64,000 nucleotides of DNA from an uncultured delta proteobacterium (GCA_963841435.1 CAWJCS010000002.1:320001-384000), one strand, 5' to 3'; positions 1-64,000 are shown, numbered from the stretch's first letter. The notes: a model not told the origin generated them from the sequence alone. Numbers and translations are program-made.

Positions 1-1086
1 GGCACCGGCGAGCATGCTGTGGAACAGCAAGGTTGCCACGATGATCAGACCCGCGATCGACAACCAGCGGCCGAGCACGATGCCGGCGGCGCGCGGACTT
101 CTGCGGCGCAGCACTCGCACGAGCGGGACGCCCAACGACAAGAGGGCCAGCAGAAGCACGACGAACCCCGGGAACGCGATCTCCTCGTGGGCGCCCTGAA
201 CCTGCCCACGATGGTGCAGCGCCCCGAGGCTCAGGTTCGTTTCGGGCACGTTCGTGAAGAAGGCGAGCTTGCCGTCATAGCTCGAAGCGAACGCGGGGCT
301 GCGCTCGAGAGCGAACGCGCCGCGCACCGCGAAGTAGGGCCGCACCATCAGGAGCGCCACCAGCGCCGAAAAGGCTCCGCCCGCTGCCAGCCAAAGGAGC
401 AGTCTGCGCGATGGGCGCTTTCGGACGATGAGAATCCCTCCGACCAGCGCGAGCAGGGGGATCAGGAACATCGCGTAGTAAAGACAGGTGCCGACCTGCA
501 TCAGGTACGCGAGCCAAAGCCCGACCACATCGCGCGACCTGCCTTGCTCGATCGAACGGTGCAGCATCAGTAGGCTGGCGGGAATCCACTGCGTTGCCAC
601 GAGCTGAATGCGCCCGAGCTCGAACATGACGTACGGACAAAATGCAAAGGCAACCCCTGCGATCACGCCCGCATGGGCGCTGCCCGTCAGTCTCCGTACC
701 AAGAGGAACGTGAAGAACGCAGACAGCGAAAGCGAGGCGAGCAGCGTCAGGTTGTAGGCCCACAGGGGACTATCGGTGAGGAGATAGAACGGGGCGAAGA
801 TCAGCGATAGCCCGAACAGGTTCTCGTTGAAGACGATCGAGCTCGGCAGCGGCGCGAAGAAGTAGTCGTCGTAGAGCGACAGGGGACCACGCCCCATCAG
901 CGCATCGACCCGACCGCCCAGGATCATCGTGTTGGTGTAGGCGTCCCAGTAGTAGATGGCGTCGAGGACGTGATCCTTCGCCTCGGGCAAGAGCGGCCAG
1001 GTCATCAGCACTGCGGCGGCGATGGCGGCGACGGCCGCTCCCAGGGTGCCCAAGCTCGCTAGCCGGGGGGTTTCTGCTCCAGCCAT
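1..1086 (-). CDS. Polytopic membrane protein, probable GT-C-fold (YfhO-like) glycosyltransferase; runs off the left edge
   Basis: Not in the ORF track (no stop in the window). Manual translation from ATG 1086 gives MAGAETPRLASLG...VLMTWPLL...YYWDAY...FFAPLPSSIVFNENLFG...AYNLTLL...FTFLLVRRLTG...AGVAFAFCPY...QWIP, with many hydrophobic helices. Divergent from a GT2 gene. Confidence 0.7.
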   Translation of the reverse strand, partial: MAGAETPRLASLGTLGAAVAAIAAAVLMTWPLLPEAKDHVLDAIYYWDAYTNTMILGGRVDALMGRGPLSLYDDYFFAPLPSSIVFNENLFGLSLIFAPFYLLTDSPLWAYNLTLLASLSLSAFFTFLLVRRLTGSAHAGVIAGVAFAFCPYVMFELGRIQLVATQWIPASLLMLHRSIEQGRSRDVVGLWLAYLMQVGTCLYYAMFLIPLLALVGGILIVRKRPSRRLLLWLAAGGAFSALVALLMVRPYFAVRGAFALERSPAFASSYDGKLAFFTNVPETNLSLGALHHRGQVQGAHEEIAFPGFVVLLLALLSLGVPLVRVLRRRSPRAAGIVLGRWLSIAGLIIVATLLFHSMLAGA

Positions 1087-1127
1087 TTCCCTGGACGACC
1101 TAGGCGTGTGTTGTGTAGTGCGCAGAC

Positions 1128-1838
1128 ATGAAGGACTCGCCGGTCAAGGTATCCGTGGTGATCCCGACCTACAACGAGGAAGCGACCATCGGCAGGGTGC
1201 TCGAGGCCGTTCGCGCGGCGCACGTCCAGGGGGTGACGTTCGAAGTCGTCGTGGTGGACGATGGCTCGAGCGACGGCACCCGCGCGCTGTGCAAGGGAGA
1301 ACTAGCGAGTCAGATCGACCGGTTCGTGGAGCAACCGATGAATCGGGGCAAGGGCGCCGCCCTGAGAAGCGGCATCGCCGAGGCCACGGGAGATATCATC
1401 CTGATCCAGGATGCCGATCTCGAATACACCCCCAAAGAGTACCCCAAGCTGCTTGCTCCGATCCTGAGCGGCAAGGCCGACGTCGTGCTCGGCTCGCGGT
1501 TCGCCGGGTCCGAAGAGCACCGCGTGGTGTACTTCTGGCATATGGTCGGCAATCGCTTCCTGACCTTGTTGTCGAACGTCATGACCGATCTCAACCTCAC
1601 CGACATGGAGTGCGGGTACAAGGTGTTCCGAGCCGACGTACTCAAGGACATCGCGCTGACCGAGAACGGCTTTGGCTTCGAGCCGGAGGTCATCGCCAAG
1701 GTGGCGAAGAAGAAGTGCCGGATCTACGAAGTGGGCGTCTCGTATCACGGGCGCACCTACGCTGAAGGCAAGAAGGTGGGCCTCAAGGATGGCTTCTGCG
1801 CGATCTACGCCATCGCCAAGCACAACCTCCTCGGCTAG
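1128..1838 (+). CDS. GT2 glycosyltransferase, polyprenyl-phosphate sugar synthase (DPM-like)
   Basis: [50 protein letters not shown] and FGFEPE motifs. Confidence 0.93.
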
Positions 1839-2100
1839 CAGTGCCGTGCGCGGCGCCGACGCATTGGGCGAAGGCCGCGACCGCCGCGGTGGGACGATTC
1901 TCGAGCGCCGCGGCCGACAACCCGTCACAGTGAGGACGGAACACTTCTCTCCGGGCGGCTCGCGAGTCCGAGGTTGGCCCGCCAAGCGTGTGGTTGGCAG
2001 AAGTGAGAAGTGCTTGGCTGCCTCCTTCTGTATGTTGTGACGTACCCTTTGTCGTCGGGCCGCCACCTGGGCCACGGTCGTTCTGCTACTCGGAGTGCCA

Positions 2101-3391
2101 ATGCCGAAACTGGTCCGCTTCAGCGCTTATTTCGCGTTCCATGCTCGTGCTCGCACACTGCGGGTTGACGGCCCCTTCCGATGACGACGACTCGAGTGGG
2201 GCAACGAGCGGGGGGAGCGCGGGCGCGTCGGCGACCGGCGGCAGCTCGGCGACCGGCGGCGTGAGCGCAACCGGTGGCGCGGGTGGCGCGGGCGGCACGG
2301 GCGGTGCGACGGGCGGGTCAGGTGGCAACGTGGGTGGAACCGGCGGCGTGACGGGTGGAACCGGTGGCACATCGGGTGGCGCCGGGGGCGTCGGCGGTAC
2401 CGCTGGCGTCACGGGCGGCGTCGGCGGGACCACGGGCGGCGCTGCGGGCGTCGGGGGCGCTCAGGGCGGCTTCGGCGGCACGGCCGGATCGGGGGGCTCC
2501 ATCGTTACCGGCGGTATGGGCGGCACGGCCGGGTCGTCGGGCGGCGCGGGCGGTGCGGGTACGGCCGGTATGGGGCCGATCGTCAACATGAACGGTGTGC
2601 CGCTCGCGAAGCCGGGCGATCAGAAGACGGGCTCGCGCGAGTACCTGAATCTCGGCGACATGCGCCTGCTCAACAACAAGTGGGGCTCGGACGAGCTCGG
2701 CTGCAACACGACGATGCGCGTCTTCGCCAACACCGACAAATCGCTCGGCTGGGACTTCAACCGCGGCACCTGCGGCGGGGCGAACGCCAAGCCCGACTAC
2801 CCGGAGATCGAGTTCGGCGTGCATCCGTTCGGTGCCGGCAACAGCCTCGCGACCTCGCCGGACTTCTCGTTAACGCTGCTCTTGCCCAAGCAGATGAAGG
2901 ACATCACGTCGGCGAGCGTGACCATCGACAACCTCGTGATCAATCTCCAGGGCCAGCAGTCCTGGAACCTCAACTTCGAGTTCTGGCTGAGCCAGGGGAA
3001 CCCGCTCGAGGCGAATCCCGGCGTGCACGCCGAGCTCATCACGTTCTGGGGGTGGCAGGATGGCCGCTGGCCCTGCGACAAGACCGGTAACGTGAACGCC
3101 GGCGACAAGGGCTACCACCTCTGCCACCAGGACGACAATTGGGCGAGCGGCCAGTGGCGCTACTTCCAGTTCTGGGTCGACAACGGCCCGAACCGGAGCT
3201 TCTCCGGCAAGGTCAACGTGAAGGCCCTCATGGAGTGGCTCGTGAACAACTACGGCTACTCGAGGGACCTCTGGGTTACCCGCTTCGAGGTCGGCACGGA
3301 GATCGACGACAACACGAGCGGCACCGCCACGATCAAGAACATCACGTTCGAGGTGAACGGCACCTCGAAGTCTCCGCAGTTCGCGCAGTGA
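2101..3391 (+). CDS. GH12 endoglucanase-like enzyme with Gly-rich N-terminal linker; start region probably frameshifted
   Basis: NNKWG, YPEIEFGVHPF, NLNFEFW, AELITFW (nucleophile E) and FEVGTEI (acid/base E). GGAG precedes ATG 2101, but that ATG is out of frame with the main ORF; the in-frame alternative is ATG 2141. Confidence 0.75.
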
Positions 3392-3442
3392 GCCCATCGG
3401 ACACGGGGAGCGCCCGCGACGCGGCGCCCGGGCTCGGCGCGG

Positions 3443-5197
3443 TCACGGTGTGACGCGGAGCGTGGCCCAGCCGTGGGCGGGCACGTCGAACTGGTACAGC
3501 GTGCTGCCGAGCCCTACGGTCGTCGTCTTCGCTGCGTCACCCTTGTTGTAGACCTCGGTGACGATGCTGCCGTCGGGGTTCAGGAAGGCGAGGGCGTCGT
3601 TGCTGCCGCTCGTCTTGATGCGCGTCGCGCCCGGGAACACGTACTGCGAGAAATGCCGGAAGGCGTAGTACGCGGGAGTCACGATCAGCTTCTTCGCTGA
3701 ACGATCCACCGTCAAAAGCGAGTTCTGGGGCCAGTTGTCGAGGCTCTTACCCACGGTGTCGAGCACCATGTTCCAAGCGCTGTACGAGCTCACCCCTGCG
3801 ACAATCCAATCCCGGATGAGCTGCCAGGTCTCCTCACCATAGAGATGATCGTTCTGCGGCTTGTTGGGGTCGTACCGGCTCTGATCCCAGTAGGGCGTCG
3901 AGAAGTTGTAGTTCCCGCACTTGTGCTCCGTCTGCCAGACGGGGGCCTTCGCTGCCAACGTGGCGACCGCGGCTTGCAGGTTCCACTGCACGCCGAAGCC
4001 CTTCACGTAGGCCATGGCTGCAGCGTCGCTGGCGACCGCCTTGGCGATGTTGGTGTCGTCCGGGTCCTTCGACATGGTCCCGCACCAGATCTCGGCCGTG
4101 AGCCCCCGCTCGGCAAACGTCGGCCCCAGGTAGGTCTTCAGGAAGTCGATGAAGAGCGCTTGCGTCCAATGCACCCGCGCATAGCCGGGCTCGTTTTGCG
4201 GGTGAATCGCGACGATCGGGAGACCCTCCTTGGCGTACTCTTCCACGAACCTGGCCATGTACAGGGCATGGGCGCCAAGCGTCTGCGCATCGCTCTTCAT
4301 GTTCGAGCCGCTCATCATCCAGGACGGAACGACCCACGGGCTCGCCCAGAGCTTGATGTCGGGCCTGATCTGTTGGGCCGCCTTGATGAAGGGGATTAGC
4401 TTTTCACGGTCGCGATCGATCGAGAAGTCGTTCATCGCGAAGTCGCCCGCCGTTTCGTCGAGCGTGTACCAGCTCATCGAGTAGTCGCTCGCGCCCATCG
4501 GGAGCCGCCCGTAGACGAAATTGGCGCCGTCGGCCGCGTCGAAGAGGAGCGTCAGCGCCTTCGTCACGTCGGCGGAGCTCAATACCGAGAGGGCATCCCA
4601 ACCCATCTCGTTGAAGCACCCACCGAAACCGGTGAGCACTTGGTACTTGGTGCTCTGGTCGACGGTCACGTCGGCGGTGCCGCCCGCCATCTGCGTCACG
4701 GTGCCCTGCGTGTTGAAATAGTCATTGGGGCCGGACGTGACGAAGTCAGGCAGCGTGGGACCCGCGCCGGCCGCTCCGCCGCCTGCCATACCTGCGCCAC
4801 CGGTCGGTGCACCGCCGCTCATGCCGGCCTGGCCACCGAGTCCGCCGCTCGCGCCACCAGCAGCGCTGCCTGCCGCGCTTCCTGCCATGCCCGCGTCCGA
4901 TCCGCCGGCCGGGCTACCCGCCGCGCCGCCGGCCGGGCTCCCTCCGCCCGCGTTGCCGCTACTGCCGCCGACCGAGCCGCCGCTGCCGCCGCCGCCGCTG
5001 GTGCTGCCGCCGCTGGTGCTACCGCCGCTGCCCCCAAGCGAGCCGCCACTGCTGCCGCCGACGGAGCTGCCGCCCGTGGCGCTCGCTGAGCTCCCGCCGG
5101 ATCCAGCCTGCTCGGAGCTCGAAGATGGCTGCGAGCTGCAAGCAGCGACGCAGAGCGCGAGCGAGATGCCGGTGATCGCCAATGATGCTCTGTTCAT
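3443..5197 (-). CDS. GH30 glycoside hydrolase lipoprotein (glucosylceramidase/SrfJ-like branch) with Gly-rich linker
   Basis: Start MNRASLAITG...VAAC lipobox at ATG 5197; GFGGCFNEMGW, RLPMGASDY, WASPW, QNEP, QTEHKCG, WNMVLD. Confidence 0.9.
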   Translation of the reverse strand: MNRASLAITGISLALCVAACSSQPSSSSEQAGSGGSSASATGGSSVGGSSGGSLGGSGGSTSGGSTSGGGGSGGSVGGSSGNAGGGSPAGGAAGSPAGGSDAGMAGSAAGSAAGGASGGLGGQAGMSGGAPTGGAGMAGGGAAGAGPTLPDFVTSGPNDYFNTQGTVTQMAGGTADVTVDQSTKYQVLTGFGGCFNEMGWDALSVLSSADVTKALTLLFDAADGANFVYGRLPMGASDYSMSWYTLDETAGDFAMNDFSIDRDREKLIPFIKAAQQIRPDIKLWASPWVVPSWMMSGSNMKSDAQTLGAHALYMARFVEEYAKEGLPIVAIHPQNEPGYARVHWTQALFIDFLKTYLGPTFAERGLTAEIWCGTMSKDPDDTNIAKAVASDAAAMAYVKGFGVQWNLQAAVATLAAKAPVWQTEHKCGNYNFSTPYWDQSRYDPNKPQNDHLYGEETWQLIRDWIVAGVSSYSAWNMVLDTVGKSLDNWPQNSLLTVDRSAKKLIVTPAYYAFRHFSQYVFPGATRIKTSGSNDALAFLNPDGSIVTEVYNKGDAAKTTTVGLGSTLYQFDVPAHGWATLRVTP

Positions 5198-5704
5198 CGC
5201 GCCCTTTGAGCCTTTCGAACGATTTGCGCACCATGGGACTGCCCCGGGACGCGATTTCAGGATACCACGCGGGTGGTTCATGCGATTCGAGATCGGGGAC
5301 CTACCGAATCCGAATCGATCTGGGGGTATCGCGCCCCGCTCACGAACGGCATCGACTCGCCCGTCGAGCCGCGGGGGGTCGTCGCGCCGAGGCTCACTTG
5401 CCCCGAGCAGCATCGGCCCGGCGCCGCACCGAGCGCTGCCGCGAGGAACCCGAGCGCCGCCGTCGTCGTGCGCGGGCAAGTGGCGCGACCGTCGTTGAGG
5501 GGCCGGCGCGTTCGTCGTCGGTGCCCGCGCGAGAGCGCGCCGCAACAGTGCCGAGCGCCGCGCATCCGACTCCGATCCGGGACCGGTCCTCGCCTCTCGG
5601 ACTTCGCAACCCTTCGTCGTCACGCGTTGGTTTGCCGGTTTTGCGTAGCTCTCGGGGGGGACGTGCCCGCTCCCCTGGGGGCGTGGTAGCAAGCGCGCGC
5701 ACCG

Positions 5705-6940
5705 GTGCCCCCGCGAGATTCTTCATTCGTAGCGCTCAGGCACCGAAACTTCCGTCTGCTCTGGCTCGGCCTGTTCGTGTCGATGGCCGGATCGCTGATG
5801 CGGAACGCCGCGATTCTCTGGCACGTTTCGCTGCTCGCGCCGGCGGGGCACAAGGCGCTCGCGCTCGGCGGTGTCGGGCTCGTGCGGGCGGTCGCCATCT
5901 TCGTCTGCTCGCTCGTCGCGGGGGTGGCGGCGGACGCGTTCGACCGACGGCGGCTCTTGCTCGTGACGAACGTCACGCTGCTCGTGATCTCGAGCTTGCT
6001 CGCCACCGTCACGCTCACGGGCACCGACGGGCTCGGCATCCTCTACGTGCTGACGTCGCTCAGCGCCGCGGCGAGCACATTCGACAATCCCGCCCGCAAT
6101 TCGTTCTTTCCTTCGCTCGTGCCGCGCGAGCAACTGCCCAATGCGATTAGCCTAAATAGCATCCTGTTCCAGACCGCCTCGGTGGTTGGTCCCGTGATTG
6201 CCGGCGTCGTCATCGCGAAGACGAACGTCGGCTGGGTCTACGTCGTCGATGTGCTGAGCTTCGTCGTGCTCATCGTGCTCCTCGTGGCGATGCGCGACCT
6301 GCCGCCGCAACGGACCACGGGTCGCGCGGGGCTCACGGTCGGCGCGGCGTGGGAGGGCGTCCGGTTCGTGTTCGGGCGTCCGCTGATTCGGTCGTCGATG
6401 CTGCTCGATTTCTTCGCGACGTTCTTCGCCTCGGCGACGGCGCTATTGCCGATATTCGCGCAGGACGTGCTGCGCGTCGGCGCACACGGCTACGGCGTGC
6501 TGTCGTCGGCGACGGCGGCCGGCGCGGTCGTCACGAGCCTGTTCATGGCGAGGTTCATCGAGCGCATCGAGCGCCGCGGCCTCACGCTCGTCGTCGCGGC
6601 CGTCATCTACGGCCTCGTCACGATTGGCTTCGGACTGTCGCGACTGTTTTGGCTGAGCTTCGCGTGCCTGGTCCTCTCCGGCGCGGCGGACATGGTCAGC
6701 ACGGTGCTGCGCAACGTGATTCGCCAACTCGCGACGCCCGACGAGATGCGGGGCCGCATGACGAGCGTGAACATGATCTTCTTCATGGGTGGCCCGCAGA
6801 TCGGCGAGCTCGAGGCAGGTCTCGTCGCACAGGCGATCGGCCCGCTCGGGTCGGTCGTTTCGGGCGGCATCGGTTGCGTGCTCGCCGTGCTCTTCATCGC
6901 CTGGCGCACACCGGAGCTCGTGCGCTACGGCAGGGAGTGA
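5705..6940 (+). CDS. MFS transporter (EntS/DHA3-like)
   Basis: About 12 hydrophobic segments; LRHRNFRLLW, GVAADAFDRRRLL, TPDEMRGR and GGPQIGELEAG. Confidence 0.9.
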   Translation: MPPRDSSFVALRHRNFRLLWLGLFVSMAGSLMRNAAILWHVSLLAPAGHKALALGGVGLVRAVAIFVCSLVAGVAADAFDRRRLLLVTNVTLLVISSLLATVTLTGTDGLGILYVLTSLSAAASTFDNPARNSFFPSLVPREQLPNAISLNSILFQTASVVGPVIAGVVIAKTNVGWVYVVDVLSFVVLIVLLVAMRDLPPQRTTGRAGLTVGAAWEGVRFVFGRPLIRSSMLLDFFATFFASATALLPIFAQDVLRVGAHGYGVLSSATAAGAVVTSLFMARFIERIERRGLTLVVAAVIYGLVTIGFGLSRLFWLSFACLVLSGAADMVSTVLRNVIRQLATPDEMRGRMTSVNMIFFMGGPQIGELEAGLVAQAIGPLGSVVSGGIGCVLAVLFIAWRTPELVRYGRE

Positions 6941-6971
6941 GCGGCCGGTTCGGGTTGCTCTCGAGCTTCGT

Positions 6972-8384
6972 TCAGTAGGGGCGGCCGGGGATGTCGAGCG
7001 GGAGCTCGAAGAGCCCCTTGTTGGTGCCGAGCCCCGTAATGTAGAGCGTCTTCCGGTCCACTCCGCCGAACGCCACGTTCGTGACCTCCTGGACGTCAGG
7101 CACGGTGATGGTGCCCACCTGGGCTCCCTGAGGCGTGTAGACATCGACGTTCGGAGACTTCGATTTGGCCACGTACAGATTGCCGGCGCAGTCGATGACC
7201 ATGCCGTCGCCCCCCGACGCTTGCGTGAAGTTAGCCCCTGCCGTGATGGTTCCGTCGGGCATCACCGGATAGCGCCGCCCGACTTCTGCCGCGACGTAGA
7301 GGTAGTCCTCGGCGAGCGAGAGCGTCACGCCGTTTGGATTGGTGAACATGTCCGGGCTCGCGCCCGATGGGATCGGCTCGGCCGTGTTGCCAGCCGGGGC
7401 CACCCGGTAGACCAAGGTCCGGGCCTGTGGCGGCGGGCTGGGGGACTGGAAGCTGGGATCGGAAAAGTAGAGAGTGCCGTTCGAGTGCAATGCGAGATCG
7501 TTCGGCGAGTCGAAGCGCACGTTCATGTAGGTGCCGACGAGCGTCGTCGCGGCGCCGCCGGGCAGCGTGAAACGCTTGACCGACCCGTCCTTGTGCACGC
7601 ACCCTAAGAGGTTGCCGCTCGGCTCGAGCGCGAGGCCGTTGGTCCCCGAATCCGCAAGCACGATCGTCACCTGACCGCCCGGCACGAACTTGAGGAGCCG
7701 GGCCATCTTGACCTCGCTGCCGAGTTGCGGATACGGCGTGTCGGTCATTTCGGTCATGTAGAGCGCGTCGCCGGTCCACACGGGGCCCTCGATGTTCCCG
7801 AAGCTCGCGTTGTTCATGTTGAACGAGTCGTGCGGTGGCACCGCCGTGATGCGCGTCGGCGTTCCGCCGAGCGTCGGCGTCCCGGTCATTCCCGAAGGGC
7901 AGGCCCAGACACCCCCGCCGGCGCCTGCTGCTCCCGCTCCGCCGGAAAACCCGCCGGCGCCCGCTGCGTCGCCACCCGCTCCGCCGTTCGCACCCGCCAT
8001 GCCGCCGTCGCCGGCACCCGCCGATCCTCCCGCGAGTGCACCCGCCGATCCTCCCGCGCCCGCGCCTGCGCCGGACGCACCGCCCGCGCCGCCGCCGGCA
8101 AGACCAGCCGTGCCGGCGAGCGCGCCGGCTGCGCCGCCGGTGCCCGCCTGAGCCGCGACGCCACCCGCACCGCCGACCGCGCCGCCGCTACCAGCTCCGG
8201 CCCCCAGTCCCGCAACGCCGCCAGCTCCGCCGGTTTCGCCCGTCGTGCCGCCGGCACCGCCGGAGCCGTTTTTTCCTCCGCTTCCGGGTGACGGGTTCGT
8301 GCCGCAGCCTGGCGTGCCCAGCGTGAAGCACAACAGGGAGCTTGCGATCGTGGGAGTCCAGAAGAGACGCGTCGCTAGCCGCAT
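6972..8384 (-). CDS. SMP-30/gluconolactonase-family beta-propeller lipoprotein with Gly-rich linker
   Basis: TPGC lipobox; EGPVW, TNGLA, FDSPNDL, YFSDP, NPNGVTLS, DGMVIDCAGNLYV, TNVAFGG, TLYIT. Confidence 0.9.
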   Translation of the reverse strand: MRLATRLFWTPTIASSLLCFTLGTPGCGTNPSPGSGGKNGSGGAGGTTGETGGAGGVAGLGAGAGSGGAVGGAGGVAAQAGTGGAAGALAGTAGLAGGGAGGASGAGAGAGGSAGALAGGSAGAGDGGMAGANGGAGGDAAGAGGFSGGAGAAGAGGGVWACPSGMTGTPTLGGTPTRITAVPPHDSFNMNNASFGNIEGPVWTGDALYMTEMTDTPYPQLGSEVKMARLLKFVPGGQVTIVLADSGTNGLALEPSGNLLGCVHKDGSVKRFTLPGGAATTLVGTYMNVRFDSPNDLALHSNGTLYFSDPSFQSPSPPPQARTLVYRVAPAGNTAEPIPSGASPDMFTNPNGVTLSLAEDYLYVAAEVGRRYPVMPDGTITAGANFTQASGGDGMVIDCAGNLYVAKSKSPNVDVYTPQGAQVGTITVPDVQEVTNVAFGGVDRKTLYITGLGTNKGLFELPLDIPGRPY

Positions 8385-8496
8385 GCGATATCACTTGGCA
8401 TGAAGAATCCGGCCAGAGTCTTTCACGACCTTGGTCGAGCGTCGACGATAGCAGAACTGAAAGGTGCTCGTTCTCGCCCGCTGCGGCTCGATGCTT

Positions 8497-8538
8497 TCCG
8501 CTGACGACGACGCGAATCCGCTGACGACGACGCGAATC
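8497..8538. repeat. Perfect 20-bp tandem duplication (TCCGCTGACGACGACGCGAA x2) in a divergent intergenic region
   Basis: Read directly: units at 8497-8516 and 8517-8536. Confidence 0.9.
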
Positions 8539-8808
8539 GAGGCGCGAGAGGGCGATTCCCGATCGCGTCCGTCTCGCTCCGTTCCTTCGGGCCCATTGAC
8601 CACGCGTCGCGTTCAACAACGGGCTCGCGGGCCCTCGCCCCAGGATCCGTGCCGTTCGGCTCGCGGCTCCGCGTCTGACGAGAAGAATCCCCCCGGGGTG
8701 CAAGAACGGAGAGCTCTCACCGCGCTCGCGCCTCGCGCTTTTTGAGGTTCGATGCTGCTTCGCGCCACGGACCTGCTAAACCCGGAGGAACCCTCGAGGA
8801 GCGCTGCC

Positions 8809-10773
8809 ATGCCCCCCCGACTTTTCTTCCTTCCCTCGTTCATTCGTGCGCTGAGCATCCCGGCGGGTGCTCTGGTCGCCTTGGCTCTGACTCCTGCCTG
8901 CGACAGCGCGCAGTCCGATTCCGACGACGGCGGCTCCGCGCCCGTGAGTGGCGCGGGTGGCGCTGGCGCGGGAGCGAGCGGTGGCGCCGGCGGGACTTCC
9001 GGTACCGGTGCTGGAACCGGTGCCAGCTCGGGAACGGGAGGCGCCAATCCGAGCGGCGGCTCCGGCGCCGGCGCCCCACCGACTGGTGGGAGCGCGGGCA
9101 TTGGTACGGGCGGCGTGGGCGGTGTCGGTTCGGGCGGAACGGCCGGCGATGCGGGCTCTTCGAGCGGCGGCGTACCGCCGATGGCCATGTGCCTGGGGAG
9201 CTTCGAGAGCGTTGCCGTGAACGGCATGCAGAACACCGTGACGGTCGACAGCCAGACTATGAAGGGCGACCTGCCGCACTTCTGGGACACGTTCGGCACG
9301 GGGCACCTCGGCCTGTTCTTGCGTGACGACCGCGGCTGGGGGCAGACCCTGAAAGATCACGTCGTGGACGGCGTCAAGAACCTCGGCTTGCGGAGCCTCC
9401 GGGAGCACGGGCTTTTCCACGACGACATCGGCATCTATCACGAAGAGAACGGCAACCCCGTCTACGACTTCACGAAGTCGGATCAGATCTTCGACTTCTT
9501 GGTGGAGCAGGGTGTGGAGCCCATCGTCGAGCTCGCTCCGATGCCGCACGACCTCGCGGCGGATCCGAACAGGACCGTGTTCGACTGGAACATGATCGTC
9601 TCGCCGCCCAAGGACTTCGCGCGTTGGCAGGAGCTCGTCTACCAGTTCGTGCAACACAGCATCGACCGCTACGGCGTGGACGTGGTCGATAGCTGGTATT
9701 TCGAGGTCTGGAACGAGCCCGAGTGTTGCCAGGGCAAGTTCTGGTCCGGAACCATCGATCAGTACTTCGAACTCTACGATCACACGGCGGCCGGTGTGCG
9801 GCGCGCGCTGCCGGCGGGTCGCGTCGGCGGTCCCGTCAACAGCCAGCCCGTCGAGCTGACGGCGAACTCGATGCTCGGCCAGCGCTTCCTCGACCACGTC
9901 ACCACGACCAACTACATCACCCCCGGCCAGCCCGGCATCCTCGACTTCTTCTCGTACCACAGCTGGAGCTTCATCGACGGCTCGGTGAACGGCTACTTCC
10001 AGGGGCTCGATCTGCTCGACAGCTACGACAAGCAGAACGTCAGCATCGCGATCACGGAGTTTGGCCCCACCTACGAGTTCGGCCTCACCGACGAGCCGCA
10101 GGAGATGGACCAGGGCGCGGCCTTCGCCGTGCAGACCTATTCGGACATCGTTCAGCGTTGCACGAAGGACAACCGGCGCCTGCCCATCGCCTACTCGTGG
10201 TGGATCCTTTCGGACATCTTCGAGGAGGGGATGTATCGCGAGAATGACCCATTCATCGGCTGCATGGGTCTCACGAGCCGCGAGAACATCCACAAGCCGG
10301 TCTACAACGCGTACAAGTTCCTCGCGCAGCTCGGCACCCAGCAGGTCGCGTTCACCCTCAGCGGCGCCGCGGGCATCGGCGGGATGGCCGCGCGTAGCGC
10401 CGATGGCGGCGTCCAGCTCATCATCTACAACGGGCAGAGCCCGGGCCGAGGCCCCACCGACGACAGGTATTACACCGTGGCCGACGCGCAGTCGTTCGGC
10501 GTCACGGTATCGGGCCTCGATCCGGCGTTCCCGTACGACGTCACCGCGTACCGAGTCGATCACACCGTTGGCAACGCCTACGCCGCCTGGCAGGGCCTCG
10601 GCCGCCCCAACATGACCGCGATGACCGACGCGAACTGGCAAGCCCTGCGCGACGCGATGGATTCCCCCGCGGAGCCCGTCGCGCGCTCGCTGTGTGGAAC
10701 GACGTTCACGTATTCGTCCCAGCTTCAGTCACCTGGCGTGCTGTTCGTCAAGCTCGCGCCCGCAGCGCCCTGA
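8809..10773 (+). CDS. GH39 beta-xylosidase-like lipoprotein with Gly-rich linker
   Basis: GAGGAG RBS before ATG 8809; TPAC lipobox; HGLFHDD, PIVELAPMP, WYFEVWNEP, ITEF, WILSDIFEE, KPVYNAY. Confidence 0.92.
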   Translation: MPPRLFFLPSFIRALSIPAGALVALALTPACDSAQSDSDDGGSAPVSGAGGAGAGASGGAGGTSGTGAGTGASSGTGGANPSGGSGAGAPPTGGSAGIGTGGVGGVGSGGTAGDAGSSSGGVPPMAMCLGSFESVAVNGMQNTVTVDSQTMKGDLPHFWDTFGTGHLGLFLRDDRGWGQTLKDHVVDGVKNLGLRSLREHGLFHDDIGIYHEENGNPVYDFTKSDQIFDFLVEQGVEPIVELAPMPHDLAADPNRTVFDWNMIVSPPKDFARWQELVYQFVQHSIDRYGVDVVDSWYFEVWNEPECCQGKFWSGTIDQYFELYDHTAAGVRRALPAGRVGGPVNSQPVELTANSMLGQRFLDHVTTTNYITPGQPGILDFFSYHSWSFIDGSVNGYFQGLDLLDSYDKQNVSIAITEFGPTYEFGLTDEPQEMDQGAAFAVQTYSDIVQRCTKDNRRLPIAYSWWILSDIFEEGMYRENDPFIGCMGLTSRENIHKPVYNAYKFLAQLGTQQVAFTLSGAAGIGGMAARSADGGVQLIIYNGQSPGRGPTDDRYYTVADAQSFGVTVSGLDPAFPYDVTAYRVDHTVGNAYAAWQGLGRPNMTAMTDANWQALRDAMDSPAEPVARSLCGTTFTYSSQLQSPGVLFVKLAPAAP

Positions 10774-10893
10774 GGGCCGCGTCGGCGAGCCGTACCGACC
10801 GAAGGACGAGCGGCCTATTTTCAATACGCTTGCGCGTTCGACACCTCGGAATGGGCGCCAGTTTCGTCCAGGGCATCGTTCCCACGGTGTGGT

Positions 10894-10923
10894 GTGATGA
10901 GCTCGGCGAATCGCGGGAATAAC
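10894..10923 (+). promoter_or_regulatory. Conserved upstream element GTGATGAG-N11-GCGGGAATAAC, copy 1
   Basis: 24/30 identical to 18994-19023; both copies lie just upstream of lipoprotein CAZyme starts. Confidence 0.6.
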
Positions 10924-10928
10924 GAACG

Positions 10929-12722
10929 ATGCACGTCTCCTTGCTGAACAGGGCCCTCCTCTCGACCGCTTGCATCGGCCTCGGGCTTTCCTTGGCTGCG
11001 TGCAGCTCGTCCCAAACCGGTGACGACTCACCCGCGGGACAGGGCGGTTCTGGCGGCACCGGTGCTGGAGCCACCGGTGGCGGCGCGGGTGTTGGTGCGG
11101 GCGGCACCGCCGGCGTGGTCCAGAGCGGGGGCACGAGCGGAACCGCGGCGGGTGGAACCGGCGGTGGCGCCGGTAGCGGTGCCTCGGGCGGCAACGCGGG
11201 CCTCGGCGCTGGCGGTGCGCAGGGCGGCAGCGCGGGCAGCGCGGCGGTGGGTGGCACGGGCGGCTCCGACGGCGGAGCCGGCGCGATGGCCGGCTCGGGC
11301 GGGGTGGGCGGCGAAGGCGCGACGGCCGGCGCCGGCGCCATGGCGGGCACGGGCGCCGGAGGCAGCGGCGGCTCCGCGGGCGCTCCTCCGATCGACGAGC
11401 CCGAGCTCGTCACCTCGGCGCAAGGCAACTACTGGAAGGAGGGAACGCTCACGGAGGTGCAGAGCGGCAACGCCAACGTCACCGTGAACGACGCCACCGC
11501 CTACCAGACGTGGGACGGCTTCGGCGGCACGTTCAACGAGGTCGGGTGGGACGTGCTTTCTCTGCTCACCGCCGCCGACCGCGACAAGGCGATGAACCTG
11601 CTCTTCGGCCTCGACGGCGCGCGCTTCGCCTTCGGCCGCGTGCCGATCGGCGCGAGCGACTATGCCCTCACCCGCTACACGCTCGACGAGACCGCCAACG
11701 ACTACACGATGGCGTCGTTCTCGATCGACCACGACAAGCAGGGCCTGATTCCGTACATCCAGGCGGCGCTCGCGATCAAGCCCGACATTCGCCTGTGGGC
11801 GAGCCCGTGGACCCCCCCCACGTGGATGAAGGACAACAACGCCTTCGATGGCGGCAACATGGTGGACAACGCCATGAACCTGCAGGCGCACGCCCTCTAC
11901 CTTGCGAAGTTCGTCGAGGAGTACGCAGCGGTTGGCATCGAGATCGAGGCGATCCACCCGCAGAACGAGCCCGGCTACGAAACACGTTACCCGAGCTGCC
12001 TGTGGACCGCCGCGCTCATGACCAAGTTCATCCGCGACTACCTCGGTCCCACGTTCAGGGACCGCAGCGTTCCGGCGCAGATCTTCCTCGGGACCATGTC
12101 CAACGCGGACGCCGGCAAGGACGGCACGATCATCAGCACCGTGACGGCCGACTCCGCCGCGATGGCGTTCGTGAAAGGCTTTGGCCTGCAGTGGAACATG
12201 ATCAGCAGCGTGTCAGGACTGAAGTCCCGGAATCTTCCCATCGTGCAATCCGAGCACAAGTGCGGCAACTACCCGTGGGAAACGGCGACGTTCAACGCGA
12301 GCACTGCCCCCAACGACTACGCCTACGGCGTCGAGAGCTGGGGGCTCATCCGCGACTGGCTCAACGCGGGCGTCACCTCCTACAGCGCCTGGAACATGGT
12401 GCTCGACAAGGACGGCAAGAACTCGGACATGACGCGCCCGTGGCCGCAAAACGCGCTACTCATCGTCGATAAGGCCGCGAAGACGCTGACGGTGACGCCG
12501 GCGTATTACGTCTTCCGGCACGTCTCGGAGTTCGCCGACGCTGGCGCCAAGCGCATCGCCACCACGGGCGGCGACGCGCTCGCCTTCAAGAACGCCGACG
12601 GCTCGCTCGTCGCGGTGCTCTACAACTCCGGCGCAGCGAAGCCGGTCATCGTGTCGATCGGCGGCAAGAAGGTGCAGTTCGACATGCCGAGCAACGGCTT
12701 TGCCACCGTCAACGTGAAGTAA
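10929..12722 (+). CDS. GH30 glycoside hydrolase lipoprotein with Gly-rich linker (paralog of 3443-5197)
   Basis: LAAC lipobox; GFGGTFNEVGW, RVPIGASDY, WASPWTPP, QNEPGY, QSEHKCGNY, WNMVLD. Confidence 0.92.
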   Translation: MHVSLLNRALLSTACIGLGLSLAACSSSQTGDDSPAGQGGSGGTGAGATGGGAGVGAGGTAGVVQSGGTSGTAAGGTGGGAGSGASGGNAGLGAGGAQGGSAGSAAVGGTGGSDGGAGAMAGSGGVGGEGATAGAGAMAGTGAGGSGGSAGAPPIDEPELVTSAQGNYWKEGTLTEVQSGNANVTVNDATAYQTWDGFGGTFNEVGWDVLSLLTAADRDKAMNLLFGLDGARFAFGRVPIGASDYALTRYTLDETANDYTMASFSIDHDKQGLIPYIQAALAIKPDIRLWASPWTPPTWMKDNNAFDGGNMVDNAMNLQAHALYLAKFVEEYAAVGIEIEAIHPQNEPGYETRYPSCLWTAALMTKFIRDYLGPTFRDRSVPAQIFLGTMSNADAGKDGTIISTVTADSAAMAFVKGFGLQWNMISSVSGLKSRNLPIVQSEHKCGNYPWETATFNASTAPNDYAYGVESWGLIRDWLNAGVTSYSAWNMVLDKDGKNSDMTRPWPQNALLIVDKAAKTLTVTPAYYVFRHVSEFADAGAKRIATTGGDALAFKNADGSLVAVLYNSGAAKPVIVSIGGKKVQFDMPSNGFATVNVK

Positions 12723-12931
12723 ACGACGAAGCCCGGGAGCCGGCTCGAGCACCGGACTGTGCGCTGGCGCCGGCTGCGAGGACCTCCAGGCTGCGCGCAC
12801 GAGTCCGGCGCGGTCGATGCGGCAAGCCTCCAAGATTCCAGTGAGGGGTGCGCGAAACCGTGACGGCCGTCGTGCCGGTATGGATACGGTACTCTTGGAG
12901 AGCGCGGGCAAAGCGGCCTCGCGGAAAGACG

Positions 12932-14674
12932 ATGACCGAAGGGCTCCTTTCGACGACCGGCGTGGTGCTCGCCACCTTGGTCCTCGCCTGCAGCGAGGGC
13001 TCGTCGAGCTCCATTTCGTCCACGGGAGGGGCCGGAACGTTTGCGAGCGGCGCAGGACCCACGGCGGGGGGGGCGAGCGGCAGCGGTGCTGGTGCTCTAC
13101 CGGGTGGCGCGGGCGGCGCTCTTTCGGGCGCGTCCGGCGGCGCTGGAGTGGCTGCCGGCACGGGGGCGACGAGCGGCGATGGCGCGATGGGCGGCGTGGG
13201 GGGAGCCCTCGCCGGGAGCGGCGGCGATCAGGGTGGCGCGGGGCAGGGCGGCGCCGCCGCGGGGAACGGCGGCGGCGGTGCAGCCGGCGCGTCGGGAGCC
13301 GCAGGGACGGGCGGAGCACGTCCGACCGTCACCGCAGAGCCGGGGACGACGCTCGTCAAGGTGGACACCTCCCTTCGTCACCAGACCTTCGAGGGCTGGG
13401 GCACGAGCCTTTGCTGGTGGGCGAACCACGTGGGCGGCTGGAGCGCGACCGCACGCAATGCCGTCGTGGACTCGCTCGTCGATCCCGTCGCAGGCCTCGG
13501 CTACAACGTCTTTCGCTACAACATCGGCGGCGGCGAGAACCCGGCGCACGACCACATGGGGCAGTACAGGGACATGCCCGGGTTCGAGCCGTCGGCGGGG
13601 ACCTGGAACTTCGACGCCGACGCGAATCAGCGCGCCATCTTGCTCGGCATCGTCGAGCGCGGCAGCGACTTGATCCTCGAGGCGTTCTCCAACTCGCCCC
13701 CTTACTGGATGACGAAGAGCGGCTGCGCCTCCGGAAACACCGACGGCTCGAACAACCTGAAGGACGATGCCTACGACGATTTTGCCGACTACCTGACCGA
13801 GGTCGTCAAGCACTACCGAGACACGTTCGGCATCACGTTCCGCACGCTCGAGCCGCTCAACGAGCCCAATGCCAGCTGGTGGACGGCCAACGGGGGCCAG
13901 GAGGGCTGCCATTTCTCCCCGTCGAACCAGCAGGCGATCATCGAGGCGGTCGCCCAGAGCCTGGCGGCGAAAGGGCTCGACGAGACCAGTGTGAGCGCGT
14001 CCGACGAGAACAGCATCGACGACGCCTACAACAACATGCGCGGTTTCGACGCGACGACCCTCGCCGCGATGACGCAGATGAACACGCATTCCTACTCTGG
14101 TAGCCGGCGCAGCGACCTCCGCACGCTCGCCACGAGTAAGGGAATGCGTCTCTGGCAGTCGGAGTCGGGGCCGCTCAACCAGACGCTGGCCGACGACACG
14201 GAGGCGGCCGTGTTCATGGCGGGGCGCATCATCAGCGATCTCCGGGAGCTCGAGGCCGATGCCTGGGTTGACTGGCAATCGGGCGATCCCAGCCGGAACT
14301 GGGCGAGCTTCTCGCTGAACGACAATCAGCAATCGCTAAGCCCGCTCAAGCGCTTCTACATGCACGCTGGGTTCAGTCGCTACATCCGGCCTGGGGCCGT
14401 CTTCGTTAACGTGAACGACGCCAACATGGTGGCTGCCGTGAGCCCCGATGGCCACTCCCTCGCCGTCGTGGTGCGAAACGGCGATACCTCGGCGAGCCAC
14501 GGCTACACGTTCGATCTCACGGCCCTTCCCAGCGTGGGCGGGATCGCCGAGGCGTTCCGTACGTCACGCAGCGAGAATCTGGCAGCGCTGGAGGCCGTTC
14601 CGATCGAGGGCTACAGCTTCGTGGTGACCGTCCCCGCGTCTTCGATCACCACGTTCATCCTAGCGATGCCGTGA
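12932..14674 (+). CDS. GH30 lipoprotein, endo-beta-1,6-galactanase-like (GH30_4/5 branch), with Gly-rich linker; start uncertain (12848 possible)
   Basis: VLAC lipobox; FEGWGTSLCWWA, FRYNIGGG, EAFSNSPPYWMT, EPLNEP, QEGCHF, NTHSY, LWQSE. Confidence 0.85.
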   Translation: MTEGLLSTTGVVLATLVLACSEGSSSSISSTGGAGTFASGAGPTAGGASGSGAGALPGGAGGALSGASGGAGVAAGTGATSGDGAMGGVGGALAGSGGDQGGAGQGGAAAGNGGGGAAGASGAAGTGGARPTVTAEPGTTLVKVDTSLRHQTFEGWGTSLCWWANHVGGWSATARNAVVDSLVDPVAGLGYNVFRYNIGGGENPAHDHMGQYRDMPGFEPSAGTWNFDADANQRAILLGIVERGSDLILEAFSNSPPYWMTKSGCASGNTDGSNNLKDDAYDDFADYLTEVVKHYRDTFGITFRTLEPLNEPNASWWTANGGQEGCHFSPSNQQAIIEAVAQSLAAKGLDETSVSASDENSIDDAYNNMRGFDATTLAAMTQMNTHSYSGSRRSDLRTLATSKGMRLWQSESGPLNQTLADDTEAAVFMAGRIISDLRELEADAWVDWQSGDPSRNWASFSLNDNQQSLSPLKRFYMHAGFSRYIRPGAVFVNVNDANMVAAVSPDGHSLAVVVRNGDTSASHGYTFDLTALPSVGGIAEAFRTSRSENLAALEAVPIEGYSFVVTVPASSITTFILAMP

Positions 14675-14993
14675 CGGTGGTCTCGCGCCCGATTTGACAG
14701 CGAGCCGCCGCTCGGGCCCCTTTGGGTTCGGGGCCCTCGCTCGTCGTCGAGCCCTTCCCTGGGCCCTCGCCAGCAGACGGTCGTCGCCCATTTCGCACCT
14801 TTCGATTTGCCTTCGCGTCGCGGAGGGGCGGGTCGCTGGTCGCCCGCTCGGGGAGGCGCGCAGGCCGACGTCCGGCCCGTGAGGCTCGAACCTTTCAAAA
14901 TCGTGCGTTGGGTTTTGAGTTTTGACCACTTTGCAGGCCGGTTTTTCGCGGGTTTGGCCCGGGAGATCAAGCTAGGCTGCGCCGGGAATTGTC

Positions 14994-16772
14994 ATGACCA
15001 TGAAGCCAGCACGTCTCTCGCTCACCGGCATTGCAATTGTGCTGCTCGCCGCGGCCTGCTCGCTCGAGGGAGCCGACGGTCAGGGCGCCGGAGGCACGGG
15101 CGGCACGGGCGCCACGGGCGCCACGGGTAGCGGTGGCACGAGCGGCACCGGCGTGGGCGGCACGAGCGGCACGGGCGCGGGCACCGGGGGCGTGAGCGGC
15201 GTCGGCGGCGTGGGCGGCAGCGCGGGCACCACGGGCGGCATCGGCGCAGGTGGTGGCGCCGGCGTTACCGGCGGCGGCGCGGGCGTCTCCGGCGCGGGAG
15301 GCACCGCGGGCGACACGGGGCCCGGCGGTACCGCCGGCATCGACGGCGGCGCCGCGGGCATGAGCGGCGGCACGGCCGGCGTGGACCCGGGAGGCGCGAG
15401 CGGCACGGCCGGCTCCGGCGCGGGCAGCGCGGGCGCAAACGGCGGCACGGGCTCGACCGACGTGACGGTGCAGCTCGGCATGACCCATCAGACCATCGAC
15501 GGGTTTGGCATCAACAATACGTACGCGACCGAGAGCATGTCGGCCACGGTGGCGGACCACCTCTTCACGACGACCGGCACGGGTCTCGGCATGTCCATCC
15601 TGCGCATCGGCATGGGCTCGAATGGCGACTACGCGACCGCGAGCGTCTCGGGCGACACGCAGATGGCGAAGAGCCGCGGTGCCAAGATCATCGGCTCCAC
15701 GTGGAGCCCACCCGCCTCCTACAAGACCAACAACAGCGAGAATGACGGCGGGCACGTCAAGCCCGCCAACTACGAGCAGTGGGCGACGACCATCACGAAT
15801 TTCGCGAAGAACAACGGCCTTTACGCCATGTCGATCGGCAACGAGCCCGACTTTGCGTCGTGTGGCAGCGCGGAGCCGTGCAACGGCAACTATGCGACGA
15901 CCCTCTACACGGCCAACGAGCTCGTTGCCTTCATCAAGGTGGTAGGGCCGAAGCTCCAGGCGGCGGGCGTCAAGGTCATCGCGCCGGAAGCATCCGAGTG
16001 GATCCACAACTGGAGCAACGAGTCGGCGTGCTGTTCGGAAAACGGCAACAAGCAGAGCTCGGACCCGCTGAAGTGCGGGTTCCCGCCATCCAACGCCGCC
16101 TGCAACACTGGTGACGGCTACGACTACGGCCACTACCTCTACGCCGACAAGGCCGCCTGGGCGGCGCTCGATATCATGGGCGTGCACGAGTACGACACGC
16201 AGCATGCGGAGCCCTGGCCGGCCGACGTTCCGGAGAGGAAGCCTATCTGGCAGACCGAGATGTCCGGCGTGAAGTGGTGGCCGGAACAGGGGCCGAGCGC
16301 GACCATTCAGAACGGCGTTGCCGTCGCAGAATGGATCCACAGCGCGCTCACGGTCGGCGACGCGTCAGGCTGGCTCTACTGGTGGTACAAGGCCTACTAC
16401 ACGGACGACAACGAGGGCTTGCTGCTCAAGAACGGCAACGACACCAAGCGTCACTGGACGTTCGGCAACTACAGCAAGTTCGTGCGGCCGGGCTACGTGC
16501 GCGTGGACATCACGGGAGCCATTCCCACGGGCGTCCTGCTCTCTGCGTTCAAGGGCACCGACGGCACCGTCGTCGTCGTGGCCATCAACAAGGGGAGCGC
16601 GGCGGCCAGCGTGCCGATCACGATCGCCGGCGGAACGGCGCCGGCCATGATGACGCCGTGGGTCACTTCGGCGGCCGACAACCTCATCTCCAAGACGGCC
16701 GTCGCAGTGACCGGCGGCATCCTCACCGCTGATCTTCCCAGCATGACCGTCACGACGTTCGTCGGCAAATAG
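14994..16772 (+). CDS. GH30_8-like endo-xylanase lipoprotein with Gly-rich linker
   Basis: AAAC lipobox; QTIDGFG, GLGMSILRI, AKSRGAKI, WSPPA, YAMSIGNEPD, IAPE, IWQTE, YSKFVRPGYVRVD, VVVAIN. Confidence 0.87.
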   Translation: MTMKPARLSLTGIAIVLLAAACSLEGADGQGAGGTGGTGATGATGSGGTSGTGVGGTSGTGAGTGGVSGVGGVGGSAGTTGGIGAGGGAGVTGGGAGVSGAGGTAGDTGPGGTAGIDGGAAGMSGGTAGVDPGGASGTAGSGAGSAGANGGTGSTDVTVQLGMTHQTIDGFGINNTYATESMSATVADHLFTTTGTGLGMSILRIGMGSNGDYATASVSGDTQMAKSRGAKIIGSTWSPPASYKTNNSENDGGHVKPANYEQWATTITNFAKNNGLYAMSIGNEPDFASCGSAEPCNGNYATTLYTANELVAFIKVVGPKLQAAGVKVIAPEASEWIHNWSNESACCSENGNKQSSDPLKCGFPPSNAACNTGDGYDYGHYLYADKAAWAALDIMGVHEYDTQHAEPWPADVPERKPIWQTEMSGVKWWPEQGPSATIQNGVAVAEWIHSALTVGDASGWLYWWYKAYYTDDNEGLLLKNGNDTKRHWTFGNYSKFVRPGYVRVDITGAIPTGVLLSAFKGTDGTVVVVAINKGSAAASVPITIAGGTAPAMMTPWVTSAADNLISKTAVAVTGGILTADLPSMTVTTFVGK

Positions 16773-16863
16773 CATGGCGATGGCTGCTCCAAGGTACTGA
16801 TCACGACGGAGCACCGCTCCGGGCGTTCGTTCTTCGCTGGGAGTGAATCACTCGAATAGGCAC

Positions 16864-18729
16864 ATGACGATGACCATGAATTTCACACGCAGCTCACTCA
16901 CGGCAATCAGTCTTGCTCTCCTCATCGGGGCCTGCTCGAGCTCGGGCGACGACGGTGGTGGAACCGGCGGCAGTCCGCCTGGCACTGGCGGCGTCGGCGT
17001 TGGCGGTAGCGCCGGGCTTGCGAGCGGCGGCACGTCGGGCGCCTCGGCGGCAGCCGGCGGCGTTGGCGGTACGGCGGGTAGCGTCACCGGCGGAGCCGCG
17101 GGCAGCCTCGCGGGCGTTGGCGGCGGCGCGGGAACGCTGGCCGGCGGTGCAGCAGGAAGCGCCGGCCTGAGCGGCGGCGTGGGCGGAGCGGTCGGGGGTG
17201 CGAGCGGCGACGCCGGCACCGGTGGTGTCACCGGGGGTTCGGCGGGTGATGCGGGCTCGGCAGGAGTGTCCGGCACGGCCGGCGACGCAGGCAGCGCTGG
17301 CGCCGCTGGTGCGCCGGTCATGTTGCCTCCGCTCGTCACCTCGGCGTCCGGTGCTTACTGGAAGACGGACGGCATGCTCACGGAGTCGACCGCCAACGCC
17401 ACCGTCACGGTCAACGACACACAGGCAGCGCAGAAGTGGGACGGCTTCGGCGGCGCGTTCAACGAGCTCGGCTGGAGCTTCCTCAGCTCCGCCACGCTCC
17501 AGACTCAGGCCCTGACGTTGCTCTTCAGTGCCACCGACGGTGCGAACCTCGCGTGGGGACGCATCCCGATGGGCGCGAGCGACTACGCCATGAGTCGCTA
17601 CAGTTGTCTGGACCCCGCGGGAGCCGACCCCACGCCCGACGGCACCGAGTCGAATCGGCCTGCCGCGGGGGCGTTCACGCTCACCCGGGACGGCGAGAAG
17701 CTCATCCCGTACGTCAAGGCCGCACTGGCGATAAAGCCCGACATTCACTTCTGGGCGAGCCCCTGGACGCCCCCGGTGTCGATGAAGACCGGATACAAGA
17801 AGAACAGCGGCGCCGACAGCAGCCAGAACGCCAAGAAGCCGTCGTACTACGACGGCGGCAACATGAAGAGCGACACGGCGACGCTCACGGCGTACGCCGA
17901 CTACTTCACGAAGTTCGTTCAAGGCTACAAAGACCAGGGCATCAACATCGAGATCGTGTCCCCGCAAAACGAGCCGGGCTACGACCAGAACTACCCGTCA
18001 TGCTTGTGGGATGGTTCCACGTACGCGACCTTCATCGCTCAGTACCTTGGCCCGGCGATGCAGACCCTCGGCGTGAAGGTCATGCTCGGCACGCTGTCGA
18101 ATGACCAGACGGATTTCACCGTGGCCTCGACCGCGCTTGCCAACGCCACGGCGAAGGGCTTTCTGGCCGTCATCGGCGCGCAGTGGAACACGCTGAATCA
18201 GTCCAAGCTGGCCGCTCTCAACGCCAACCTCCCGGTTTGGGCTACCGAGCACAAGTGCGGCAACTACCCGTGGAATCCCTCCGGCTATCCAACCTACAAC
18301 AGCGCGCAGGCTCCCAACGACCAGGCCTATGCCGTGGAGAGCTGGGGTTACATCCGCGACGCGATCAAGACCGTCAAGGTAACGTCGTACAACGCCTGGA
18401 ACATGGTGCTGGACAAGAGCGGCTTGGGCATCGACACGACTCGCGATTGGAAACAGAACGCTCTCTTGGTGGCGAACGGCGGGACGGTGAGCCCGACTCC
18501 GTTCTACTACGTGTTCCGCCACCTCTCGCAGTACGTGACGCCGGGCGCCATGGTGGTCGGCACGAGCGGGGGCGACGCGCTCGCCTTCAAGAACCCAGAC
18601 GGCAGCCTCGTGGCCGTGATGTACAACAGCGGCGCGGCCAACAACGCCTACGTCGTCGCCATCGGCGGCAAGAAGTTCCAGTTCGCCATGCCGGGCTCCG
18701 GCTGGGCAACCGTGATGTACAAGCCGTAG
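16864..18729 (+). CDS. GH30 glycoside hydrolase lipoprotein with Gly-rich linker (third close paralog)
   Basis: IGAC lipobox; GFGGAFNELGW, RIPMGASDY, WASPWTPP, QNEPGY, ATEHKCGNY, WNMVLD. Confidence 0.92.
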   Translation: MTMTMNFTRSSLTAISLALLIGACSSSGDDGGGTGGSPPGTGGVGVGGSAGLASGGTSGASAAAGGVGGTAGSVTGGAAGSLAGVGGGAGTLAGGAAGSAGLSGGVGGAVGGASGDAGTGGVTGGSAGDAGSAGVSGTAGDAGSAGAAGAPVMLPPLVTSASGAYWKTDGMLTESTANATVTVNDTQAAQKWDGFGGAFNELGWSFLSSATLQTQALTLLFSATDGANLAWGRIPMGASDYAMSRYSCLDPAGADPTPDGTESNRPAAGAFTLTRDGEKLIPYVKAALAIKPDIHFWASPWTPPVSMKTGYKKNSGADSSQNAKKPSYYDGGNMKSDTATLTAYADYFTKFVQGYKDQGINIEIVSPQNEPGYDQNYPSCLWDGSTYATFIAQYLGPAMQTLGVKVMLGTLSNDQTDFTVASTALANATAKGFLAVIGAQWNTLNQSKLAALNANLPVWATEHKCGNYPWNPSGYPTYNSAQAPNDQAYAVESWGYIRDAIKTVKVTSYNAWNMVLDKSGLGIDTTRDWKQNALLVANGGTVSPTPFYYVFRHLSQYVTPGAMVVGTSGGDALAFKNPDGSLVAVMYNSGAANNAYVVAIGGKKFQFAMPGSGWATVMYKP

Positions 18730-18993
18730 TGGGTGAGGCCCGCAGGCTCGCGCCTCGCTAGCCTGCGCGCACTCCATCGCGCCCTCGTCGGACGAGGCGT
18801 CGCGCGCTGCCATCCCCGCTGCGCTCGTTCGCCGTCGGCGCTCGACGCAATCCTCTGCTTGCGAAAAAGGGTGAGCTCGCCGGTCGGCGCTCGTGACGTT
18901 GGCGAGTGGTCTCGCGCGGTTCGTCAACCGCGGCAATTTCCGAGTCGCTTACAGCGAGGTGGCGTGTTTGCTGATGTGCGCATTGCCGGGTGG

Positions 18994-19023
18994 GTGATGA
19001 GTCGGGAGATTTGCGGGAATAAC
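18994..19023 (+). promoter_or_regulatory. Conserved upstream element GTGATGAG-N11-GCGGGAATAAC, copy 2
   Basis: 24/30 identical to 10894-10923. Confidence 0.6.
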
Positions 19024-19037
19024 CCATCGGGATAGCG

Positions 19038-20556
19038 ATGCGAAGAACGCCGATTCTGTACGCGGTGACGGTGGCCGTTGTGTCCGCCTGCAGCTCGGGT
19101 GGGTCCGACGCTCCGGGTGGCGTGGGCGAAAACGGCGGAATGGCGCAAGCCGGCGGGGCCTCGGGCACGGGAGGAGCGCTCGCCAGTGGTGGAAACTCAG
19201 CAGCGGGGGGCGGTTCTGGCGTTGGTGGCGCGGTCGCCGCGGGGCGCGGTGGCACTGCGGGGGCAGCGGCTGGCGTCGGAGGGAGCCAGTCGCCAGGCGG
19301 CAGCAGTGGGACGGGCGGTGCAGCCGGCGGGGCTGGCGCAGCGGGCATCGCCGGCAGCATGGTCGCAGGCGGCGCGGGGGCGAGCGGGGCGGGGGCGAGC
19401 GGGGCGGGGGTGGGCGGCGCCAGCGGGGGTCAAAGCGGGTCGAGTGGAGGCACTACTCCTGAGGGTGGAGTGGGCGGCACGAACGTGGCGGGCGGCGGAG
19501 CCGGCGGCAGCGGCGGCAGCGGCGGCAGCTCGGTCGTCCCCGGGTGCACGCCGCCCTCAGCGTACCCCAATCTCTTCGTCACCGTCTCGGGGCACACCCA
19601 GGCGGAGAGCGACGCCAAGATCGCTGCGGCGTGGAACCAGCTCTACAACCCCTCCAATGGGAATACCGTCTACTACGACGGGCCCGGCTCGGACGAGTCG
19701 TACGTCAAGGACACGGGGAACAACGACGTGCGGACCGAGGGCATGTCTTACGGCATGATCACCGCCGTTCAGCTCGACAAGCAGACCCAGTTCGATCGCC
19801 TGTGGGCTTGGGTCAAGAACCACATGGCGCAAGGGACGGGCGAGATCGCGTGGCATTGCTCGACGAGTGGCGGAAAATTGTCGAGCGGCGGCGCACCGGA
19901 CGGCGAAGAGTACATGGCGACCGCGCTGATTTTTGCGCACAACCGCTGGGGTTCGTCGGGGAAGTTCGACTATGCGGTCGAGGCCCAGTGGGTGCTCGAC
20001 CTGATCCGGACGAAGTACTTCAACTCGACCTACCACATCGTCAAGTTCGTCTCGGGCTCGAACAACACCGACGGTTCGTACGTCTTGCCGGCCTTTTATC
20101 AGGTGTGGTCCTGCTTCGACACGGCCAACGCATCGTTCTGGAACGAAGCGGTGACGGCGGGACGCGAGTTCTTCAAAGCCGCAGCAGACTCGAACGGCGT
20201 CATCCCCGACCAATCGTCCTTCACGGGTCAGGCGATGGGCGGCGCCGGTTCCGACGCCAAGCGCTGCGTCATGAACATCATGATGGATACCAACTTCTTC
20301 GCCGCCGACCCGTGGCAGACGCAAACGTACGCGCCCGCATTCGGCGCGTGGATGAAATCCCACAGCGACGGCTCGGCGGCTCAGTTCTCGTGCAACGCGC
20401 TCCTCGGCTTCGGCTTACCCGAGTCGAACTGGCAAGCCTTTCGTGGACAAGATCTGGTCGGCGCCGATACCGACGGGCACGTACCGCTATTACGACGGCA
20501 CGCTCTACATGCTCGGGCTGCTCCACGTGAGCGGCACGTTCCGGCTCTGGTTCTAA
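19038..20556 (+). CDS. GH8 xylanase/reducing-end exo-oligoxylanase-like lipoprotein; +1 frameshift at about 20427
   Basis: VSAC lipobox; DVRTEGMSYGM, FDRLW, APDGEEY, DGSYVLPAFY. Removing one A at 20427/20428 restores the typical C-terminus KPFVDKIWSAPIPTGTYRYYDGTLYMLGLLHVSGTFRLWF, ending at TAA 20554-20556. Confidence 0.88.
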
Positions 20557-20672
20557 CCGAGCGGCGCAGCCTCCCGGCTGAGCTTCGGTCTCGCCCTCGA
20601 GCCAAGCCGGGCGGTTTCCGGGCATCATCGCCGTCGCTTGTGCGGAGCGTGACGCCTGCCGTATTCTGGGGA

Positions 20673-21449
20673 ATGACGAGCCGAGCCGTGAACGCCGCTC
20701 GGACGACTGTCGTCGCGTTGCTCGTGTCGGGCTGCTCGCCCGGCGTGGCGCCGCCCGCCCGGACGGAGCCGCGGACGCCACCACCGGCCGCCGCTGCTGC
20801 TCCCGCCCCTCTGGTCGCGACGGAACCCGAGGGCGACTCGGGCGTGCTCGCCCGGGAGCCGCATGCCGCCGATTCGTCCGATACCCCCGAAGTGCGCCTG
20901 GCTCGCTACCGCGCGCTCTGGACTTCGGAACGCTACCACCCCGCCGCGCTGGAAACGTCTCCGAGGCCCGCGTCGCTCCCAGCCGGCCCCTACGCTTGCC
21001 GCGTCTCGCAGGAATACCGGCTTCGCGACTGCACGGTCGAGAAGGACACCGAGGGCCGCACTTGGCTCGCGTTCGCCGGAGGCAACCTGCTCGGGATGCG
21101 CGGGGTCGTGTGGGACGCGCCCGGCGGGCTCGCGTTCGAGGGTTTTCTCACCGACGAGGAGCCATTCGGGTGCACGAGCTGTCAGGACCGCTGCATCGTC
21201 AACCCGGGCAGTTGCGCCTGCGATCCTCTGCCGCCGGAGGGCGTCGTCGAATGTCTCAAGCAGCCCCTGAAGATGACCCTGAAACGCAACGGGACGGGGC
21301 GCTACCGCGGGACGCTCGTCTACAAGGTCTACTTCAACGAGTACGTCGGCGAGGGGGCCGACCGCCACGTGGAGGGGTTCGTTCCCAAGGAGGAGCGGCT
21401 GATCGTGGACTTGGTTCGGGGAGCGCCGCCAGAGGATCCGAATCGGTAG
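20673..21449 (+). CDS. Hypothetical lipoprotein with Pro/Ala linker and Cys-containing domain
   Basis: MTSRAVNAARTTVVALLVSGC lipobox; fused to the GH8 in the ORF track only because of the frameshift; CTSCQDRCIVNPGSCAC cluster. Confidence 0.7.
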   Translation: MTSRAVNAARTTVVALLVSGCSPGVAPPARTEPRTPPPAAAAAPAPLVATEPEGDSGVLAREPHAADSSDTPEVRLARYRALWTSERYHPAALETSPRPASLPAGPYACRVSQEYRLRDCTVEKDTEGRTWLAFAGGNLLGMRGVVWDAPGGLAFEGFLTDEEPFGCTSCQDRCIVNPGSCACDPLPPEGVVECLKQPLKMTLKRNGTGRYRGTLVYKVYFNEYVGEGADRHVEGFVPKEERLIVDLVRGAPPEDPNR

Positions 21450-21451
21450 CA

Positions 21452-22177
21452 ATGCCAGCCGCTCCTTCGCTAGGCTGGGGCACAAGAGCGAGCTGCCCGG
21501 TGCCGCACGGCGTGCGTCGCGGTGCCCTCGTGCTCGTGCTCGTGCTCGTGCCCGTGCTCGTGCTCGTGCTGTTCCTCGTGCCTGGCGCCGCGGCTGCGGA
21601 GCCGTTGCCCTCGTCGGGCTCGGCGACCTGGGCGCGGGGCCCCTACGGGTCGATGCACATGCTGCTCGAAAAGACGCTCTTGAAGATCAACGTCTTGACC
21701 CTCCACGTGCACGTCACCAGGCCGGTTCAACGGCGCTTCTCGGCGCTCATCGGGAAGAACGGGTATTCGGAAAAGCTGGGCGAGCGGCTCGCCCGCGTCA
21801 TGCTCGCGGCGGACGACGCTCTGATCGAGCAGCGCTTCCTGCGCGACGTGTCGCTGTCGCAGTGGCTGGACGCGGTGTTCGAGAATCTGGAGCAGGCGAG
21901 GGAGGCGGGGCTCATCAGCCGGGAGCTTCTGCAACGCGTGCGGCAGCGGCTACCCGTCACTTTCGGCGCGCTCGCGAAGCGCGGTTACGAGCGTGGCGAC
22001 CGCATCCTTTACCGCGTCGGGGCGGGCTCCGTCCGGACCGTCGTCGTGAGCGACAAGGGCAAGGTGTACGTGGACCGTACCGACGAGGGCAAGGAGCCGC
22101 CGCACGTCGTGCTCGCCACGTACTTCGCTCCGAAGGGTGACTTCCGCGAGCCGCTGCTACGCTCGCTCTTCGAGTGA
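21452..22177 (+). CDS. Secreted hypothetical protein, possibly chalcone-isomerase-like fold
   Basis: ATG 2 bp after the upstream stop; signal peptide ending AAAA-EP; QRFLRDVS and GDRILYR patterns are reminiscent of Chalcone_3-type proteins (weak). Confidence 0.55.
   Translation: MPAAPSLGWGTRASCPVPHGVRRGALVLVLVLVPVLVLVLFLVPGAAAAEPLPSSGSATWARGPYGSMHMLLEKTLLKINVLTLHVHVTRPVQRRFSALIGKNGYSEKLGERLARVMLAADDALIEQRFLRDVSLSQWLDAVFENLEQAREAGLISRELLQRVRQRLPVTFGALAKRGYERGDRILYRVGAGSVRTVVVSDKGKVYVDRTDEGKEPPHVVLATYFAPKGDFREPLLRSLFE
21527..21570 (+). repeat. (CTCGTG)n hexamer repeat encoding the (LV)n signal-peptide core
   Basis: About 7 units with one interruption, read directly. Confidence 0.8.
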
Positions 22178-22220
22178 CGGCGACTCACCCCGGGGGCCTC
22201 GGTCCAGCGCGACGCCGGCA

Positions 22221-22394
22221 TGACGCGAGGCGTCAATCCAAGCCCGATGGTGCGACGCCTTCGGTGCGACGCCTGAGCCCCGCAGACCCCGCTTGGTCTC
22301 ACTTTTCGCAGGACGTGTCTCATTTTCTGTGTCAAGGATCTAGGGTGAAAAGTCAGAGAATCACTCTTGATGTAGTCGGGGGAACATGCCCGAC
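22221..22394. promoter_or_regulatory. Cluster of direct and inverted repeats upstream of the LuxR-type gene
   Basis: TGACGC-N3-GCGTCA at 22221-22235; GGTGCGACGCCT x2 (22249, 22263); GTCTCA(C)TTTTC x2 (22296, 22317); GTCGGG-N8-CCCGAC at 22375-22394. Confidence 0.5.
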
Positions 22395-22459
22395 CGCTCG
22401 GTTCTGACTGACACGAAGCGGCGCCCTTTCTTGGACGAACGCTGACCTCCGGTGCTCAA

Positions 22460-23269
22460 GTGAACGTCTGCGGCATCTCGATCCTGACCCGAAAGATCCT
22501 CGTCACCCGTCAGTCCGGGTCCGACGCATGGGGTCAATTCTTTCGTGACGTTGCAAGGTCCCACAGAAGCTTTCGTTCGCTGATCACCGCCGACACGCTG
22601 ATCCCATTGCCCGCCTACCTCGCTTTTCACGACGAGCTCATGCGGCGCTTCTTCAGGGAGACCGACGTCTCGCACGTCAAGCTCGGGCGGGACTCGAGCC
22701 GCTGGGCCGTCGGTGATGGCCCGCTCAAGTCGTTCGCGCAAGGGCTCGACCTCGGCGGCGTCGTGGACGCGCTGCCGAGGCTCCACGGGCTCTACTTCCG
22801 GGATGCAACGACTCGGTCCGAAGCCACGCTCACGGGCCAGAGCGTCGAGTTCAAAGTCTTCGACTTGCCGCAGTGGCACCCGTACTTCGAACATTTCATC
22901 GTTGGCTACATCGCCGAGATTCTCGAAATGTTCTGCGCGAATCCAATCCGGACGGTGCGGCTTCGCGGAGGCGCGGGAAAGGAGTATCACTATCTCTTCC
23001 ACGGCGCGCCGACACAGGAGGACGCGCCATCCTCGAGCCGCGATCGCAGGGCCGCCCTCGCAGAGGTTGGGCGCCACCTCTCCAACCGAGAGACCGAAGT
23101 GCTCCTGCTCGTCGCGCACGGCAAGACGAACGAGGAGATCGGCGAAACGCTCGGCATTTCCCGGAAAACTGCTCAGCACCACGTGGCGCGCGCCTACAAG
23201 AAGATCGGCGTGTCCAATCGGGTCGGCGCGGCAGTATGGCTCGCCGAGCGCGGTCTCGTCGGCGACTAG
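22460..23269 (+). CDS. LuxR-family HTH regulator with a non-receiver N-terminal domain (DUF2378/V4R-like by appearance)
   Basis: C-terminal LSNRETEVLLLVAHGKTNEEIGETLGISRKTAQHHV...KIGVSNR; the N-terminal ~175 aa lack receiver motifs. Confidence 0.85.
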   Translation: MNVCGISILTRKILVTRQSGSDAWGQFFRDVARSHRSFRSLITADTLIPLPAYLAFHDELMRRFFRETDVSHVKLGRDSSRWAVGDGPLKSFAQGLDLGGVVDALPRLHGLYFRDATTRSEATLTGQSVEFKVFDLPQWHPYFEHFIVGYIAEILEMFCANPIRTVRLRGGAGKEYHYLFHGAPTQEDAPSSSRDRRAALAEVGRHLSNRETEVLLLVAHGKTNEEIGETLGISRKTAQHHVARAYKKIGVSNRVGAAVWLAERGLVGD

Positions 23270-23331
23270 CGACGGGTCCTCGGGCGCTCGCGCGACGCCT
23301 CGGGGGCGTTCGGCGGTGCCCGCGCTTCGCG

Positions 23332-24588
23332 CTACGGCAGCGTGAACTTGCTCAAGAAGGTCCAACCGACGGTGGCGTCGCCCGCGGCGTGCATGCCCCC
23401 TTGCTTGACACAAAGCCCGACCTGGACCCCGGAGTCGCATTGCTCGTAGGTGGTGCACTCGCCGTCCATCGTCGTTGGGGCGACACAGCCGTCGAGCCCG
23501 GCCCAACGCTCGAAGCTCGCTTGCGCGCCGAGGAACGTGATGCGACCGCTCGAGCCCTTGCCGCCGGCGAAGGGAACCACCGTGTCGCCCGTGCCGCGGA
23601 AGGCAATCACGCTGATGGGGCGCGACGGCGCACACGGTTCTTCCGCTTCGACCAGTAGATCGAACGCCGACGGCGCCACCGCGGCGAACACGTCGGCCGC
23701 ATTGCAGGCGAGGAAGTGCGACATGCCCCCGCCCATCGAGAAGCCGACCGAATACACCCGCAGCAGGTCGACGCAGCCGTCGCTCGCGATGGATTGAACC
23801 ATGCCCTTCGCGAACCCCAGATCGTCAACGTCGCGTGAGTTGGTGCAGCAGGGGCCGATGTTCCAGGCGCTGTCGATGCCGTCCGGGAATGCGACCAGAA
23901 ACCCCTCGCGGTCGGCGACCTGTCGATACCCCGAGCTCGACTCCTCTTGCATGCCGCTCCCGCCGAGCCCGTGGAAGTCGAGGACCAGCGGGACCGGAGT
24001 CTTGCCGTCGTAGCTCGACGGGACGTGCAGAATGTAAGTGCGAGACGTGCCGCCGATCATCAGTGTGCGGTTGTGGTCGCCCGCCATGAGCGTCGACGTG
24101 GTGCAAGAGCTCTGGCCGGCGCTTCCGCCAGTCCCGCCTTGCCCGGCGGAGCCCGCATCGCCCGAGGCACCAGCGGCGCCCGCACCGCCGCCACCCGCGG
24201 CTCCAGACCCTGCGCCGGCGTCGCCGCCCGCACCGTCGCCGCTCGCGCCACCGCTACCGCTGGCCCCGGACGCGGCGCCCGCGGAGCCCGAAGCGCCGGC
24301 GCCACCCGCACTCGCGCCTCCCGCGCCACCGAGCGCGCCCGCCGCGCCGCTCACGCCGCTCGACCCTGCCGCCGAACCGCCCGCGCCACTCTGCGCTCCG
24401 GCACTTCCTCCGATGGCCCCCGTCCCTGCGATCCCACCGCTGCTCGTCGTACCAGCCGGAGCACCCGCATCGCCGCCGTTGCTGCGCTCCTCGCCGCTCG
24501 AGCACGCGAACGCCAACAACGCCGCCGCGAGACCGAACGACAGGCCGCGACGGCTCGCACGACGATTCGAGATTGGCACGATTGACAC
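23332..24588 (-). CDS. CE1/LpqC-like esterase lipoprotein (candidate feruloyl esterase) with Gly-rich linker
   Basis: AFAC lipobox; RTYILHVP, PLVLDFHGLGG, WNIGPCC, VDDLGF, GFSMGG nucleophile elbow, GTGD, GGMH. Confidence 0.85.
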   Translation of the reverse strand: MSIVPISNRRASRRGLSFGLAAALLAFACSSGEERSNGGDAGAPAGTTSSGGIAGTGAIGGSAGAQSGAGGSAAGSSGVSGAAGALGGAGGASAGGAGASGSAGAASGASGSGGASGDGAGGDAGAGSGAAGGGGAGAAGASGDAGSAGQGGTGGSAGQSSCTTSTLMAGDHNRTLMIGGTSRTYILHVPSSYDGKTPVPLVLDFHGLGGSGMQEESSSGYRQVADREGFLVAFPDGIDSAWNIGPCCTNSRDVDDLGFAKGMVQSIASDGCVDLLRVYSVGFSMGGGMSHFLACNAADVFAAVAPSAFDLLVEAEEPCAPSRPISVIAFRGTGDTVVPFAGGKGSSGRITFLGAQASFERWAGLDGCVAPTTMDGECTTYEQCDSGVQVGLCVKQGGMHAAGDATVGWTFLSKFTLP

Positions 24589-24778
24589 TCTGCGTAGGGC
24601 GACTCATCCCGGCAATAGGCCGGTCGGCCCCCGCGGCGCGTTCTGCATCACGACGCTCTCCCGAACGGACCTTCGAATGGAACGAGCACCGGAATTGTTC
24701 ACCGGCGGCGGCACGTCACGTTCGCTTCGCGACGATGCCGCCGGCGACGGACGTTGCACGCGTGCGCTTGCCCCAGCG

Positions 24779-26209
24779 TCAACTGGCCAAGTCGTGCTCG
24801 ATCAGCCAGACCGCTGCGCTGGCACGGCTCCGGACCCCGAGCTTGTCTAGGATGCGGGCCACATGGACTTGCACCGTTCGCGGCGAGATGCGCAGCGTAG
24901 TGGCTATCTCTTTGTCCGATTTTCCCCGAACGAGCAGCTGGGACACCTCGAGCTCGCGCCCCGAGAGCCGGTGTAAGCTTGCAGGCCCCACGCGATCGGG
25001 CAGACCGAGAGAGACGAGCACCGCGTCCACGGCGCGCGAGTCCAGTCGCCCCGCGGCGGCTTCCGTCACGAGCTCTCGGGCGATGGTATCGGGGCTCGAG
25101 GCCCGGCGGTACGGCCAATCCTCGCTCATCGAACGTGCCATGTGAGCGGCGGCGAGCACGCGCGCGGGAGTGGACAACGTGCGGGCCGAGCGGTGTTGCG
25201 GGTAGCCGGAGCCGTCCAGGCGCTCGTGAGCCGCGGTCGCGATATCCGCAACCTCGGCCAACGCTTCGATCGGTCGCAGCACGCGCCCCGTGAAGTGAGC
25301 GTGTAGACGCACGCGTTCCAGGGCGGCCCAGTCGAGCGGCCCGCGGCGTGCCCAGATGCCGTTCGGTACGCTCACGCGTCCGAGGTCGTGCAGGAGCGCT
25401 GCCAGACGCAGCGCGCGGGTCTCGCCTGCGCCTAGCCCCAGTTGTGCGGCGGCTCGCGCGGCGAGCGCCGCAACGCCAGTCGAATGACCGAGGAAGATCG
25501 GGGTCGTGAGGTCGGTGAAGACGGCGAGCACGTGCGCAACGTCGTCGAATCGGCGCTCGTCGGCCCATTCAACCGGTCCTGGCTCGAGCTCCAGGAAATG
25601 CTCGAAGATGAAAGGGTCTTCGATGGCCGCAAACAGCGAGCCTTGTTCCTCGAGCAGGAGCTCGACCAGCCACGGCTCGATATCGCTTGCGCCGAGCCAG
25701 TGCACCGCGTCGAGCGCGGCGGCACGACCTTTCGAGGCACGAACGATTTCCACGAGCCGAGCGATCCGATGGAGGCGCAGGGGGAGCGGCGCGACCGTCG
25801 TGTTACCCGGTGGCGTGACCAATGGCTCCACGTGCGCGGGTGTACCGAGCATGCGTACCAAGACACTCAAACGGTGCGCGTACGCAGTGTGCGAGGTCGT
25901 CCACGCAAGCTGACGGAGCGCCCCTTTCAGCTCGGGCATGTCACGCAACGACGTGCTGCTCTCCATCGACGGGCGATCGTCCTCCGGCACCGCCAGGCCT
26001 TCCGGCGCCGTCAGGCCCGTGGCCCCGATATGGGAGAGAAGTGTCACCCAATAGGTGTCGCGCAAAAGCTCCTCGCTCGCGCCGGCTCGCTTCCCGAGCT
26101 CGACGGCAAGCACGGTGGAACGCACGGCATTGCCCGGCACGGTGTCGTCCGCAACGTCGCATGCGAGCGTCAGCCGCCCGAGGAGCTCAGCGATTCTGAT
26201 GGGACCCAT
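24779..26209 (-). CDS. HD-GYP domain plus LuxR HTH regulator (partly degenerate HD-GYP)
   Basis: LLHDLGR, HERLDGSGYP and C-terminal LSGRELEV...GKSDKEIA...ISPRTVQVHV. Confidence 0.9.
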   Translation of the reverse strand: MGPIRIAELLGRLTLACDVADDTVPGNAVRSTVLAVELGKRAGASEELLRDTYWVTLLSHIGATGLTAPEGLAVPEDDRPSMESSTSLRDMPELKGALRQLAWTTSHTAYAHRLSVLVRMLGTPAHVEPLVTPPGNTTVAPLPLRLHRIARLVEIVRASKGRAAALDAVHWLGASDIEPWLVELLLEEQGSLFAAIEDPFIFEHFLELEPGPVEWADERRFDDVAHVLAVFTDLTTPIFLGHSTGVAALAARAAAQLGLGAGETRALRLAALLHDLGRVSVPNGIWARRGPLDWAALERVRLHAHFTGRVLRPIEALAEVADIATAAHERLDGSGYPQHRSARTLSTPARVLAAAHMARSMSEDWPYRRASSPDTIARELVTEAAAGRLDSRAVDAVLVSLGLPDRVGPASLHRLSGRELEVSQLLVRGKSDKEIATTLRISPRTVQVHVARILDKLGVRSRASAAVWLIEHDLAS

Positions 26210-26236
26210 GCGTGTTCCGAGGCGGGTTCTGGCCTG

Positions 26237-27220
26237 CTAGCCGGGGACGCTGCGTGCGATCCCCGAGTGTCTGCCCGGTGGCAGGAGCGCGAGCAGGGCC
26301 GGGACGATCTGCGCGACCGGTTTGCCGCTCGTGTCGAACGCTGCATGGGCCAGCTGATAGAGCGCCTGGCGGGCCTCCAAGGTGCGTGCGATGTTCTCGA
26401 GCGCTTCGCCGCGAAGCTGCGCGTTCGCAATGCGAGCGTCGTGCTGCAGCAGCACCCGCTCGAACATCACGCGTGGCTTCGCCTTGAGCCAGATCGTGAA
26501 GAACGACGTGAGCAAGACTTCGTAGGTGGCAGGCTCCGCGACGACACCGCCCCCGGTCGCGAGCACCACGTTCGGGTACTCGGCGATGATGCGTTCCAAG
26601 CAGCTGCGCTCGAGCACGCGATAGCCGTGCTGCCCGTAGAGCGTAAAGATTTCGCTGATCGCGAGCTTGGCTTCCTTTTCGATCTCGCGATTGAGCTCCA
26701 CGAACGGAACGCCGAGCCGCTCCGCCAAGAGCGGGCCCAGAGTCGATTTCCCGACGCCGCGAATTCCGATCAAGGCGATGCGCTGGGCTTCGCGGTCGCC
26801 TTCGAACAGCCGCTCTCGAATCCGGGCCAGGCGCTCGGGCGTCTGGCGCTTGAGGAATTCGACGATCATCGTGAGCTCGGGATTGGACGACTCCTCGGCC
26901 GTGACGAAGCTCTCGATGGGCAAATGCAGCGCGATGGCGAGGCGCTGGAGCAGCGCCAGCGAAATGTTGCCCGTCCCCGCCTCCACGCGTCCGAGATAGG
27001 CGAGGGAGATGCCCGACTGCTCCGCCAGCGCCTTGCGCGTCATGAAGCGTTGCGCGCGAGCGCGCCTCAGCCGCTGTGCGAGCAACTCGTGGAGCTCCCT
27101 CTCGCTCGCTCGTGCAGCGAGGTTCTTGCGCGCGGGGGAAGCCAACTCGGCCGCATTCGCTTCGGGGCTCCGGGCCCGGACGCGCGGATTCTTCGGCTCC
27201 TTTTTGGTCGTTCGTTTCAT
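26237..27220 (-). CDS. boxR: BzdR/BoxR-type regulator (XRE HTH plus shikimate-kinase-like domain)
   Basis: MTRKALAEQSGISLAYLGRVEAGTGNISL HTH followed by RIALIGIRGVGKSTLG P-loop, FVELNREIE, ATGGG and TIWLKA. Confidence 0.9.
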   Translation of the reverse strand: MKRTTKKEPKNPRVRARSPEANAAELASPARKNLAARASERELHELLAQRLRRARAQRFMTRKALAEQSGISLAYLGRVEAGTGNISLALLQRLAIALHLPIESFVTAEESSNPELTMIVEFLKRQTPERLARIRERLFEGDREAQRIALIGIRGVGKSTLGPLLAERLGVPFVELNREIEKEAKLAISEIFTLYGQHGYRVLERSCLERIIAEYPNVVLATGGGVVAEPATYEVLLTSFFTIWLKAKPRVMFERVLLQHDARIANAQLRGEALENIARTLEARQALYQLAHAAFDTSGKPVAQIVPALLALLPPGRHSGIARSVPG

Positions 27221-27276
27221 CGAGACGTTTCATCCACGAGCTGCGACCCGAATGGCGCCGCCCCGGCGCGCGCGCG

Positions 27277-28533
27277 TCAGGCCGCACGCTCCAGCAAGAT
27301 GGCGATGCCTTGCCCGCCACCCGCGCACGCCGAACAAATCCCGTATTTCCCGCCGGAGCGCTGCAATTCGCGTGCGACGGTGGTCGTCAGTCGAACCCCC
27401 GAAGCCGCCAGGGGGTGCCCGATGGCGATCGCACCACCGTGTACGTTGACCCGCTCGCGTTCGAGCTCGAGCTCTTTCTCGACGGCGAGGTATTGCGCGC
27501 CGAATGCCTCGTTGATCTCGTAGCGATCGACTTGCTCTCGCTTCAGATGAGTGGCTGCGAGGAGCGCGCGGATCGCGGGCACGGGCCCGATGCCCATGAC
27601 CTCGGGCGGCACGCCGACGCTCGCGCCCGCGACGATTCGCGCGAGAGGCGTGAGCCCGTGCTCTCTCACGTAGGCGCCCGATGCAACGAGCGCGGCGGCA
27701 GCGCCATCGACGATGGCCGAGCTGTTGCCCGCGGTTTGCACGCCGTCCTTGCCGAAGGCCGCTCGTAGCGTCTGCAAGACCTCGAACGAGCTCGGCTTCA
27801 CGTGCTCGTCCCGGTCGAAACGCGCGAGCTTGCGCGGGAGCTTGACGCCGCGCGGCTGGTACTCGCCGACGCTCCAGGTCTGGTCCGTGACCGGCGCCAC
27901 TTCTCCCGCCAAAAACCCGCCCTCCCAGCCCTGCAACGCCCGCGAGAAGCTTTGTTCTGCGAAGCGGTCAACCTCGGAGCGGCGGATGCCGTAGTGCCGC
28001 GCCAAGTTCTCTGCCGTCTCGCCCATGCGCGTGTTGGACGAAGTATCGAGCGTGGCCTCCCAGAGGAAGTCCTTGAACTCGACCTGGCCCATCTTGAAAC
28101 CGGTGCGATGCGAGTACGCGGCGACTGGGTTTCTCGACATCGACTCGGTGCCCACGCACAGCGCAAGGCGCGTCTTCCCGAGCTTGATCTGGTCGGCCGC
28201 CGTGAGGATGGTTTCGAATCCCGTTCCGCACAGGCGGTGCACCAAGACCGCCGGCACGCCCAGCGGCACGCCCGCGTAGAGCCCGATCTGGCGCGGCAGG
28301 TAGAAGGCGTCGAAGCTCGACTGCGCGACGTTGCCGGCAACCACGCTGCCAACGTCCGCGGCGGGTACGCCCGAGCGCTCGAACAAGGCGCGCGCCACGT
28401 GGATGCCGAGGTCGGTCGCCGAAACGCCAGAGAGCGCGCTCCCGTAGTCGGCAAACGGGGTGCGGACGCCGCCGAGGAGCCAGATGTCGTCGTAGTGACC
28501 GATGAGGGCGTGTTTTTCGGAGGATTCGAACAT
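27277..28533 (-). CDS. Thiolase (acetyl-CoA C-acyltransferase)
   Basis: RTPF, RLCGTG (Cys), GTESMS, TAGNSSAIVDGA, EINEAF, GGAIAIGHPLAASG, CAGGGQG. Confidence 0.95.
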   Translation of the reverse strand: MFESSEKHALIGHYDDIWLLGGVRTPFADYGSALSGVSATDLGIHVARALFERSGVPAADVGSVVAGNVAQSSFDAFYLPRQIGLYAGVPLGVPAVLVHRLCGTGFETILTAADQIKLGKTRLALCVGTESMSRNPVAAYSHRTGFKMGQVEFKDFLWEATLDTSSNTRMGETAENLARHYGIRRSEVDRFAEQSFSRALQGWEGGFLAGEVAPVTDQTWSVGEYQPRGVKLPRKLARFDRDEHVKPSSFEVLQTLRAAFGKDGVQTAGNSSAIVDGAAAALVASGAYVREHGLTPLARIVAGASVGVPPEVMGIGPVPAIRALLAATHLKREQVDRYEINEAFGAQYLAVEKELELERERVNVHGGAIAIGHPLAASGVRLTTTVARELQRSGGKYGICSACAGGGQGIAILLERAA

Positions 28534-28569
28534 GGCTGAGCTCGGGTCGCCGGCGCGGCCCCCTTCCGT

Positions 28570-30453
28570 TCAAAAGCTGCTGCGTTGTTCCCTTGCTTTC
28601 GTCGCGCGGGGGAGCGTGATGACCGACGCGTCGAGCGGTGTTTCGTAGAGCCGCTCGACGAGCGTCGCGCGCCGCGTGAGGACGGCGCGCTGATTGACGT
28701 AGCCCTTGTCGGTGAGCTCTCCGGTGTCGATCGACAGCGGCTCGGTCAAGACGAGCGCGCGAGTGGCGTAGGTTGACGACCCCCCGCCCGACTCGGCGAG
28801 GGCCTGAAGGCCACGCACCACGCGATGCCGCACGCTCGGGTGTTCAAGCACGTCGGCTGGCGCCGCGTCGTCTGGCAAGGAGCTCAGTCTGCGACAAGCG
28901 TCGAGTTGGGGAACGACCAAAAGCCCGACTTGGTCGCGCCCGTGTCCCGCGACGACCACGTCCTGGGCGACGGGGGCGAGTGCGGCAATCGCCTTCAGGC
29001 GAAGGACGCCCACGTGCACCCACGTGGCGGTGCTGAGCTTGAAATTCTCGCCGAGCCGGCCGTCGAAAAGGAGTCCCAGCTCCGGGTGCTCCGGATCGAC
29101 GAACTCGACGGCGTCGCCGGTCCTGAAGAAGCCCTCGTCGTCGAAAGCGCTCGCGGTGAGGTCGGGCCGCTTCCAATAACCGGGCGTGACGTTGGGACCG
29201 CGCACGCGGGCCTCGAGCTTGTCGCCGGTCGGAACGAGCTTGAGCTCTGAGCCAGGCATCGGTAGGCCAACGACGCCGGTTCGCCGTGCCTGGTAGTGGC
29301 AGCTCGTGGCCGCGGGTGCGGTCTCCGTGAGCCCCCAAGACGAGACCAGCGGCACGGGTCGCCCGAGCGTGTTGACCGAAAGCGCATTCAGCGAATCCCA
29401 GAGGTGCTGCGGCAACGCCGCCGCAGCGTAGAAGATCAGGCGCAGGCGACTGAAGAACCGCAGAGAGAGCGCGCGATCGCCGCGCAGCGCCGCTACCAGC
29501 AAATCGTAGGCGCGAGGCACGTTGAACACGACGGTCGGAGGGACGTCACGCAGGTTGGCGAGCGTCTCGTCGAAACCACCGGGCACGGGACGACCGCGAT
29601 CGATGTAGAGGGTCCCGCCGTTCCACAGGGTGAGGTTGAAGTTGTGGTTCCCACCGAACGTGTGGTGCCAGGGCAGCCAATCCACCAGCACCGGCGGCTC
29701 CTCGAGGAACGGCCAGAGCTGCAAGATGGCCTGCTGGTTCGAGCACAGCATCCGCTGGGTGTTGATCACCGCCTTGGGTTCGTCCGTCGAACCGGACGTG
29801 AACATGAATTTCGCGACGGTGTCCGGCGACACGGCCGCGAAGGCACGTTCGACGGCCGTGGAAGGGCGCCGCGTCGCGAGCTCTTCGAACGATACCGCCC
29901 CGCCGGCCGGCTCTCGAGCGCTCCCCACGACGATCGTGGCATCGTGCAGGTGTCGCACGGCGGCCAGGGCCGGCCCAAAGCGGGCCGGGTCGGCGACATA
30001 GATGACGCCTGGACGCAAGGTCTCGACGACCTGCAAGAGCTTGGCGAAATCCGCCGACAGCAGGGAGTACGCCGGTGAGATCGACGCGACCGGGATCCCG
30101 ACGTGGAGGCAAGCAAGCATCAGAGCGCCGTGCTCGACACTGTTTTCCGAGAGCACCATCACGGGGCGCTCCGCCGACAGGTCCTGCTCCAAGAGCCAAG
30201 CGCCGATGCCGTGCACCTGCTCGAGCGCCTCCCGGTAGGTGACGCCGCGCCAGGCGCCCGAAGGGCCGCGCTCCATGAGAAAGCGACGAGCCGGCGCCTC
30301 GCGCGCCCAGCGCTCGAGGTGCTCCCCGACCGAGCGCCCGTACTCGTTCAGCACATGGCGGGAGCGAAACAACACCGCGCCGTCCGGGCGCCGCATCGTC
30401 TCGACGGCGGGCGCCGCAAATAGGGGCGCCGGTTCGTCTTCAGCAGGGGTCAT
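28570..30453 (-). CDS. fcs: Feruloyl-CoA synthetase-like acyl-CoA ligase
   Basis: N-terminus RRPDGAVLFRS; ISPAYSLLSADF, KFMFTSGST, DWLPWHHTFGGNHNF, WGLTETAP, GPNVTPGYW, FDGRLGENFKL, GELTDKG. Confidence 0.9.
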   Translation of the reverse strand: MTPAEDEPAPLFAAPAVETMRRPDGAVLFRSRHVLNEYGRSVGEHLERWAREAPARRFLMERGPSGAWRGVTYREALEQVHGIGAWLLEQDLSAERPVMVLSENSVEHGALMLACLHVGIPVASISPAYSLLSADFAKLLQVVETLRPGVIYVADPARFGPALAAVRHLHDATIVVGSAREPAGGAVSFEELATRRPSTAVERAFAAVSPDTVAKFMFTSGSTDEPKAVINTQRMLCSNQQAILQLWPFLEEPPVLVDWLPWHHTFGGNHNFNLTLWNGGTLYIDRGRPVPGGFDETLANLRDVPPTVVFNVPRAYDLLVAALRGDRALSLRFFSRLRLIFYAAAALPQHLWDSLNALSVNTLGRPVPLVSSWGLTETAPAATSCHYQARRTGVVGLPMPGSELKLVPTGDKLEARVRGPNVTPGYWKRPDLTASAFDDEGFFRTGDAVEFVDPEHPELGLLFDGRLGENFKLSTATWVHVGVLRLKAIAALAPVAQDVVVAGHGRDQVGLLVVPQLDACRRLSSLPDDAAPADVLEHPSVRHRVVRGLQALAESGGGSSTYATRALVLTEPLSIDTGELTDKGYVNQRAVLTRRATLVERLYETPLDASVITLPRATKAREQRSSF

Positions 30454-30490
30454 CGGGAGCGGGCTCCTTTATGGGGCGCCCTCACGGTAT

Positions 30491-30635
30491 CTACTATAGA
30501 AGCTTTTTGCGGTCTAGGGGCCGGGTCGGGCGACGAGCGGTGCAGCTGCGTCGTGGGCCAGCCGAAAAGGCTGTTGTCGGCCATAGGAAGGCGAAAGTTT
30601 GGTATGGAAGCCGACATTGGAAGCTATTATAGTAG
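30491..30635. promoter_or_regulatory. Inverted pair of 15-mers AAGCT(TC/AT)TATAGTAG, one facing each divergent operon
   Basis: CTACTATAGAAGCTT at 30491-30505 and AAGCTATTATAGTAG at 30621-30635 match 13/15 after reverse complement; each contains a TATAGT -10-like hexamer. Confidence 0.65.
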
Positions 30636-30728
30636 TCTTCGTGGCGTCTGGCGGATGGTTCCTGCCGTAGCTGCATCGAGCGGCTCGAGTGCCCGCGTGC
30701 CGAGCCATACCCAGCCAGGGAGCTGAAC

Positions 30729-31952
30729 ATGAAGTTGACCCGTTTCTTCCTCATCGGAGCCGCCTTTGCTCTCTTGACGCTCGCGTGCCGAAAGGAATCG
30801 AAGTCCGACGCGAACGGAGCCCCGAGCGCGAGCGCCGCCGCCGCAGAGGAAACGATTCAGGTGGGACTCATCGCCTCGCTGACCGGTAAGTTCTCGGCGC
30901 TCGGCAGCGAGGACAAGAAGGCCGTCGAGCTTGCCATCGAACAGATCAATGAAAAGGGGGGTCTGCTCGGTAGGAAGATCACACTCACCACGCGCGACGA
31001 TCAGACGCTGCCCGACAAGTCCGTTCTCGCCTACAATGATCTCAAGTCGGCGAACGTCGTCGCGGTCATCGGCTCGGCGTTCTCGAACTCGGCCCTCGCG
31101 ACGCTCCCCTTCGCCGAGCGTGACGGGATCCCGTACCTTTCGCTGACGCCGGCCGAGGAACAGGTCGAGCCCATCAGGCCGTACGTGTTCGTGATCCCGG
31201 CGCTCTCGACCGCATTCGCGGAACGCTACCTCGAGTACATGCAGGCGCAGAAGATCACGAAGCTCGCCGTCGCTCACGACACCAAGGGCGCCTACGCGGT
31301 CTCGGGTTACAATGCGACGAGATCGCTGGCCCCCAAGTATGGCGTCGAGATCGTGAGAGACGAGGTCTTCGAGATGGCGACCAGCGATTTCAGCCCGCTC
31401 TTCACGCACGTCAAAGGTTCGGGAGCCCAGGCGCTGCTCTTCTGGGGCACGGGCCCGGCGGGCGTCACCGTCACCAAGCAGTACGCCGCGGCGAACGTGA
31501 AGGTCCCACTCTTCATGACGCCGTCGCAGGCGAGCAAGCTCTGGCTCGAGCCCGTGGGCTCGGCCGGTGAAGGCGTCACCGTGTTGAGCGCCATCGGTGT
31601 CGTCGGCGACGCCCTGCCCGATGGGCCTCAGAAGCAGATCATCGACCAGATGGCCGTGCCATTTTCGAAGCGATTCGGCTATCCGCCTCCCCAGTTCGCG
31701 CAGGACGGATACAGCGCGTGCCTGCTCTTGTTCGAGGCCATCAAGAAGGCCAAAAGCACGAAGCGCGATGAGATCCGAGCGGCGCTGGAGCAGATGACGC
31801 TTCTGACGCCGAACGGCAAGTACCGATACTCGCCGACCGACCATTCGGGGCTCACCCGCGAGTTCCTCTCGGTCAACGTGGTGACGAGCGGCAAGTTCGT
31901 TCCCACCCCGTGGGCCAAGGAGCAGCTCGTGCGCACCGTCAGCTCCGAGTGA
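30729..31952 (+). CDS. ABC transporter substrate-binding lipoprotein, Liv/HAAT family (probably aromatic acids)
   Basis: TLAC lipobox; IQVGLIASLTG, EQINEKGGLLGRKI, RDD, YRYSPTDHSGL; substrate inferred from context. Confidence 0.9.
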   Translation: MKLTRFFLIGAAFALLTLACRKESKSDANGAPSASAAAAEETIQVGLIASLTGKFSALGSEDKKAVELAIEQINEKGGLLGRKITLTTRDDQTLPDKSVLAYNDLKSANVVAVIGSAFSNSALATLPFAERDGIPYLSLTPAEEQVEPIRPYVFVIPALSTAFAERYLEYMQAQKITKLAVAHDTKGAYAVSGYNATRSLAPKYGVEIVRDEVFEMATSDFSPLFTHVKGSGAQALLFWGTGPAGVTVTKQYAAANVKVPLFMTPSQASKLWLEPVGSAGEGVTVLSAIGVVGDALPDGPQKQIIDQMAVPFSKRFGYPPPQFAQDGYSACLLLFEAIKKAKSTKRDEIRAALEQMTLLTPNGKYRYSPTDHSGLTREFLSVNVVTSGKFVPTPWAKEQLVRTVSSE

Positions 31953-31958
31953 ATCGGT

Positions 31959-32720
31959 ATGCTGCGCGTCCAAGGGCTCAGTCGCCGATTCGGTGGAGTC
32001 TATGCCCTTCGGGACGTGAATCTCGAGGTGCAGCCGGGCGAGCTACGCGGGATCATCGGCCCGAACGGCGCGGGCAAATCGACCCTTTTTCATTTGATCG
32101 CGGGCCACCTGCGCGCAAATGGCGGGGGAATCGCGTTTCGGGGCACGGCCATCGAGCGGCTGAGCCCGCACGAGCGAGCGAAGCTAGGCATTGCTATCGT
32201 CTACCAGGGCGCGCGCATTTTTCGCGGCATGAGCGTCCAAGAAAACGTGATGGTTGGCGCGCACCTGACGGCACGGCACGGTTTCTTGGAAGCCGCGTGG
32301 CAGTCGCCCCGCGCTCGCCGTGAAGAAGCGTCGATGCGCGTGCTCGCCAAAACCCTGCTCGACGAGGTGGGGCTCGCGGGGCTCGCCGATCGCCCCGCCG
32401 AATCCCTTCCGCTCGGGCAGCAGCGGGCCTTGCAGCTCGCGCGCGCGCTGGCGGCCGACCCGGCGCTACTCCTTTTGGACGAGCCGGCATCGGGGCTGCG
32501 CGAGCAGGAACGGAGCCGTCTCGCCGAGCTGATCCAGCGGCTTCGGGCGCGCGGGCTGACGATCCTGCTCGTGGAGCACGACGTGCGGCTCGTGACGAAC
32601 CTTTCGGATCGCGTCACGGTTTTGGACCTTGGTCGCGTGATCGCCGAAGGGACGCCCGCTACGATTCGCGAGGACCCGGCCGTCATCAGCGCCTACCTCG
32701 GCTCGGCCGCCACGGCATGA
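31959..32720 (+). CDS. livG: ABC ATP-binding subunit, LivG-like
   Basis: GPNGAGKST, LPLGQQR, LLLLDEPASG, LLVEHD, VISAYLG. Confidence 0.92.
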   Translation: MLRVQGLSRRFGGVYALRDVNLEVQPGELRGIIGPNGAGKSTLFHLIAGHLRANGGGIAFRGTAIERLSPHERAKLGIAIVYQGARIFRGMSVQENVMVGAHLTARHGFLEAAWQSPRARREEASMRVLAKTLLDEVGLAGLADRPAESLPLGQQRALQLARALAADPALLLLDEPASGLREQERSRLAELIQRLRARGLTILLVEHDVRLVTNLSDRVTVLDLGRVIAEGTPATIREDPAVISAYLGSAATA

Positions 32721-33388
32721 ACGTGATCGAAGTCGAACGGCTCTCCGTACGCTACGGAGCAGCAGTGGCGCTCGACGGCGTGTCCCTCAGCGTGGCTGCG
32801 GGCGAAATGGTCGCCCTGGTCGGTAGCAATGGAGCGGGAAAGACCACGCTGCTCGACGCGCTCTCGGGTGTCGTCAAGAAGGACAGTGGCGAGATTCGGA
32901 TCCAGGGGCGTCTCGCCCACGTGCCCGAAGGCCGGCAGCTCTTTTGTGATCTCACGGTTGACGACAACCTTCGACTCGGGGCATTCCGCTCCGGTGATCG
33001 CGATCCGGCCTGGGTCTACCGCCTGATGCCCGCGCTCGAGCGCACCAAGAGACAACAGGCGGGTAACCTCTCGGGCGGCCAACAGCAAATGGTGGCGATC
33101 GCGCGTGGGCTGATGTCGCGCCCCGACGTGCTGTCGCTCGACGAGATGTCGCTCGGGCTGGCGCCGGTCATCGTGCAGGATCTAGCGCGCGTGCTTCTCG
33201 ACCTGAATGCCGAGCGTGGCCTGGCCGTGCTCCTCGTCGAGCAAAGCGTGCGGCTGGCGTTCTCGCTCTGCACGCGAGGGTACGTGTTGGAAACGGGCAA
33301 GGTCGTCGCCAGCGGGACGACCCGAGAGCTCGAGCAGAGTCCTTTCGTCGAGAGCGCTTATCTCGGTGCGCGGGGAGGAGCACCGTGA
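32717..33388 (+). CDS. livF: ABC ATP-binding subunit, LivF-like
   Basis: GSNGAGKTT, HVPEGRQLF, LSGGQQQM, LDEMSLGLAP, LLVEQ; ATGA overlap with livG. Confidence 0.92.
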   Translation: MNVIEVERLSVRYGAAVALDGVSLSVAAGEMVALVGSNGAGKTTLLDALSGVVKKDSGEIRIQGRLAHVPEGRQLFCDLTVDDNLRLGAFRSGDRDPAWVYRLMPALERTKRQQAGNLSGGQQQMVAIARGLMSRPDVLSLDEMSLGLAPVIVQDLARVLLDLNAERGLAVLLVEQSVRLAFSLCTRGYVLETGKVVASGTTRELEQSPFVESAYLGARGGAP

Positions 33389-34242
33389 GCGACTTCTTCT
33401 CCTACCTCGTGCACGGCATCGCGGTCGGCTGCGGCTTTGCGCTGCTCGCGAGCGGGCTCATCATCATCTACCGCGTGACGCGCGTCGTGAACCTCGCGCA
33501 GGGCACCTTCTGTGTCGTCGCTGCGTTCACGGCAGCCACGCTGCTCGGCTCCGGGCTTCCCCACGGCGTGGCCGAGATCCTCGCGATCGCCGCCGCCGCG
33601 GCGTTCGGATTCTCGACGGGAGTCGTGGCCATCACCAGGCGGGGAACGAGCCCCGAGGCGTCGCTCATCGTCACGCTGGGTATTGGCATCCTCGGCTACG
33701 CGTTCGAAATCCTGCTTTGGGGTGACCAGCCCCGCTCCTTTCCCGGCGTCGCCGGTTCGCTCGAGGTCTTCGGTCACGAATTCCCCCGCCAGTACGCGGT
33801 CGTCATCGTGGTGACGCTGGCGGTGTTTGCGCTGCTCGAGGGGTTCTTCGAGCGCACCTATTGGGGCAAGGCCCTGACCGCTTGTGCGTCGAACCCGTAC
33901 GCCGCGAGGCTCGTCGGCATTCGCATCGTCCGCATGGGCCTCGTCGCCTTCACGCTCGGTGGCGCGCTCGGCGGCGTGGCAGGCGTGCTGCTCACGCCGC
34001 TCAGCCCGATGTCGTACGACAGCGACCTGATACTGTTCGTCAACGGCTTTGCGTCGGCGATCCTCGCGGGACTGAGGCGGCCCGTGCTCGCGCTCGCGGG
34101 CGGCCTCGTCCTCGGCGTCGCGGAGGCGCTGGTGGCCGGCTACGCCAAGGCGTCGTACCAGAGCGCGCTCGCGCTGCTTCTCACGCTGGCCATTCTGGTC
34201 GTGCAGGGCGCGCGTCGCCCCGCCCTGGAGGAGCGCGAATGA
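33385..34242 (+). CDS. livH: ABC permease, LivH-like
   Basis: GLIIIYRVTRVVNLAQG, GKALTACASNPYAARLVGI. Confidence 0.92.
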   Translation: MSDFFSYLVHGIAVGCGFALLASGLIIIYRVTRVVNLAQGTFCVVAAFTAATLLGSGLPHGVAEILAIAAAAAFGFSTGVVAITRRGTSPEASLIVTLGIGILGYAFEILLWGDQPRSFPGVAGSLEVFGHEFPRQYAVVIVVTLAVFALLEGFFERTYWGKALTACASNPYAARLVGIRIVRMGLVAFTLGGALGGVAGVLLTPLSPMSYDSDLILFVNGFASAILAGLRRPVLALAGGLVLGVAEALVAGYAKASYQSALALLLTLAILVVQGARRPALEERE

Positions 34243-35210
34243 TGCGAAACCGGCCATATACGCTGGTTCTCTTGCTCGCGTGCACCCTGGCCCTGCCCGC
34301 CGTGCTCGACGACAGTCAGCTTTCGATCTACGTGCTCTGCGCGCTGACGGCGATCGTGACCATCGGTGTCTCCCTACTGATGGGGCAGGCGGGGCAGGTT
34401 TCACTCGGGCAGGGGGCGTTTTACGCTGCGGGGGCGTACACGGCGGGGGTGCTCGCCACTCACGACTGTCCGACGCTCCTCGCCCTGGCGGTCGCACCCG
34501 TGGCGGCCGCCATCCTCGCGGCTTTGGTCGGCGTGCCCCTGCTCATGCTCCGCGGGCATCATCTGGCGTTCGGCACCTTGGCGACGCACCTCATCTGTTT
34601 GTCGGTTGTCGGCGAAATGTCGGTTACGGGCGGTGACGTGGGGCTTCAAGGAATTCCTCGGCTCGGCGTCGGCCCCGTCGCCTTCGATTCCGTCCGGAGC
34701 TATGCCTATCTGAGCGCATTCGGTCTTCTTGGCGTCGCGCTCGTCGCGCGCAACATCCTGGCATCGCGTCCGGGGCGCGCGCTCAGAGCGCTCTCGAGCA
34801 GCGAGTTGGCCGCGGCGTCGTCCGGGATCCCCGTCGGCCCCTACAAGCTGGCCGTTTTTGCGCTCTCGGCCGCTTTCGCGGGCCTCGCCGGAGGCATCTA
34901 CGCTTTTTATATGGGCTATCTCGCCCCGGGCTCTTTTCCGGTTCTCTTGTCCGTGGAGTACGTCGTGATGGCGACGATCGGCGGGCTCGGGACGATTGAG
35001 GGCGGCGTCGTCGGCAGCGTGGTCGTGCTCTTGCTGGTTCACGGGCTCAGCAGGTTGGCGACGACGAGCGGCATGCCGGACACCGCGCCGGTGATCCTTT
35101 CTTACGCCGTGTACGCACTGCTCCTGATCATGGCGGTGTTGTTCCTGCCGGGCGGTGTCGTGTCGATTCCCGCTGCCTTGCGGCGACGGTTCACGGCACC
35201 CAAGACGTGA
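34239..35210 (+). CDS. livM: ABC permease, LivM-like
   Basis: ATGA overlap at 34239; GQAGQVSLGQGAF, SRPGRALRAL, YKLAVFALSA, IGGLGT. Confidence 0.92.
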   Translation: MMRNRPYTLVLLLACTLALPAVLDDSQLSIYVLCALTAIVTIGVSLLMGQAGQVSLGQGAFYAAGAYTAGVLATHDCPTLLALAVAPVAAAILAALVGVPLLMLRGHHLAFGTLATHLICLSVVGEMSVTGGDVGLQGIPRLGVGPVAFDSVRSYAYLSAFGLLGVALVARNILASRPGRALRALSSSELAAASSGIPVGPYKLAVFALSAAFAGLAGGIYAFYMGYLAPGSFPVLLSVEYVVMATIGGLGTIEGGVVGSVVVLLLVHGLSRLATTSGMPDTAPVILSYAVYALLLIMAVLFLPGGVVSIPAALRRRFTAPKT

Positions 35211-35284
35211 TCAGCGCGCTCGCAGCGCGCGGAGCCAGGCCCCGGCCTGCTCTCGGCCGCGCACGGTGCGTGGCCGAGGCAACG

Positions 35285-36727
35285 TCACGGAGGTTCCGGC
35301 GCGGGTTCGGTCGGCGCGGCAGGTTCTGCCGGCGTGGCCTCGGCCGGTTCTTCGGCGGGTGCCGAGGGCCGAGGCGCTTCTGCCGCCGGAGTCGCGGTCG
35401 CGTTGGGTTCGGGGGCCGCCGCGGGCGCTTCGGGTGACGGCTTTTCCCCGCCGAATCCCAACGTTACGTCGAAGAGGTACATGATGCCGATGCCGAACGC
35501 GTGCGTCGTCGATCCGGGTGCGATCGGAACCACGGGCGGGAAGAGCGCGTACGTGCCAGAGCGGCCGTTGCGCATCTCGTAGTACGAGGCGTAGAGATCG
35601 ACGGTCTTCACCGGGCTGAACGTGTACCCGACCGACCACTCTAGCCCGTTCAACCCGTTCGTCGTGCAGGGCAGCTTGCCCACCCGGGTGCAGCGGCCAC
35701 GGTCGGCGACGCCGAACGAGCCCCACACCGCATGGTTGCCGAGGTGCTGCTGAAGCGCCCCGTAGATCGCGTCGCGCTGGTAGCCGTCCACCGCCCCGAC
35801 CACCGTGTCCTTCGTCCGATACGTCAAGCGCTCGACGATGGCCGCCAGCCGGGTGCGGGTGGGAAATTCGTACCAGGCCAGGAACTCATGGGCATCGTCG
35901 GTCGAGCTCCGATTCGTGAGAGTGGCGCCGGGTGAGCCGCCGACCCAATTGGCGCCGAAGTAGTCCATGTGCCGCTCGTACGCGTAGTGGAGGCTGAGCG
36001 ACCCGATTTCGAAGTTCAAGAGCCCCGATAATAGGACGGGGCTAATCGAAGCCTCGATCTCCGTGGTCCTCGTGCGGCCCTCGTTCACCGAGACAGCAAG
36101 CCGAGCGGACAGCCCAACGAGGGTGGGAGTCCAGTATTGAATGCTGTTGCCCTGCCGCCGGTTGAACGCCGCGTCCGATCGGGACGTGGCGTGCCCATTT
36201 TGGGTCGTCGTGCCCGGTATGTTGAAGCCCGGGTTGCCCGTCAGCGTGTTGTCGAACGGGTTCAGGCCGCGGAGCGCACCGAGGAACAGCGTCGGGTGCT
36301 TGTACGGCGTGTCCCAATTGCCGAAAAACAGCGTGCCGTAGTCACCCTTCACTCCCACCCCGCTGTTGCGCGATGCCCACGGGGCCGTGAGCACTGGATG
36401 ATCGCCATCGGGGTTCACGGCGTTCTCGACCTGGAAGAACGCCTGGATGTGTCCGCCGAGCTCGATCTCACCCCGAAAGCCGATGTTGGACGTGCCCGAG
36501 GTGATACGAAACCTGTTGGGCAGGTTTTCGCCGGTGTAGTCGTCCACCGTCACCTGGCTCGCGCCGCCGGTTTGGGGAGAGAGGCCCTCGGGCGTGGCTC
36601 CGCTCGTGCGAAAGTTGTCCAGGAAGGGCTGCAGGGTGCCGTAGAGGCTCACCTGGCCCTCCTGTGCGGATGCCGGCAGGGAGACGGCGAGCCCCCCCAG
36701 GGTGAGAAGCGTTGCGATGCATTTCAT
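35285..36727 (-). CDS. Gram-negative porin (Porin_4-like) with a C-terminal Pro/Ala/Glu-rich tail
   Basis: Signal peptide; VSLYG, SNIGFRG, AFFQVE, RNSGVGVKGDYGTLFFGNWDTPYK, NSIQYWTP, GYTFS, DLYASY, GIGIMYLF. Confidence 0.88.
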   Translation of the reverse strand: MKCIATLLTLGGLAVSLPASAQEGQVSLYGTLQPFLDNFRTSGATPEGLSPQTGGASQVTVDDYTGENLPNRFRITSGTSNIGFRGEIELGGHIQAFFQVENAVNPDGDHPVLTAPWASRNSGVGVKGDYGTLFFGNWDTPYKHPTLFLGALRGLNPFDNTLTGNPGFNIPGTTTQNGHATSRSDAAFNRRQGNSIQYWTPTLVGLSARLAVSVNEGRTRTTEIEASISPVLLSGLLNFEIGSLSLHYAYERHMDYFGANWVGGSPGATLTNRSSTDDAHEFLAWYEFPTRTRLAAIVERLTYRTKDTVVGAVDGYQRDAIYGALQQHLGNHAVWGSFGVADRGRCTRVGKLPCTTNGLNGLEWSVGYTFSPVKTVDLYASYYEMRNGRSGTYALFPPVVPIAPGSTTHAFGIGIMYLFDVTLGFGGEKPSPEAPAAAPEPNATATPAAEAPRPSAPAEEPAEATPAEPAAPTEPAPEPP

Positions 36728-36933
36728 GGTGTTGTCCTCAAACGCGCGCCCCCCTTGCTGAGGCGCGCCTGCGACTAAGCCAGGAGTCGGCGAGCCGCCA
36801 GCAAGATCCGCTGGTGGCCCGACACTGGGCCTCGGTGCGCCAGCGCTGAGATCGAGTGCCGTAAACCACTACCGAGCTTCGTAATGGGTCGTGGGTCGTG
36901 GGGGCGGTGAAGCGCGGGCGGCGATTCGAGCGG

Positions 36934-38082
36934 CTACTGGGCGACGCAGTTGGCCTTCATGACATCCCAGATCGCGTCGCCAGTGGCCTTGGACCCCGCC
37001 GTGGTGGGGTGAATGCCGTCGGAGGTGTACTCGTTGTGCCCGTTCCAGGTGTCACGCAGATCGAGCCAGTAGCACTTCGGGCTGGTGAGCCCGTCGCACA
37101 GCGCCTTCATCTGGGGCCGCAAGCTGTCCAGACAAGATTTCAGCGATGCGAAGCTGGCGCCGATCGGGTCCGGATAGAAGAAGTAGACGATCTTCTCCGT
37201 GCCGTGTTGCGCCATGTTTTGGAACAGCGAGGTGGCAGCGGTGAGTGCGGCCGCGCCATTGTTGTTGATGAGGCAGTCGTTGCCGCCGCCGTCCATGAGC
37301 ACGTACTTGATGGTGCCGGAGCTCTGAACCGCCTTGTCGTATTGACTCGGGATCTGGTTGTTGGCGAGCGTCGTGCCACTGACCGAGTTGTTGACGTAGC
37401 GGTCGCTCTGAGGCAGAGAGCCTGCCGCTTTTGCCTGAGTCTCGATCTCTTGCGTTATCTGATGACTCGCCGCGATGAACGACTCGCCAATCACGGCGAC
37501 ATCCTTTCCGGCGGTCTGTCCTTTCACGCACGCGCCCGAACCGGCCGAGCCTCCGCTTCCACCGGCGGCGCCCGCCGCACCAGACGCACCTGACATTCCA
37601 GCGGCTCCGCTTCCGCCACCGGCGCCCGCGCCGCCTTGGCCGCCGAACATGCCAGCCATTCCGGCCATGCCGCCTGTGGGTCCGGTTCCACCGGCGTCCG
37701 CACCGCCGTCCCCAGCGCCACCGACGCCACCGGTGGCGCCCGCCGCGCCGCCCACGCTCCCGCCAGAGCCGGCCACTCCGCCGGTGCCACCCGTCAGCGA
37801 ACCGCCCGTGCCGGCGCTCGAGCCTGCCGCGCCGCCGGTACCGCCCGTGACGGTGCCGCCCGTGCCGCTCACGGCTCCGGCGCCGCCGGTGCCGCCCGTG
37901 ACAGCGCCTGCGCTGCCGCCGGTACCGGCCGAACCACCGCTGAGCCCGGTGCCGCCGGTGGTGCCCGCACCGCCAGTCGCTTCGACGCCAGTGCTACCTC
38001 CGTCGCCCAAGCATGCGCCAAGGCTGAGGCTCAAGACGCCTACCTGTAGGCAGCCGATGAATGTCAGTCCTGTCGATCGCAT
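36934..38082 (-). CDS. SGNH/GDSL esterase lipoprotein with Gly-rich linker
   Basis: AGGAGG RBS before ATG 38082; LGAC lipobox; block I IGES, block II SVSG, block III GGGND, block V DGIHP. Confidence 0.9.
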   Translation of the reverse strand: MRSTGLTFIGCLQVGVLSLSLGACLGDGGSTGVEATGGAGTTGGTGLSGGSAGTGGSAGAVTGGTGGAGAVSGTGGTVTGGTGGAAGSSAGTGGSLTGGTGGVAGSGGSVGGAAGATGGVGGAGDGGADAGGTGPTGGMAGMAGMFGGQGGAGAGGGSGAAGMSGASGAAGAAGGSGGSAGSGACVKGQTAGKDVAVIGESFIAASHQITQEIETQAKAAGSLPQSDRYVNNSVSGTTLANNQIPSQYDKAVQSSGTIKYVLMDGGGNDCLINNNGAAALTAATSLFQNMAQHGTEKIVYFFYPDPIGASFASLKSCLDSLRPQMKALCDGLTSPKCYWLDLRDTWNGHNEYTSDGIHPTTAGSKATGDAIWDVMKANCVAQ

Positions 38083-38153
38083 GTTGCCTCCTGAACGCGA
38101 GAGCCAAGCCAAGTTCGTCTTCGTGCTTGAAAACCCTGCGGCACCACCTGATG

Positions 38154-38170
38154 TATCAGGTTACCTGATA
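38154..38170. promoter_or_regulatory. Palindromic operator TATCAGG-TTA-CCTGATA upstream of the SGNH esterase
   Basis: Perfect 7+7 inverted repeat with the same core as 40380-40396. Confidence 0.8.
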
Positions 38171-38407
38171 ACCATTGCCTCATGCAGGGCGAGCTGACAA
38201 GGGCCTTTCTAGGGCGTTGACGAAACTGCGCGGCTTTCCTGAAGAAGCAACGACCGTGGTCGCCGCTGACGCCAAAAAATGCTGACCGTGGAAGATCGAT
38301 GAGCCCTGGTGCCCGCCGCGTCGTCCCCCCAAGTCCAGCGTGGGGACGAGCCGGGCGTGGGTCGAAGCGTGAGGCGATCTGGAACATCGTCGGGTCGATC
38401 GGAGAAG

Positions 38408-38878
38408 CTAGGCGGGTGCCGCGGATTTTCGGCGAGGCACCATGATCACGTGCGCGGCCTCGAGCACGACCTCGTCGCGCTGGTTGTAGACGACGGTGCC
38501 AAACTTCACGATGCCGCGGTCCGCCTGCGAGCGAGAGGGTCGGGCCTCGGTGACGGTGCCCTCGATGCGCAGGGAGTCGCCGGGGTGAACCGGCCGCAGC
38601 CATCGCATTGACTCGATCTCGACGCCCGCACCTTGACCGGACAGTCCGAGATCGCTGTCCACGATGAGCCGCATGGCCACCGCGGCCGTGTGCCAACCAC
38701 TCGCGACCAATCCGCCCAACAGCGTTCCACGCGCGGCGCCTTCGTCCAGGTGAGGCGGCTGCGGGTCGAACTCGGCGGCGAAGGATTTGATGCGTTCTTG
38801 GGTGATGGTGATGGCGCCTGGCGACCTGAAGCGCAGGCCTACGCTGAAGTCGTCGAAGAATCGGCCAGGTGATGGCAT
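38408..38878 (-). CDS. MaoC-family (hot-dog fold) dehydratase
   Basis: Start MPSPGRFFDD; FAAEFDPQPPHLD, GLVASGWHT, RPVHPGD. Confidence 0.9.
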   Translation of the reverse strand: MPSPGRFFDDFSVGLRFRSPGAITITQERIKSFAAEFDPQPPHLDEGAARGTLLGGLVASGWHTAAVAMRLIVDSDLGLSGQGAGVEIESMRWLRPVHPGDSLRIEGTVTEARPSRSQADRGIVKFGTVVYNQRDEVVLEAAHVIMVPRRKSAAPA

Positions 38879-38893
38879 GGTCTCGGGGTAACG

Positions 38894-38910
38894 TATCAGG
38901 ATGCGTGATG
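38894..38910. promoter_or_regulatory. Degenerate operator TATCAGG-ATG-CGTGATG, 15 bp upstream of the MaoC start
   Basis: 12/14 match to the palindrome. Confidence 0.65.
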
Positions 38911-38961
38911 ACGAGCGCTCGCGCAACGAGCGGTTCGCTCCGCCCCCGACCGGTCGTCGCT

Positions 38962-39868
38962 CTAGAGCTCGAGCTTGGGGAGCCGAATGCCGGACGGCTG
39001 AAGGTGCTGAGCGAAGCGCGCCTGCCAAACCGCTGCGATTGCAGCCGGATCCCACCCGCCGCCACGGAGCTCGGTCACGAGCTCTGCCGGGTGCGAGTAC
39101 AGACACAGCCGGTCGCCACCGATCCCGATCGCCTGCCCCGTGATCCCGGCGGACGCGTTCGATGCGAGGAACACCACGAGGCCGGCGCAGTCTTCCGGCA
39201 TGCCGATGGCGTGCTCACGCCGCACGGCGGCCGGCAGGGGCTCGCCCGCTGCGACGCGCGGCACGAGCGGCTTGTACAGGGGGATGGTCGCGGTCATCGC
39301 CGTCCACGCGGTCGGCACGATGGCATTCACGGTGATTTCCGCGCGCGCGAGCTCGAGCGCCCAGGTGCGCGCGAACGCAACGATGCCGGCCTTCGCGGCC
39401 GCGTAGCTCGTCTGGCCGAAGTTCCCGAACTGGCCCGCCGGGGAGCCCACGACGATGATGCGACCGCCCTCGGCCTGCTCGCGCATCCGGATGGCCGCTG
39501 CTCGCGCGCACAGAAATGTTCCGCGCAGGTGCGTGCGCACGACCAGATCGAAATCTTCGTCGGTCATCTTCCACAGCACGGCGTCGCGCAGCACGCCGGC
39601 GTTGGTGACGACGGCGTCGAGAACGTCCGAACGAGTCGACGGCGCACGCGATCAGCGCGTCCGCCGCCGCGCGATCCCCGACGTCTCCGCCCACGGCGAC
39701 GGAGCGCTCGCCGGCGAGCGCTCGGGTCTCCTCCGCGGCACCCGAATTTAGGTCGTTGACGACCACGGAGGCTCCGGCCCGCGCGAGCGCGACCGCGTAC
39801 GCGCGCCCGAGGCCCTGGCCCGCACCCGTGACGACCACTACCTTGCCCTCGAGATCGCTCGGGCTCAC
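38962..39868 (-). CDS. SDR, 3-hydroxyacyl-CoA dehydrogenase-like; +1 frameshift at about 39622
   Basis: GTG 39868 overlaps the upstream stop; TGAGQGLG, VVVND. Removing one base restores FGR-LDAVVTNAGVLRD, then GNFGQTSYAAAKAG and TVNAIVP. Confidence 0.88.
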
Positions 39869-40359
39869 CGGTAGTACCTGAGCAAACACTCGGCGACGAG
39901 CGCAGGCTTGGGAAGGTCCCTGACCTCGATCGTGAACACCAAAGCGACCTGCACGCCCCCAGCGATTTGGGTCGCGTCGAGGACCTCACCATGGCCGCGG
40001 AAGTCAGCGCCGACCGGCAACGCTGCGGGAAAGCGGACCTTGTTCAGGCCGTAGTTGATCGAGGTCGCTGCGTCCTCGACCACGACGAGCTCTTGCGAAA
40101 TGGGCCCGAGCATCGAGAGGGTCAAAAACCCGTGTGCAATGGTGCCGCGGAACGGCGTGTGGCGCGCGCGCTCGGGGTCGACGTGGATGAAGTTGTGGTC
40201 GTTGGTCAGGGCGGCGAATTCGTTGACGCGATCCTGCGTCATCCGCTGCCATTCCGTGGGCCCGAGCTTCCGCCCGCTGTGGCGCGGCAGCTCAGCGATC
40301 GTGGTGACCAAGGGGCCGATTGTCGTGCTCGAAGGGCTTTCCGCCGTGTTGGTACGCAT
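39865..40359 (-). CDS. MaoC/NodN-like (R)-enoyl-CoA hydratase
   Basis: AAGGAGG RBS before ATG 40359; FAALTNDHNFIHVDPE, TIAHGFLTLS, NYGLNKVRFP. Confidence 0.92.
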   Translation of the reverse strand: MRTNTAESPSSTTIGPLVTTIAELPRHSGRKLGPTEWQRMTQDRVNEFAALTNDHNFIHVDPERARHTPFRGTIAHGFLTLSMLGPISQELVVVEDAATSINYGLNKVRFPAALPVGADFRGHGEVLDATQIAGGVQVALVFTIEVRDLPKPALVAECLLRYYR

Positions 40360-40375
40360 GTGCCTCCTTGGCACC

Positions 40376-40400
40376 CTAGTATCAGGTTCCCTGATACTAG
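40376..40400. promoter_or_regulatory. Extended palindromic operator CTAGTATCAGG-TTC-CCTGATACTAG
   Basis: Perfect 11+11 inverted repeat 16 bp upstream of the MaoC-SDR operon start. Confidence 0.88.
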
Positions 40401-40500
40401 CGCATTGTCGCAGGAACGGAAGGCCCCCCGTGCGGGCCGATCGGCTCCGCCGGTCGGCGCCCGTCCCGAAAGGGGAGGAGAACCGCGGCTAGCCTTCCAT

Positions 40501-41037
40501 TTAGGCGGCGCGCCGTGACTGGGCGCGTTTGGGCGCGGGCGTCCGGGCTTCCTGGCCGGCCGCGGGCTGGGCGGCGTCGTGAAAGCCACCGCCGAGGTTG
40601 CGAACGGCGGACTTGATCATCGCCAGGAACTTCGACCGTTCGGGCCGACTGAACCCCCGCAACATCCGCGTCTCGAAGTCGGCGACGGCGGACTCGCAGG
40701 CGGCGACCACGCGCCGCCCCTTGGCCGTCAGGCTCGCGGGTCGCTTGCGGCGATGGTTGGGGTGCGCGTTGCGTTTGATCAGTCCGGCCCGCTCCAGGCG
40801 GTGGATGACCTCGTGCATCGACTGCGCCGTCATGAACGAACGCCGCGCCAGTTGCGAGCTGGACAAGGGCGCGCCATGGCGATTGAGGACACTCAACGTC
40901 GTGAACTGAAGTGCCGTCAGGTCGTGCCGCGCGGCGATTTCGCTGACCGAGCCGAGCACGAGCTGCTCTAGCCGGGCAATGGCGTAGGAGATCCCGGGCT
41001 CCGGGCTCGGGGGTGCCTTACCGTCGACCTTGTCCAT
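40501..41037 (-). CDS. MarR-family transcriptional regulator (start may extend to 41097)
   Basis: LTALQFTTLSVL, LSSSQLARRSFMTAQSM, LERAGLIKR, LTAKG. Confidence 0.92.
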   Translation of the reverse strand: MDKVDGKAPPSPEPGISYAIARLEQLVLGSVSEIAARHDLTALQFTTLSVLNRHGAPLSSSQLARRSFMTAQSMHEVIHRLERAGLIKRNAHPNHRRKRPASLTAKGRRVVAACESAVADFETRMLRGFSRPERSKFLAMIKSAVRNLGGGFHDAAQPAAGQEARTPAPKRAQSRRAA

Positions 41038-41147
41038 GTGGGCATCGTGCCATGGCGACCGCCGCCGTACGTGGAGGAAATCGATCCGCATCCCCATAGT
41101 GCTCGATCAGTGCTCGCAGTGCTCGATGGCGCCCCATGGGTCGAATA

Positions 41148-41164
41148 TTTCAAGGAGCCTGATA
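41148..41164. promoter_or_regulatory. Degenerate operator TTTCAAG-GAG-CCTGATA upstream of marR (possible autoregulation)
   Basis: 12/14 match to the palindrome, in an AT-rich patch. Confidence 0.65.
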
Positions 41165-41209
41165 TTGGGCGTCCCGGGGGCGCCGTGGCGCGCTTTTTGC
41201 GTCGCTGCC

Positions 41210-41656
41210 TCAGCCCAACACCGACGCCACGCCGTGCGCAGCGAGCTCGCGCTGAAGGCGCTTCACGGCTTCCCTGGCCTGCGCACGCTCGGCAGGAAAG
41301 AGGCCGATGTGCTCGAAGGCATCGTCGAGGTGGGCGGGCGAGTAGCAGCGAATGGTCGGATTGACGAACGTCAGCGCCGAGCCCATGAACCGAAGGGCGA
41401 GCGAGGAGGAAACGATCGCCGTCGGCGGGTTTTTCTTGTTCACCTTCCGCAGTCGCTCAACCTGAGCCTTGGTCGGGTGACCTCCCTCCGTCACGACGAG
41501 CAACCTGAAGCTTGCCACCGCATGTTCGAGATTCGAGGCCGCGATCAGCCAGCGGTCCCACTCGGCGTCACTCGGGTTGAATTTCGTCTGGCAAGAGACC
41601 AGCAAACGCGCCTCCTTGATCGCCTCGAAGACGAGGTCGAGATTTGCTGAGCCCAT
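41210..41656 (-). CDS. Small myxobacterial STAS/SEC14-like protein
   Basis: PSDAEWDRWL, LLVVTEGGHPTKAQ, TAIVSSS...R...AL pattern. Confidence 0.65.
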   Translation of the reverse strand: MGSANLDLVFEAIKEARLLVSCQTKFNPSDAEWDRWLIAASNLEHAVASFRLLVVTEGGHPTKAQVERLRKVNKKNPPTAIVSSSLALRFMGSALTFVNPTIRCYSPAHLDDAFEHIGLFPAERAQAREAVKRLQRELAAHGVASVLG

Positions 41657-41902
41657 CCGTTCACGATATCATCCTCGCAGGGTGCGGGAAGCCGTTCGCG
41701 GATTCGGAGTAGTACCCTCGCGCCTCGACTCCAGGCGTGAGTTGATCGATTCGTTGGCGTTCGCGCGCCTGTAAGTTTTCATCGTTCCGCGAGACTAGGC
41801 CGCTCGGCCCATAGCGAATCACGACGACGCGGCGATACGCTCGCAGCCATGGCAGTTCAGCGCTCGCGTTGCTCTCGCTCCTTCATCATCGATCAGCCAT
41901 CG

Positions 41903-43165
41903 ATGGGAAGCGCGAGCGCTCGCCGCTCGCGTGGTCTCCTTCGAGCGCCGCTCGCGGCGGCGTCTGCGTGCGCGCTGCTCGCGTGCGCGACCGGTTGCGG
42001 TGACACCGGGCAACCGGCCGGCGCGGCGGGCAGCTCGGGGAATGTCACGGGCGGAGCGGGCAGTGGTGGCAGTTCGGGTGGAGGATCCGGCGGGAACATG
42101 GTGGGTGGCTCGGCTGGAACCGCGGGAGGCTCGGCGGGCACCTCCGCCGGCAGTGGTGGCGCGTCGGCGGGCGCGGGCGGCGCGGCGGGCATCGCGGGCT
42201 CGGGCGGCGGCGGCATGGCGGGCACGTCGGCCGAAAGTGGAGGCACCGGCAACGCGAGTGGTGCGGGCGGCGCCGCGATGGGAGGTGCTGCGGGCGCGTC
42301 GGGATCGGGCGGTGGAGCGAGCGGGGACGGTGGCAAGGCCGGCGGCGGTCCGAGCGGGGGCGGAGGCGCTGCCGGTTCGGGTGGCGCTACGCAGAGCAGC
42401 GGCTGCGGCAAGGCGCCGCCCGGCAGCGACCGCTACAGCATGGACGTGGACGGCACGATGCGCGAGTACATCCTCTCCGTTCCGGACGGCTACGACCAGA
42501 GCAAGCCGTACCGGCTCATCTTCACTTGGCATCCACTCGGTGGCTCGGCCCAGCAGGTCGCCGGATCCGGCAACAACGGCTACTACGGGCTCAAGAGCGC
42601 CTCCAACGGAGAAGCAATCCTGGTCTCGCCGGAAGGTCTGCCCTTCCAAGGCAGCAACCTCGGCTGGGCCAACACCAACGGTCGCGACATCGCCTTCTTG
42701 AGCGCCATGATCGAAAAGTTCAAAGCGGAGATGTGCATCGACGAGAGCAGGATTTTCTCCACGGGATTCAGCTTCGGCGGCATGATGTCGAACGCCGTCG
42801 GTTGCGCCGGGCTGGCCCGAGCGATCGCTCCCATGGCGGGCAACTCGCAGGTGAGCGGCTGCCAGGCGGGCACCCAGCCCGTCGCAATGATGGGCTTCCA
42901 CGGGGATCACGACTCCGTGGTCAACATCTCCGGAGGGCGGGCGGCGCGCGACGTCTTCGTGGGACGCAACCACTGCACCGACGCGACGATGCCCGCCGAT
43001 CCGGGCTGGTGCGATGGGGTCGCTCAGAACTTCCAGCCGTGCAACTGCGTGAGCTACCAGGGCTGCGACGCGGGTTACCCCGTGGTCTGGTGCGAGTACA
43101 ACGGGGATCACATGGCAGCGCCGAGCTCGGGCACCACGATCTGGAACTTCTTCGCCCAGTTCTGA
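41903..43165 (+). CDS. CE1-like esterase lipoprotein (candidate feruloyl esterase) with Gly-rich linker; start may be 41849
   Basis: Lipobox LLAC or ATGC; REYILSVPDGYD, YRLIFTWH, GWANTNGRDIAF, CIDESRIFSTGFSFGG, HGDHD, GDH, IWNFFAQF. Confidence 0.87.
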   Translation: MGSASARRSRGLLRAPLAAASACALLACATGCGDTGQPAGAAGSSGNVTGGAGSGGSSGGGSGGNMVGGSAGTAGGSAGTSAGSGGASAGAGGAAGIAGSGGGGMAGTSAESGGTGNASGAGGAAMGGAAGASGSGGGASGDGGKAGGGPSGGGGAAGSGGATQSSGCGKAPPGSDRYSMDVDGTMREYILSVPDGYDQSKPYRLIFTWHPLGGSAQQVAGSGNNGYYGLKSASNGEAILVSPEGLPFQGSNLGWANTNGRDIAFLSAMIEKFKAEMCIDESRIFSTGFSFGGMMSNAVGCAGLARAIAPMAGNSQVSGCQAGTQPVAMMGFHGDHDSVVNISGGRAARDVFVGRNHCTDATMPADPGWCDGVAQNFQPCNCVSYQGCDAGYPVVWCEYNGDHMAAPSSGTTIWNFFAQF

Positions 43166-43278
43166 GCGCGTCGCCGTCTTCAGCTCCAGCAGAACGGCGC
43201 GCGCGGGTGTAATCCTCGCTCGGGGTCGCCGTCAGCACCTGTGAAGCGCGCAACGAGGGACGCGAGAGCGCTCCTGTC

Positions 43279-43301
43279 TAGCTCAAAAATTAGCTCAAAA
43301 A
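43279..43301 (+). promoter_or_regulatory. AT-rich direct repeat TAGCTCAAAAA x2 upstream of the GH5-xylR operon
   Basis: Copies at 43279 and 43291, 12-bp period. Confidence 0.5.
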
Positions 43302-43502
43302 ACACTAGCCCGCGGGGTAGGGGTCTATTTGTGACCAGCGCCGCTCGACTGCCCGTGCGGAGCGCGGGTGCCGCGCGCGGGCTGATACGGAAACTCGAGG
43401 TTGCAAGCGTCGATGGTCGGGGTTTCGTCGCGGCCCGGCGCGCACCATTCGCCCGGCTTCGGGCAGGGTCGATCGGACCGCCCGCGCCGATGTAGAGTTC
43501 AA

Positions 43503-44696
43503 ATGGTCATGGTGCGCCCGGCCCCCTTTTTTGCTCGCATGTTGGCCGTTGCTCTGTCGATGGCGACCGCAGCGTGTCTGACGCCATCGCCCGCACCGTG
43601 CCCGCCCACGGCTCCATCCGCCACGTTCACACCCGCTGCCCCGCCTCAAGCCGTCGAAGCGAGCGTCCCGCTCGAGTCGATGACGGAGCTCGACGCGTGG
43701 GACGCGGTTTTGCGGATGAGCCCGGGCATCAACATCGGCAATACCCTCGAGAACACCACGCACTGGGAAACCGGCTGGGGCAATCCAGTCATCACCGAAG
43801 AGTACGTCCGGAGCCTCGGGGCGCTCGGCTTCAAGACCGTCCGCCTCCCCGTGGCGTGGAATACGTACGCAGTCGACGGTCGTATCCAACCCGAAAAGCT
43901 CGCGCGTGTTCGTGAGGTCGTCGATTGGATCACGAACGCCGGCATGTTTTGCGTCCTCAACGTTCACTGGGACGGCGGCTGGATCGATTCGAGCCAGAAG
44001 GGAAAATACCAAAAGCTCCACGTCTTCAGCAGCGAGGCCGAAGAAAAATATCGCTCCTACTGGAGCCAGATCTCGAGCTACTTCGCTGGCAAGAACGAGA
44101 AGCTGATCTTCGAAGCGCTGAACGAGGAGACCAACTTCGAAAACGAAGGCTCTCTCGACAAAGCCTACGCGACGCTCACGCGCGTGAACCAGCTCTTCAT
44201 CGATACCGTGCGCAAGACCGGCGGCAACAACGCGAAGCGACTGTTGATTGTCACCGGTTACACCACGGACATCACGAAGACCTCGAGCCCCCTCTACCTT
44301 CTCCCGAAGGACACCATCGCGCACCGACTTTTCATCTCCGTCCACTACTACACCCCGTGGCCGTTCGTCGGAATGACCGAGGACGCGAGCTGGGGGAAGA
44401 TGGCGCCGACGTGGGGAAGCCCGAGCGACAGAGAGGAGCTCAATCGTCTCTTCGACATGATGGGCGAGTTCTGCTCCAAGCACGACATTCCGGCGTTCAT
44501 CGGAGAGTTCAGCGCCACCGAAAAGAAAGAGTCTGCTTCGCGCGTTCGCTGGCTCTCCGCCGTCATGGACGCCGCGCGAGCCAGGAAGATGGTCCCGGTA
44601 CTCTGGGATACCGGCAGTGCGGTTGCTCGGCTGCCGCCCCATGTTCCCAGTGCCGATCTGCAAGAGGTGCTGCAGCACCTCGCGGCACCGCAATGA
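43503..44696 (+). CDS. GH5 (GH5_4-like) endoglucanase/xyloglucanase lipoprotein with Pro-rich linker
   Basis: GINIGNTLE, ETGWGNP, VRLPVAW, LNVHWD, IFEALNE (acid/base), VHYYTP, IGEF (nucleophile), LWD. Confidence 0.92.
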   Translation: MVMVRPAPFFARMLAVALSMATAACLTPSPAPCPPTAPSATFTPAAPPQAVEASVPLESMTELDAWDAVLRMSPGINIGNTLENTTHWETGWGNPVITEEYVRSLGALGFKTVRLPVAWNTYAVDGRIQPEKLARVREVVDWITNAGMFCVLNVHWDGGWIDSSQKGKYQKLHVFSSEAEEKYRSYWSQISSYFAGKNEKLIFEALNEETNFENEGSLDKAYATLTRVNQLFIDTVRKTGGNNAKRLLIVTGYTTDITKTSSPLYLLPKDTIAHRLFISVHYYTPWPFVGMTEDASWGKMAPTWGSPSDREELNRLFDMMGEFCSKHDIPAFIGEFSATEKKESASRVRWLSAVMDAARARKMVPVLWDTGSAVARLPPHVPSADLQEVLQHLAAPQ

Positions 44697-45853
44697 TCGC
44701 GCCACGCGTGCTCGTCTTGCTCGGGACGGAGGCCGCCTGGTCGCGCGGCGTCCTCCGCGGCTTCATGACGATCGCCCACGAGCGGGACTGGACGTTGCTT
44801 CACTACGACCCGGGCTCGGACTTGAAGTGGGTGGCCCGCGAGTGGGCCCCGACCGCCGTGGTGTTCGGCCCGGAGCTCGAGCCGGCGGCACTGGCCCGGC
44901 TCTCCCCCGCGGCGCTGATTTCGGTGACGGTCGATCGCAGCGAAAGTGGCATCGCCTCCGTGTGCCTCGACGAGGAAGGCATCGCGGCACTCGCGCTCGA
45001 GCATCTGATCACGCGGGGGTTCCGACGCGTGAGCACCTTCCGCTACGACGAGTCACCTTTCGCCGTGGCGCGAGAGCACGCGTTCGTCGAGCGCGCGCGG
45101 GCGGCGGGTCTGGACGTCACGGCGGGTTGGGGCAACGGCGACTACACGAGGTCCGAGCGGCAGGAACGCCCTGCCGCCATGGTGGCATGGTTGCGCTCGC
45201 TGCCGAAGCCCTGCGGTGTGTTCACCTCCACGGACGGATGGGCGCGCGCCGTGGCGCGCTACGCGCGCGAAGCCGGACTGCGAGTTCCGGAAGACGTCGC
45301 GCTCGTCGGTGCCGACAACAACGTCCTCGGATGCGAGCTGCTTTCGCCGCCGCTCTCGAGCGTGATCATTCCGTGGAACGATGTCGGCCGGCAGGCGGCG
45401 ACGCTCGTCCGCCTCGCTCTCTCCAAGCAGCCGATCGCGGGGAGACGCGTCGTCGTTTCTCCGCTGACCGTCGCGGCGCGACGCTCCTCGGACGTGCTGG
45501 CGGTCAACGATGTGCTCGTCGCTCGCGCCGTCACCTGGATCCGTGAGCACGCGGACCGGCGCCTCACCGTAACGATGGTGGCTCGCGCCGTGGGTGGCGG
45601 CCGGCAGCGCCTCGAGCGGCGCTTTCGGCGCTCGCTCGATCGCACGATTCAACAAGAGATCCGGCGGGCGCACGTCGAAAGAGCGAGGCACTTGCTTGCC
45701 ACGACGCGTTCCAGCATGGCCGAGGTCGCAAGACGAAGCGGCTTCACCAGTGCTTCACTGCTCAACGTGGCGTTCCAGCGCGAGCTCGGCATGCCGCCTG
45801 GAACGTACCGTCGTCGGCTGCAGAGGCAGCAGGATGATCGTGACGACGACTGA
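44693..45853 (+). CDS. xylR: XylR-type regulator (periplasmic-binding-protein-like domain plus AraC HTH)
   Basis: WLRSLPKPCGVF, RVPEDVALVGADN, PPLSSV, RRSSD, LERRFR, EVARRSGF, GMPPGTYR; ATGA overlap with the GH5 gene. Confidence 0.88.
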   Translation: MIAPRVLVLLGTEAAWSRGVLRGFMTIAHERDWTLLHYDPGSDLKWVAREWAPTAVVFGPELEPAALARLSPAALISVTVDRSESGIASVCLDEEGIAALALEHLITRGFRRVSTFRYDESPFAVAREHAFVERARAAGLDVTAGWGNGDYTRSERQERPAAMVAWLRSLPKPCGVFTSTDGWARAVARYAREAGLRVPEDVALVGADNNVLGCELLSPPLSSVIIPWNDVGRQAATLVRLALSKQPIAGRRVVVSPLTVAARRSSDVLAVNDVLVARAVTWIREHADRRLTVTMVARAVGGGRQRLERRFRRSLDRTIQQEIRRAHVERARHLLATTRSSMAEVARRSGFTSASLLNVAFQRELGMPPGTYRRRLQRQQDDRDDD

Positions 45854-45890
45854 CGAGTCCGCAGCAAGGGGACGAAGGGCGTCCCGATGT

Positions 45891-46982
45891 TCACGGGCTC
45901 TGAGTTAGAAGCCCGAGGCGCCAAGGAATGCGATTGTAGTCGCCGCCCGTGTCGGCCGTGGGATCGTCGCCCTGAAAGAGGTAGCGCATGTTGCAGGGCT
46001 CGATCTCGAGCGTCTGGTCGTAGCCTGAGCGGAGCATCTCGCCGTGGCTGATGTCCTCTGTCCACGGCGCTCCCTCGAACGTGACGTTTCGCTCTCCGGC
46101 GAAAGGAAACGAGCCGCTGCCCTGCCACGGCAGCCACGGTCCCTCGAGGTCGTCCGCGATCCACGAGCGATAGTAGCGGTGGTTGTTCGAAGTCTGGTCA
46201 AAGGCCTCGATCAGCGCGAGATACTGAGTCCTGCCCTTGATTTTGTAGACATTCGAACCCTCGAAGAGTCGGCCGTGATTCGTGTCTCGAAGGACGACGA
46301 CCGGCTCCTCGAAGCCCATCGGAAAGGTATCGATGCGCGTCTTGCTCTTGTAGTAGAGGCCCTCGTTGCTCGAGAAGAACAGGTGACACCACGCCGAGTC
46401 ACAGATCACCCAATAGTCGAGCCACCCGCCGCCGTTCTCGGTGATGATCGCGGGCGTCGCCGAGAAGAAAGGTGCCGGGGGCGACCACCCCGTCGGATCG
46501 CCGGGGTCGTCCGCCGTCGAGTACATCGGCGGGCCCGACTGAAAGACGAGATACCACTTGTTTTGGGGCCTGAAGTAAAAGAGCTCCGGAGCGGCGACGT
46601 AGGTGTCGAAGCCGGGCGTCTGATCCATGTAGGAAAACGACGCACTCGACGGGTCCGACCAGTCCGTGAAGCTCGTGTAGACCAGGTTGTACGTCCCCGT
46701 GGTCGAGACGGAGCTCGCGTACACGTGCCAGCGGTCGTTGAAGTACACCGGCGACGGATCCTTCACTGCCAGGAGGTCGTGCGCGGCGTCCGAGATCGGC
46801 GCGATCAACGGCCCGGTTCCCGTCCACCGGACGCTGGGCGCAAGCTCACAGGTCCCGTCGCCCCCGTTGTCCGGAGCACTTTCCGTCTCGGACGACGAAC
46901 AGGCGAAGAGTGGAAGCCCGCTGCAAGCTAGATAGGCGATTTCGAGCGCGCCAAGTCGAATCTTTCGAGCTCGCGTGGTCAT
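45891..46982 (-). CDS. GH62 alpha-L-arabinofuranosidase lipoprotein
   Basis: GGAG before ATG 46982; LFAC lipobox; VKDP, APELFYF, WLDYWVICD, LFEGSNVY, DISHGE, RYLFQG, PWRLGLLT. Confidence 0.93.
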   Translation of the reverse strand: MTTRARKIRLGALEIAYLACSGLPLFACSSSETESAPDNGGDGTCELAPSVRWTGTGPLIAPISDAAHDLLAVKDPSPVYFNDRWHVYASSVSTTGTYNLVYTSFTDWSDPSSASFSYMDQTPGFDTYVAAPELFYFRPQNKWYLVFQSGPPMYSTADDPGDPTGWSPPAPFFSATPAIITENGGGWLDYWVICDSAWCHLFFSSNEGLYYKSKTRIDTFPMGFEEPVVVLRDTNHGRLFEGSNVYKIKGRTQYLALIEAFDQTSNNHRYYRSWIADDLEGPWLPWQGSGSFPFAGERNVTFEGAPWTEDISHGEMLRSGYDQTLEIEPCNMRYLFQGDDPTADTGGDYNRIPWRLGLLTQSP

Positions 46983-47005
46983 GGTGGGTCTCCGTAGACG
47001 GCGCG

Positions 47006-47890
47006 TCAGTAAAATCGCAAGTTGTTGACGGCGATCGTGTAGGCGCCGGGCTCGAGCATGTAGTCGGGTGGCGGATAGCTCATGAAGGGTTGAATCACCA
47101 GGCGCACGATGTTCTGCCCGGTCACTGGCACGCAGGAGGCCTCGCTTCCAATGCCGGGTGTGAGGACGCTCCACGGCAGTTGAAATCGCGTCCATGTGGT
47201 GGCGTCCGGCGGGAGCGCCAGTTCCACGGCGGCGTCCTTGCAGTCGCTCGCCGTCGGGTTGTCACAGAGTCCACGGTCAGCGGTCGGGATCGTGTCGAGC
47301 ATGCCGAGACTCACGCCGAACCTGCCGGATGGAGAGGCACCCCTGATCGAGAGCTCCAACCCCTGATATTCCCGAGCGTCCACGCAAGCGGGCGTCGAGC
47401 CGTTGTCCGGGAAATAGAACGAGAGCAGTCCACCCCAATTCATCGCATTGGTGTTTGCGATCTGCAGAGCGTAGCCGCTGTCGCCCTCGCCGGTCACCAT
47501 CGCGGTCGTGATGACTCCCGTCCCGCCGTTCATGTCGGAGCCGTCGCCGACGTGCAAAAAGGCGCCGAGCACCGCATCGTCCGCCGGCGGAACCGCGTTG
47601 AGATAGAAGGTGTAGCTCGCCGGTGCCCCACCTGCGTAGTCGTCGAAGTCGGCGATCGTCGGCATGCTCACGCGGCTGCACTGAGCAGTTTCGGCAGGCA
47701 ATGGAGCCGCGACGCCGCACTGGTTGAAGTTCTCCCCGCCGATGCCTGGCGCTCCGGTGCCGCCCGTGCCGCCCGTCGAGTCCGGGCCGCCGCCCGACGG
47801 TTCGGCGCCGTCGCCACCACATGCCGCGAGGGTGTGGAGGGTCAAGACCAGGGTGGTGAGGGTAAGAAAGCGGGGGAACGGACGTTGCAT
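47006..47890 (-). CDS. Lipoprotein with a CBM11/CIA30-like beta-sandwich domain
   Basis: LAAC lipobox and short Gly linker; IADFD, WGG, DAREYQGLELSIRG, WTRFQLPWS, NNLRFY; stop lies 23 bp before the GH62 start. Confidence 0.65.
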   Translation of the reverse strand: MQRPFPRFLTLTTLVLTLHTLAACGGDGAEPSGGGPDSTGGTGGTGAPGIGGENFNQCGVAAPLPAETAQCSRVSMPTIADFDDYAGGAPASYTFYLNAVPPADDAVLGAFLHVGDGSDMNGGTGVITTAMVTGEGDSGYALQIANTNAMNWGGLLSFYFPDNGSTPACVDAREYQGLELSIRGASPSGRFGVSLGMLDTIPTADRGLCDNPTASDCKDAAVELALPPDATTWTRFQLPWSVLTPGIGSEASCVPVTGQNIVRLVIQPFMSYPPPDYMLEPGAYTIAVNNLRFY

Positions 47891-48835
47891 GGCGGGTGCT
47901 TCTTCCATGAGCGGCACCGTCGGCGGCACGTTGCCGAGCTTGCTCCTCATGACGCGTAGAGTGCCGCCCAAGTGGGGCCTACCAAAGGAGCTCGAAATCC
48001 ACGGTGGGGGGCTCGTTGGCTCGACTCGCGAGCGAGCCAACGGTGGCTGAGTAGCAACGAAGACGAGCCGGAACAAGTGAGCTTCATCGCGCGAAGCGAC
48101 GAGACGCAACCGCTCACGGTCGGTGACGCACGTGCACAGCGACGACGGCGAGCGCGAGCTCCTTCGAGCCGCGCGCTCGCTCATGGTTTGCGATCGGAAT
48201 GGGTTTTTCGGAGCGATGCGCCCCGAGCGAGCCGGCCATCGGGTGACCCGAAACCGCACTTTGGCGATCCAAGATACGCAACGCACAATCCTCCGCCTGC
48301 GCGCCGCGAAAAACTCGAGCTCGGCTCGACGCCGAGAGTGGCGAGACGCCGATGGGATGCACGCGCCGGGCTCGGCCGCTAGTCGCCGTCCCAATCGGCA
48401 CGCCGCGTATTGCAAATCCGACCACCTCTCATGATTCGTCGCGCCACGGACGATCGTGCAGCCCGGGGGACCCCGGAGGGCAGAGCGCAACGCAAGCGAA
48501 CCGCGCGAGAAGCGGCGATGCTCGCTTTTCTGACCTCGCCGGCGGGGTTTCGCATTCGTGCGTGCTCTTTGCGCGGGGCAAGGAGGCGGCTCGTGCAAGA
48601 TGCGACCGCACGCACGGTGCCGCGCGGCTCGTGCGCTCGCGCGAGTCCGTTGCAGAAGTGTCAGGTCATCGAGCGCGTCGCAACGCGCGCGAGCTTCTCG
48701 AAACCGTAATGCGTCTGCCGCGCGTGTGGCCGTCGTCGTCTCGCGCGCACGCGACGGTGCGCGCCGACCTCTCACTTCGCCTTGGGTGTCGCTTTTGGTT
48801 TACACGCGAATCGCGCGGTGGTACGAGGTCCGTGC

Positions 48836-49528
48836 ATGTCGGGGTTGCGGACGGCATTGGCGTTGGGGCTTTCGTTCGGTCTCGCTGCGGGCTGCGGCGG
48901 CGACGACGACAGTTTCGGGAACGGCTCGAGTGCCGGTACATCGGGCACCAGCGCCGGCAGCGGCGGCAGCGCCGCAACCTCCGGAAACGGCGGCAACAGT
49001 GGCAAAGGCGGCTCCGGGAGCGGTGGCAGCGCAGGCAAGGGTAGCGGCGGTAGCTCCACCGGTGGCAGCGCGTCCGGCAGCGGCGGAGCGGGCGGAAGCT
49101 CGGGCAGCTCTGGCGGTGATGCAGGCGCGCCCGCGGGCGGTGAGGCGCCTGGCGGCAGCGGCGGCGCCAGCGGCGCTGGCGGCACCCGTGGCGGCTCCGG
49201 CGGAAGAGGTGGCTCCGGAGGCAGCAGTGGCGCTTCGAACGAGTGCCCCGGCTCGCTCATCGGCGGCGCCTGCGTCACGACCGGACTGAGCTGCGACGTC
49301 GAGGGCGGCTGCTGTCTTTGCGACCAAATCCCGAACTGCTCGCCCGATCCGGCTTGGTACTGCCTGCTGCCGACGGACGACGTCGCTTGCGGCGACGCGC
49401 CCCCCGCCCTGATGAACGATTGCACTTCGCCGGATCTGCGCTGTCAATATTGCGAGCCTGAGGGGCCGGTCGTGCGCGAGTGCCTGAATGGCAAATGGCG
49501 CGAGGGCGCCCTCAAGATCTGCCGCTGA
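48836..49528 (+). CDS. Lipoprotein with Gly-rich linker and a C-terminal 14-Cys domain (paralog A)
   Basis: AAGC lipobox; about 95-aa domain from CPGSL through CCLC, WYC, RCQYC and REC to ICR-stop. Confidence 0.8.
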   Translation: MSGLRTALALGLSFGLAAGCGGDDDSFGNGSSAGTSGTSAGSGGSAATSGNGGNSGKGGSGSGGSAGKGSGGSSTGGSASGSGGAGGSSGSSGGDAGAPAGGEAPGGSGGASGAGGTRGGSGGRGGSGGSSGASNECPGSLIGGACVTTGLSCDVEGGCCLCDQIPNCSPDPAWYCLLPTDDVACGDAPPALMNDCTSPDLRCQYCEPEGPVVRECLNGKWREGALKICR

Positions 49529-49800
49529 CAAGGAGTGAATGGGAGGCCGAGGCATTTTTGCCAAACGTGAATCGTCACCGTCATGGTGCGAAGGGGACAT
49601 GGGGTTTCATCGTCGAGGTGATAGGAGAGCAATCGTCGAACATAGAGTCACCCGTCGCAAGCCGGTGGCATCGTGAGATGTCGTTGCTGGCGGCGGGAAC
49701 GAGGGGTCAAAACCGGGTAGTCAGCTAGGGAATCGGGAAGAATACGGAACCAACGAATCCGGGTCTTGGGCGATCGTCGGGATTCATGCGGAGGTGTGTC

Positions 49801-52800
49801 ATGTCGTTTCGAATGGACCGAGCGAATCGGGTGGGACGGGTGTGGTCGTTGCGAGCCTTGTTGTTCGCCCTCGCAGCGCTGGCCTGTGGGACTTCGTTGG
49901 TCGGCTGCAGCAGCAAGGACTCTTCCGACGCTCCCGTCATCGAGAGCAAAGAAGGTGAGCTGTGGACGGATCTGGGGGTTACCGACCAAAAGTATTCCGA
50001 ACGCTCGCCAGCCAACTCGCGCACGTTTCGCGCGGACACCGCGCGGCTGCTGAGAGTGCTCGACGCTGCCGAGAAGGACGTTTCCGAGAAGGGCACCGTG
50101 GTGCTCGAGCTGCCGTTCCCGGACGGGACGGTGGAGAACGTCCTCGTGAAGGTTGCGCCGCTGCTCTCGCCCGAGCTCGCAGAGCAGTACCCCGAGTTTC
50201 AGACGTTCATTGCGAGCGGCCTCGACGATGCAACGGCGAGCGGCCGGCTCGATCACACGACCGCCGGCTTCCACGGCATGCTGATCACGGAGCGGGGCAC
50301 GCTCTACGTCGATCCCGCAGGCGGGGACGACCCGTCACTCTACGTCAGCTACTGGAAACCGACCGGCTCGCAGTTCGATTGCCACAACGACGCGGAGCGT
50401 GAGCTCGACGGCGGCTTCAGCACGCGGGCATTTCCGATCAATCACCCATCGGGCGCTCAGCTCAGCACGTATCGCCTCGCGGTCAGCGCCACGGGTGAGT
50501 ACACGACGTTCTTCGGCGGCGCGGCGGGTGCTGCTGCGCAGATCACCACCACCATCAACCGGGTCACGGGGATCTACGAACGTGATCTCGCGATCCGGCT
50601 CCAGCTCGTCGCCACGAACATCTACACCGACGCGGCGACCGACCCGTTCACCGGCGACAACGTGAGCGTGATGCGCGGCGAGAACCAGACCGACCTCGAC
50701 GCCGTGGTCGGCTCGTCGAACTACGACATCGGACACATCTTCAGCCAGGGCGGCAGCGGCGGCATCGCGAGCCTCGCCACGGTGTGCGGCGGGCAAAAGG
50801 CCTGGGGCGCGACCTCGCTCGGCAATCCGTCGGGCGACGCCTTCGACGTCAACTTCGCCGCCCACGAGATGGGTCACCAGTTCGGCGGCAACCACACGTG
50901 GGTCGCCTGCGTCCCGTCGCAGTTCGTGGCGAGCGCGGCCTACGAGGTCGGTAGCGGCACGACGATCATGGCGTACGCGGGCGTCTGCTCGCCGAGCGAC
51001 ATCCAGCCCCACAGCGACGACTACTTCCACGTCAAAAACTTCGAGGAAATCACTGATTTCCGCGATGGCGCGGGCGCCTGCGGCGTCGTGAGCGCGACCG
51101 GCAACACGCCGCCCACGGTGGAGGCCGGCCCGAACTGCACCATCCCGCGCTCGACGCCGTTCACGCTGACCGCGCAGGGTGACGATGCCGACGGCGACGC
51201 GCTCACCTTCACCTGGGAGCAATACGATCTCGGCGGCCAGCAGGCGTTTCCGCAGAGCACCGACGTGACGGGGCCGCTCTTCCGCTCGCGCCCGCCTTCG
51301 ACCAGCCCCTCGCGCACCTTCCCGCAGCTCGCGGATCTCTTGAGCGGGGCTCCCACGACTTGGGAGGTGCTACCGAGCGTCGATCGGACGATGAGCTTCC
51401 GCGTGACGGCGCGCGACAATCGCGCCAATGGCGGCGGCGCCGACTACGACTCCATGAGCGTGACCGTGAGCGGGAGCCCGTTTACGATCACCGCGCCGTC
51501 GAGCACGCTCGAATGCGGCGGGACGGCCAATGTCACCTGGCAGGTGGGCGGCGGCTCGATCGCCCCGAACGTCAACGTGCAACTCTCGTCGGACGGCGGC
51601 GCGACCTTCGCCAACGTCCTCGCCGGCACGGCGAACGACGGCGCGGCGAGCATCTCGGTGCCGGTGGGCCTGAGCGGCGGCCAGACGCGCATCCGGCTGG
51701 TCCCGTCGGCGGAGTGCTTCTTCGCGCTTTCCGGCCCGCTCTCGATCACGGACACGGCGGATCCGACGGTCACGGCGCCGCCGGACATCCCGGACGCGGA
51801 GTGCACCGCGGGGGGCACCGCGGTCGCCGTCGGAAGCGCGACGGCGACGGACCAGTGCGATTCGTCGCTCTCGATCACGAACGACGCGCCCGCGCTGTTT
51901 CCGCTCGGTCCGACCACGGTCACCTGGACCGCCACGGACGACAGCGGCAACGACGACACGGACACCCAGCTCGTCACCGTGGTCGATACCACGCCACCCG
52001 CGTTCACCGCGGTGCCGGGCGACATCACGACCACGACGTGCGGGTCCTTTTCGATCGGAACCGCGACGGCGACCGACGGCTGCGATACGAGCGTGACGGT
52101 GACGAACGATCGTCCGGCGCAGTTCCCGCCCGGAACGACGATCGTGACGTGGACCGCCACCGACGCCAGCGGCAACGTCGCAACCGCCACGCAAAGCGTC
52201 ACCGTGATCCTCGGCGACAACCCCGCGTGCTGCCCGGCGGGCACGAACATCATTCAGGGTAACTCGAACAACAACGTCCTGAACGGGACCAACGGCTCCG
52301 ACTGCATCCTCGGCAAGGGTGCGCAGGACACCATCAACGGCAACGGCGGGAACGACTACATCTCCGGCGGTGATGGCAACGATGTCATCAACGGCGGCGG
52401 TGGAAACGACGTGATCTTCGCCGGGAGCGGTCAGGATATCGTCAACGGCAACGACGGAGCCGACTACCTCGACGGCGGCGACGGTGACGACACCGTCTAC
52501 GGCGGCGCCGGCAACGACACGCTGCACGGCGGCCAGGGTCAGGACTCGCTCCAGGGTCAGGATGGCGACGACGCGCTGTTCGGCGACTCCGGGGACGACA
52601 ACCTCCAGGGCGGCAACGGCAACGACGCGCTCGTCGGTGGCACCAACAACGACCACTGCAACGGTGGTGCCGGAGCGAACACCATCGCGCAGTGCGAGTT
52701 CGGGGCGCCGAACGCGTGCATCGACGACGTGCAGAACGGGACGGAAACCGGGATCGACTGCGGCGGCGCGTGTCCGCATTGCCCCGAGGGCGGCGGTTGC

Positions 52801-53184
52801 GCGAGTGCCAGCGATTGCCAGAGCGGTCTTTTTTGCGTCGGCGGTTCGTGCGAGCTGCCACCCGGTGGCTCGGTCAATCCCGTCTTCACGGAGCTCGTCT
52901 TCGACACCGACTGGGGCAGTGGCTACTGCGCACGGCTGAGCGTGACCAACGACTCGGCGGCCACGGCGACCGGTTTCACCGTAACGCTCGCGATGAACGG
53001 CGCCACCATCTACACGTCGTGGAACGCCACCTTCAGCGGCGGTAGCATGGTGACGGTCACACCCTTCGCGTCGCACGCGACGCTGACGCCCGGCGAGAAC
53101 GACAGCTCGATCGGCTTTTGCGCCAATCGAGCCGTACCGGGAGTCGGCTCGCCGAGCGTCGTGAGCACCACCGCGACGTTCTAG
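49801..53184 (+). CDS. Reprolysin-like (M12B) zinc metalloprotease lipoprotein with HYR-like domains, RTX-type Ca-binding repeats, a Cys-rich repeat and a C-terminal CBM2-like domain
   Basis: GGAGG RBS before ATG 49801; LVGC lipobox; HEMGHQFGGNH zinc motif, TIMAYAG Met-turn; FPLGPTTVTWTATD and FPPGTTIVTWTATD; GGxGxD nonapeptides; DWGSGYC...WNA...GFCA. Confidence 0.9.
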   Translation: MSFRMDRANRVGRVWSLRALLFALAALACGTSLVGCSSKDSSDAPVIESKEGELWTDLGVTDQKYSERSPANSRTFRADTARLLRVLDAAEKDVSEKGTVVLELPFPDGTVENVLVKVAPLLSPELAEQYPEFQTFIASGLDDATASGRLDHTTAGFHGMLITERGTLYVDPAGGDDPSLYVSYWKPTGSQFDCHNDAERELDGGFSTRAFPINHPSGAQLSTYRLAVSATGEYTTFFGGAAGAAAQITTTINRVTGIYERDLAIRLQLVATNIYTDAATDPFTGDNVSVMRGENQTDLDAVVGSSNYDIGHIFSQGGSGGIASLATVCGGQKAWGATSLGNPSGDAFDVNFAAHEMGHQFGGNHTWVACVPSQFVASAAYEVGSGTTIMAYAGVCSPSDIQPHSDDYFHVKNFEEITDFRDGAGACGVVSATGNTPPTVEAGPNCTIPRSTPFTLTAQGDDADGDALTFTWEQYDLGGQQAFPQSTDVTGPLFRSRPPSTSPSRTFPQLADLLSGAPTTWEVLPSVDRTMSFRVTARDNRANGGGADYDSMSVTVSGSPFTITAPSSTLECGGTANVTWQVGGGSIAPNVNVQLSSDGGATFANVLAGTANDGAASISVPVGLSGGQTRIRLVPSAECFFALSGPLSITDTADPTVTAPPDIPDAECTAGGTAVAVGSATATDQCDSSLSITNDAPALFPLGPTTVTWTATDDSGNDDTDTQLVTVVDTTPPAFTAVPGDITTTTCGSFSIGTATATDGCDTSVTVTNDRPAQFPPGTTIVTWTATDASGNVATATQSVTVILGDNPACCPAGTNIIQGNSNNNVLNGTNGSDCILGKGAQDTINGNGGNDYISGGDGNDVINGGGGNDVIFAGSGQDIVNGNDGADYLDGGDGDDTVYGGAGNDTLHGGQGQDSLQGQDGDDALFGDSGDDNLQGGNGNDALVGGTNNDHCNGGAGANTIAQCEFGAPNACIDDVQNGTETGIDCGGACPHCPEGGGCASASDCQSGLFCVGGSCELPPGGSVNPVFTELVFDTDWGSGYCARLSVTNDSAATATGFTVTLAMNGATIYTSWNATFSGGSMVTVTPFASHATLTPGENDSSIGFCANRAVPGVGSPSVVSTTATF

Positions 53185-53192
53185 GCGGAGCG

Positions 53193-53792
53193 ATGAGCGC
53201 GCGCGGGGTTCGCTCGATGGCGGTCCCCGCGCGCGCGCGCTTTTGGTGCTCGGCGCGCGGCGGGGCGGGAGCGCTCTCTTTTTTGCTCGCCGCGCTGCAT
53301 TGGTCGTTCGGCTGTCGTCACGAAGCGGAGCCACCCGCCACGACGGCAGCCTCGAGCCCGGTGACGGCGCAAGAAGCGCCGCCCAGCGTGACCGCACCCC
53401 ACGCGCCGGCGGGCCCCGCCACGGGCCTCGACGCTGGTCGCGCTCCCACTGCGGCGAGCGTCACTCTGCCGACGGCGGCGCCGAGCTCACCTGAGCCCGA
53501 CGAGCGCTGCCCGCAAAGCCTCGCCGAGGCGCAAACATGTCGGAGCGTGGGAAAGACGTGCGGCGTGGGTGGCGCCTGCTGTGTTTGCGAGGTGACGCCG
53601 GCGTGTGGCCCGGCGCCACTCTGGTCCTGCGTGACGCCTTCGACCGACGTCGAGTGCGGCTCCGGTCCGGCCGAGCCCAAGAGCGAGTGCGGGGCGGATC
53701 GGCGCTGCGCGTATTGCGTGGGAAAGCGCCCCGCCGTGCGGGAGTGCGCGCGTGGGCACTGGTATGCCGTCCCCGCGCGTTCCTGCCGCTGA
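53193..53792 (+). CDS. Lipoprotein with Pro/Ala/Thr linker and a C-terminal 14-Cys domain (paralog B)
   Basis: GGAG RBS, 8 bp after the protease stop; SFGC lipobox; CPQSL through CCVC, WSC, RCAYC and REC to SCR-stop. Confidence 0.8.
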   Translation: MSARGVRSMAVPARARFWCSARGGAGALSFLLAALHWSFGCRHEAEPPATTAASSPVTAQEAPPSVTAPHAPAGPATGLDAGRAPTAASVTLPTAAPSSPEPDERCPQSLAEAQTCRSVGKTCGVGGACCVCEVTPACGPAPLWSCVTPSTDVECGSGPAEPKSECGADRRCAYCVGKRPAVRECARGHWYAVPARSCR

Positions 53793-53866
53793 CGAGCGCC
53801 TGCGCGGGGCGACCTGCTGCTTACATTTGCGTGCTGGGCTCGTCTAGTGGATCGATCCCAACGACC

Positions 53867-54685
53867 ATGAAGCCTCCAAGCCGACCCGGCGGCGCCCGCG
53901 CCGCGGATGAGCGTGTGTTCGGGCGCCTACGCGCGCGTGTTCGACGCCTCGCGTCGCGCGCACGCCCCAAAGGGTGGCTCTCCTTCATCGGCCGGCACGA
54001 GCTCGGCTCGATCCTGGCGTTTTGTGCGCTCGCGGCCAGTGCCCTGGTGTTCGTGAAGGTGGCGTCGGAGGTAAGCGAGGGCGAGCTCCAAGACATCGAT
54101 CGAGGGCTGCTGCTGCTCCTACGCAACCCGGCGAACATCGCCGATCCGATCGGTCCGGCGTGGGTGGAGGAGATGGGCAGGGACTTTTCTGCGCTCGGCG
54201 GCGTCGGCGTGCTGACGCTCGCGACCTTGGCGGTCGTCGGCTATTTGGCCGTGCTCGGTCGCCCGCGCACGGCTGCCTTCGTCGCTTCCGCGGTGTCGGG
54301 CGGCGCGCTGCTCGCGGCCCTGTTGAAGACCGCGTTCGGCCGACCGCGGCCGACGGTCGTGCCACACCTGTCGCACGTCGCGTCGTCGAGCTTTCCGAGC
54401 GGACACTCTATGCTCGCCGCAGCCGTGTACCTTTCTCTCGGTGGCCTGTTGGCTCGCCTGGAGGAGCGCCCGATACTTCGCGCATACGTCTTGCTCTGGG
54501 CCCTTGGCCTCGTCACTCTCGTCGGAGTGAGCCGCGTCTACCTCGGGGTCCATTGGCCCACGGACGTGCTCGCCGGGTGGGCCGCGGGCGCTGCCTGGGG
54601 GGCGCTCTGCTGGCTTCTCGCAAAGTGGCTTCAGCGCCGAGGTCACCTCGAAGGGACCTCGGACAGGAAGCGGGGTCCTGACTAA
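53867..54685 (+). CDS. PAP2-family membrane phosphatase
   Basis: KTAFGRPRP, SFPSGHS, SRVYLGVHWPTDV. Confidence 0.93.
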   Translation: MKPPSRPGGARAADERVFGRLRARVRRLASRARPKGWLSFIGRHELGSILAFCALAASALVFVKVASEVSEGELQDIDRGLLLLLRNPANIADPIGPAWVEEMGRDFSALGGVGVLTLATLAVVGYLAVLGRPRTAAFVASAVSGGALLAALLKTAFGRPRPTVVPHLSHVASSSFPSGHSMLAAAVYLSLGGLLARLEERPILRAYVLLWALGLVTLVGVSRVYLGVHWPTDVLAGWAAGAAWGALCWLLAKWLQRRGHLEGTSDRKRGPD

Positions 54686-54853
54686 ACGGCTTTGCGCAAG
54701 AGGCACGAGCCGCGGCGGCAGCGGGTCGCGGCGGCCCGGCAACGTCGGGGGAAGCCGGCGCGGCCGGAGCGATGGGTGGAGCCGCAGGATCGAGCGCGAC
54801 TGCGGGAACTGGTGGCGTTGCCGCGGCATCGCGGAGTGTGCTCAAATGCCCCG

Positions 54854-56230
54854 ATGGCGGCGCCGCCCCGGTGGCTGATCCTCGGCCTTGCGGTCGCGCT
54901 CTCGGCTTGCAAGGGCGCTTCAAAGCAACACGAGCGAGCTTCCGCGAGCCCGCCCGCACGGACGGTTGCAAGCGCGTCTGCTCGAGCCGCAGCGAGCGCC
55001 AGCACCCCCGTGCCCACGGCGCCGTCGCCCGCCGAGCGACCACCCGAGCCGTTGAACGTGCTGCTCGTCAGCATCGACAGCTTGCGGGCGGACGTCCCCT
55101 GGCTCGGCTACGGGCGGCCGATCGCGCCGAATCTCACGCGGCTCGCGGCGGATTCAGTCGTCTATACACGCGCTTACTCGGCCTCGAGCTACACGGCGAA
55201 GAGCGTCGCGACGATGCTGAGCGGGCGCTACGCGTCGACACTCTACCGCGACGGGCGGTTCTTCGCGCGCTACGCCGCTTCGAACCATTTTCTCGCCGAG
55301 GTGCTCGGTGAGCACGGGGTTCGGAGCGTCGGCTGGCAAGGGCATTTCTACTTCGACCACCGAAGCGGGTTCGAGCAGGGCTTTTCGGAGTGGAGGCTCG
55401 TTCCGGGTATCACTTTCGATCCGGAGACGAGCAACGACGTGACGAGCGACAAGATGACGGCGCTCGGCATCGAGCTCCTGTCCAAGCCCGAAAACACGGG
55501 CGGGCGCTTCTTTGCCTGGGCGCACTACATGGATCCGCACGATCAGTACCTCGCGCACCCGGAGGCGCCGAAGTTCGGCAAGAAGGCGCGCGATCGCTAC
55601 GACGCGGAGATCTGGTTCACGGACCTGTGGATCGAGAAGCTGCTCGAATTCGCGCGCGCGCAGCCATGGTGGTCGAGGACGGCGCTCATCGTGACGGCGG
55701 ATCACGGCGAGGCTTTCGGGGAGCACGGTATGTACAAGCACGCCTTCGAGCTCTGGGAGGTGCTCGTCCGGGTGCCGCTTCTGATTTACGGCCCGGGCAT
55801 CGAGGCGCGCCGCATCGACGAGCGCCGCTCCCACATCGATCTCGCGCCCACGATTCTCGAGCTGATGGGCGTCCCGGTGCCACCGGAGTTTCAGGGCTCG
55901 TCACTCGCTCCCGAGCTGTACGGCGCCGCACCGGTTTCGCGCGAGCCCATCCTGTGCGAGCTCGCCGAGGACACGCACAATCCACCGCGGCGAGCGCTCA
56001 TCGATGGCGCGCTGAAGCTCATCGACTTCGGCCGCGACCACTTCGAGCTCTACGACCTCGACGCCGACCCGCGCGAGCTTCACGACTTGGCCTCGAATCA
56101 CCCGGCGGAGCTCGCTCGGATGAAGCGGGAGCTGCTGGAAAGATACGAGCGACTCCCCACGGTCGCGCCGTTCGGCGGGCTCAAGCTCCACGACGGCAGC
56201 CGCGCGAACGGGCCCCGCGGGCCCGGCTGA
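54854..56230 (+). CDS. Sulfatase-fold (alkaline phosphatase superfamily) lipoprotein
   Basis: LSAC lipobox; NVLLVSIDSLRAD, APNL, HYMDPHDQY, YDAEI, TADHGE, RVPL, IDLAPTIL, ELYDL. Confidence 0.88.
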   Translation: MAAPPRWLILGLAVALSACKGASKQHERASASPPARTVASASARAAASASTPVPTAPSPAERPPEPLNVLLVSIDSLRADVPWLGYGRPIAPNLTRLAADSVVYTRAYSASSYTAKSVATMLSGRYASTLYRDGRFFARYAASNHFLAEVLGEHGVRSVGWQGHFYFDHRSGFEQGFSEWRLVPGITFDPETSNDVTSDKMTALGIELLSKPENTGGRFFAWAHYMDPHDQYLAHPEAPKFGKKARDRYDAEIWFTDLWIEKLLEFARAQPWWSRTALIVTADHGEAFGEHGMYKHAFELWEVLVRVPLLIYGPGIEARRIDERRSHIDLAPTILELMGVPVPPEFQGSSLAPELYGAAPVSREPILCELAEDTHNPPRRALIDGALKLIDFGRDHFELYDLDADPRELHDLASNHPAELARMKRELLERYERLPTVAPFGGLKLHDGSRANGPRGPG

Positions 56231-56261
56231 AGGAAGCGCCGCGGAAATCCCGCTGGGGACG

Positions 56262-57344
56262 ATGTTCGGTTGCGAGACCGCAGCGCTGCGGCTAACGCGA
56301 AGGGGCGTGAGGGCCCGGACGTGCGTCTTCGTTCTTGCTGGGCTCGGCGTGGTGCCGTCCGCTCGGGCCGAGCCCGCGCAGCGCGATTTTGCCTACGAGT
56401 ACCGCGCGCCCGCGGAGTGCCCGGAGGCGAGTGCCTTCGAGCAGGCCGTGCTGTCGCGGCTGCCGGCCGCGCGCGTCGTCCCGCGCGACGACGCGACGCT
56501 GGTCTTCGATGTCGAGCTCGCGTCCGGGCACGACGACTTCTCGGGCGTGCTCGTCATCGGGCTCCGCGACGGGACGCGAGTTCGGCGCGACGTGCTCGGG
56601 GGCTCGTGCGCCGAGGCCCTCTCCGCCCTTGCCGTGATCGCGGCGCTTTCTCTCGACGGCTACCGCCGCGAGCCCACGCCGCCCGAGGCACCCAACGTGG
56701 AGCCGCCGAGCAATCCCGCTCCCGCACCGCCGGCTCGAGCGCCGCGCGCCGTGCCGCGCGATCGCGAGCCCCCGCCGGTGGCCGCGCGACGGCGCGCGTC
56801 GGTCACGCCCGGACTCTTCGTGGCGGCGAGCTGGGAAAGCGCCGTGGCTCCGACCGCGCCGCTTGGCGTGCTCGGCGGTTTCGATGTCGAGCTCTCGCCG
56901 AGGGGCGTCCTCCAACCGTCGCTCCGGCTCGGCCTGCTCGGTACCGCCGCGGCCACCGAGACCGCGGGCACGGCGAGCGCGGACTTTCAGCTCGTGACGG
57001 GCCGTCTCACCGCGTGCGTCCTCGGTGTCGGGCACGTGAGCCTTTCCGCGCGCGGCTGCGTCGATCTCGACGCGGGCACGCTGAGGGCCAGGGGCTCCGT
57101 CGAAGGTGGAGCGACTCAGACGATGCCGTGGCTGGCGGCCGGGCCTTCCGCGCGTGGCGCGTTCGCGCTGACGCGCTGGCTCGCGCTCGAAGCGACCGCC
57201 GGCCTCCGGCTGCTCGCACGCAGCGATCGCTTCGTGTTCCGGCACCCGGCTCCCGACGGCATGAGCCTGCCAAGCACCGTCGTCCACGACGTGTCCGCCA
57301 TCTCGTTCGGGCTCGGCCTCGGGCTCGCCGCGCAGCTGCGTTGA
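56262..57344 (+). CDS. Secreted or outer-membrane hypothetical protein at the head of the ECF cassette; start uncertain
   Basis: Signal peptide ending ARA-EP; N-domain with ECP...SC Cys pair, Pro-rich linker, and a C-terminal region of amphipathic Gly/Ala/Leu strands (beta-barrel-like). Confidence 0.65.
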   Translation: MFGCETAALRLTRRGVRARTCVFVLAGLGVVPSARAEPAQRDFAYEYRAPAECPEASAFEQAVLSRLPAARVVPRDDATLVFDVELASGHDDFSGVLVIGLRDGTRVRRDVLGGSCAEALSALAVIAALSLDGYRREPTPPEAPNVEPPSNPAPAPPARAPRAVPRDREPPPVAARRRASVTPGLFVAASWESAVAPTAPLGVLGGFDVELSPRGVLQPSLRLGLLGTAAATETAGTASADFQLVTGRLTACVLGVGHVSLSARGCVDLDAGTLRARGSVEGGATQTMPWLAAGPSARGAFALTRWLALEATAGLRLLARSDRFVFRHPAPDGMSLPSTVVHDVSAISFGLGLGLAAQLR

Positions 57345-57484
57345 GCTGCCAAAAACGGGTGTTGGGGGTTCGAGGCGACCGCTGGTGCACGACATTTTGC
57401 GCAATCAATTCATGCCGTTCCACCCTGGGGATCGACGCGGTCGCCCGGCGACATGGGAGGATCAGCCCGGACGTTTCCCCGCTG

Positions 57485-58078
57485 ATGACGATGAGTAGCG
57501 CACGACCCACGCTCGGCATCCCGCAGGCGCTGGCCGAACGCGGCCTTCCCGAGCGCAGTGCGACCGAGGACGCGCGCGTGCGCGCCGCGTTCGAAGGACA
57601 CTTCGAGCTCGTGTGGCGCTCGCTCCGGCGCTTCGGCGTACCCGCTGGAACGGCGGACGATGCGGCGCAGCACGTCTTTCTGACGCTCGCCGATCGGCTC
57701 GGCAACGTCGAGGTCGGTCGCGAGCGCGCATTTTTGGTCGCAACGGCTGTGCGCGTCGCCGCGAACGTGCGACGCCGTTTCGAGCGGGCGCGCGAGGACG
57801 CTTTCGACGAGCTCGAGCCCCTCGCGGATCCGTGCGCGTCGCCCGAAACCCTGCTCGAAGAGAAGGACCGGCGGCTCGCGCTCGATCGAGCGCTCGCGGC
57901 GCTGCCGCTCGAGCAGCGCGCCGTGTTCGTGCTCTACGAGCTCGAAGGATTCACGTTGCCCGAGATCGCCGAGAGCCTCGCGATCCCACTCGGCACCGCG
58001 ACATCGCGATTGCGGCGCGCCCGTGATCGCTTCGAAGCCTGGGCCCTCGCCCAGGGCGGCAAAGGAACGTCACCGTGA
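57485..58078 (+). CDS. ECF sigma-70 factor
   Basis: Region 2 VWRSLRRFGV...DDAAQHVFL; region 4 LPLEQRAVFVLYELEG...EIAESLAIPLGTATSRLRRAR. Confidence 0.92.
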   Translation: MTMSSARPTLGIPQALAERGLPERSATEDARVRAAFEGHFELVWRSLRRFGVPAGTADDAAQHVFLTLADRLGNVEVGRERAFLVATAVRVAANVRRRFERAREDAFDELEPLADPCASPETLLEEKDRRLALDRALAALPLEQRAVFVLYELEGFTLPEIAESLAIPLGTATSRLRRARDRFEAWALAQGGKGTSP

Positions 58079-59010
58079 GCGAATTCCCCCGACTTCTCGA
58101 TGCGAGCCCGAACCCGCTGACGCGCGAGCTCTTGCGCTCCGGGCTCGGCGAGCGCCCTTCGTCGATCGCGGCTCGGCGCGCGGCCGTTTCGCTCGGGCTT
58201 TCGGCGGGGTTCGCGGCGAAGGCCGCGGGAGCCGCCGGAATCGGTGGTGCAGCCGTCGTGGGCGGAGGTGTCGCGGGCCCGACCGGCGCGGCGATTGGCG
58301 CGACCGTGCTCGTGAAGTGGTTCGCGCTCGGCGCCATGGCCGGCGCGCTCGTCGCGACGGGGTCGAGCCTGGTCGTGCGCGCGAACGAGGGTGGGGCGTC
58401 GCACGCGCGCGCGAACGTGGGCGAAGTGGCGGGCCCCAACGAGACGGCGCCGCCCGCCGACGAGACGGCGCCGCCCGCCGACGAGACGGCGCCGCCCGCC
58501 GACGAGACGGCGCCGCCCGCCGACGAGACGGCGCCGCCCGTCGCGAACGATGCGAACGCTTCGCCCGGAGCCGCTCCGCTTCCGCCGGGCGCGCTCGCTG
58601 ACGCAAAGGCAAGCGTCGCCCGTGGAACGGCTCGGCACGGCGCGGTGGGCGCCGAGCCCCAGCGACCGCCTCAAAATCCTCCCGCCTCTGCTGCCGCTTC
58701 GCCCGGCATGCCCGCTGTGGCTGGGTTTTCCGGGCCCAACGGAGCGCTCAGTCGCGAGCTCGAACCCATCGATCGCGCGCGTGCGGCGCTGGCGCGCGGT
58801 GCGGCGCCCGCGGTGCTCGCCGAGCTGTCGCGCTACGCAGCCGTCCGCGAGACGGGCACCTTCGATCGCGAAGCGCTGCTCCTGCGCATCGAGGCGCTGA
58901 CCTTGCTCGGCGAACGCGCTCAGGCGGCCGAGCTCGCGCGCGGCTACCTCGCGCGTTACCCCAAGGACGCCCACAGTGCGCGGCTCCGCGAGCTCGGTGG
59001 ATCCAACTGA
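58075..59010 (+). CDS. Probable anti-sigma/membrane sensor: one TM region, Pro-rich linker, C-terminal TPR-like helical domain
   Basis: GTGA overlap with the sigma gene; hydrophobic segment; ELEPIDRARAAL...EALLLRIEAL...YLARYP. Confidence 0.7.
   Translation: MSEFPRLLDASPNPLTRELLRSGLGERPSSIAARRAAVSLGLSAGFAAKAAGAAGIGGAAVVGGGVAGPTGAAIGATVLVKWFALGAMAGALVATGSSLVVRANEGGASHARANVGEVAGPNETAPPADETAPPADETAPPADETAPPADETAPPVANDANASPGAAPLPPGALADAKASVARGTARHGAVGAEPQRPPQNPPASAAASPGMPAVAGFSGPNGALSRELEPIDRARAALARGAAPAVLAELSRYAAVRETGTFDREALLLRIEALTLLGERAQAAELARGYLARYPKDAHSARLRELGGSN
58441..58540 (+). repeat. In-frame 21-bp tandem repeat (GAGACGGCGCCGCCCGCCGAC), 4 full copies plus a partial; encodes ETAPPAD
   Basis: Perfect copies read directly. 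Confidence 0.95.
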
Positions 59011-59065
59011 TGGGGATCGATCGCCCTAGGCACCCGACATGATCGAGGTGAGAGGACATCTTCAA

Positions 59066-59908
59066 ATGAGAAAGCTTCCAAGGGTGGCGTGGGTGGGTTC
59101 GGCGGTGCTCGTGTTCGCGGTGGGCTGCGAGGTCGAGCAGTCGCTCGGCGACGTGCCGATGGGGGGCGCGGCGGGCAAGGCCGTCGGCGGATCGGCCGGC
59201 AGCACGTCGCAGCCCGGCAAGGGCGGCAACGGAACGGGCGGAACGGCCGGCGCCGTGAGCGGGGGAAGCGGCGGCGCCGCTGCGGGAAGGAATGCGGGCG
59301 GCGCGGGCCCGGTTGCCGGCACCACGGGGCACGCCGGCTCAGGCCCGGCGGCGGGAAGCGGCGGAGCGATCAGCACGGGCGGGACCGGGGGCGTAGCCGG
59401 CGACGACGCGGGCGGCGATGGCGGTGAGGGCGGGGGCGACACTTGGTGCGTGGGGCCGGACAATCCGACCCTCGCCGATGCTCCGGGTTGTCCCTGCGAA
59501 CCGCAGCCGGGGGTCTGTGTCGCGATCGACAACGGCATCGCGCTGTCGCTCTGGGCTCTCGACTGCGTCAACGGCTATTGGGAGAGGGTCAACGGCGGTG
59601 CGTGCGGAGCGCTCGTGGGCAGGAGCTGCCTCGTCGGCGATCGCATCTACCACGACGGCGAGGCCGTCCCGGATCCGTACAGCACGTGCAACACGTGCCG
59701 CTGCGAGGCCGGTAAGGTGACGGGGTGCACCGAGATCGCATGTGACGCGCCGTGTGCCGAGGGCACGGAGCCGCAGGCACGCTGTCGCGAATGCGGGCAG
59801 GCCGGCGGCTGTACCATCATCGAAACGGGTTGCTTCGAGCCGTGCGACCAGACCTGCACGCTCGGTTTCTGCCTCGACGGGCTGTGCCAAGTCGGACCCT
59901 GCGACTAG
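59066..59908 (+). CDS. Cys-rich lipoprotein with Gly-rich linker containing a VWC/pacifastin-like module
   Basis: AGAGGA RBS; AVGC lipobox; CNTCRCEAGKVTGCTEIAC. Confidence 0.75.
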   Translation: MRKLPRVAWVGSAVLVFAVGCEVEQSLGDVPMGGAAGKAVGGSAGSTSQPGKGGNGTGGTAGAVSGGSGGAAAGRNAGGAGPVAGTTGHAGSGPAAGSGGAISTGGTGGVAGDDAGGDGGEGGGDTWCVGPDNPTLADAPGCPCEPQPGVCVAIDNGIALSLWALDCVNGYWERVNGGACGALVGRSCLVGDRIYHDGEAVPDPYSTCNTCRCEAGKVTGCTEIACDAPCAEGTEPQARCRECGQAGGCTIIETGCFEPCDQTCTLGFCLDGLCQVGPCD

Positions 59909-59990
59909 CGACGCGGCCCGCCGCCCTCGAGTCGTCGCGTCGTGGTTCGCGCCGCTTTTGACGTCGTTCAACCCCAGCGTGCGACAACCG

Positions 59991-60836
59991 TCAGTTTAGA
60001 TCGACGCTTTGGATGACGATGGCAAGATCGTGGAGCTCGCCTTCGGGCAGGTTCCAGTAGCCGTCGAGCTTTGCCGGCAGCGTGAGCCAACCGAACTGTT
60101 TCGGGTTCGAGCCTCTGAGGGCATAGCGCTCGAGCGCGGTCTTGCCGTCGCGGTTCTCGTGGTAGCGCGCCACCTCGACGCGGTTGAAGGCGCCGTCAGG
60201 GTGCAGAAACAGCTCGACAGAGGTGGAGAGCCCGCCGTCCGTGACGCGGTAGCGGACGCTCTCGGAGCCGGATTCCAGGAACCTCACACGTTCTTTCTCG
60301 AGCAAGAACGACGGCAGGAGACTGAGCTCCGCCGCACAGCGGGCGAACGCCGAGACGTCGAGCTCGTGTGAGTGGTCGTCGGCGATCGTCAGCAGCGACA
60401 GTGCCTTCACGCGCCGCGTGCCGTGGCCCTTCTCGTACGCATCGAGCGCGACGAGCGAAAGGCCCGGCGCGAGGCTGAGCTTGCCGTACCAAAAGAACGC
60501 GGGGGGCTCGACGCCGTAGGTGTACTCCCCTTGGATGGGCATGAACGGCCGCCTGGTGCCTGGGCGGAGGTTGCCGCCATGCAGCACGTGCGCGCTCCGG
60601 ACCCGCGGGTGACCGAGCGCGCCCGCCTTTCGCAGGTAGCGCGCGGCGGCCTCGGGCAGCGTGGCAAGATCGGCCTCCGTGACCAGCGCCGAATCGTGGC
60701 CTCCCGACGGGACGTGCTCGCGTGCGAGCGTTTCGAAGTCGTGGCGGCAGCGCCGGTCGATCAACACGAGGCCGGTCACGGTTAGCCCGACGACCGCCAG
60801 CGCGGTCAAGGCCCACATCTTCGCGCGGGGTTCCAT
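59991..60836 (-). CDS. Membrane-anchored conserved hypothetical protein (DUF6544-like)
   Basis: N-terminal TM; VTEADLATLPEAAARYLR, PPAFFWYG and DAYEKGHG patterns. Confidence 0.65.
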   Translation of the reverse strand: MEPRAKMWALTALAVVGLTVTGLVLIDRRCRHDFETLAREHVPSGGHDSALVTEADLATLPEAAARYLRKAGALGHPRVRSAHVLHGGNLRPGTRRPFMPIQGEYTYGVEPPAFFWYGKLSLAPGLSLVALDAYEKGHGTRRVKALSLLTIADDHSHELDVSAFARCAAELSLLPSFLLEKERVRFLESGSESVRYRVTDGGLSTSVELFLHPDGAFNRVEVARYHENRDGKTALERYALRGSNPKQFGWLTLPAKLDGYWNLPEGELHDLAIVIQSVDLN

Positions 60837-61136
60837 CTGCGGTCTTTAGCGCAATCCCTTCCGGGCTGCACAGGGCGTCGGTCCTTCGCGGCCGCGTTGG
60901 GCGCGGTCAACCCCTGCAAGGCGCGGCGCGCGCGAGGGCATTCGGTGAATGCAGCGAGTCGTTCGACCGGGCGAACGCGGGATGCGCCGGACGTGCTCTA
61001 AAACGCGCCCGTCGAGACAGACGCACTCAACGCAGGGACGGCGTCCATTTTCGGATTTTCTGGGCGTCGCTGGCCGACCTGTTGGCCTCGCGGCGAGCTG
61101 CGGCCGCTCGCTCGACCGCCGCCGCGACGACGGCCC

Positions 61137-61695
61137 GTGGCATCGCGAGCCCCACGTTTTTCACGCCGCCTCGCCTTGAAGGTGTTCACGCCGATCCGGA
61201 ACATCGACGCGGAGGTGCTCTGCTTCGTGTCCGTCTTCGAGCACGTCCGGAACCCACGCGAGCTCATGCGCGCGGCCGTCAACAATCCGAAAATCCGTTA
61301 CGTGTTCCTCGTTGGGCCCCTGGTGAGCCCGGCCCTTTTCATGTACCTGGGCTTCGACGACGTGTATCACCGCATGCTGAGCGGCGGACACACCCAGCTG
61401 TTCACGCCTCAATCGCTCGAGTGGCTAGAGTCCGAATTCTCGCTCGAGCGCATCGGCGAATGGTGGTTCAGCACGGATGCGCGCGTCGCGCGACGGAGCG
61501 GACCGCGAGCGCAAGATGATGGATTTCGCGAGAGCAATCCTGGTGCGGCTCGACCAGAAGAAGGTGAGCCCAAAGACACGCGCCACCTGGGAGAAGATGA
61601 TGTTCGAGTTTCTCGACGCGGCCCAGCTGGCGATCGATCGGAAGAAGCTTGCGTCGCAAGTGCACGTCGTGTTCCGGAAGCGCGCACCGGGGTAG
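61137..61695 (+). pseudogene. Remnant (C-terminal half) of a class I SAM methyltransferase-like gene, interrupted by an apparent ~37-nt insertion
   Basis: VSVFEHVRNPRELM...GGHTQLFT...EWWFSTD in one frame continues as MMDFARAIL...QVHVVFRK-stop in another; no SAM-binding motif I and no clear start. Confidence 0.6.
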
Positions 61696-61716
61696 CGCGA
61701 GCCTGGCTCGGCCGTT

Positions 61717-62802
61717 TCAGAAAGCGACCGACACGGTCGCGCCCGGCCCCCGCCACTGGACGGCGACTGCCGCGGCCGCGCCGCTCGGCCACACGAGGTA
61801 GGTGACGACGGTTCCGACGCCGAGCACGCCCGCCGCGACGAACGCGCCGAGCGCCGTCGTGTGCGAGCGATCGCGCACGTCGAGATCCGCGTTGAGCTTG
61901 GTGCACTCCGGAGGCACGAGCTCTCCGGCAGGGGGCGCACAGTACGAATGCGTCGCGCCCGACATGCCTTCCTTCCGCGCGATCGCGGCGCGCGTGTCCG
62001 ACACGCGACCGTCCGCCGCCGAGGCCCGCAGCGTGTAGCCGACGCCGATCCCGGCTGCCGCCGCCGTCAGCACGCCGCCGCCCAAAAGCACCCAGGTGGC
62101 GCCCGAGCCGGACCCTCCCGCGTCGGAGGGGACGCCGGTCGGCGGTGGCGGCGTTGGGCGCAAGCTCGGCTCGGCCTGCCCTGGCGTGGCGGTCCCCGCG
62201 CTCCCCGGGGCGACGGACAGCGAGACGGCCAAACGATCGCCAGCCGCGACCAGCGTGCGGCGGATGGGCGAAGTGATCGCGCCGAGGCGCAGCTCGAAGG
62301 CGTGCTCGCCGGGCTCGAGCCAGACATCGGTCCGGAGCGGCACCGCGCCGACCTCCCGGCCGTCGACGAACACGACCGCGCCGCCCGGCTCACCTGCGAC
62401 CCGCACGCTGCCCATGTGGCGCCGGCACTCGGCGAGGCGCTGCTCGGCGTCCGCGCGATCGGGCGGCAAGGCGTTGATGTACCGCTCCCAGTGCTCGGCC
62501 GCGTCCCGGTAGCGGCCGAGCTTCATCTCGACTTCGGCGAGCGTCGCGGCAAGGTCCTTGTCCTTTTGGAGGTCCCAGGCGCGCAGCAGGTCCTGGCGGG
62601 CACCCTCGAGATTGCCGCTGCGGTATTCGGCGATACCCTGGCGCATCAGCGCCGCAAACTCCTGCTCGTCGTCCGCCCTCGCGACAGCCGGTCCCTTCGA
62701 GCCGGTCGGGTGCTGGGCGGCTGCGGACGGTGACCACGCCGAGACCACGCCGCTGGCGAGCAGGGCACACAGGGGCGCGAGCCGGCTTCGGAGTCGAATC
62801 AT
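61717..62802 (-). CDS. Secreted TPR plus PEGA domain protein with C-terminal hydrophobic segments
   Basis: Start MIRLRSRL; TPR-like AEVEMKLGRYRDAAEHWERY; PEGA GAVVFVDGREVG...LEPGEH. Confidence 0.85.
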   Translation of the reverse strand: MIRLRSRLAPLCALLASGVVSAWSPSAAAQHPTGSKGPAVARADDEQEFAALMRQGIAEYRSGNLEGARQDLLRAWDLQKDKDLAATLAEVEMKLGRYRDAAEHWERYINALPPDRADAEQRLAECRRHMGSVRVAGEPGGAVVFVDGREVGAVPLRTDVWLEPGEHAFELRLGAITSPIRRTLVAAGDRLAVSLSVAPGSAGTATPGQAEPSLRPTPPPPTGVPSDAGGSGSGATWVLLGGGVLTAAAAGIGVGYTLRASAADGRVSDTRAAIARKEGMSGATHSYCAPPAGELVPPECTKLNADLDVRDRSHTTALGAFVAAGVLGVGTVVTYLVWPSGAAAAVAVQWRGPGATVSVAF

Positions 62803-62806
62803 GGTC

Positions 62807-64000
62807 TCAACCGCCCCCCAGGCTCTTCTCCAGCCGACGGAGCCGCTCCTCGACCGGGTCGGGGGTGGCCGGCTTCGGCCGCGACGTTGGGGGCGCCGCA
62901 GCGGGCGCCGGCGCTGTCGTGCGTTTCGCCGGGCGCGGCACGGGCACCTCTCGCGGTGACGATCTCGGCGGAGCGGCGATCGGCGCTGGCGCGGTGGCGC
63001 TCGCGGTCGACGTTGGCGCGGAGCTCGCGGCGGCCGGAGCGTCCGGCGCGCGTGCGGGCAACCCCGATGGCGGCGCCGTCGGCATCGATGCCGACGGCGA
63101 GAGCGACGGCGCCGCCGAGATCGCGATGCCGTCCGGCTGTCCAGCGAGCCCGGAGGAGCTCGTGAAATGCATGAAGGCCACGGTGCCTCCCACGGACGCG
63201 CCGATGAGACCGCTGAGCAAGAGCACCTGCCGCACCCGGTTCGGTCTCTCGCCCGGGATGCTCGGCCAGTCACGGGAGTACAGGCCGGTGGTCACGGGTG
63301 CGGCGGTCCCGGGGGTGATCACACGCTGCGTCGAGGGCGCTATGGACGGCGACGGCGACGCTGGCGCCGGTGCCGAGAGTCGCTCGGTCCTCGGAGTGAG
63401 CGGGACCGTGCCGCCGAAGCTCGCCACGGGCGCGCCCGGGGCGGCGCCGTGCGGCGCCGAAAGCCCCGGAGTGCCCAGCGGCACGAGCGGCGCCGTGCGG
63501 CGCCGCGCACCCGGGGTCGCGAGCTCCCGCACACCGACGTCCAGGCCGTGCACGTGGGCGTAGGCCGCCCAGGCGGCCGCGCACTCACGGATGGCACGGG
63601 CGAACTCTTCCATCGAACTGAAACGCTGCTCCGGAGCCTTCGCCATCGCCCGGCTGACGAGCAGCGCGACGTTGCGTGGGACGCGGGCGTCGACCTCGTC
63701 GAGCAGGGGTGTCTCGACGGAGAGCACGGCGCGCGAGATTTCCCACATCGAGGGGTGCGGCGCGTCCGTGAGCTCGGAGATCGGGTGCCGGCCGAGCAGC
63801 GCTTCGTACATGATGACGCCGAGCGCGTAGATGTCGCTGCGTGGTGTGAGCTTGTGGAGCTGAAGTTGCTCGGGGCTCATGTAGAGCACGGTACCGTGCG
63901 CGACGTCCTTGTCGGTCGTCCAGTTCGTCGCATCGGCAACCTTCGCGATCCCGAAGTCGAGGATCTTGAGCCCCTGATCGCGGGTCACGAAGAGATTCTC
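62807..64000 (-). CDS. Ser/Thr protein kinase with TM segment and Pro-rich tail; 5' end lies outside the window
   Basis: KILDFGIAK, GTVLYMSPEQ, SDIYALGVIMYE, PEQRF. Confidence 0.95.
   Translation of the reverse strand, partial: ENLFVTRDQGLKILDFGIAKVADATNWTTDKDVAHGTVLYMSPEQLQLHKLTPRSDIYALGVIMYEALLGRHPISELTDAPHPSMWEISRAVLSVETPLLDEVDARVPRNVALLVSRAMAKAPEQRFSSMEEFARAIRECAAAWAAYAHVHGLDVGVRELATPGARRRTAPLVPLGTPGLSAPHGAAPGAPVASFGGTVPLTPRTERLSAPAPASPSPSIAPSTQRVITPGTAAPVTTGLYSRDWPSIPGERPNRVRQVLLLSGLIGASVGGTVAFMHFTSSSGLAGQPDGIAISAAPSLSPSASMPTAPPSGLPARAPDAPAAASSAPTSTASATAPAPIAAPPRSSPREVPVPRPAKRTTAPAPAAAPPTSRPKPATPDPVEERLRRLEKSLGGG

Follow-up and report, generated by a model that had tools for sequence, protein, structure and literature searches.

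The 64,000-nt stretch analyzed here (the window), from the genome of a soil myxobacterium of the Polyangiaceae, probably holds one conserved unit: an aromatic acyl-CoA block, likely for p-coumarate breakdown, that is predicted to be co-regulated with an SGNH esterase gene and one off-locus CE1 esterase gene and that lies inside a variable tract of lipoprotein CAZyme genes. Since the surrounding glycoside hydrolase (GH) genes vary and lack the aromatic palindromes, the region appears to be a module that joins an esterase to a catabolic pathway rather than a novel machine for polysaccharide degradation. Families were called by Pfam, NCBIfam, and PDB matches across the window genes. The features of the aromatic block are as follows.

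26237..27220, minus: BoxR/BzdR-family regulator (PRK08154, 319 bits vs. cut-off 204)
27277..28533, minus: thiolase (Pfam/NCBIfam)
28570..30453, minus: Fcs-type acyl-CoA synthetase (PRK12582, 779 bits vs. cut-off 777)
30489..30504, no strand: BoxR-type palindrome copy 1, fcs side (score 25.7, the genome's top site)
30622..30637, no strand: BoxR-type palindrome copy 2, ABC side (score 23.3, the genome's second-best site)
30729..35210, plus: HAAT-family ABC transporter, five genes encoding a binding lipoprotein, two ATPases, and two permeases (Pfam)
35285..36727, minus: Porin_4 outer-membrane porin (Pfam; 68-70% in G005 and L054, order kept)
36934..38082, minus: SGNH esterase lipoprotein with Gly linker, predicted hydroxycinnamoyl esterase (GES, GGGND, and DGIHP motifs)
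38154..38170, no strand: MarR-type palindrome immediately before the SGNH gene (perfect site)
38408..38878, minus: MaoC1, hotdog-fold hydratase-like (Pfam/NCBIfam)
38962..39889, minus: SDR dehydrogenase (frameshift near 39620)
39865..40359, minus: MaoC2, hydratase-like (Pfam; 70% in L054)
40380..40396, no strand: MarR-type palindrome upstream of maoC2 (perfect; training site of the matrix)
40501..41037, minus: MarR regulator (81% in L054; 35% to the MarR adjoining fcs in Pusillimonas)

The flanks carried mainly hydrolase-like genes.

2101..3391, plus: GH12-like Gly-linker lipoprotein (no Pfam match; sole support a weak PDB match, 3VL8, E 0.008; ATG at 2101 not in the frame of the lipobox ORF that runs from 2141, likely a frameshift)
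3443..5197, minus: GH30a lipoprotein (nearest type by profile matches, glucanase/glucosylceramidase-type GH30)
5705..6940, plus: MFS transporter, EntS/DHA3 type (family models; by family not a sugar importer)
6972..8384, minus: SMP-30/gluconolactonase (SGL) lipoprotein (Pfam)
8809..10773, plus: GH39 beta-xylosidase-like lipoprotein (Pfam; 4M29, E 3e-48)
10929..12722, plus: GH30b lipoprotein, type as GH30a (5NGK, E 3e-36)
12932..14674, plus: GH30c endo-beta-1,6-galactanase-like lipoprotein (24TD, E 9e-60)
15000..16772, plus: GH30d, GH30_8-like xylanase (PDB alignment; arginines of the WWYIRR stretch absent)
16876..18729, plus: GH30e lipoprotein, type as GH30a (Pfam/NCBIfam)
19038..20556, plus: GH8 Rex8A/xylanase-like lipoprotein (frameshift near 20430)
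22460..23269, plus: LuxR-type regulator (orthologues near the aromatic block in G044, 73%, and G049, 60%)
23332..24588, minus: CE1a PHB-depolymerase-like esterase lipoprotein (family model)
24779..26209, minus: HD-domain and LuxR regulator (Pfam)
41903..43165, plus: CE1b feruloyl-esterase-like lipoprotein (8JH8, E 8e-59)
43503..44696, plus: GH5 lipoprotein (Pfam)
44693..45853, plus: XylR-like regulator, PBP domain and AraC HTH (Pfam)
45891..46982, minus: GH62 arabinofuranosidase lipoprotein (Pfam)
47006..47890, minus: CBM-like lipoprotein (ESM Atlas match, 0.91 to CBM30/galactose-binding clusters; lead only)

As the first-pass annotation had listed, 15 lipobox-bearing hydrolase-like genes flanked and interleaved with the fcs, thiolase, two maoC, SDR, ABC transporter, porin, boxR, and marR genes. 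A regular expression found a lipobox-like Cys in all 15 and in the ABC binding protein; 12 of the 15 contained at least 19 Gly per 40 aa, the Gly linker being absent from the GH5 and GH62 proteins. Gly-linker lipoproteins, numbering 365, are a general style of the whole genome and not special to this locus, and several tracts elsewhere in it were equally dense in lipoproteins without fcs. The GH8 and SDR genes each contain a frameshift; of 127 further loci that could be tested, 3 had one, so assembly error is plausible. A chimeric contig was not indicated: GC content was even, and in the congener G044 this block likewise had orthologues of GH30a (83%) and LuxR (73%) next to it, as well as GH5 and CE1 genes. 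Further CAZyme lipoproteins were found upstream of the window, namely a GH10 (labeled via congener orthologues) about 10 kb away, a GH39-CBM6, and a split GH30, which makes the originally proposed boundaries (2101..47890) arbitrary.

Predicted operators and regulon

In the 7.78-Mb genome, a perfect MarR-type palindrome occurred only twice, before maoC2 and before the SGNH gene. These two genes are predicted to share an operator, which would imply co-regulation. The site upstream of the SGNH gene was conserved in G005 and L054, and the L054 genome contained only two MarR-type sites, before the same two genes. Among 468 linker genes, a site with two or fewer mismatches preceded only the SGNH gene (0 mismatches) and the off-locus CE1 esterase gene C2_527337 (1 mismatch); it also preceded the 79%-identical orthologue of the latter in G005, the palindrome thus being found before this CE1 gene in two genomes. 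Pusillimonas caeni likewise had only two MarR-type sites, before fcs and before a gene for a tannase/feruloyl-esterase lipoprotein.

The BoxR-like protein contained the HTH and shikimate-kinase-like domains that BoxR/BzdR regulators require. No BoxB-type target was present, the genome having zero PaaA_PaaC-family genes; the best BoxR-type sites flanked the fcs and ABC genes instead. The BoxR matrix was trained on other genomes only. In G043, G049, and G044, which are without this MarR, the BoxR-type palindrome preceded a different (~42%) SGNH gene, the G044 link depending on the joining of two contig ends at a repeat. Neither palindrome was found at any of 10 SGNH homologues located away from such a block. 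A -10-like hexamer lies within the BoxR palindrome, which may in part represent a promoter element. Both candidate operators, with predicted binding, are newly defined here and could be used for regulon mapping or p-coumarate biosensors.

The proposed link between the esterases and the aromatic genes was supported: the SGNH gene shares the maoC2 palindrome and CE1b resembles 8JH8. Neither palindrome preceded CE1a or CE1b, the esterases closest to the block, nor any GH gene.

Conservation among congeners

The fcs-thiolase-boxR-ABC core was present in all nine congeners examined, with the thiolase gene adjoining fcs in each. The marR-maoC2-SDR-SGNH-porin order was kept in L054, and SDR-SGNH-porin in G005. 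None of the congener loci retrieved contained MaoC1, and most congeners carried a FadB-like protein and other SDRs in place of MaoC and SDR. The GH set was not conserved in these nine congeners, the only close GH orthologue recurring near the block being GH30a, in two of them (76% in G002; G044 as above). A linker lipoprotein of the CAZyme, esterase, or lactonase type lay within 1 kb of the block edge in seven, whereas G052 and G053 had no CAZyme neighbor; the esterase adjacency came mostly from one gyrB subclade, so the genomes are not independent. Xylan-type neighbors (GH10, GH30 xylanase, GH43, GH67, and CE15) were frequent, PETase/cutinase-like lipoproteins often lay in the same tracts, and G044 had a two-sided layout with GH10, GH30, GH5, GH27, and esterases.

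The block itself was patchy, occurring in 11 of 47 genomes over at least four gyrB subclades, with its closest outside relatives in Proteobacteria. These features would also fit a horizontally gained aromatic block that came by chance to lie in an accessory, lipoprotein-rich region, the SGNH protein being an unrelated acetyl esterase. CE1, SGNH, and GH10 islands without fcs exist (G048), a CE1 gene lies within 5 kb of 17% of the boundaries in linker-rich tracts, and the block of G053 is without such neighbors. We nevertheless consider a chance neighborhood quite improbable, as two different palindromes precede two different SGNH clades in exactly those genomes where these adjoin the block, with neither found at the 10 other homologues, and as the MarR-type site is kept before the off-locus CE1 orthologue.

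Aromatic pathway and likely substrate

By family, the CoA ligase, hydratase, dehydrogenase, and thiolase of a beta-oxidative hydroxycinnamate pathway were found together, with the SDR gene frameshifted here and intact in G005 (302 aa). None of the genome's five ECH_1 genes, as needed for an Fcs/Ech route, lay in the window, and neither a thioesterase nor an ADP-forming ligase was found in the aromatic block. Structure comparison found no close solved structure for the putative Fcs, which matches PRK12582, a family labeled 'feruloyl-CoA synthetase'.

PobA, LigA, and LigK exceeded the NCBIfam cut-offs, pobA-ligAB being located on contig C5, and an orthologous pobA-lig cluster abutted the ABC genes in G005. 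In a search for vanillate O-demethylases (VanAB, LigM), only a weak Rieske VanA_C match (47-48 bits) in an unrelated context was obtained; of the GCV_T family matches, one is likely GcvT and the other is weak and partial, with no LigM-type protein seen. These results make p-coumarate or caffeate more likely than the ferulate of the one-locus model, and the downstream genes point to p-coumarate rather than ferulate.

We propose that lipid-anchored SGNH and CE1 esterases would hydrolyze the hydroxycinnamoyl esters in plant cell walls at the envelope, and the released acid would enter through the porin and then the HAAT ABC transporter. Judging from the families, Fcs would form the CoA ester, MaoC would hydrate and SDR oxidize it, and thiolase would release 4-hydroxybenzoyl-CoA and acetyl-CoA; 4-hydroxybenzoate could then flow through PobA into the LigAB 4,5-cleavage pathway, the genes for which are present on C5. 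MarR, sensing cinnamoyl-CoA, may lift its repression of maoC-SDR, of SGNH-porin, and of the off-locus CE1 gene, and BoxR, sensing aroyl-CoA, may release fcs-thiolase and the ABC operon; the palindromes were seen, and the binding is predicted.

The hca cluster of Acinetobacter baylyi ADP1 reportedly combines a chlorogenate esterase, a porin, a transporter, a CoA ligase, and MarR, and thus resembles the present arrangement of secreted esterase, outer-membrane channel, importer, and CoA ligase under MarR. In hca, however, the lyase is reportedly a crotonase and the esterase belongs to the tannase family. The present block contains no crotonase; its predicted route runs through MaoC, SDR, and thiolase, its esterases are SGNH and CE1 lipoproteins with Gly linkers, its importer is of the ABC type, and a BoxR-type regulator is present in addition to MarR. 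Rhodococcus cou and Corynebacterium phd encode CoA-dependent pathways that degrade hydroxycinnamates by beta-oxidation. Such a pathway, with ligase, hydratase, dehydrogenase, and thiolase leading to 4-hydroxybenzoate and then through PobA to protocatechuate, is outlined in PMC13406360, which also cites by title the one of Agrobacterium fabrum. Genes predicted for the same steps were found here, but with esterase lipoproteins sharing the palindromes and, in congeners, with a FadB-like protein and a different ending. That ending comprised PaaA-like genes with genes for gentisate dioxygenase, FAH, GST, and usually ferredoxin reductase, and fits the phgABC route from 4-hydroxybenzoyl-CoA to gentisate (NIH shift) as summarized in PMC7862547, citing Zhao 2018. 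The PaaA-like/gentisate set was absent from this genome. In the literature searched, the beta-oxidative pathway was not described for Myxococcota, and a term search of the main text of a review presenting myxobacteria as polysaccharide degraders found neither aromatics nor lipoproteins mentioned (PMC12093494).

Esterases

The SGNH gene lay inside the conserved marR-maoC-SDR-SGNH-porin cassette and is predicted to encode a membrane-anchored hydroxycinnamoyl esterase. The predicted structure confirmed the SGNH fold (pLDDT 96), and structure comparison gave no close solved relative (identity 19% or less). SGNH enzymes with cinnamoyl esterase activity are known (PMC12774918). The present family is abundant and unannotated (606 matches), and genomes without fcs also carry it (77% in G048; 73-77% in Sorangium), so a more general role as an acetyl esterase is possible. 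CE1b aligned over the full domain with the solved feruloyl esterase 8JH8 and contained the Ser-Asp-His motifs; its orthologue abutted a second, shorter fcs in G007. One CE1 type occurred in 6 of 47 genomes, every one fcs-positive, and lay 0.5-17 kb from the block in four.

The same architecture might serve another aromatic ester or acid (p-coumaroylated lignin, suberin or cutin, chlorogenate, 4-hydroxyphenylpropionate, or 4-hydroxybenzoate esters) without any particular connection to xylan. In Pusillimonas, the operator-linked esterase belongs to the tannase family and its context is not one of xylan breakdown, all downstream routes begin at 4-hydroxybenzoate, and the PETase/cutinase-like lipoproteins of the shared tracts agree with this. 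SGNHh1060 and SGNHh2017 of Ruminiclostridium cellulolyticum release p-coumarate and ferulate from lignocellulose, p-coumarate mainly from lignin, according to PMC12774918; they are likened here by description, and differ in being cellulosomal, reported as restricted to cellulolytic anaerobes, and described for release, not catabolism. We regard this alternative as rather unlikely, because xylan-type enzymes are frequent neighbors in congeners and the CE1 types resemble a feruloyl esterase whose structure was determined with ferulic acid.

A broader reading of the p-coumarate module, which we put forward tentatively and rate at somewhat below even, is that Polyangiaceae recruited an uncharacterized family of SGNH hydrolases with lipid anchors to act as hydroxycinnamoyl esterases. 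These would have been connected in two ways, by a MarR and by a BoxR-type regulator, to a beta-oxidative p-coumarate pathway ending in protocatechuate 4,5-cleavage or an NIH-shift gentisate route, allowing these soil bacteria to harvest both the sugar and the phenolics of grass walls at their surface. If so, myxobacteria would also consume cell-wall phenolics, not polysaccharides alone, and testable substrates would be assigned to the SGNH family and to specific CE1 lipoproteins.

Glycoside hydrolases

GH30a, GH30b, and GH30e scored highest on an endo-1,6-glucanase model, below its cut-off, and GH30c matched endo-1,6-galactanase; four of the five GH30s thus appear to resemble non-xylanases, at odds with the xylan specificity first ascribed to the set. 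In GH30d, the aligned stretch reads WWYKAY in place of WWYIRR, which we take to carry the GH30_8 specificity Arg. The conserved prokaryotic arginine of GH30_8 glucuronoxylanases was therefore not found in GH30d, which is possibly non-specific; PMC11058611 treats Arg-less GH30_8 enzymes and the meaning of the missing Arg.

In the one-locus model that follows from the first-pass annotation, the whole 46 kb is under joint control, feruloylated arabinoxylan is stripped at the envelope, and the ferulate is consumed; this would be a third design alongside polysaccharide utilization loci (PULs) and cellulosomes. The negative observations of that annotation were borne out. All nine TonB receptors above cut-off lay off this contig (C2), SusD was absent genome-wide (95% complete), leaving no susC/susD pair as in Bacteroidetes-type PULs, and cohesin and dockerin modules, as in cellulosomes, numbered zero in the genome. 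The locus also contained no sugar transporter, as a PUL in the wide sense would have, the EntS-like MFS and HAAT ABC systems being the only transporters. The density of the region is in keeping with one locus: 12 linker genes within 25 kb rank in the top 1.8% of genome positions, 6 of 6105 gene boundaries have CE1 genes at such short distances on either side, and GH39, GH8, GH62, GH30d, and CE1b belong to families compatible with xylan, to which the edge lipoproteins of seven congeners and the two-sided layout of G044 can be added. We nonetheless judge the one-locus reading improbable, given that gene content varies between genomes, that equally dense tracts lack fcs, that the GH genes have neither an aromatic palindrome nor a clear shared upstream motif, and that four GH30s are not xylanase-like and the search for a vanillate demethylase gave no convincing candidate. 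This window does not support the wider claim of a new design for polysaccharide degradation, the Gly-linker style being general and a xylan locus with GH10, GH62, GH30, CE1 (Fee1A/B), and GH98 having been described in Cellvibrio japonicus, together with XyGUL (PMC4285296). That locus is a comparable cluster from outside the Bacteroidetes, combining xylanases and an arabinofuranosidase with feruloyl esterases, and the paper leaves SusD unmentioned; it differs in that no aromatic catabolic genes are reported there and in that XyGUL has a TonB receptor. As neighbors of the probable p-coumarate module, the glycoside hydrolases may contribute to the same diet while controlled by other regulators.

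Gene inventory and assembly of the locus

The window corresponds to C2:320001–384000 of its contig. The source genome (7.78 Mb in six contigs, 95% complete) was analyzed with gene calls from a codon model built for the present analysis, and family scans together with a lipobox pattern bore out the gene inventory of the first-pass annotation. A lipobox-like Cys was present in 15 hydrolase-like genes, and in 12 of these it was followed by a long Gly-rich linker. The lipoprotein hydrolase genes flank a 15-kb block of aromatic acyl-CoA genes (boxR, thiolase, fcs, HAAT ABC, porin, SGNH, maoC1, SDR, maoC2, and marR). As had been noted from the sequence, no TonB receptor was found on the window's contig, nine scoring above the cut-off elsewhere in the genome, and a family search of this 95% complete genome revealed no SusD, dockerin, or cohesin. 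The defining features of polysaccharide utilization loci (PULs) and of cellulosomes were both absent from the locus.

Frameshifts were present in the GH8 (near 20430) and SDR (near 39620) genes, and the signal peptide of the GH12-like gene is probably frameshifted too; 3 of 127 other testable loci were affected. Two public DNA runs aligned to 26001–45000 in short pieces only, none of which reached the SDR frameshift. A chimeric contig was rejected, and a promoter and terminator scan gave matches at the chance level only. The following features were also observed in or beside the window:

approximately 20670–21449, plus strand: lipoprotein-like ORF without a family, fused into the GH8 frame through the frameshift
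21500–22177, plus strand, and 41210–41656, minus strand: two genes inside the locus without a Pfam or NCBIfam family
49786–53184, plus strand: large secreted protein carrying a CBM2 at its C terminus in addition to M12B metallopeptidase, HYR, and RTX-type calcium repeats
contig C2:317114–318659 (window −2886 to −1341): a sixth GH30 gene, broken into two ORFs and of the a/b/e type, immediately upstream of the window

Predicted specificities of the hydrolases

GH39 matched beta-xylosidases (E = 3e-48), GH8 matched Rex8A and xylanases (1e-48), GH30d matched GH30 xylanases (3e-43), and CE1b, one of the two CE1-like esterases, matched a feruloyl esterase whose structure was determined with ferulic acid (8e-59), consistent with the arabinoxylan-degrading set proposed previously. 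On the other hand, GH30c matched an endo-1,6-galactanase (9e-60), and GH30a, GH30b, and GH30e, whose homologues bear generic names only, scored highest with a 1,6-glucanase model, yet far under the cut-off. The hydrolase set is therefore broader than arabinoxylan, and a composition of GH30_8 plus four more xylanases was rejected. GH30a, GH30b, and GH30e could still be GH30_2 xylosidases, a group that appears in the subfamily list of PMC11058611.

The SGNH gene product, with its domain encoded at 36934–37530, retains its motifs, and modeling confidently predicted an SGNH fold with no close solved structure; a PDB sequence search yielded no real match. SGNH proteins with cinnamoyl-esterase activity were reported in 2025 (PMC12774918).

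Position of the block within the genome

The genome contains 528 Gly-linker genes, with a domain of at least 100 aa in 468 and a lipobox in 365, as well as 25 CE1-like genes and more than 10 GH30 genes. Membrane-tethered CAZymes are thus a general habit of the organism. The 50-kb bin C2:300–350 kb, which covers the first 30 kb of the window, had a count of 14, four further bins had 12–15, and the tracts at C6:100–140 kb, C6:700–760 kb, and C2:1105–1145 kb were equally dense as judged by linker counts alone. Even so, the block stands out by its position, which falls in the top 1.8% with 12 linker genes inside 25 kb; of 6105 gene boundaries, 6 had CE1 genes as near on either side. Within linker-rich tracts, however, a CE1 gene lay within 5 kb of 139 of 822 boundaries.

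A second tract of similar layout without fcs was observed at C6:850000–881000. It contains paralogues for GH54, SGNH, HD-LuxR, and Porin_4, and HAAT ABC genes with three genes for CE1-like lipoproteins immediately behind them, then a GH30 xylanase and another CE1; neither of the candidate operators described below was present there. Linker lipoproteins of the DUF1592/DUF1588 type (a cluster of 32) were paired with DUF1552 genes in esterase and CAZyme tracts of this genome and of congeners (e.g., L036:14664–17743, L037:6114–9358, and L041:9738–12643).

Conservation of the block in relatives

An fcs orthologue was found in 11 of 47 genus genomes (including the unpublished G046), scattered over at least four gyrB subclades; its nearest relatives outside the genus were proteobacterial (54–57% identity). 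Flanks were compared in nine congeners, all Polyangiaceae MAGs. Synteny held for the block core, with fcs, thiolase, boxR, and the ABC genes retained in all nine, but not for the flanking hydrolase genes. A linker lipoprotein (CAZyme, esterase, or lactonase) lay within 1 kb of the block edge in seven congeners and not in G052 (short contig) or G053, and the only recurring hydrolases of the window were GH30a (two congeners), SGNH types (four), CE1b (one, at a second fcs), and a GH5 with 43% identity (one). MaoC2 was not found in five congeners, and no MarR orthologue was found in the 46 genomes searched. The contig of G005 (record L052) stops at the SDR start.

One CE1 type occurred in 6 of 47 genomes, all with fcs, and was close to the block in four; the co-occurrence is weak because five of the six belong to one subclade. 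Comparable esterase/GH10 islands without the block were present in G048. G007 carries a second, shorter fcs (C57:116402–119013; 53%) without the C-terminal part, 72 bp downstream of a CE1b orthologue on the same strand, and the same pair occurs in its unpublished sister G046. In L053:5312–8151 and L055:1–2494, translations indicated a TRAP-type transporter apparently in place of the ABC importer.

Candidate operators and a probable link of an esterase to the block

Two palindromes were derived by comparing upstream regions. Each of the 12 Polyangiaceae loci compared had one to three copies of the BoxR-type palindrome before fcs, and we infer that BoxR reads it. With a matrix from the other 11 loci, the two best sites in the source genome (30489 and 30622) separated fcs from the ABC genes, and no site preceded any CAZyme in that genome. 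As a pattern, it matched 9 of the 11 genomes with fcs and 1 of the 36 without, against 3 of 47 for the control.

The MarR-type palindrome was taken from the maoC2 leaders of the source genome and L054. Its two perfect copies in 7.78 Mb were the training site at 40380 and a site at 38154, directly before the SGNH gene; with up to two mismatches, only SGNH and C2_527337, a CE1 esterase gene outside the window, were preceded by it among 468 linker genes. SGNH was also preceded by this site in G005 and L054, and in G005 the site also stood before a 79%-identical orthologue of C2_527337. Pusillimonas caeni had only two MarR-type sites, one between fcs and a marR whose product was 35% identical, and one before an esterase lipoprotein:

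L252:1501–3015 (P. caeni, G064): gene for a tannase/feruloyl-esterase lipoprotein, immediately preceded by a perfect MarR-type palindrome

In G043 and G049, which are without this MarR, the BoxR-type palindrome preceded an SGNH of a second clade, as it did in G044 across an assembly break in a linker repeat. Neither site was found before any of 10 SGNH homologues away from the block edge, nor upstream of CE1a, CE1b, or any glycoside hydrolase of the window, and no motif common to the upstream regions of the GH genes was found beyond the intergenic region that SGL and GH39 share. MarR-type sites with one mismatch, single in each of G050, G014, G013, and G060 (4 of the 45 other genomes, against 1 of 47 with the reversed control), were taken as chance, as were lone BoxR-like matches in G048 and G002 (C311).

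These results point to an esterase-coupled phenolic-acid regulon within a variable CAZyme tract, a reading that we consider fairly probable. The tie of an esterase to the phenolic-acid block proposed in the first-pass annotation was retained, but its model of a third polysaccharide-degrading design, next to PULs and cellulosomes, is improbable: tethered CAZymes occur genome-wide, block neighbors vary, neither candidate operator precedes the glycoside hydrolases, the locus contains no sugar importer, and a Cellvibrio xylan locus of GH10/GH62/GH30/CE1 was already described in PMC4285296. No account of the module in Myxococcota was found in the literature searched, which excluded most subscription papers; the words "lipoprotein" and "aromatic" are absent from the main text of a 2025 survey of myxobacterial CAZymes (PMC12093494).

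Predicted catabolic route

The block contains no crotonase, and an fcs/ech vanillin route was rejected on this ground. MaoC, SDR, and thiolase are consistent with beta-oxidation; in most congeners, a FadB-like protein and other SDRs replace MaoC/SDR. The block would work like the Acinetobacter hca cluster but is built from other parts. Two endings were found, both starting from 4-hydroxybenzoate. PobA and LigAB form the ending in the source genome and G005, where the orthologous cluster adjoins the ABC genes. In the remaining congeners, a PaaA-like protein and gentisate genes recall the 4-hydroxybenzoyl-CoA route summarized in PMC7862547:

source genome, C5:129455–138243 (L037): complete pobA-ligAB/C/I/J/K-type protocatechuate 4,5-cleavage cluster
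L136:15630–19879: PaaA-like diiron protein, SDR, and gentisate dioxygenase, usually with a ferredoxin reductase and an uncharacterized 160–166-aa protein

No convincing vanillate demethylase was found in the genome. Because of this and the start of both endings at 4-hydroxybenzoate, p-coumarate is our best guess for the substrate; ferulate would likely stall at vanillate. Ferulate as the sole substrate was rejected, and the earlier claim of ferulate degradation was not upheld. Genes matching the L136 set occurred in G002, G007, G016, G044, G049, G052, G053, L054, and L055, and this set is a candidate for a 4-hydroxybenzoyl-CoA NIH-shift route in Myxococcota.

Follow-up and report, generated by a model that had tools for sequence, protein, structure and literature searches.

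Can two gene units that lie side by side in the genome of an uncultured delta proteobacterium work together on plant hydroxycinnamates? They span positions 26237..41037 of a 64,000-nt stretch of DNA (GCA_963841435.1 CAWJCS010000002.1:320001-384000), here called the window. The first unit encodes an fcs-like ligase, a thiolase and a BzdR/BoxR-family regulator on the minus strand; a Liv-type ABC importer is encoded divergently from it. The second, also on the minus strand, comprises marR, maoC1, an SDR gene and maoC2, then genes for a GDSL-like esterase and a porin. Between the units lie the importer (30729-35210, plus strand), the porin (35285-36727) and the weakly matching GDSL-like esterase (36934-38112). 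We lean slightly towards reading the locus as one that takes up plant hydroxycinnamates or phenylpropanoids and shortens their side chains by CoA-dependent beta-oxidation, built of halves of two known cluster types that complement each other.

The first unit is present as the sequence-only reading described it, with Pfam and NCBIfam matches to fcs, thiolase and boxR-like genes at 26237-30453. The 627-aa protein encoded at 28570..30453 (minus strand) is a predicted Fcs-type aryl-propenoate/propanoate CoA ligase. It scores 779.1 bits against NCBIfam PRK12582, exceeding the cut-off of 777 by only 2 bits, and shares 46-51% identity with plasmid homologues annotated 'feruloyl-CoA synthase'. The 3-ketoacyl-CoA thiolase gene (27277..28533, minus strand; Thiolase_N 192 bits, Thiolase_C 149 bits, TIGR01930 389 bits) is separated from the regulator gene by only 56 bp, and its product is at most 36% identical to the other thiolases of its own genome. 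We propose that it could cleave 3-oxo-3-arylpropionyl-CoA to aroyl-CoA and acetyl-CoA. The plus-strand importer consists of a periplasmic solute-binding protein (30729..31952, Peripla_BP_6 210 bits), two ATPases (31959-32720 and 32717-33388, each matching ABC_tran) and two permeases (33385-34242 and 34239-35210, each matching BPD_transp_2). Its genes at 31959..35210 are kept in six same-genus loci, and the binding-protein gene, whose product is 72-78% identical in these loci, always adjoins fcs.

Rhodocyclales loci (Aromatoleum toluclasticum, Zoogloea, Denitromonas) share the gene order LivGF-SBP-Fcs-crotonase-thiolase-SDR. The window proteins are 56-58% (Fcs) and 64-67% (thiolase) identical to those of the Rhodocyclales clusters, with 58% for the A. 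toluclasticum ligase. The same order is reported for the 3-phenylpropanoid beta-oxidation cluster of A. aromaticum EbN1, in which EbA5317 is the ligase, 5318 the enoyl-CoA hydratase, 5319 the thiolase and 5320 the dehydrogenase (PMC5109826, PMC11123965). Judged by sequence, the ligase/thiolase/importer half is orthologous to this EbA5317-20 cluster. Common to both are an Fcs-type (PRK12582) ligase, a dedicated adjoining thiolase, a Liv-type ABC importer and an aroyl-CoA product, here a proposed one. Unlike the EbN1 cluster, the window lacks the crotonase hydratase and the classical SDR: no ECH_1 domain occurs among the window ORFs scanned, and the best match of the congeners' cluster SDR in the window genome is only 36% identical. 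The window host also differs: its Myxococcota genome is of the aerobic type, with PobA and LigAB for the downstream steps in place of the benzoyl-CoA pathways of EbN1. The window regulator is BzdR/BoxR-like, whereas the one described for EbN1 is the TetR-like PprR (PMC9765128).

The window regulator (26237..27220, minus strand) combines an XRE-type HTH with a shikimate-kinase-like domain (Pfam SKI 111.5 bits, HTH_3 41.5 bits) and matches NCBIfam PRK08154, 'anaerobic benzoate catabolism transcriptional regulator', with 319.5 bits against a cut-off of 204. The BzdR/BoxR regulators of Azoarcus/Aromatoleum, which are benzoyl-CoA-responsive, have the same HTH_3 and shikimate-kinase-like architecture. 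The protein had been called BoxR from the sequence; its family membership holds, but it is not the box-linked BoxR. In a tree it groups with Fcs-linked regulators of Zoogloea and Alcaligenaceae (support 100/99), apart from the box-adjacent copies, to which it is about 40-45% identical. In three proteobacterial genomes, canonical BoxR copies lie at a distance of 2-3 kb from boxB; these copies fall outside the clade of the window regulator, as does a fourth compared copy that is not box-adjacent and falls with the canonical ones. No box or bzd genes adjoin the window regulator, and boxB is absent from the whole genome, which is 95% complete. A palindromic box TCTACTATAGAAGC lies at 30490..30503, 37 bp upstream of fcs, and a second copy at 30623..30636, some 93 bp ahead of the binding-protein gene. 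All eight loci compared, namely that of the window, six from the same genus and one from a named Myxococcales MAG, have two copies of the core TACTATAGTA upstream of fcs; a genome search for the palindrome with up to three mismatches gave 13 matches, only two of them in the fcs/importer intergenic region. From this position and conservation we infer that the regulator controls fcs-thiolase and the importer through the TACTATAGTA palindrome. This putative operator, seen only in the window genus, is a further difference from the Azoarcus/Aromatoleum regulators. An aryl-CoA is the likely effector.

The genes of the second unit were also correctly named, with two amendments. The MarR-family protein (40501..41097, minus strand, start possibly at 41037; MarR_2 56.8 bits) is the predicted repressor of the maoC1-SDR module; it is 66-82% identical to MarR proteins encoded ahead of maoC1 in ten metagenome loci, and its solved relatives include HcaR (52.9 bits). 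MaoC1 (39865..40359, minus strand; MaoC_dehydratas 76.9 bits) is a predicted (R)-specific enoyl-CoA hydratase with Rv0130 as best PDB match (129.5 bits). The supposed maoC1-SDR fusion is ruled out, as the two genes are separate, the stop of one overlapping the start of the other in GTGA. The SDR gene (38962..39868, minus strand), for a putative MFE-2-type (3R)-hydroxyacyl-CoA dehydrogenase, has its reading frame broken in this assembly: the N-terminal and C-terminal portions of the adh_short domain fall in different frames, and alignment with the intact orthologue of a congener, G005, places one extra base at about 39622-39623. No read or contig spanning the insertion site was found. The G005 orthologue has 2et6, a (3R)-hydroxyacyl-CoA dehydrogenase, as best PDB match (250 bits). 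MaoC2 (38408..38878, minus strand; MaoC_dehydratas 62 bits), a second single-hotdog MaoC-family protein, is closest in the PDB to 3exz and was found in 0/36 other same-genus genomes. It occupies the place of an Amidohydro_2 gene in related clusters.

Those related clusters come from a metagenome set of 24 loci with MaoC1 at least 58% identical to the window copy. An SDR follows MaoC1 wherever the contig extends far enough, 13 of the 15 loci reaching beyond the SDR have an Amidohydro_2 gene next to it, and a 4CL-type ligase is divergent from marR in six. The relatives of the module thus hold a full cou/phd-like set of ligase, MarR, MaoC, SDR and Amidohydro_2. The cou cluster of Rhodococcus jostii and the phd cluster of Corynebacterium glutamicum comprise a ligase, a hydratase (PhdE is of the MaoC type), a dehydrogenase, the amidohydrolase-type ketohydrolase CouO/PhdC and the MarR repressor CouR/PhdR. 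The window resembles them in gene content, with a MarR and predicted inverted-repeat boxes, a putative hydratase and an SDR gene that is frameshifted here. The window genome differs in lacking a 4CL-type ligase at marR and a CouO/PhdC-like amidohydrolase. Its best match to the metagenome cluster ligases is only 29% identical and located elsewhere, and a search at E<=1e-5 found no homologue of the relatives' Amidohydro_2 gene in the genome; five congeners lack this gene as well. In gene content, the MarR-MaoC-SDR half corresponds to a cou/phd-like cluster that has been truncated. The label 'actinobacterial-like' given to it earlier fits in that respect and no further.

Predicted MarR boxes extend this module to other genes. 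A perfect GTATCAGG-N3-CCTGATAC box lies at 40379..40397 between marR and maoC1, one with a single mismatch at 38153..38171 upstream of the GDSL-porin genes, and a degenerate one with three mismatches at 38893..38911 upstream of maoC2; three matches in the window compare with 0.07 expected. A fourth box with one mismatch (C2:526868) precedes an esterase-like alpha/beta-hydrolase gene. The box upstream of maoC1 recurs in the metagenome relatives, and G005 has the corresponding site upstream of its GDSL gene. We infer from position and conservation that these boxes let MarR repress maoC1-SDR, maoC2 and the esterase-porin genes. Its effector is probably hydroxycinnamoyl-CoA, as the analogy with CouR and HcaR suggests. 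The GDSL-like protein, encoded on the minus strand directly downstream of its box, remains an esterase candidate at 21.7 bits for Lipase_GDSL, below the 23.6 cut-off; it is 86.5% identical to its G005 counterpart over 200 aa. The outer-membrane porin (minus strand, Porin_4 90 bits) is 70% identical in G005, where the order porin-GDSL-SDR is kept. Importer, porin and GDSL-like esterase were all missing from the sequence-only description.

If the aromatic reading were an artefact of annotation names, the locus might instead degrade fatty, dicarboxylic or alicyclic acids freed by esterases. TIGR01930, a generic model, is the only one that the thiolase reaches, MaoC plus MFE-2-type SDR is a general pair for (R)-specific beta-oxidation, and no solved protein known to bind an aromatic ligand is close to the Liv-type binding protein. 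The genomic company of both modules argues the other way. The Fcs module adjoins gentisate genes in five loci of the genus (gentisate 1,2-dioxygenase TIGR02272, 555 bits for the G016 copy) and PobA with protocatechuate 4,5-cleavage genes in G005, and in metagenome locus L152 the MaoC1-SDR-amidohydrolase module adjoins a PobA-like gene. There is agreement in gene order and identities with the phenylpropanoid cluster of Aromatoleum, and the regulator belongs to a benzoyl-CoA-sensing family. A non-aromatic substrate is therefore improbable, and we retain the hydroxycinnamate reading.

The two halves, ligase/thiolase/importer and MarR-MaoC-SDR, are carried together only by the window genome and G005, in which the SDR is intact; only these two have MaoC1 and an MFE-2-type SDR near the Fcs cluster. 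At E<=1e-20 no MaoC1 was found in the 36 other same-genus genomes searched; the G005 copy is cut at a contig end. At the Fcs cluster of G025, G036, G007 and G016 lie genes for a FadB-like crotonase-HADH and for a classical SDR (74-100% identity to the copy in G025), and Pfam shows the same pair in G028. These five congeners with a crotonase-type hydratase/dehydrogenase lack MaoC1, and both their cluster-type SDR and their FadB-like protein are missing from the window genome and G005. We tentatively suggest, at a little under an even chance, a natural chimera by complementary loss: an EbN1-type cluster minus hydratase and dehydrogenase and a cou/phd-type cluster minus ligase and ketohydrolase would have become interdependent in one Myxococcota lineage. 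Jointly they would form a bacterial (R)-specific route (MaoC, MFE-2-type SDR and thiolase) from hydroxycinnamoyl-CoA to aroyl-CoA, under dual control by a cou-type MarR and a previously undescribed BzdR/BoxR-type clade that serves phenylpropanoid clusters only and has a palindromic operator of its own.

Alternatively, the units may be functionally independent, the Fcs-thiolase unit being served by a housekeeping FadB-type hydratase/dehydrogenase and MarR-MaoC1-SDR being a decaying cou/phd-like remnant, its ligase and ketohydrolase gone and its SDR going. A FadB-thiolase housekeeping pair at C3:769-772 kb could play that part. The ligase and amidohydrolase of the ancestral cluster are indeed missing and the SDR is frameshifted; a real frameshift would leave the step from the 3-hydroxy to the 3-oxo ester without a dedicated enzyme. 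No more than two genomes, which are related, have the units side by side, and this kinship reduces the co-occurrence to one or two events. Against decay, G005 keeps an intact SDR with MaoC1, and its 87% complete genome yielded no amidohydrolase. Both genomes have intact MarR boxes that have extended to the esterase-porin genes, and in the window genome the distant esterase has acquired one as well. Moreover, the cluster-specific SDR and FadB-like genes are absent in exactly the two MaoC1-SDR genomes. We consider independence unlikely, if a serious contender, and continue with the joint pathway.

The content of the genome bears on how this pathway would end. The window was said to lack a crotonase-type Ech and an amidohydrolase-type ketohydrolase, and all five crotonase-type and five Amidohydro_2 matches in the genome do lie outside it. 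No aldehyde dehydrogenase domain or vanillin dehydrogenase was seen among the subset of window ORFs scanned. Genome-wide, HCHL-type Ech (NF006588) is absent, the best of the five crotonase-type matches reaching 119.4 bits against a cut-off of 276. A genome search of the kind that the sequence-only reading had suggested found no boxB, HCHL-type Ech or CouO-like hydrolase. Since the genome has neither boxB, nor HCHL-type Ech, nor a homologue of the relatives' amidohydrolase, a thiolase is the only candidate for the last step. Pseudomonas has the gene order fcs-ech-vdh with the thiolase gene aat as neighbour. The window shares with this type an Fcs-family ligase and an adjoining thiolase gene, and departs from it in having no HCHL-type Ech in the genome and no vanillin dehydrogenase seen in the window.

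Comparative genomics thus upholds the earlier view of a mosaic of two pathway types but not the novelty of a thiolase-terminated hydroxycinnamate route, since such beta-oxidation is already described for Aromatoleum (PMC5109826, PMC11123965), plants (PMC11370050) and Aspergillus niger (PMC8140964). The hcsA-foxA-katA-theA-D route of A. niger and the peroxisomal CNL-CHD-KAT1 route of plants likewise lead by ligase, hydratase/dehydrogenase and thiolase to an aroyl-CoA; of these two accounts, only the fungal one places a thioesterase after the thiolase (PMC8140964, PMC11370050). Judged by its G005 orthologue, the SDR comes closest to the fungal MFE-2 dehydrogenase (PDB 2et6). In contrast to the fungal and plant routes, the window hydratase and dehydrogenase are separate small bacterial proteins under MarR, with no peroxisome. 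The soil myxobacterium appears to have mixed two known bacterial routes rather than to have acquired new chemistry.

Gene families and context suggest the following course. Esterases (the GDSL-like protein and the MarR-box-linked alpha/beta-hydrolase encoded elsewhere) may free hydroxycinnamates from xylan, the same xylan that the neighbouring GH30, GH39, GH8, GH5 and GH62 enzymes would degrade. The acids would enter through the porin and the Liv-type importer and be converted by the Fcs-type ligase to CoA thioesters. MaoC1 would hydrate these to (3R)-hydroxy esters, the MFE-2-type SDR would oxidize them to 3-oxo esters, and the thiolase would release acetyl-CoA and an aroyl-CoA such as 4-hydroxybenzoyl-CoA. 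A thioesterase would then free the acid for PobA and protocatechuate 4,5-cleavage; PobA (TIGR02360, 650 bits), LigB and LigK are encoded on another contig (C5:131-138 kb). No thioesterase, ADP-forming acyl-CoA synthetase or CoA-transferase for aroyl release was found; the three 4HBT-type genes are far from the locus.

Myxobacteria make benzoyl-primed polyketides, and the aroyl-CoA might accordingly be a benzoyl-CoA or hydroxybenzoyl-CoA starter unit for a secondary metabolite. Plants are described as using a thiolase route from cinnamate to benzoyl-CoA (PMC11370050), which favours such a role. The genome, however, has no aromatic ammonia-lyase, the window ORFs scanned include no PKS/NRPS genes, and an importer, a porin and esterases in the cluster, with xylan hydrolases around it, fit catabolism better. 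We regard biosynthesis as very improbable.

Should the chimera work, side-chain removal steps would be interchangeable modules in nature, with a choice of ligase type, of (S)- or (R)-specificity in hydration and in oxidation, and of thiolytic or hydrolytic cleavage. Metabolic engineers already exploit such modularity: PhdE and PhdB, paired with the plant thiolase KAT1, are reported to yield benzoyl-CoA in E. coli (PMC11370050). The BzdR/BoxR-like clade and the MarR, with their clear putative operators, could serve as aryl-CoA biosensors. Lignin-related aromatic catabolism would, if our reading is true, be embedded in a locus for xylan degradation in a lineage of uncultured soil myxobacteria. 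The neighbourhood of the cluster is one of xylan hydrolases, with enzymes of all the glycoside hydrolase families named above encoded nearby.

Judged by gene content, the locus is a mosaic of known pathway types in an uncultured Myxococcota lineage. The sequence-only reading had proposed a hybrid, and the mosaic is real and well delimited, with a ligase half of the type found in Aromatoleum aromaticum EbN1 and a MaoC half of apparent cou/phd type. The proposed route leads from an Fcs-type ligase through MaoC1 and an MFE-2-type SDR to a thiolase and would convert hydroxycinnamates into aroyl-CoA. The window has a G+C content of 64-73% and corresponds to contig C2:320001-384000 of a 7.78 Mb genome (6 contigs, 95% complete).

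Pfam and NCBIfam scans of the window provided the gene map. The ligase half encodes, on the minus strand, a regulator with HTH_3 and shikimate-kinase-like domains (26237-27220; PRK08154, 319.5 bits, cut-off 204), a thiolase (27277-28533) and a 627 aa ligase (28570-30453; PRK12582, 779.1 bits, cut-off 777). A Peripla_BP_6 binding protein (30729-31952) and two ABC ATPases with two permeases (31959-35210) follow on the plus strand. The nearest named relatives of the ligase gene are in Myxococcota MAGs (67-68% identity). For the ligase, a PDB search returned no close solved structure, the best matches being malonyl-CoA synthetases (79 bits), and the names of the binding protein's solved relatives are uninformative.

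Of the 36 other genomes of the genus, 8 have ligase orthologues (66-72% identity), the unpublished G033 among them, and two more distant copies were found in other families of the order. Six of these eight loci were fetched, omitting G002 and G033, whose matches lie on short contigs; in all six, thiolase-Fcs faces SBP-LivGFHM. Seven of the eight genomes have a BoxR-like gene (68-74% identity) no more than about 6 kb from Fcs; G033 carries it on a separate contig. In five congeners (G025, G036, G007, G016 and G028) a classical SDR adjoins the thiolase, and the cluster includes a FadB-like crotonase-HADH fusion and gentisate-pathway genes (gentisate 1,2-dioxygenase of G016: TIGR02272, 555 bits). 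The Myxococcales MAG locus L036 also has SDR and FadB-like matches (tblastn). In place of the gentisate set, the congener G005 carries PobA and protocatechuate 4,5-cleavage genes immediately adjoining the importer.

In the same five congeners (loci L023, L024, L025, L029 and L030) the gentisate genes adjoin a conserved pair, an MFE-2-like SDR with a small di-iron protein of the PaaA/PaaC kind (72-82 bits over the five copies). The pair may act as an aroyl-CoA hydroxylase that supplies the gentisate route. An ADP-forming acyl-CoA synthetase is encoded at the Fcs cluster of G025 and G007, two genes from this pair and beside the FadB-like gene. G005, which has no gentisate genes, encodes one directly after its BoxR-like gene (L021). 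In these three genomes the synthetase could release the aromatic acid with a gain of ATP.

Outside the phylum, the search returned 598 stretches with ligase relatives. Among the best 80 of these, an adjacent thiolase (58-76% identity) occurs in 8 and a BzdR/BoxR-like gene within 10 kb in 15. In the loci from Aromatoleum toluclasticum, Zoogloea and Denitromonas, the gene order is LivG-LivF-(regulator or porin)-SBP-Fcs-crotonase-thiolase-SDR, after which comes an acyl-CoA dehydrogenase or a CoA-transferase. In A. aromaticum EbN1 the gene numbers run in this same Rhodocyclales order, with EbA5317 for the ligase, 5318 for the hydratase, 5319 for the thiolase and 5320 for the dehydrogenase. EbA5317 is described as activating p- and o-hydroxylated phenylpropanoids, and EbA5318, 5319 and 5320 have been employed in reverse, to turn 4-hydroxybenzoyl-CoA into p-coumaroyl-CoA (PMC5109826, PMC11123965). 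Given the same order and these known activities, the thiolase-terminated route is already established and the ligase half of the window belongs there. The proposed route is functionally like the EbN1 cluster. Control differs, as a TetR-like repressor, PprR, is reported for EbN1 (PMC9765128) and the window has a BzdR/BoxR-like regulator.

The MaoC half is encoded entirely on the minus strand and comprises MarR (40501-41097), MaoC1 (39865-40359), SDR (38962-39868), MaoC2 (38408-38878), a weak GDSL-like ORF (36934-38112) and a porin (35285-36727). What had first been taken for a maoC-SDR fusion is two genes, the stop of maoC1 overlapping the start of the SDR. In this assembly the SDR gene is interrupted: its domain is split over two frames, and alignment with the intact G005 orthologue (88% protein identity) reveals one extra base at about 39622-39623 in the window copy. 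Three soil-metagenome runs were searched for this site (at most 0.20 of sampled words present); no contig in these public reads spans it, and the nearest clean piece stops at 39612. The closest solved relative of the G005 SDR is a fungal MFE-2 (3R)-hydroxyacyl-CoA dehydrogenase (2et6, 250 bits), and HSD17B4 is also matched. For MaoC1 it is the (R)-hydratase-type protein Rv0130 (129.5 bits).

At E<=1e-20, none of the 36 other genomes of the genus gave a match to MaoC1; the G005 contig ends inside the gene, leaving its last 11 residues visible. Metagenomes contain thousands of homologues, the best 120 at 72-85% identity. Among 24 metagenome loci with MaoC1 of at least 58% identity, the SDR follows wherever the sequence extends, a MarR (66-82% identity) precedes MaoC1 in 10, and a 4CL-type ligase is divergent from marR in 6. 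Of the 15 loci that reach past the SDR, 13 have an Amidohydro_2 gene next, the exceptions being L151 and L156. One metagenome contig (L152) carries MaoC1 (81%), SDR (80%), Amidohydro_2, an SBP_bac_11 protein and a PobA-like gene in a row. Distant MaoC1 homologues (41-47% identity) from three other families of the order have neither SDR nor MarR beside them. The cou/phd systems are reported to consist of a ligase, hydratase, dehydrogenase, amidohydrolase-superfamily CouO/PhdC and MarR-type CouR (PMC4737184, PMC11370050), and the gene content of the metagenome relatives indicates that the MaoC half is of this type. The metagenome amidohydrolases match no NCBIfam model and their sole PDB relative is an uncharacterised protein, so they are candidate CouO/PhdC members.

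The SBP_bac_11-PobA pair of L152 also occurs in the window's own genome at C5:136330-138309. Next to the cou/phd-like module of two metagenome loci lies a MetE-like gene (L136:10243-11379, L157:1-915; PRK06520, 425 bits), which may encode an O-demethylase for methoxylated products.

The window's own genome has no homologue of the metagenome amidohydrolase at E<=1e-5, and five congeners, G005 included, also lack it; its best match to the metagenome 4CL-type ligase reaches 29% identity. Its five Amidohydro_2 genes are all elsewhere, two of them within the protocatechuate cluster. MaoC2 occupies the position at which relatives carry the amidohydrolase, and no other genome of the genus shares it (0 matches in 36). 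By eye, its sequence contains the Asp and His of what we take to be the hydratase motif. As a candidate for the missing thioesterase, MaoC2 has a marginal 4HBT match (21 bits). No enzyme for freeing the aroyl group was identified: the genome's three 4HBT genes (C5:56997, C2:1062656 and C6:1113409) are all far from the locus, and it yielded neither an ADP-forming synthetase nor a CoA-transferase.

All four genomes tested that represent the gentisate-type variant (G025, G036, G007 and G016) have the cluster-specific SDR and FadB-like genes. G005 and the window genome lack them and have only a housekeeping FadB (32-35% identity). MaoC1 with the MFE-2-type SDR is limited to these last two genomes, a few kb from the Fcs module. 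What is missing from one half is present in the other, and this complementarity of gene content suggests that the halves likely work together. The two genomes are related and represent little more than one evolutionary event. Searches of the window's own genome recovered no boxB, HCHL-type Ech or aromatic ammonia-lyase, leaving it without these alternative routes. Downstream functions are encoded at C5:131-138 kb by PobA (TIGR02360, 650 bits), a LigB-type dioxygenase and LigK, and there is one weak VanA_C-type match (C4:16917).

In combining an MFE-2-type dehydrogenase and a thiolase, the proposed route is also similar to the hcsA-foxA-katA route of Aspergillus niger (PMC8140964) and to the plant CNL-CHD-KAT1 route. 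Mosaics of such clusters are common. A Terrarubrum flagellatum plasmid (NZ_CP091854.1, L217) combines amidohydrolase-crotonase-Fcs (feruloyl-CoA synthase)-SBP-MarR-Liv permeases in one cluster, and a Burkholderia plasmid carries the ligase set among ring-cleavage genes. An engineered PhdE, PhdB and KAT1 hybrid is reported to function in E. coli (PMC11370050).

The locus additionally reveals a distinct regulator clade and two clear putative operator motifs. In a tree with 24 rows, 22 of them distinct sequences, the regulator groups (support 100/99) with the Fcs-linked copies from two MAGs, one Zoogloea and one Alcaligenaceae, outside the group of copies 2-3 kb from boxB. It is about 40% identical to the latter, and with this separate placement the name BoxR, given to it earlier, is not warranted. 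A palindrome with core TACTATAGTA occurs in two copies upstream of fcs in 8 of 8 loci compared and is, by position, its putative operator. The palindrome is absent from 12 proteobacterial or Gemmatimonadota Fcs loci, including two with a same-clade regulator, so its assignment to the regulator draws on the genus alone.

The other palindrome, GTATCAGG-N3-CCTGATAC, has three sites in the window against 0.07 expected. This putative MarR box is perfect before maoC1, has one mismatch before the GDSL-porin genes and three before maoC2. The same box precedes maoC1 in metagenome relatives and the GDSL gene in G005. The sole further genome site with at most one mismatch (C2:526868) is some 30 bp ahead of where an esterase-like alpha/beta-hydrolase (L120:7740-9140) probably starts. 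The solved relatives of MarR include HcaR (52.9 bits) and, weakly, CouR. Since p-coumaroyl-CoA is reported to release CouR (PMC4737184), we infer by analogy that it would release the window MarR likewise. The alpha/beta-hydrolase is similar to extracellular PHA-depolymerase/esterase domains, with a score of 80 bits that stays below the cut-off, and a similar esterase (66 bits) is encoded at 41849-43165 in the window.

Hemicellulases are abundant in the flanks (3443-21449 and 43401-47261), with five GH30-type genes, GH39, GH8, GH5 and GH62. An AraC-type regulator with a periplasmic-binding-like domain is part of this neighbourhood. In G007, a second Fcs paralogue adjoins GH10 and GH30 genes (L028). 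The window also encodes a 1151-aa protein (49729-53184) that combines a reprolysin-like M12B metallopeptidase, a HYR domain, RTX repeats and a CBM2 cellulose-binding domain. An HD-GYP-like and LuxR-type regulator (24779-26209) adjoins the BoxR-like gene. The same genome has a 64%-identical paralogue of it at C6:852963-860998, with paralogues of the porin (33%) and the GDSL-like gene (27%) on its flanks.
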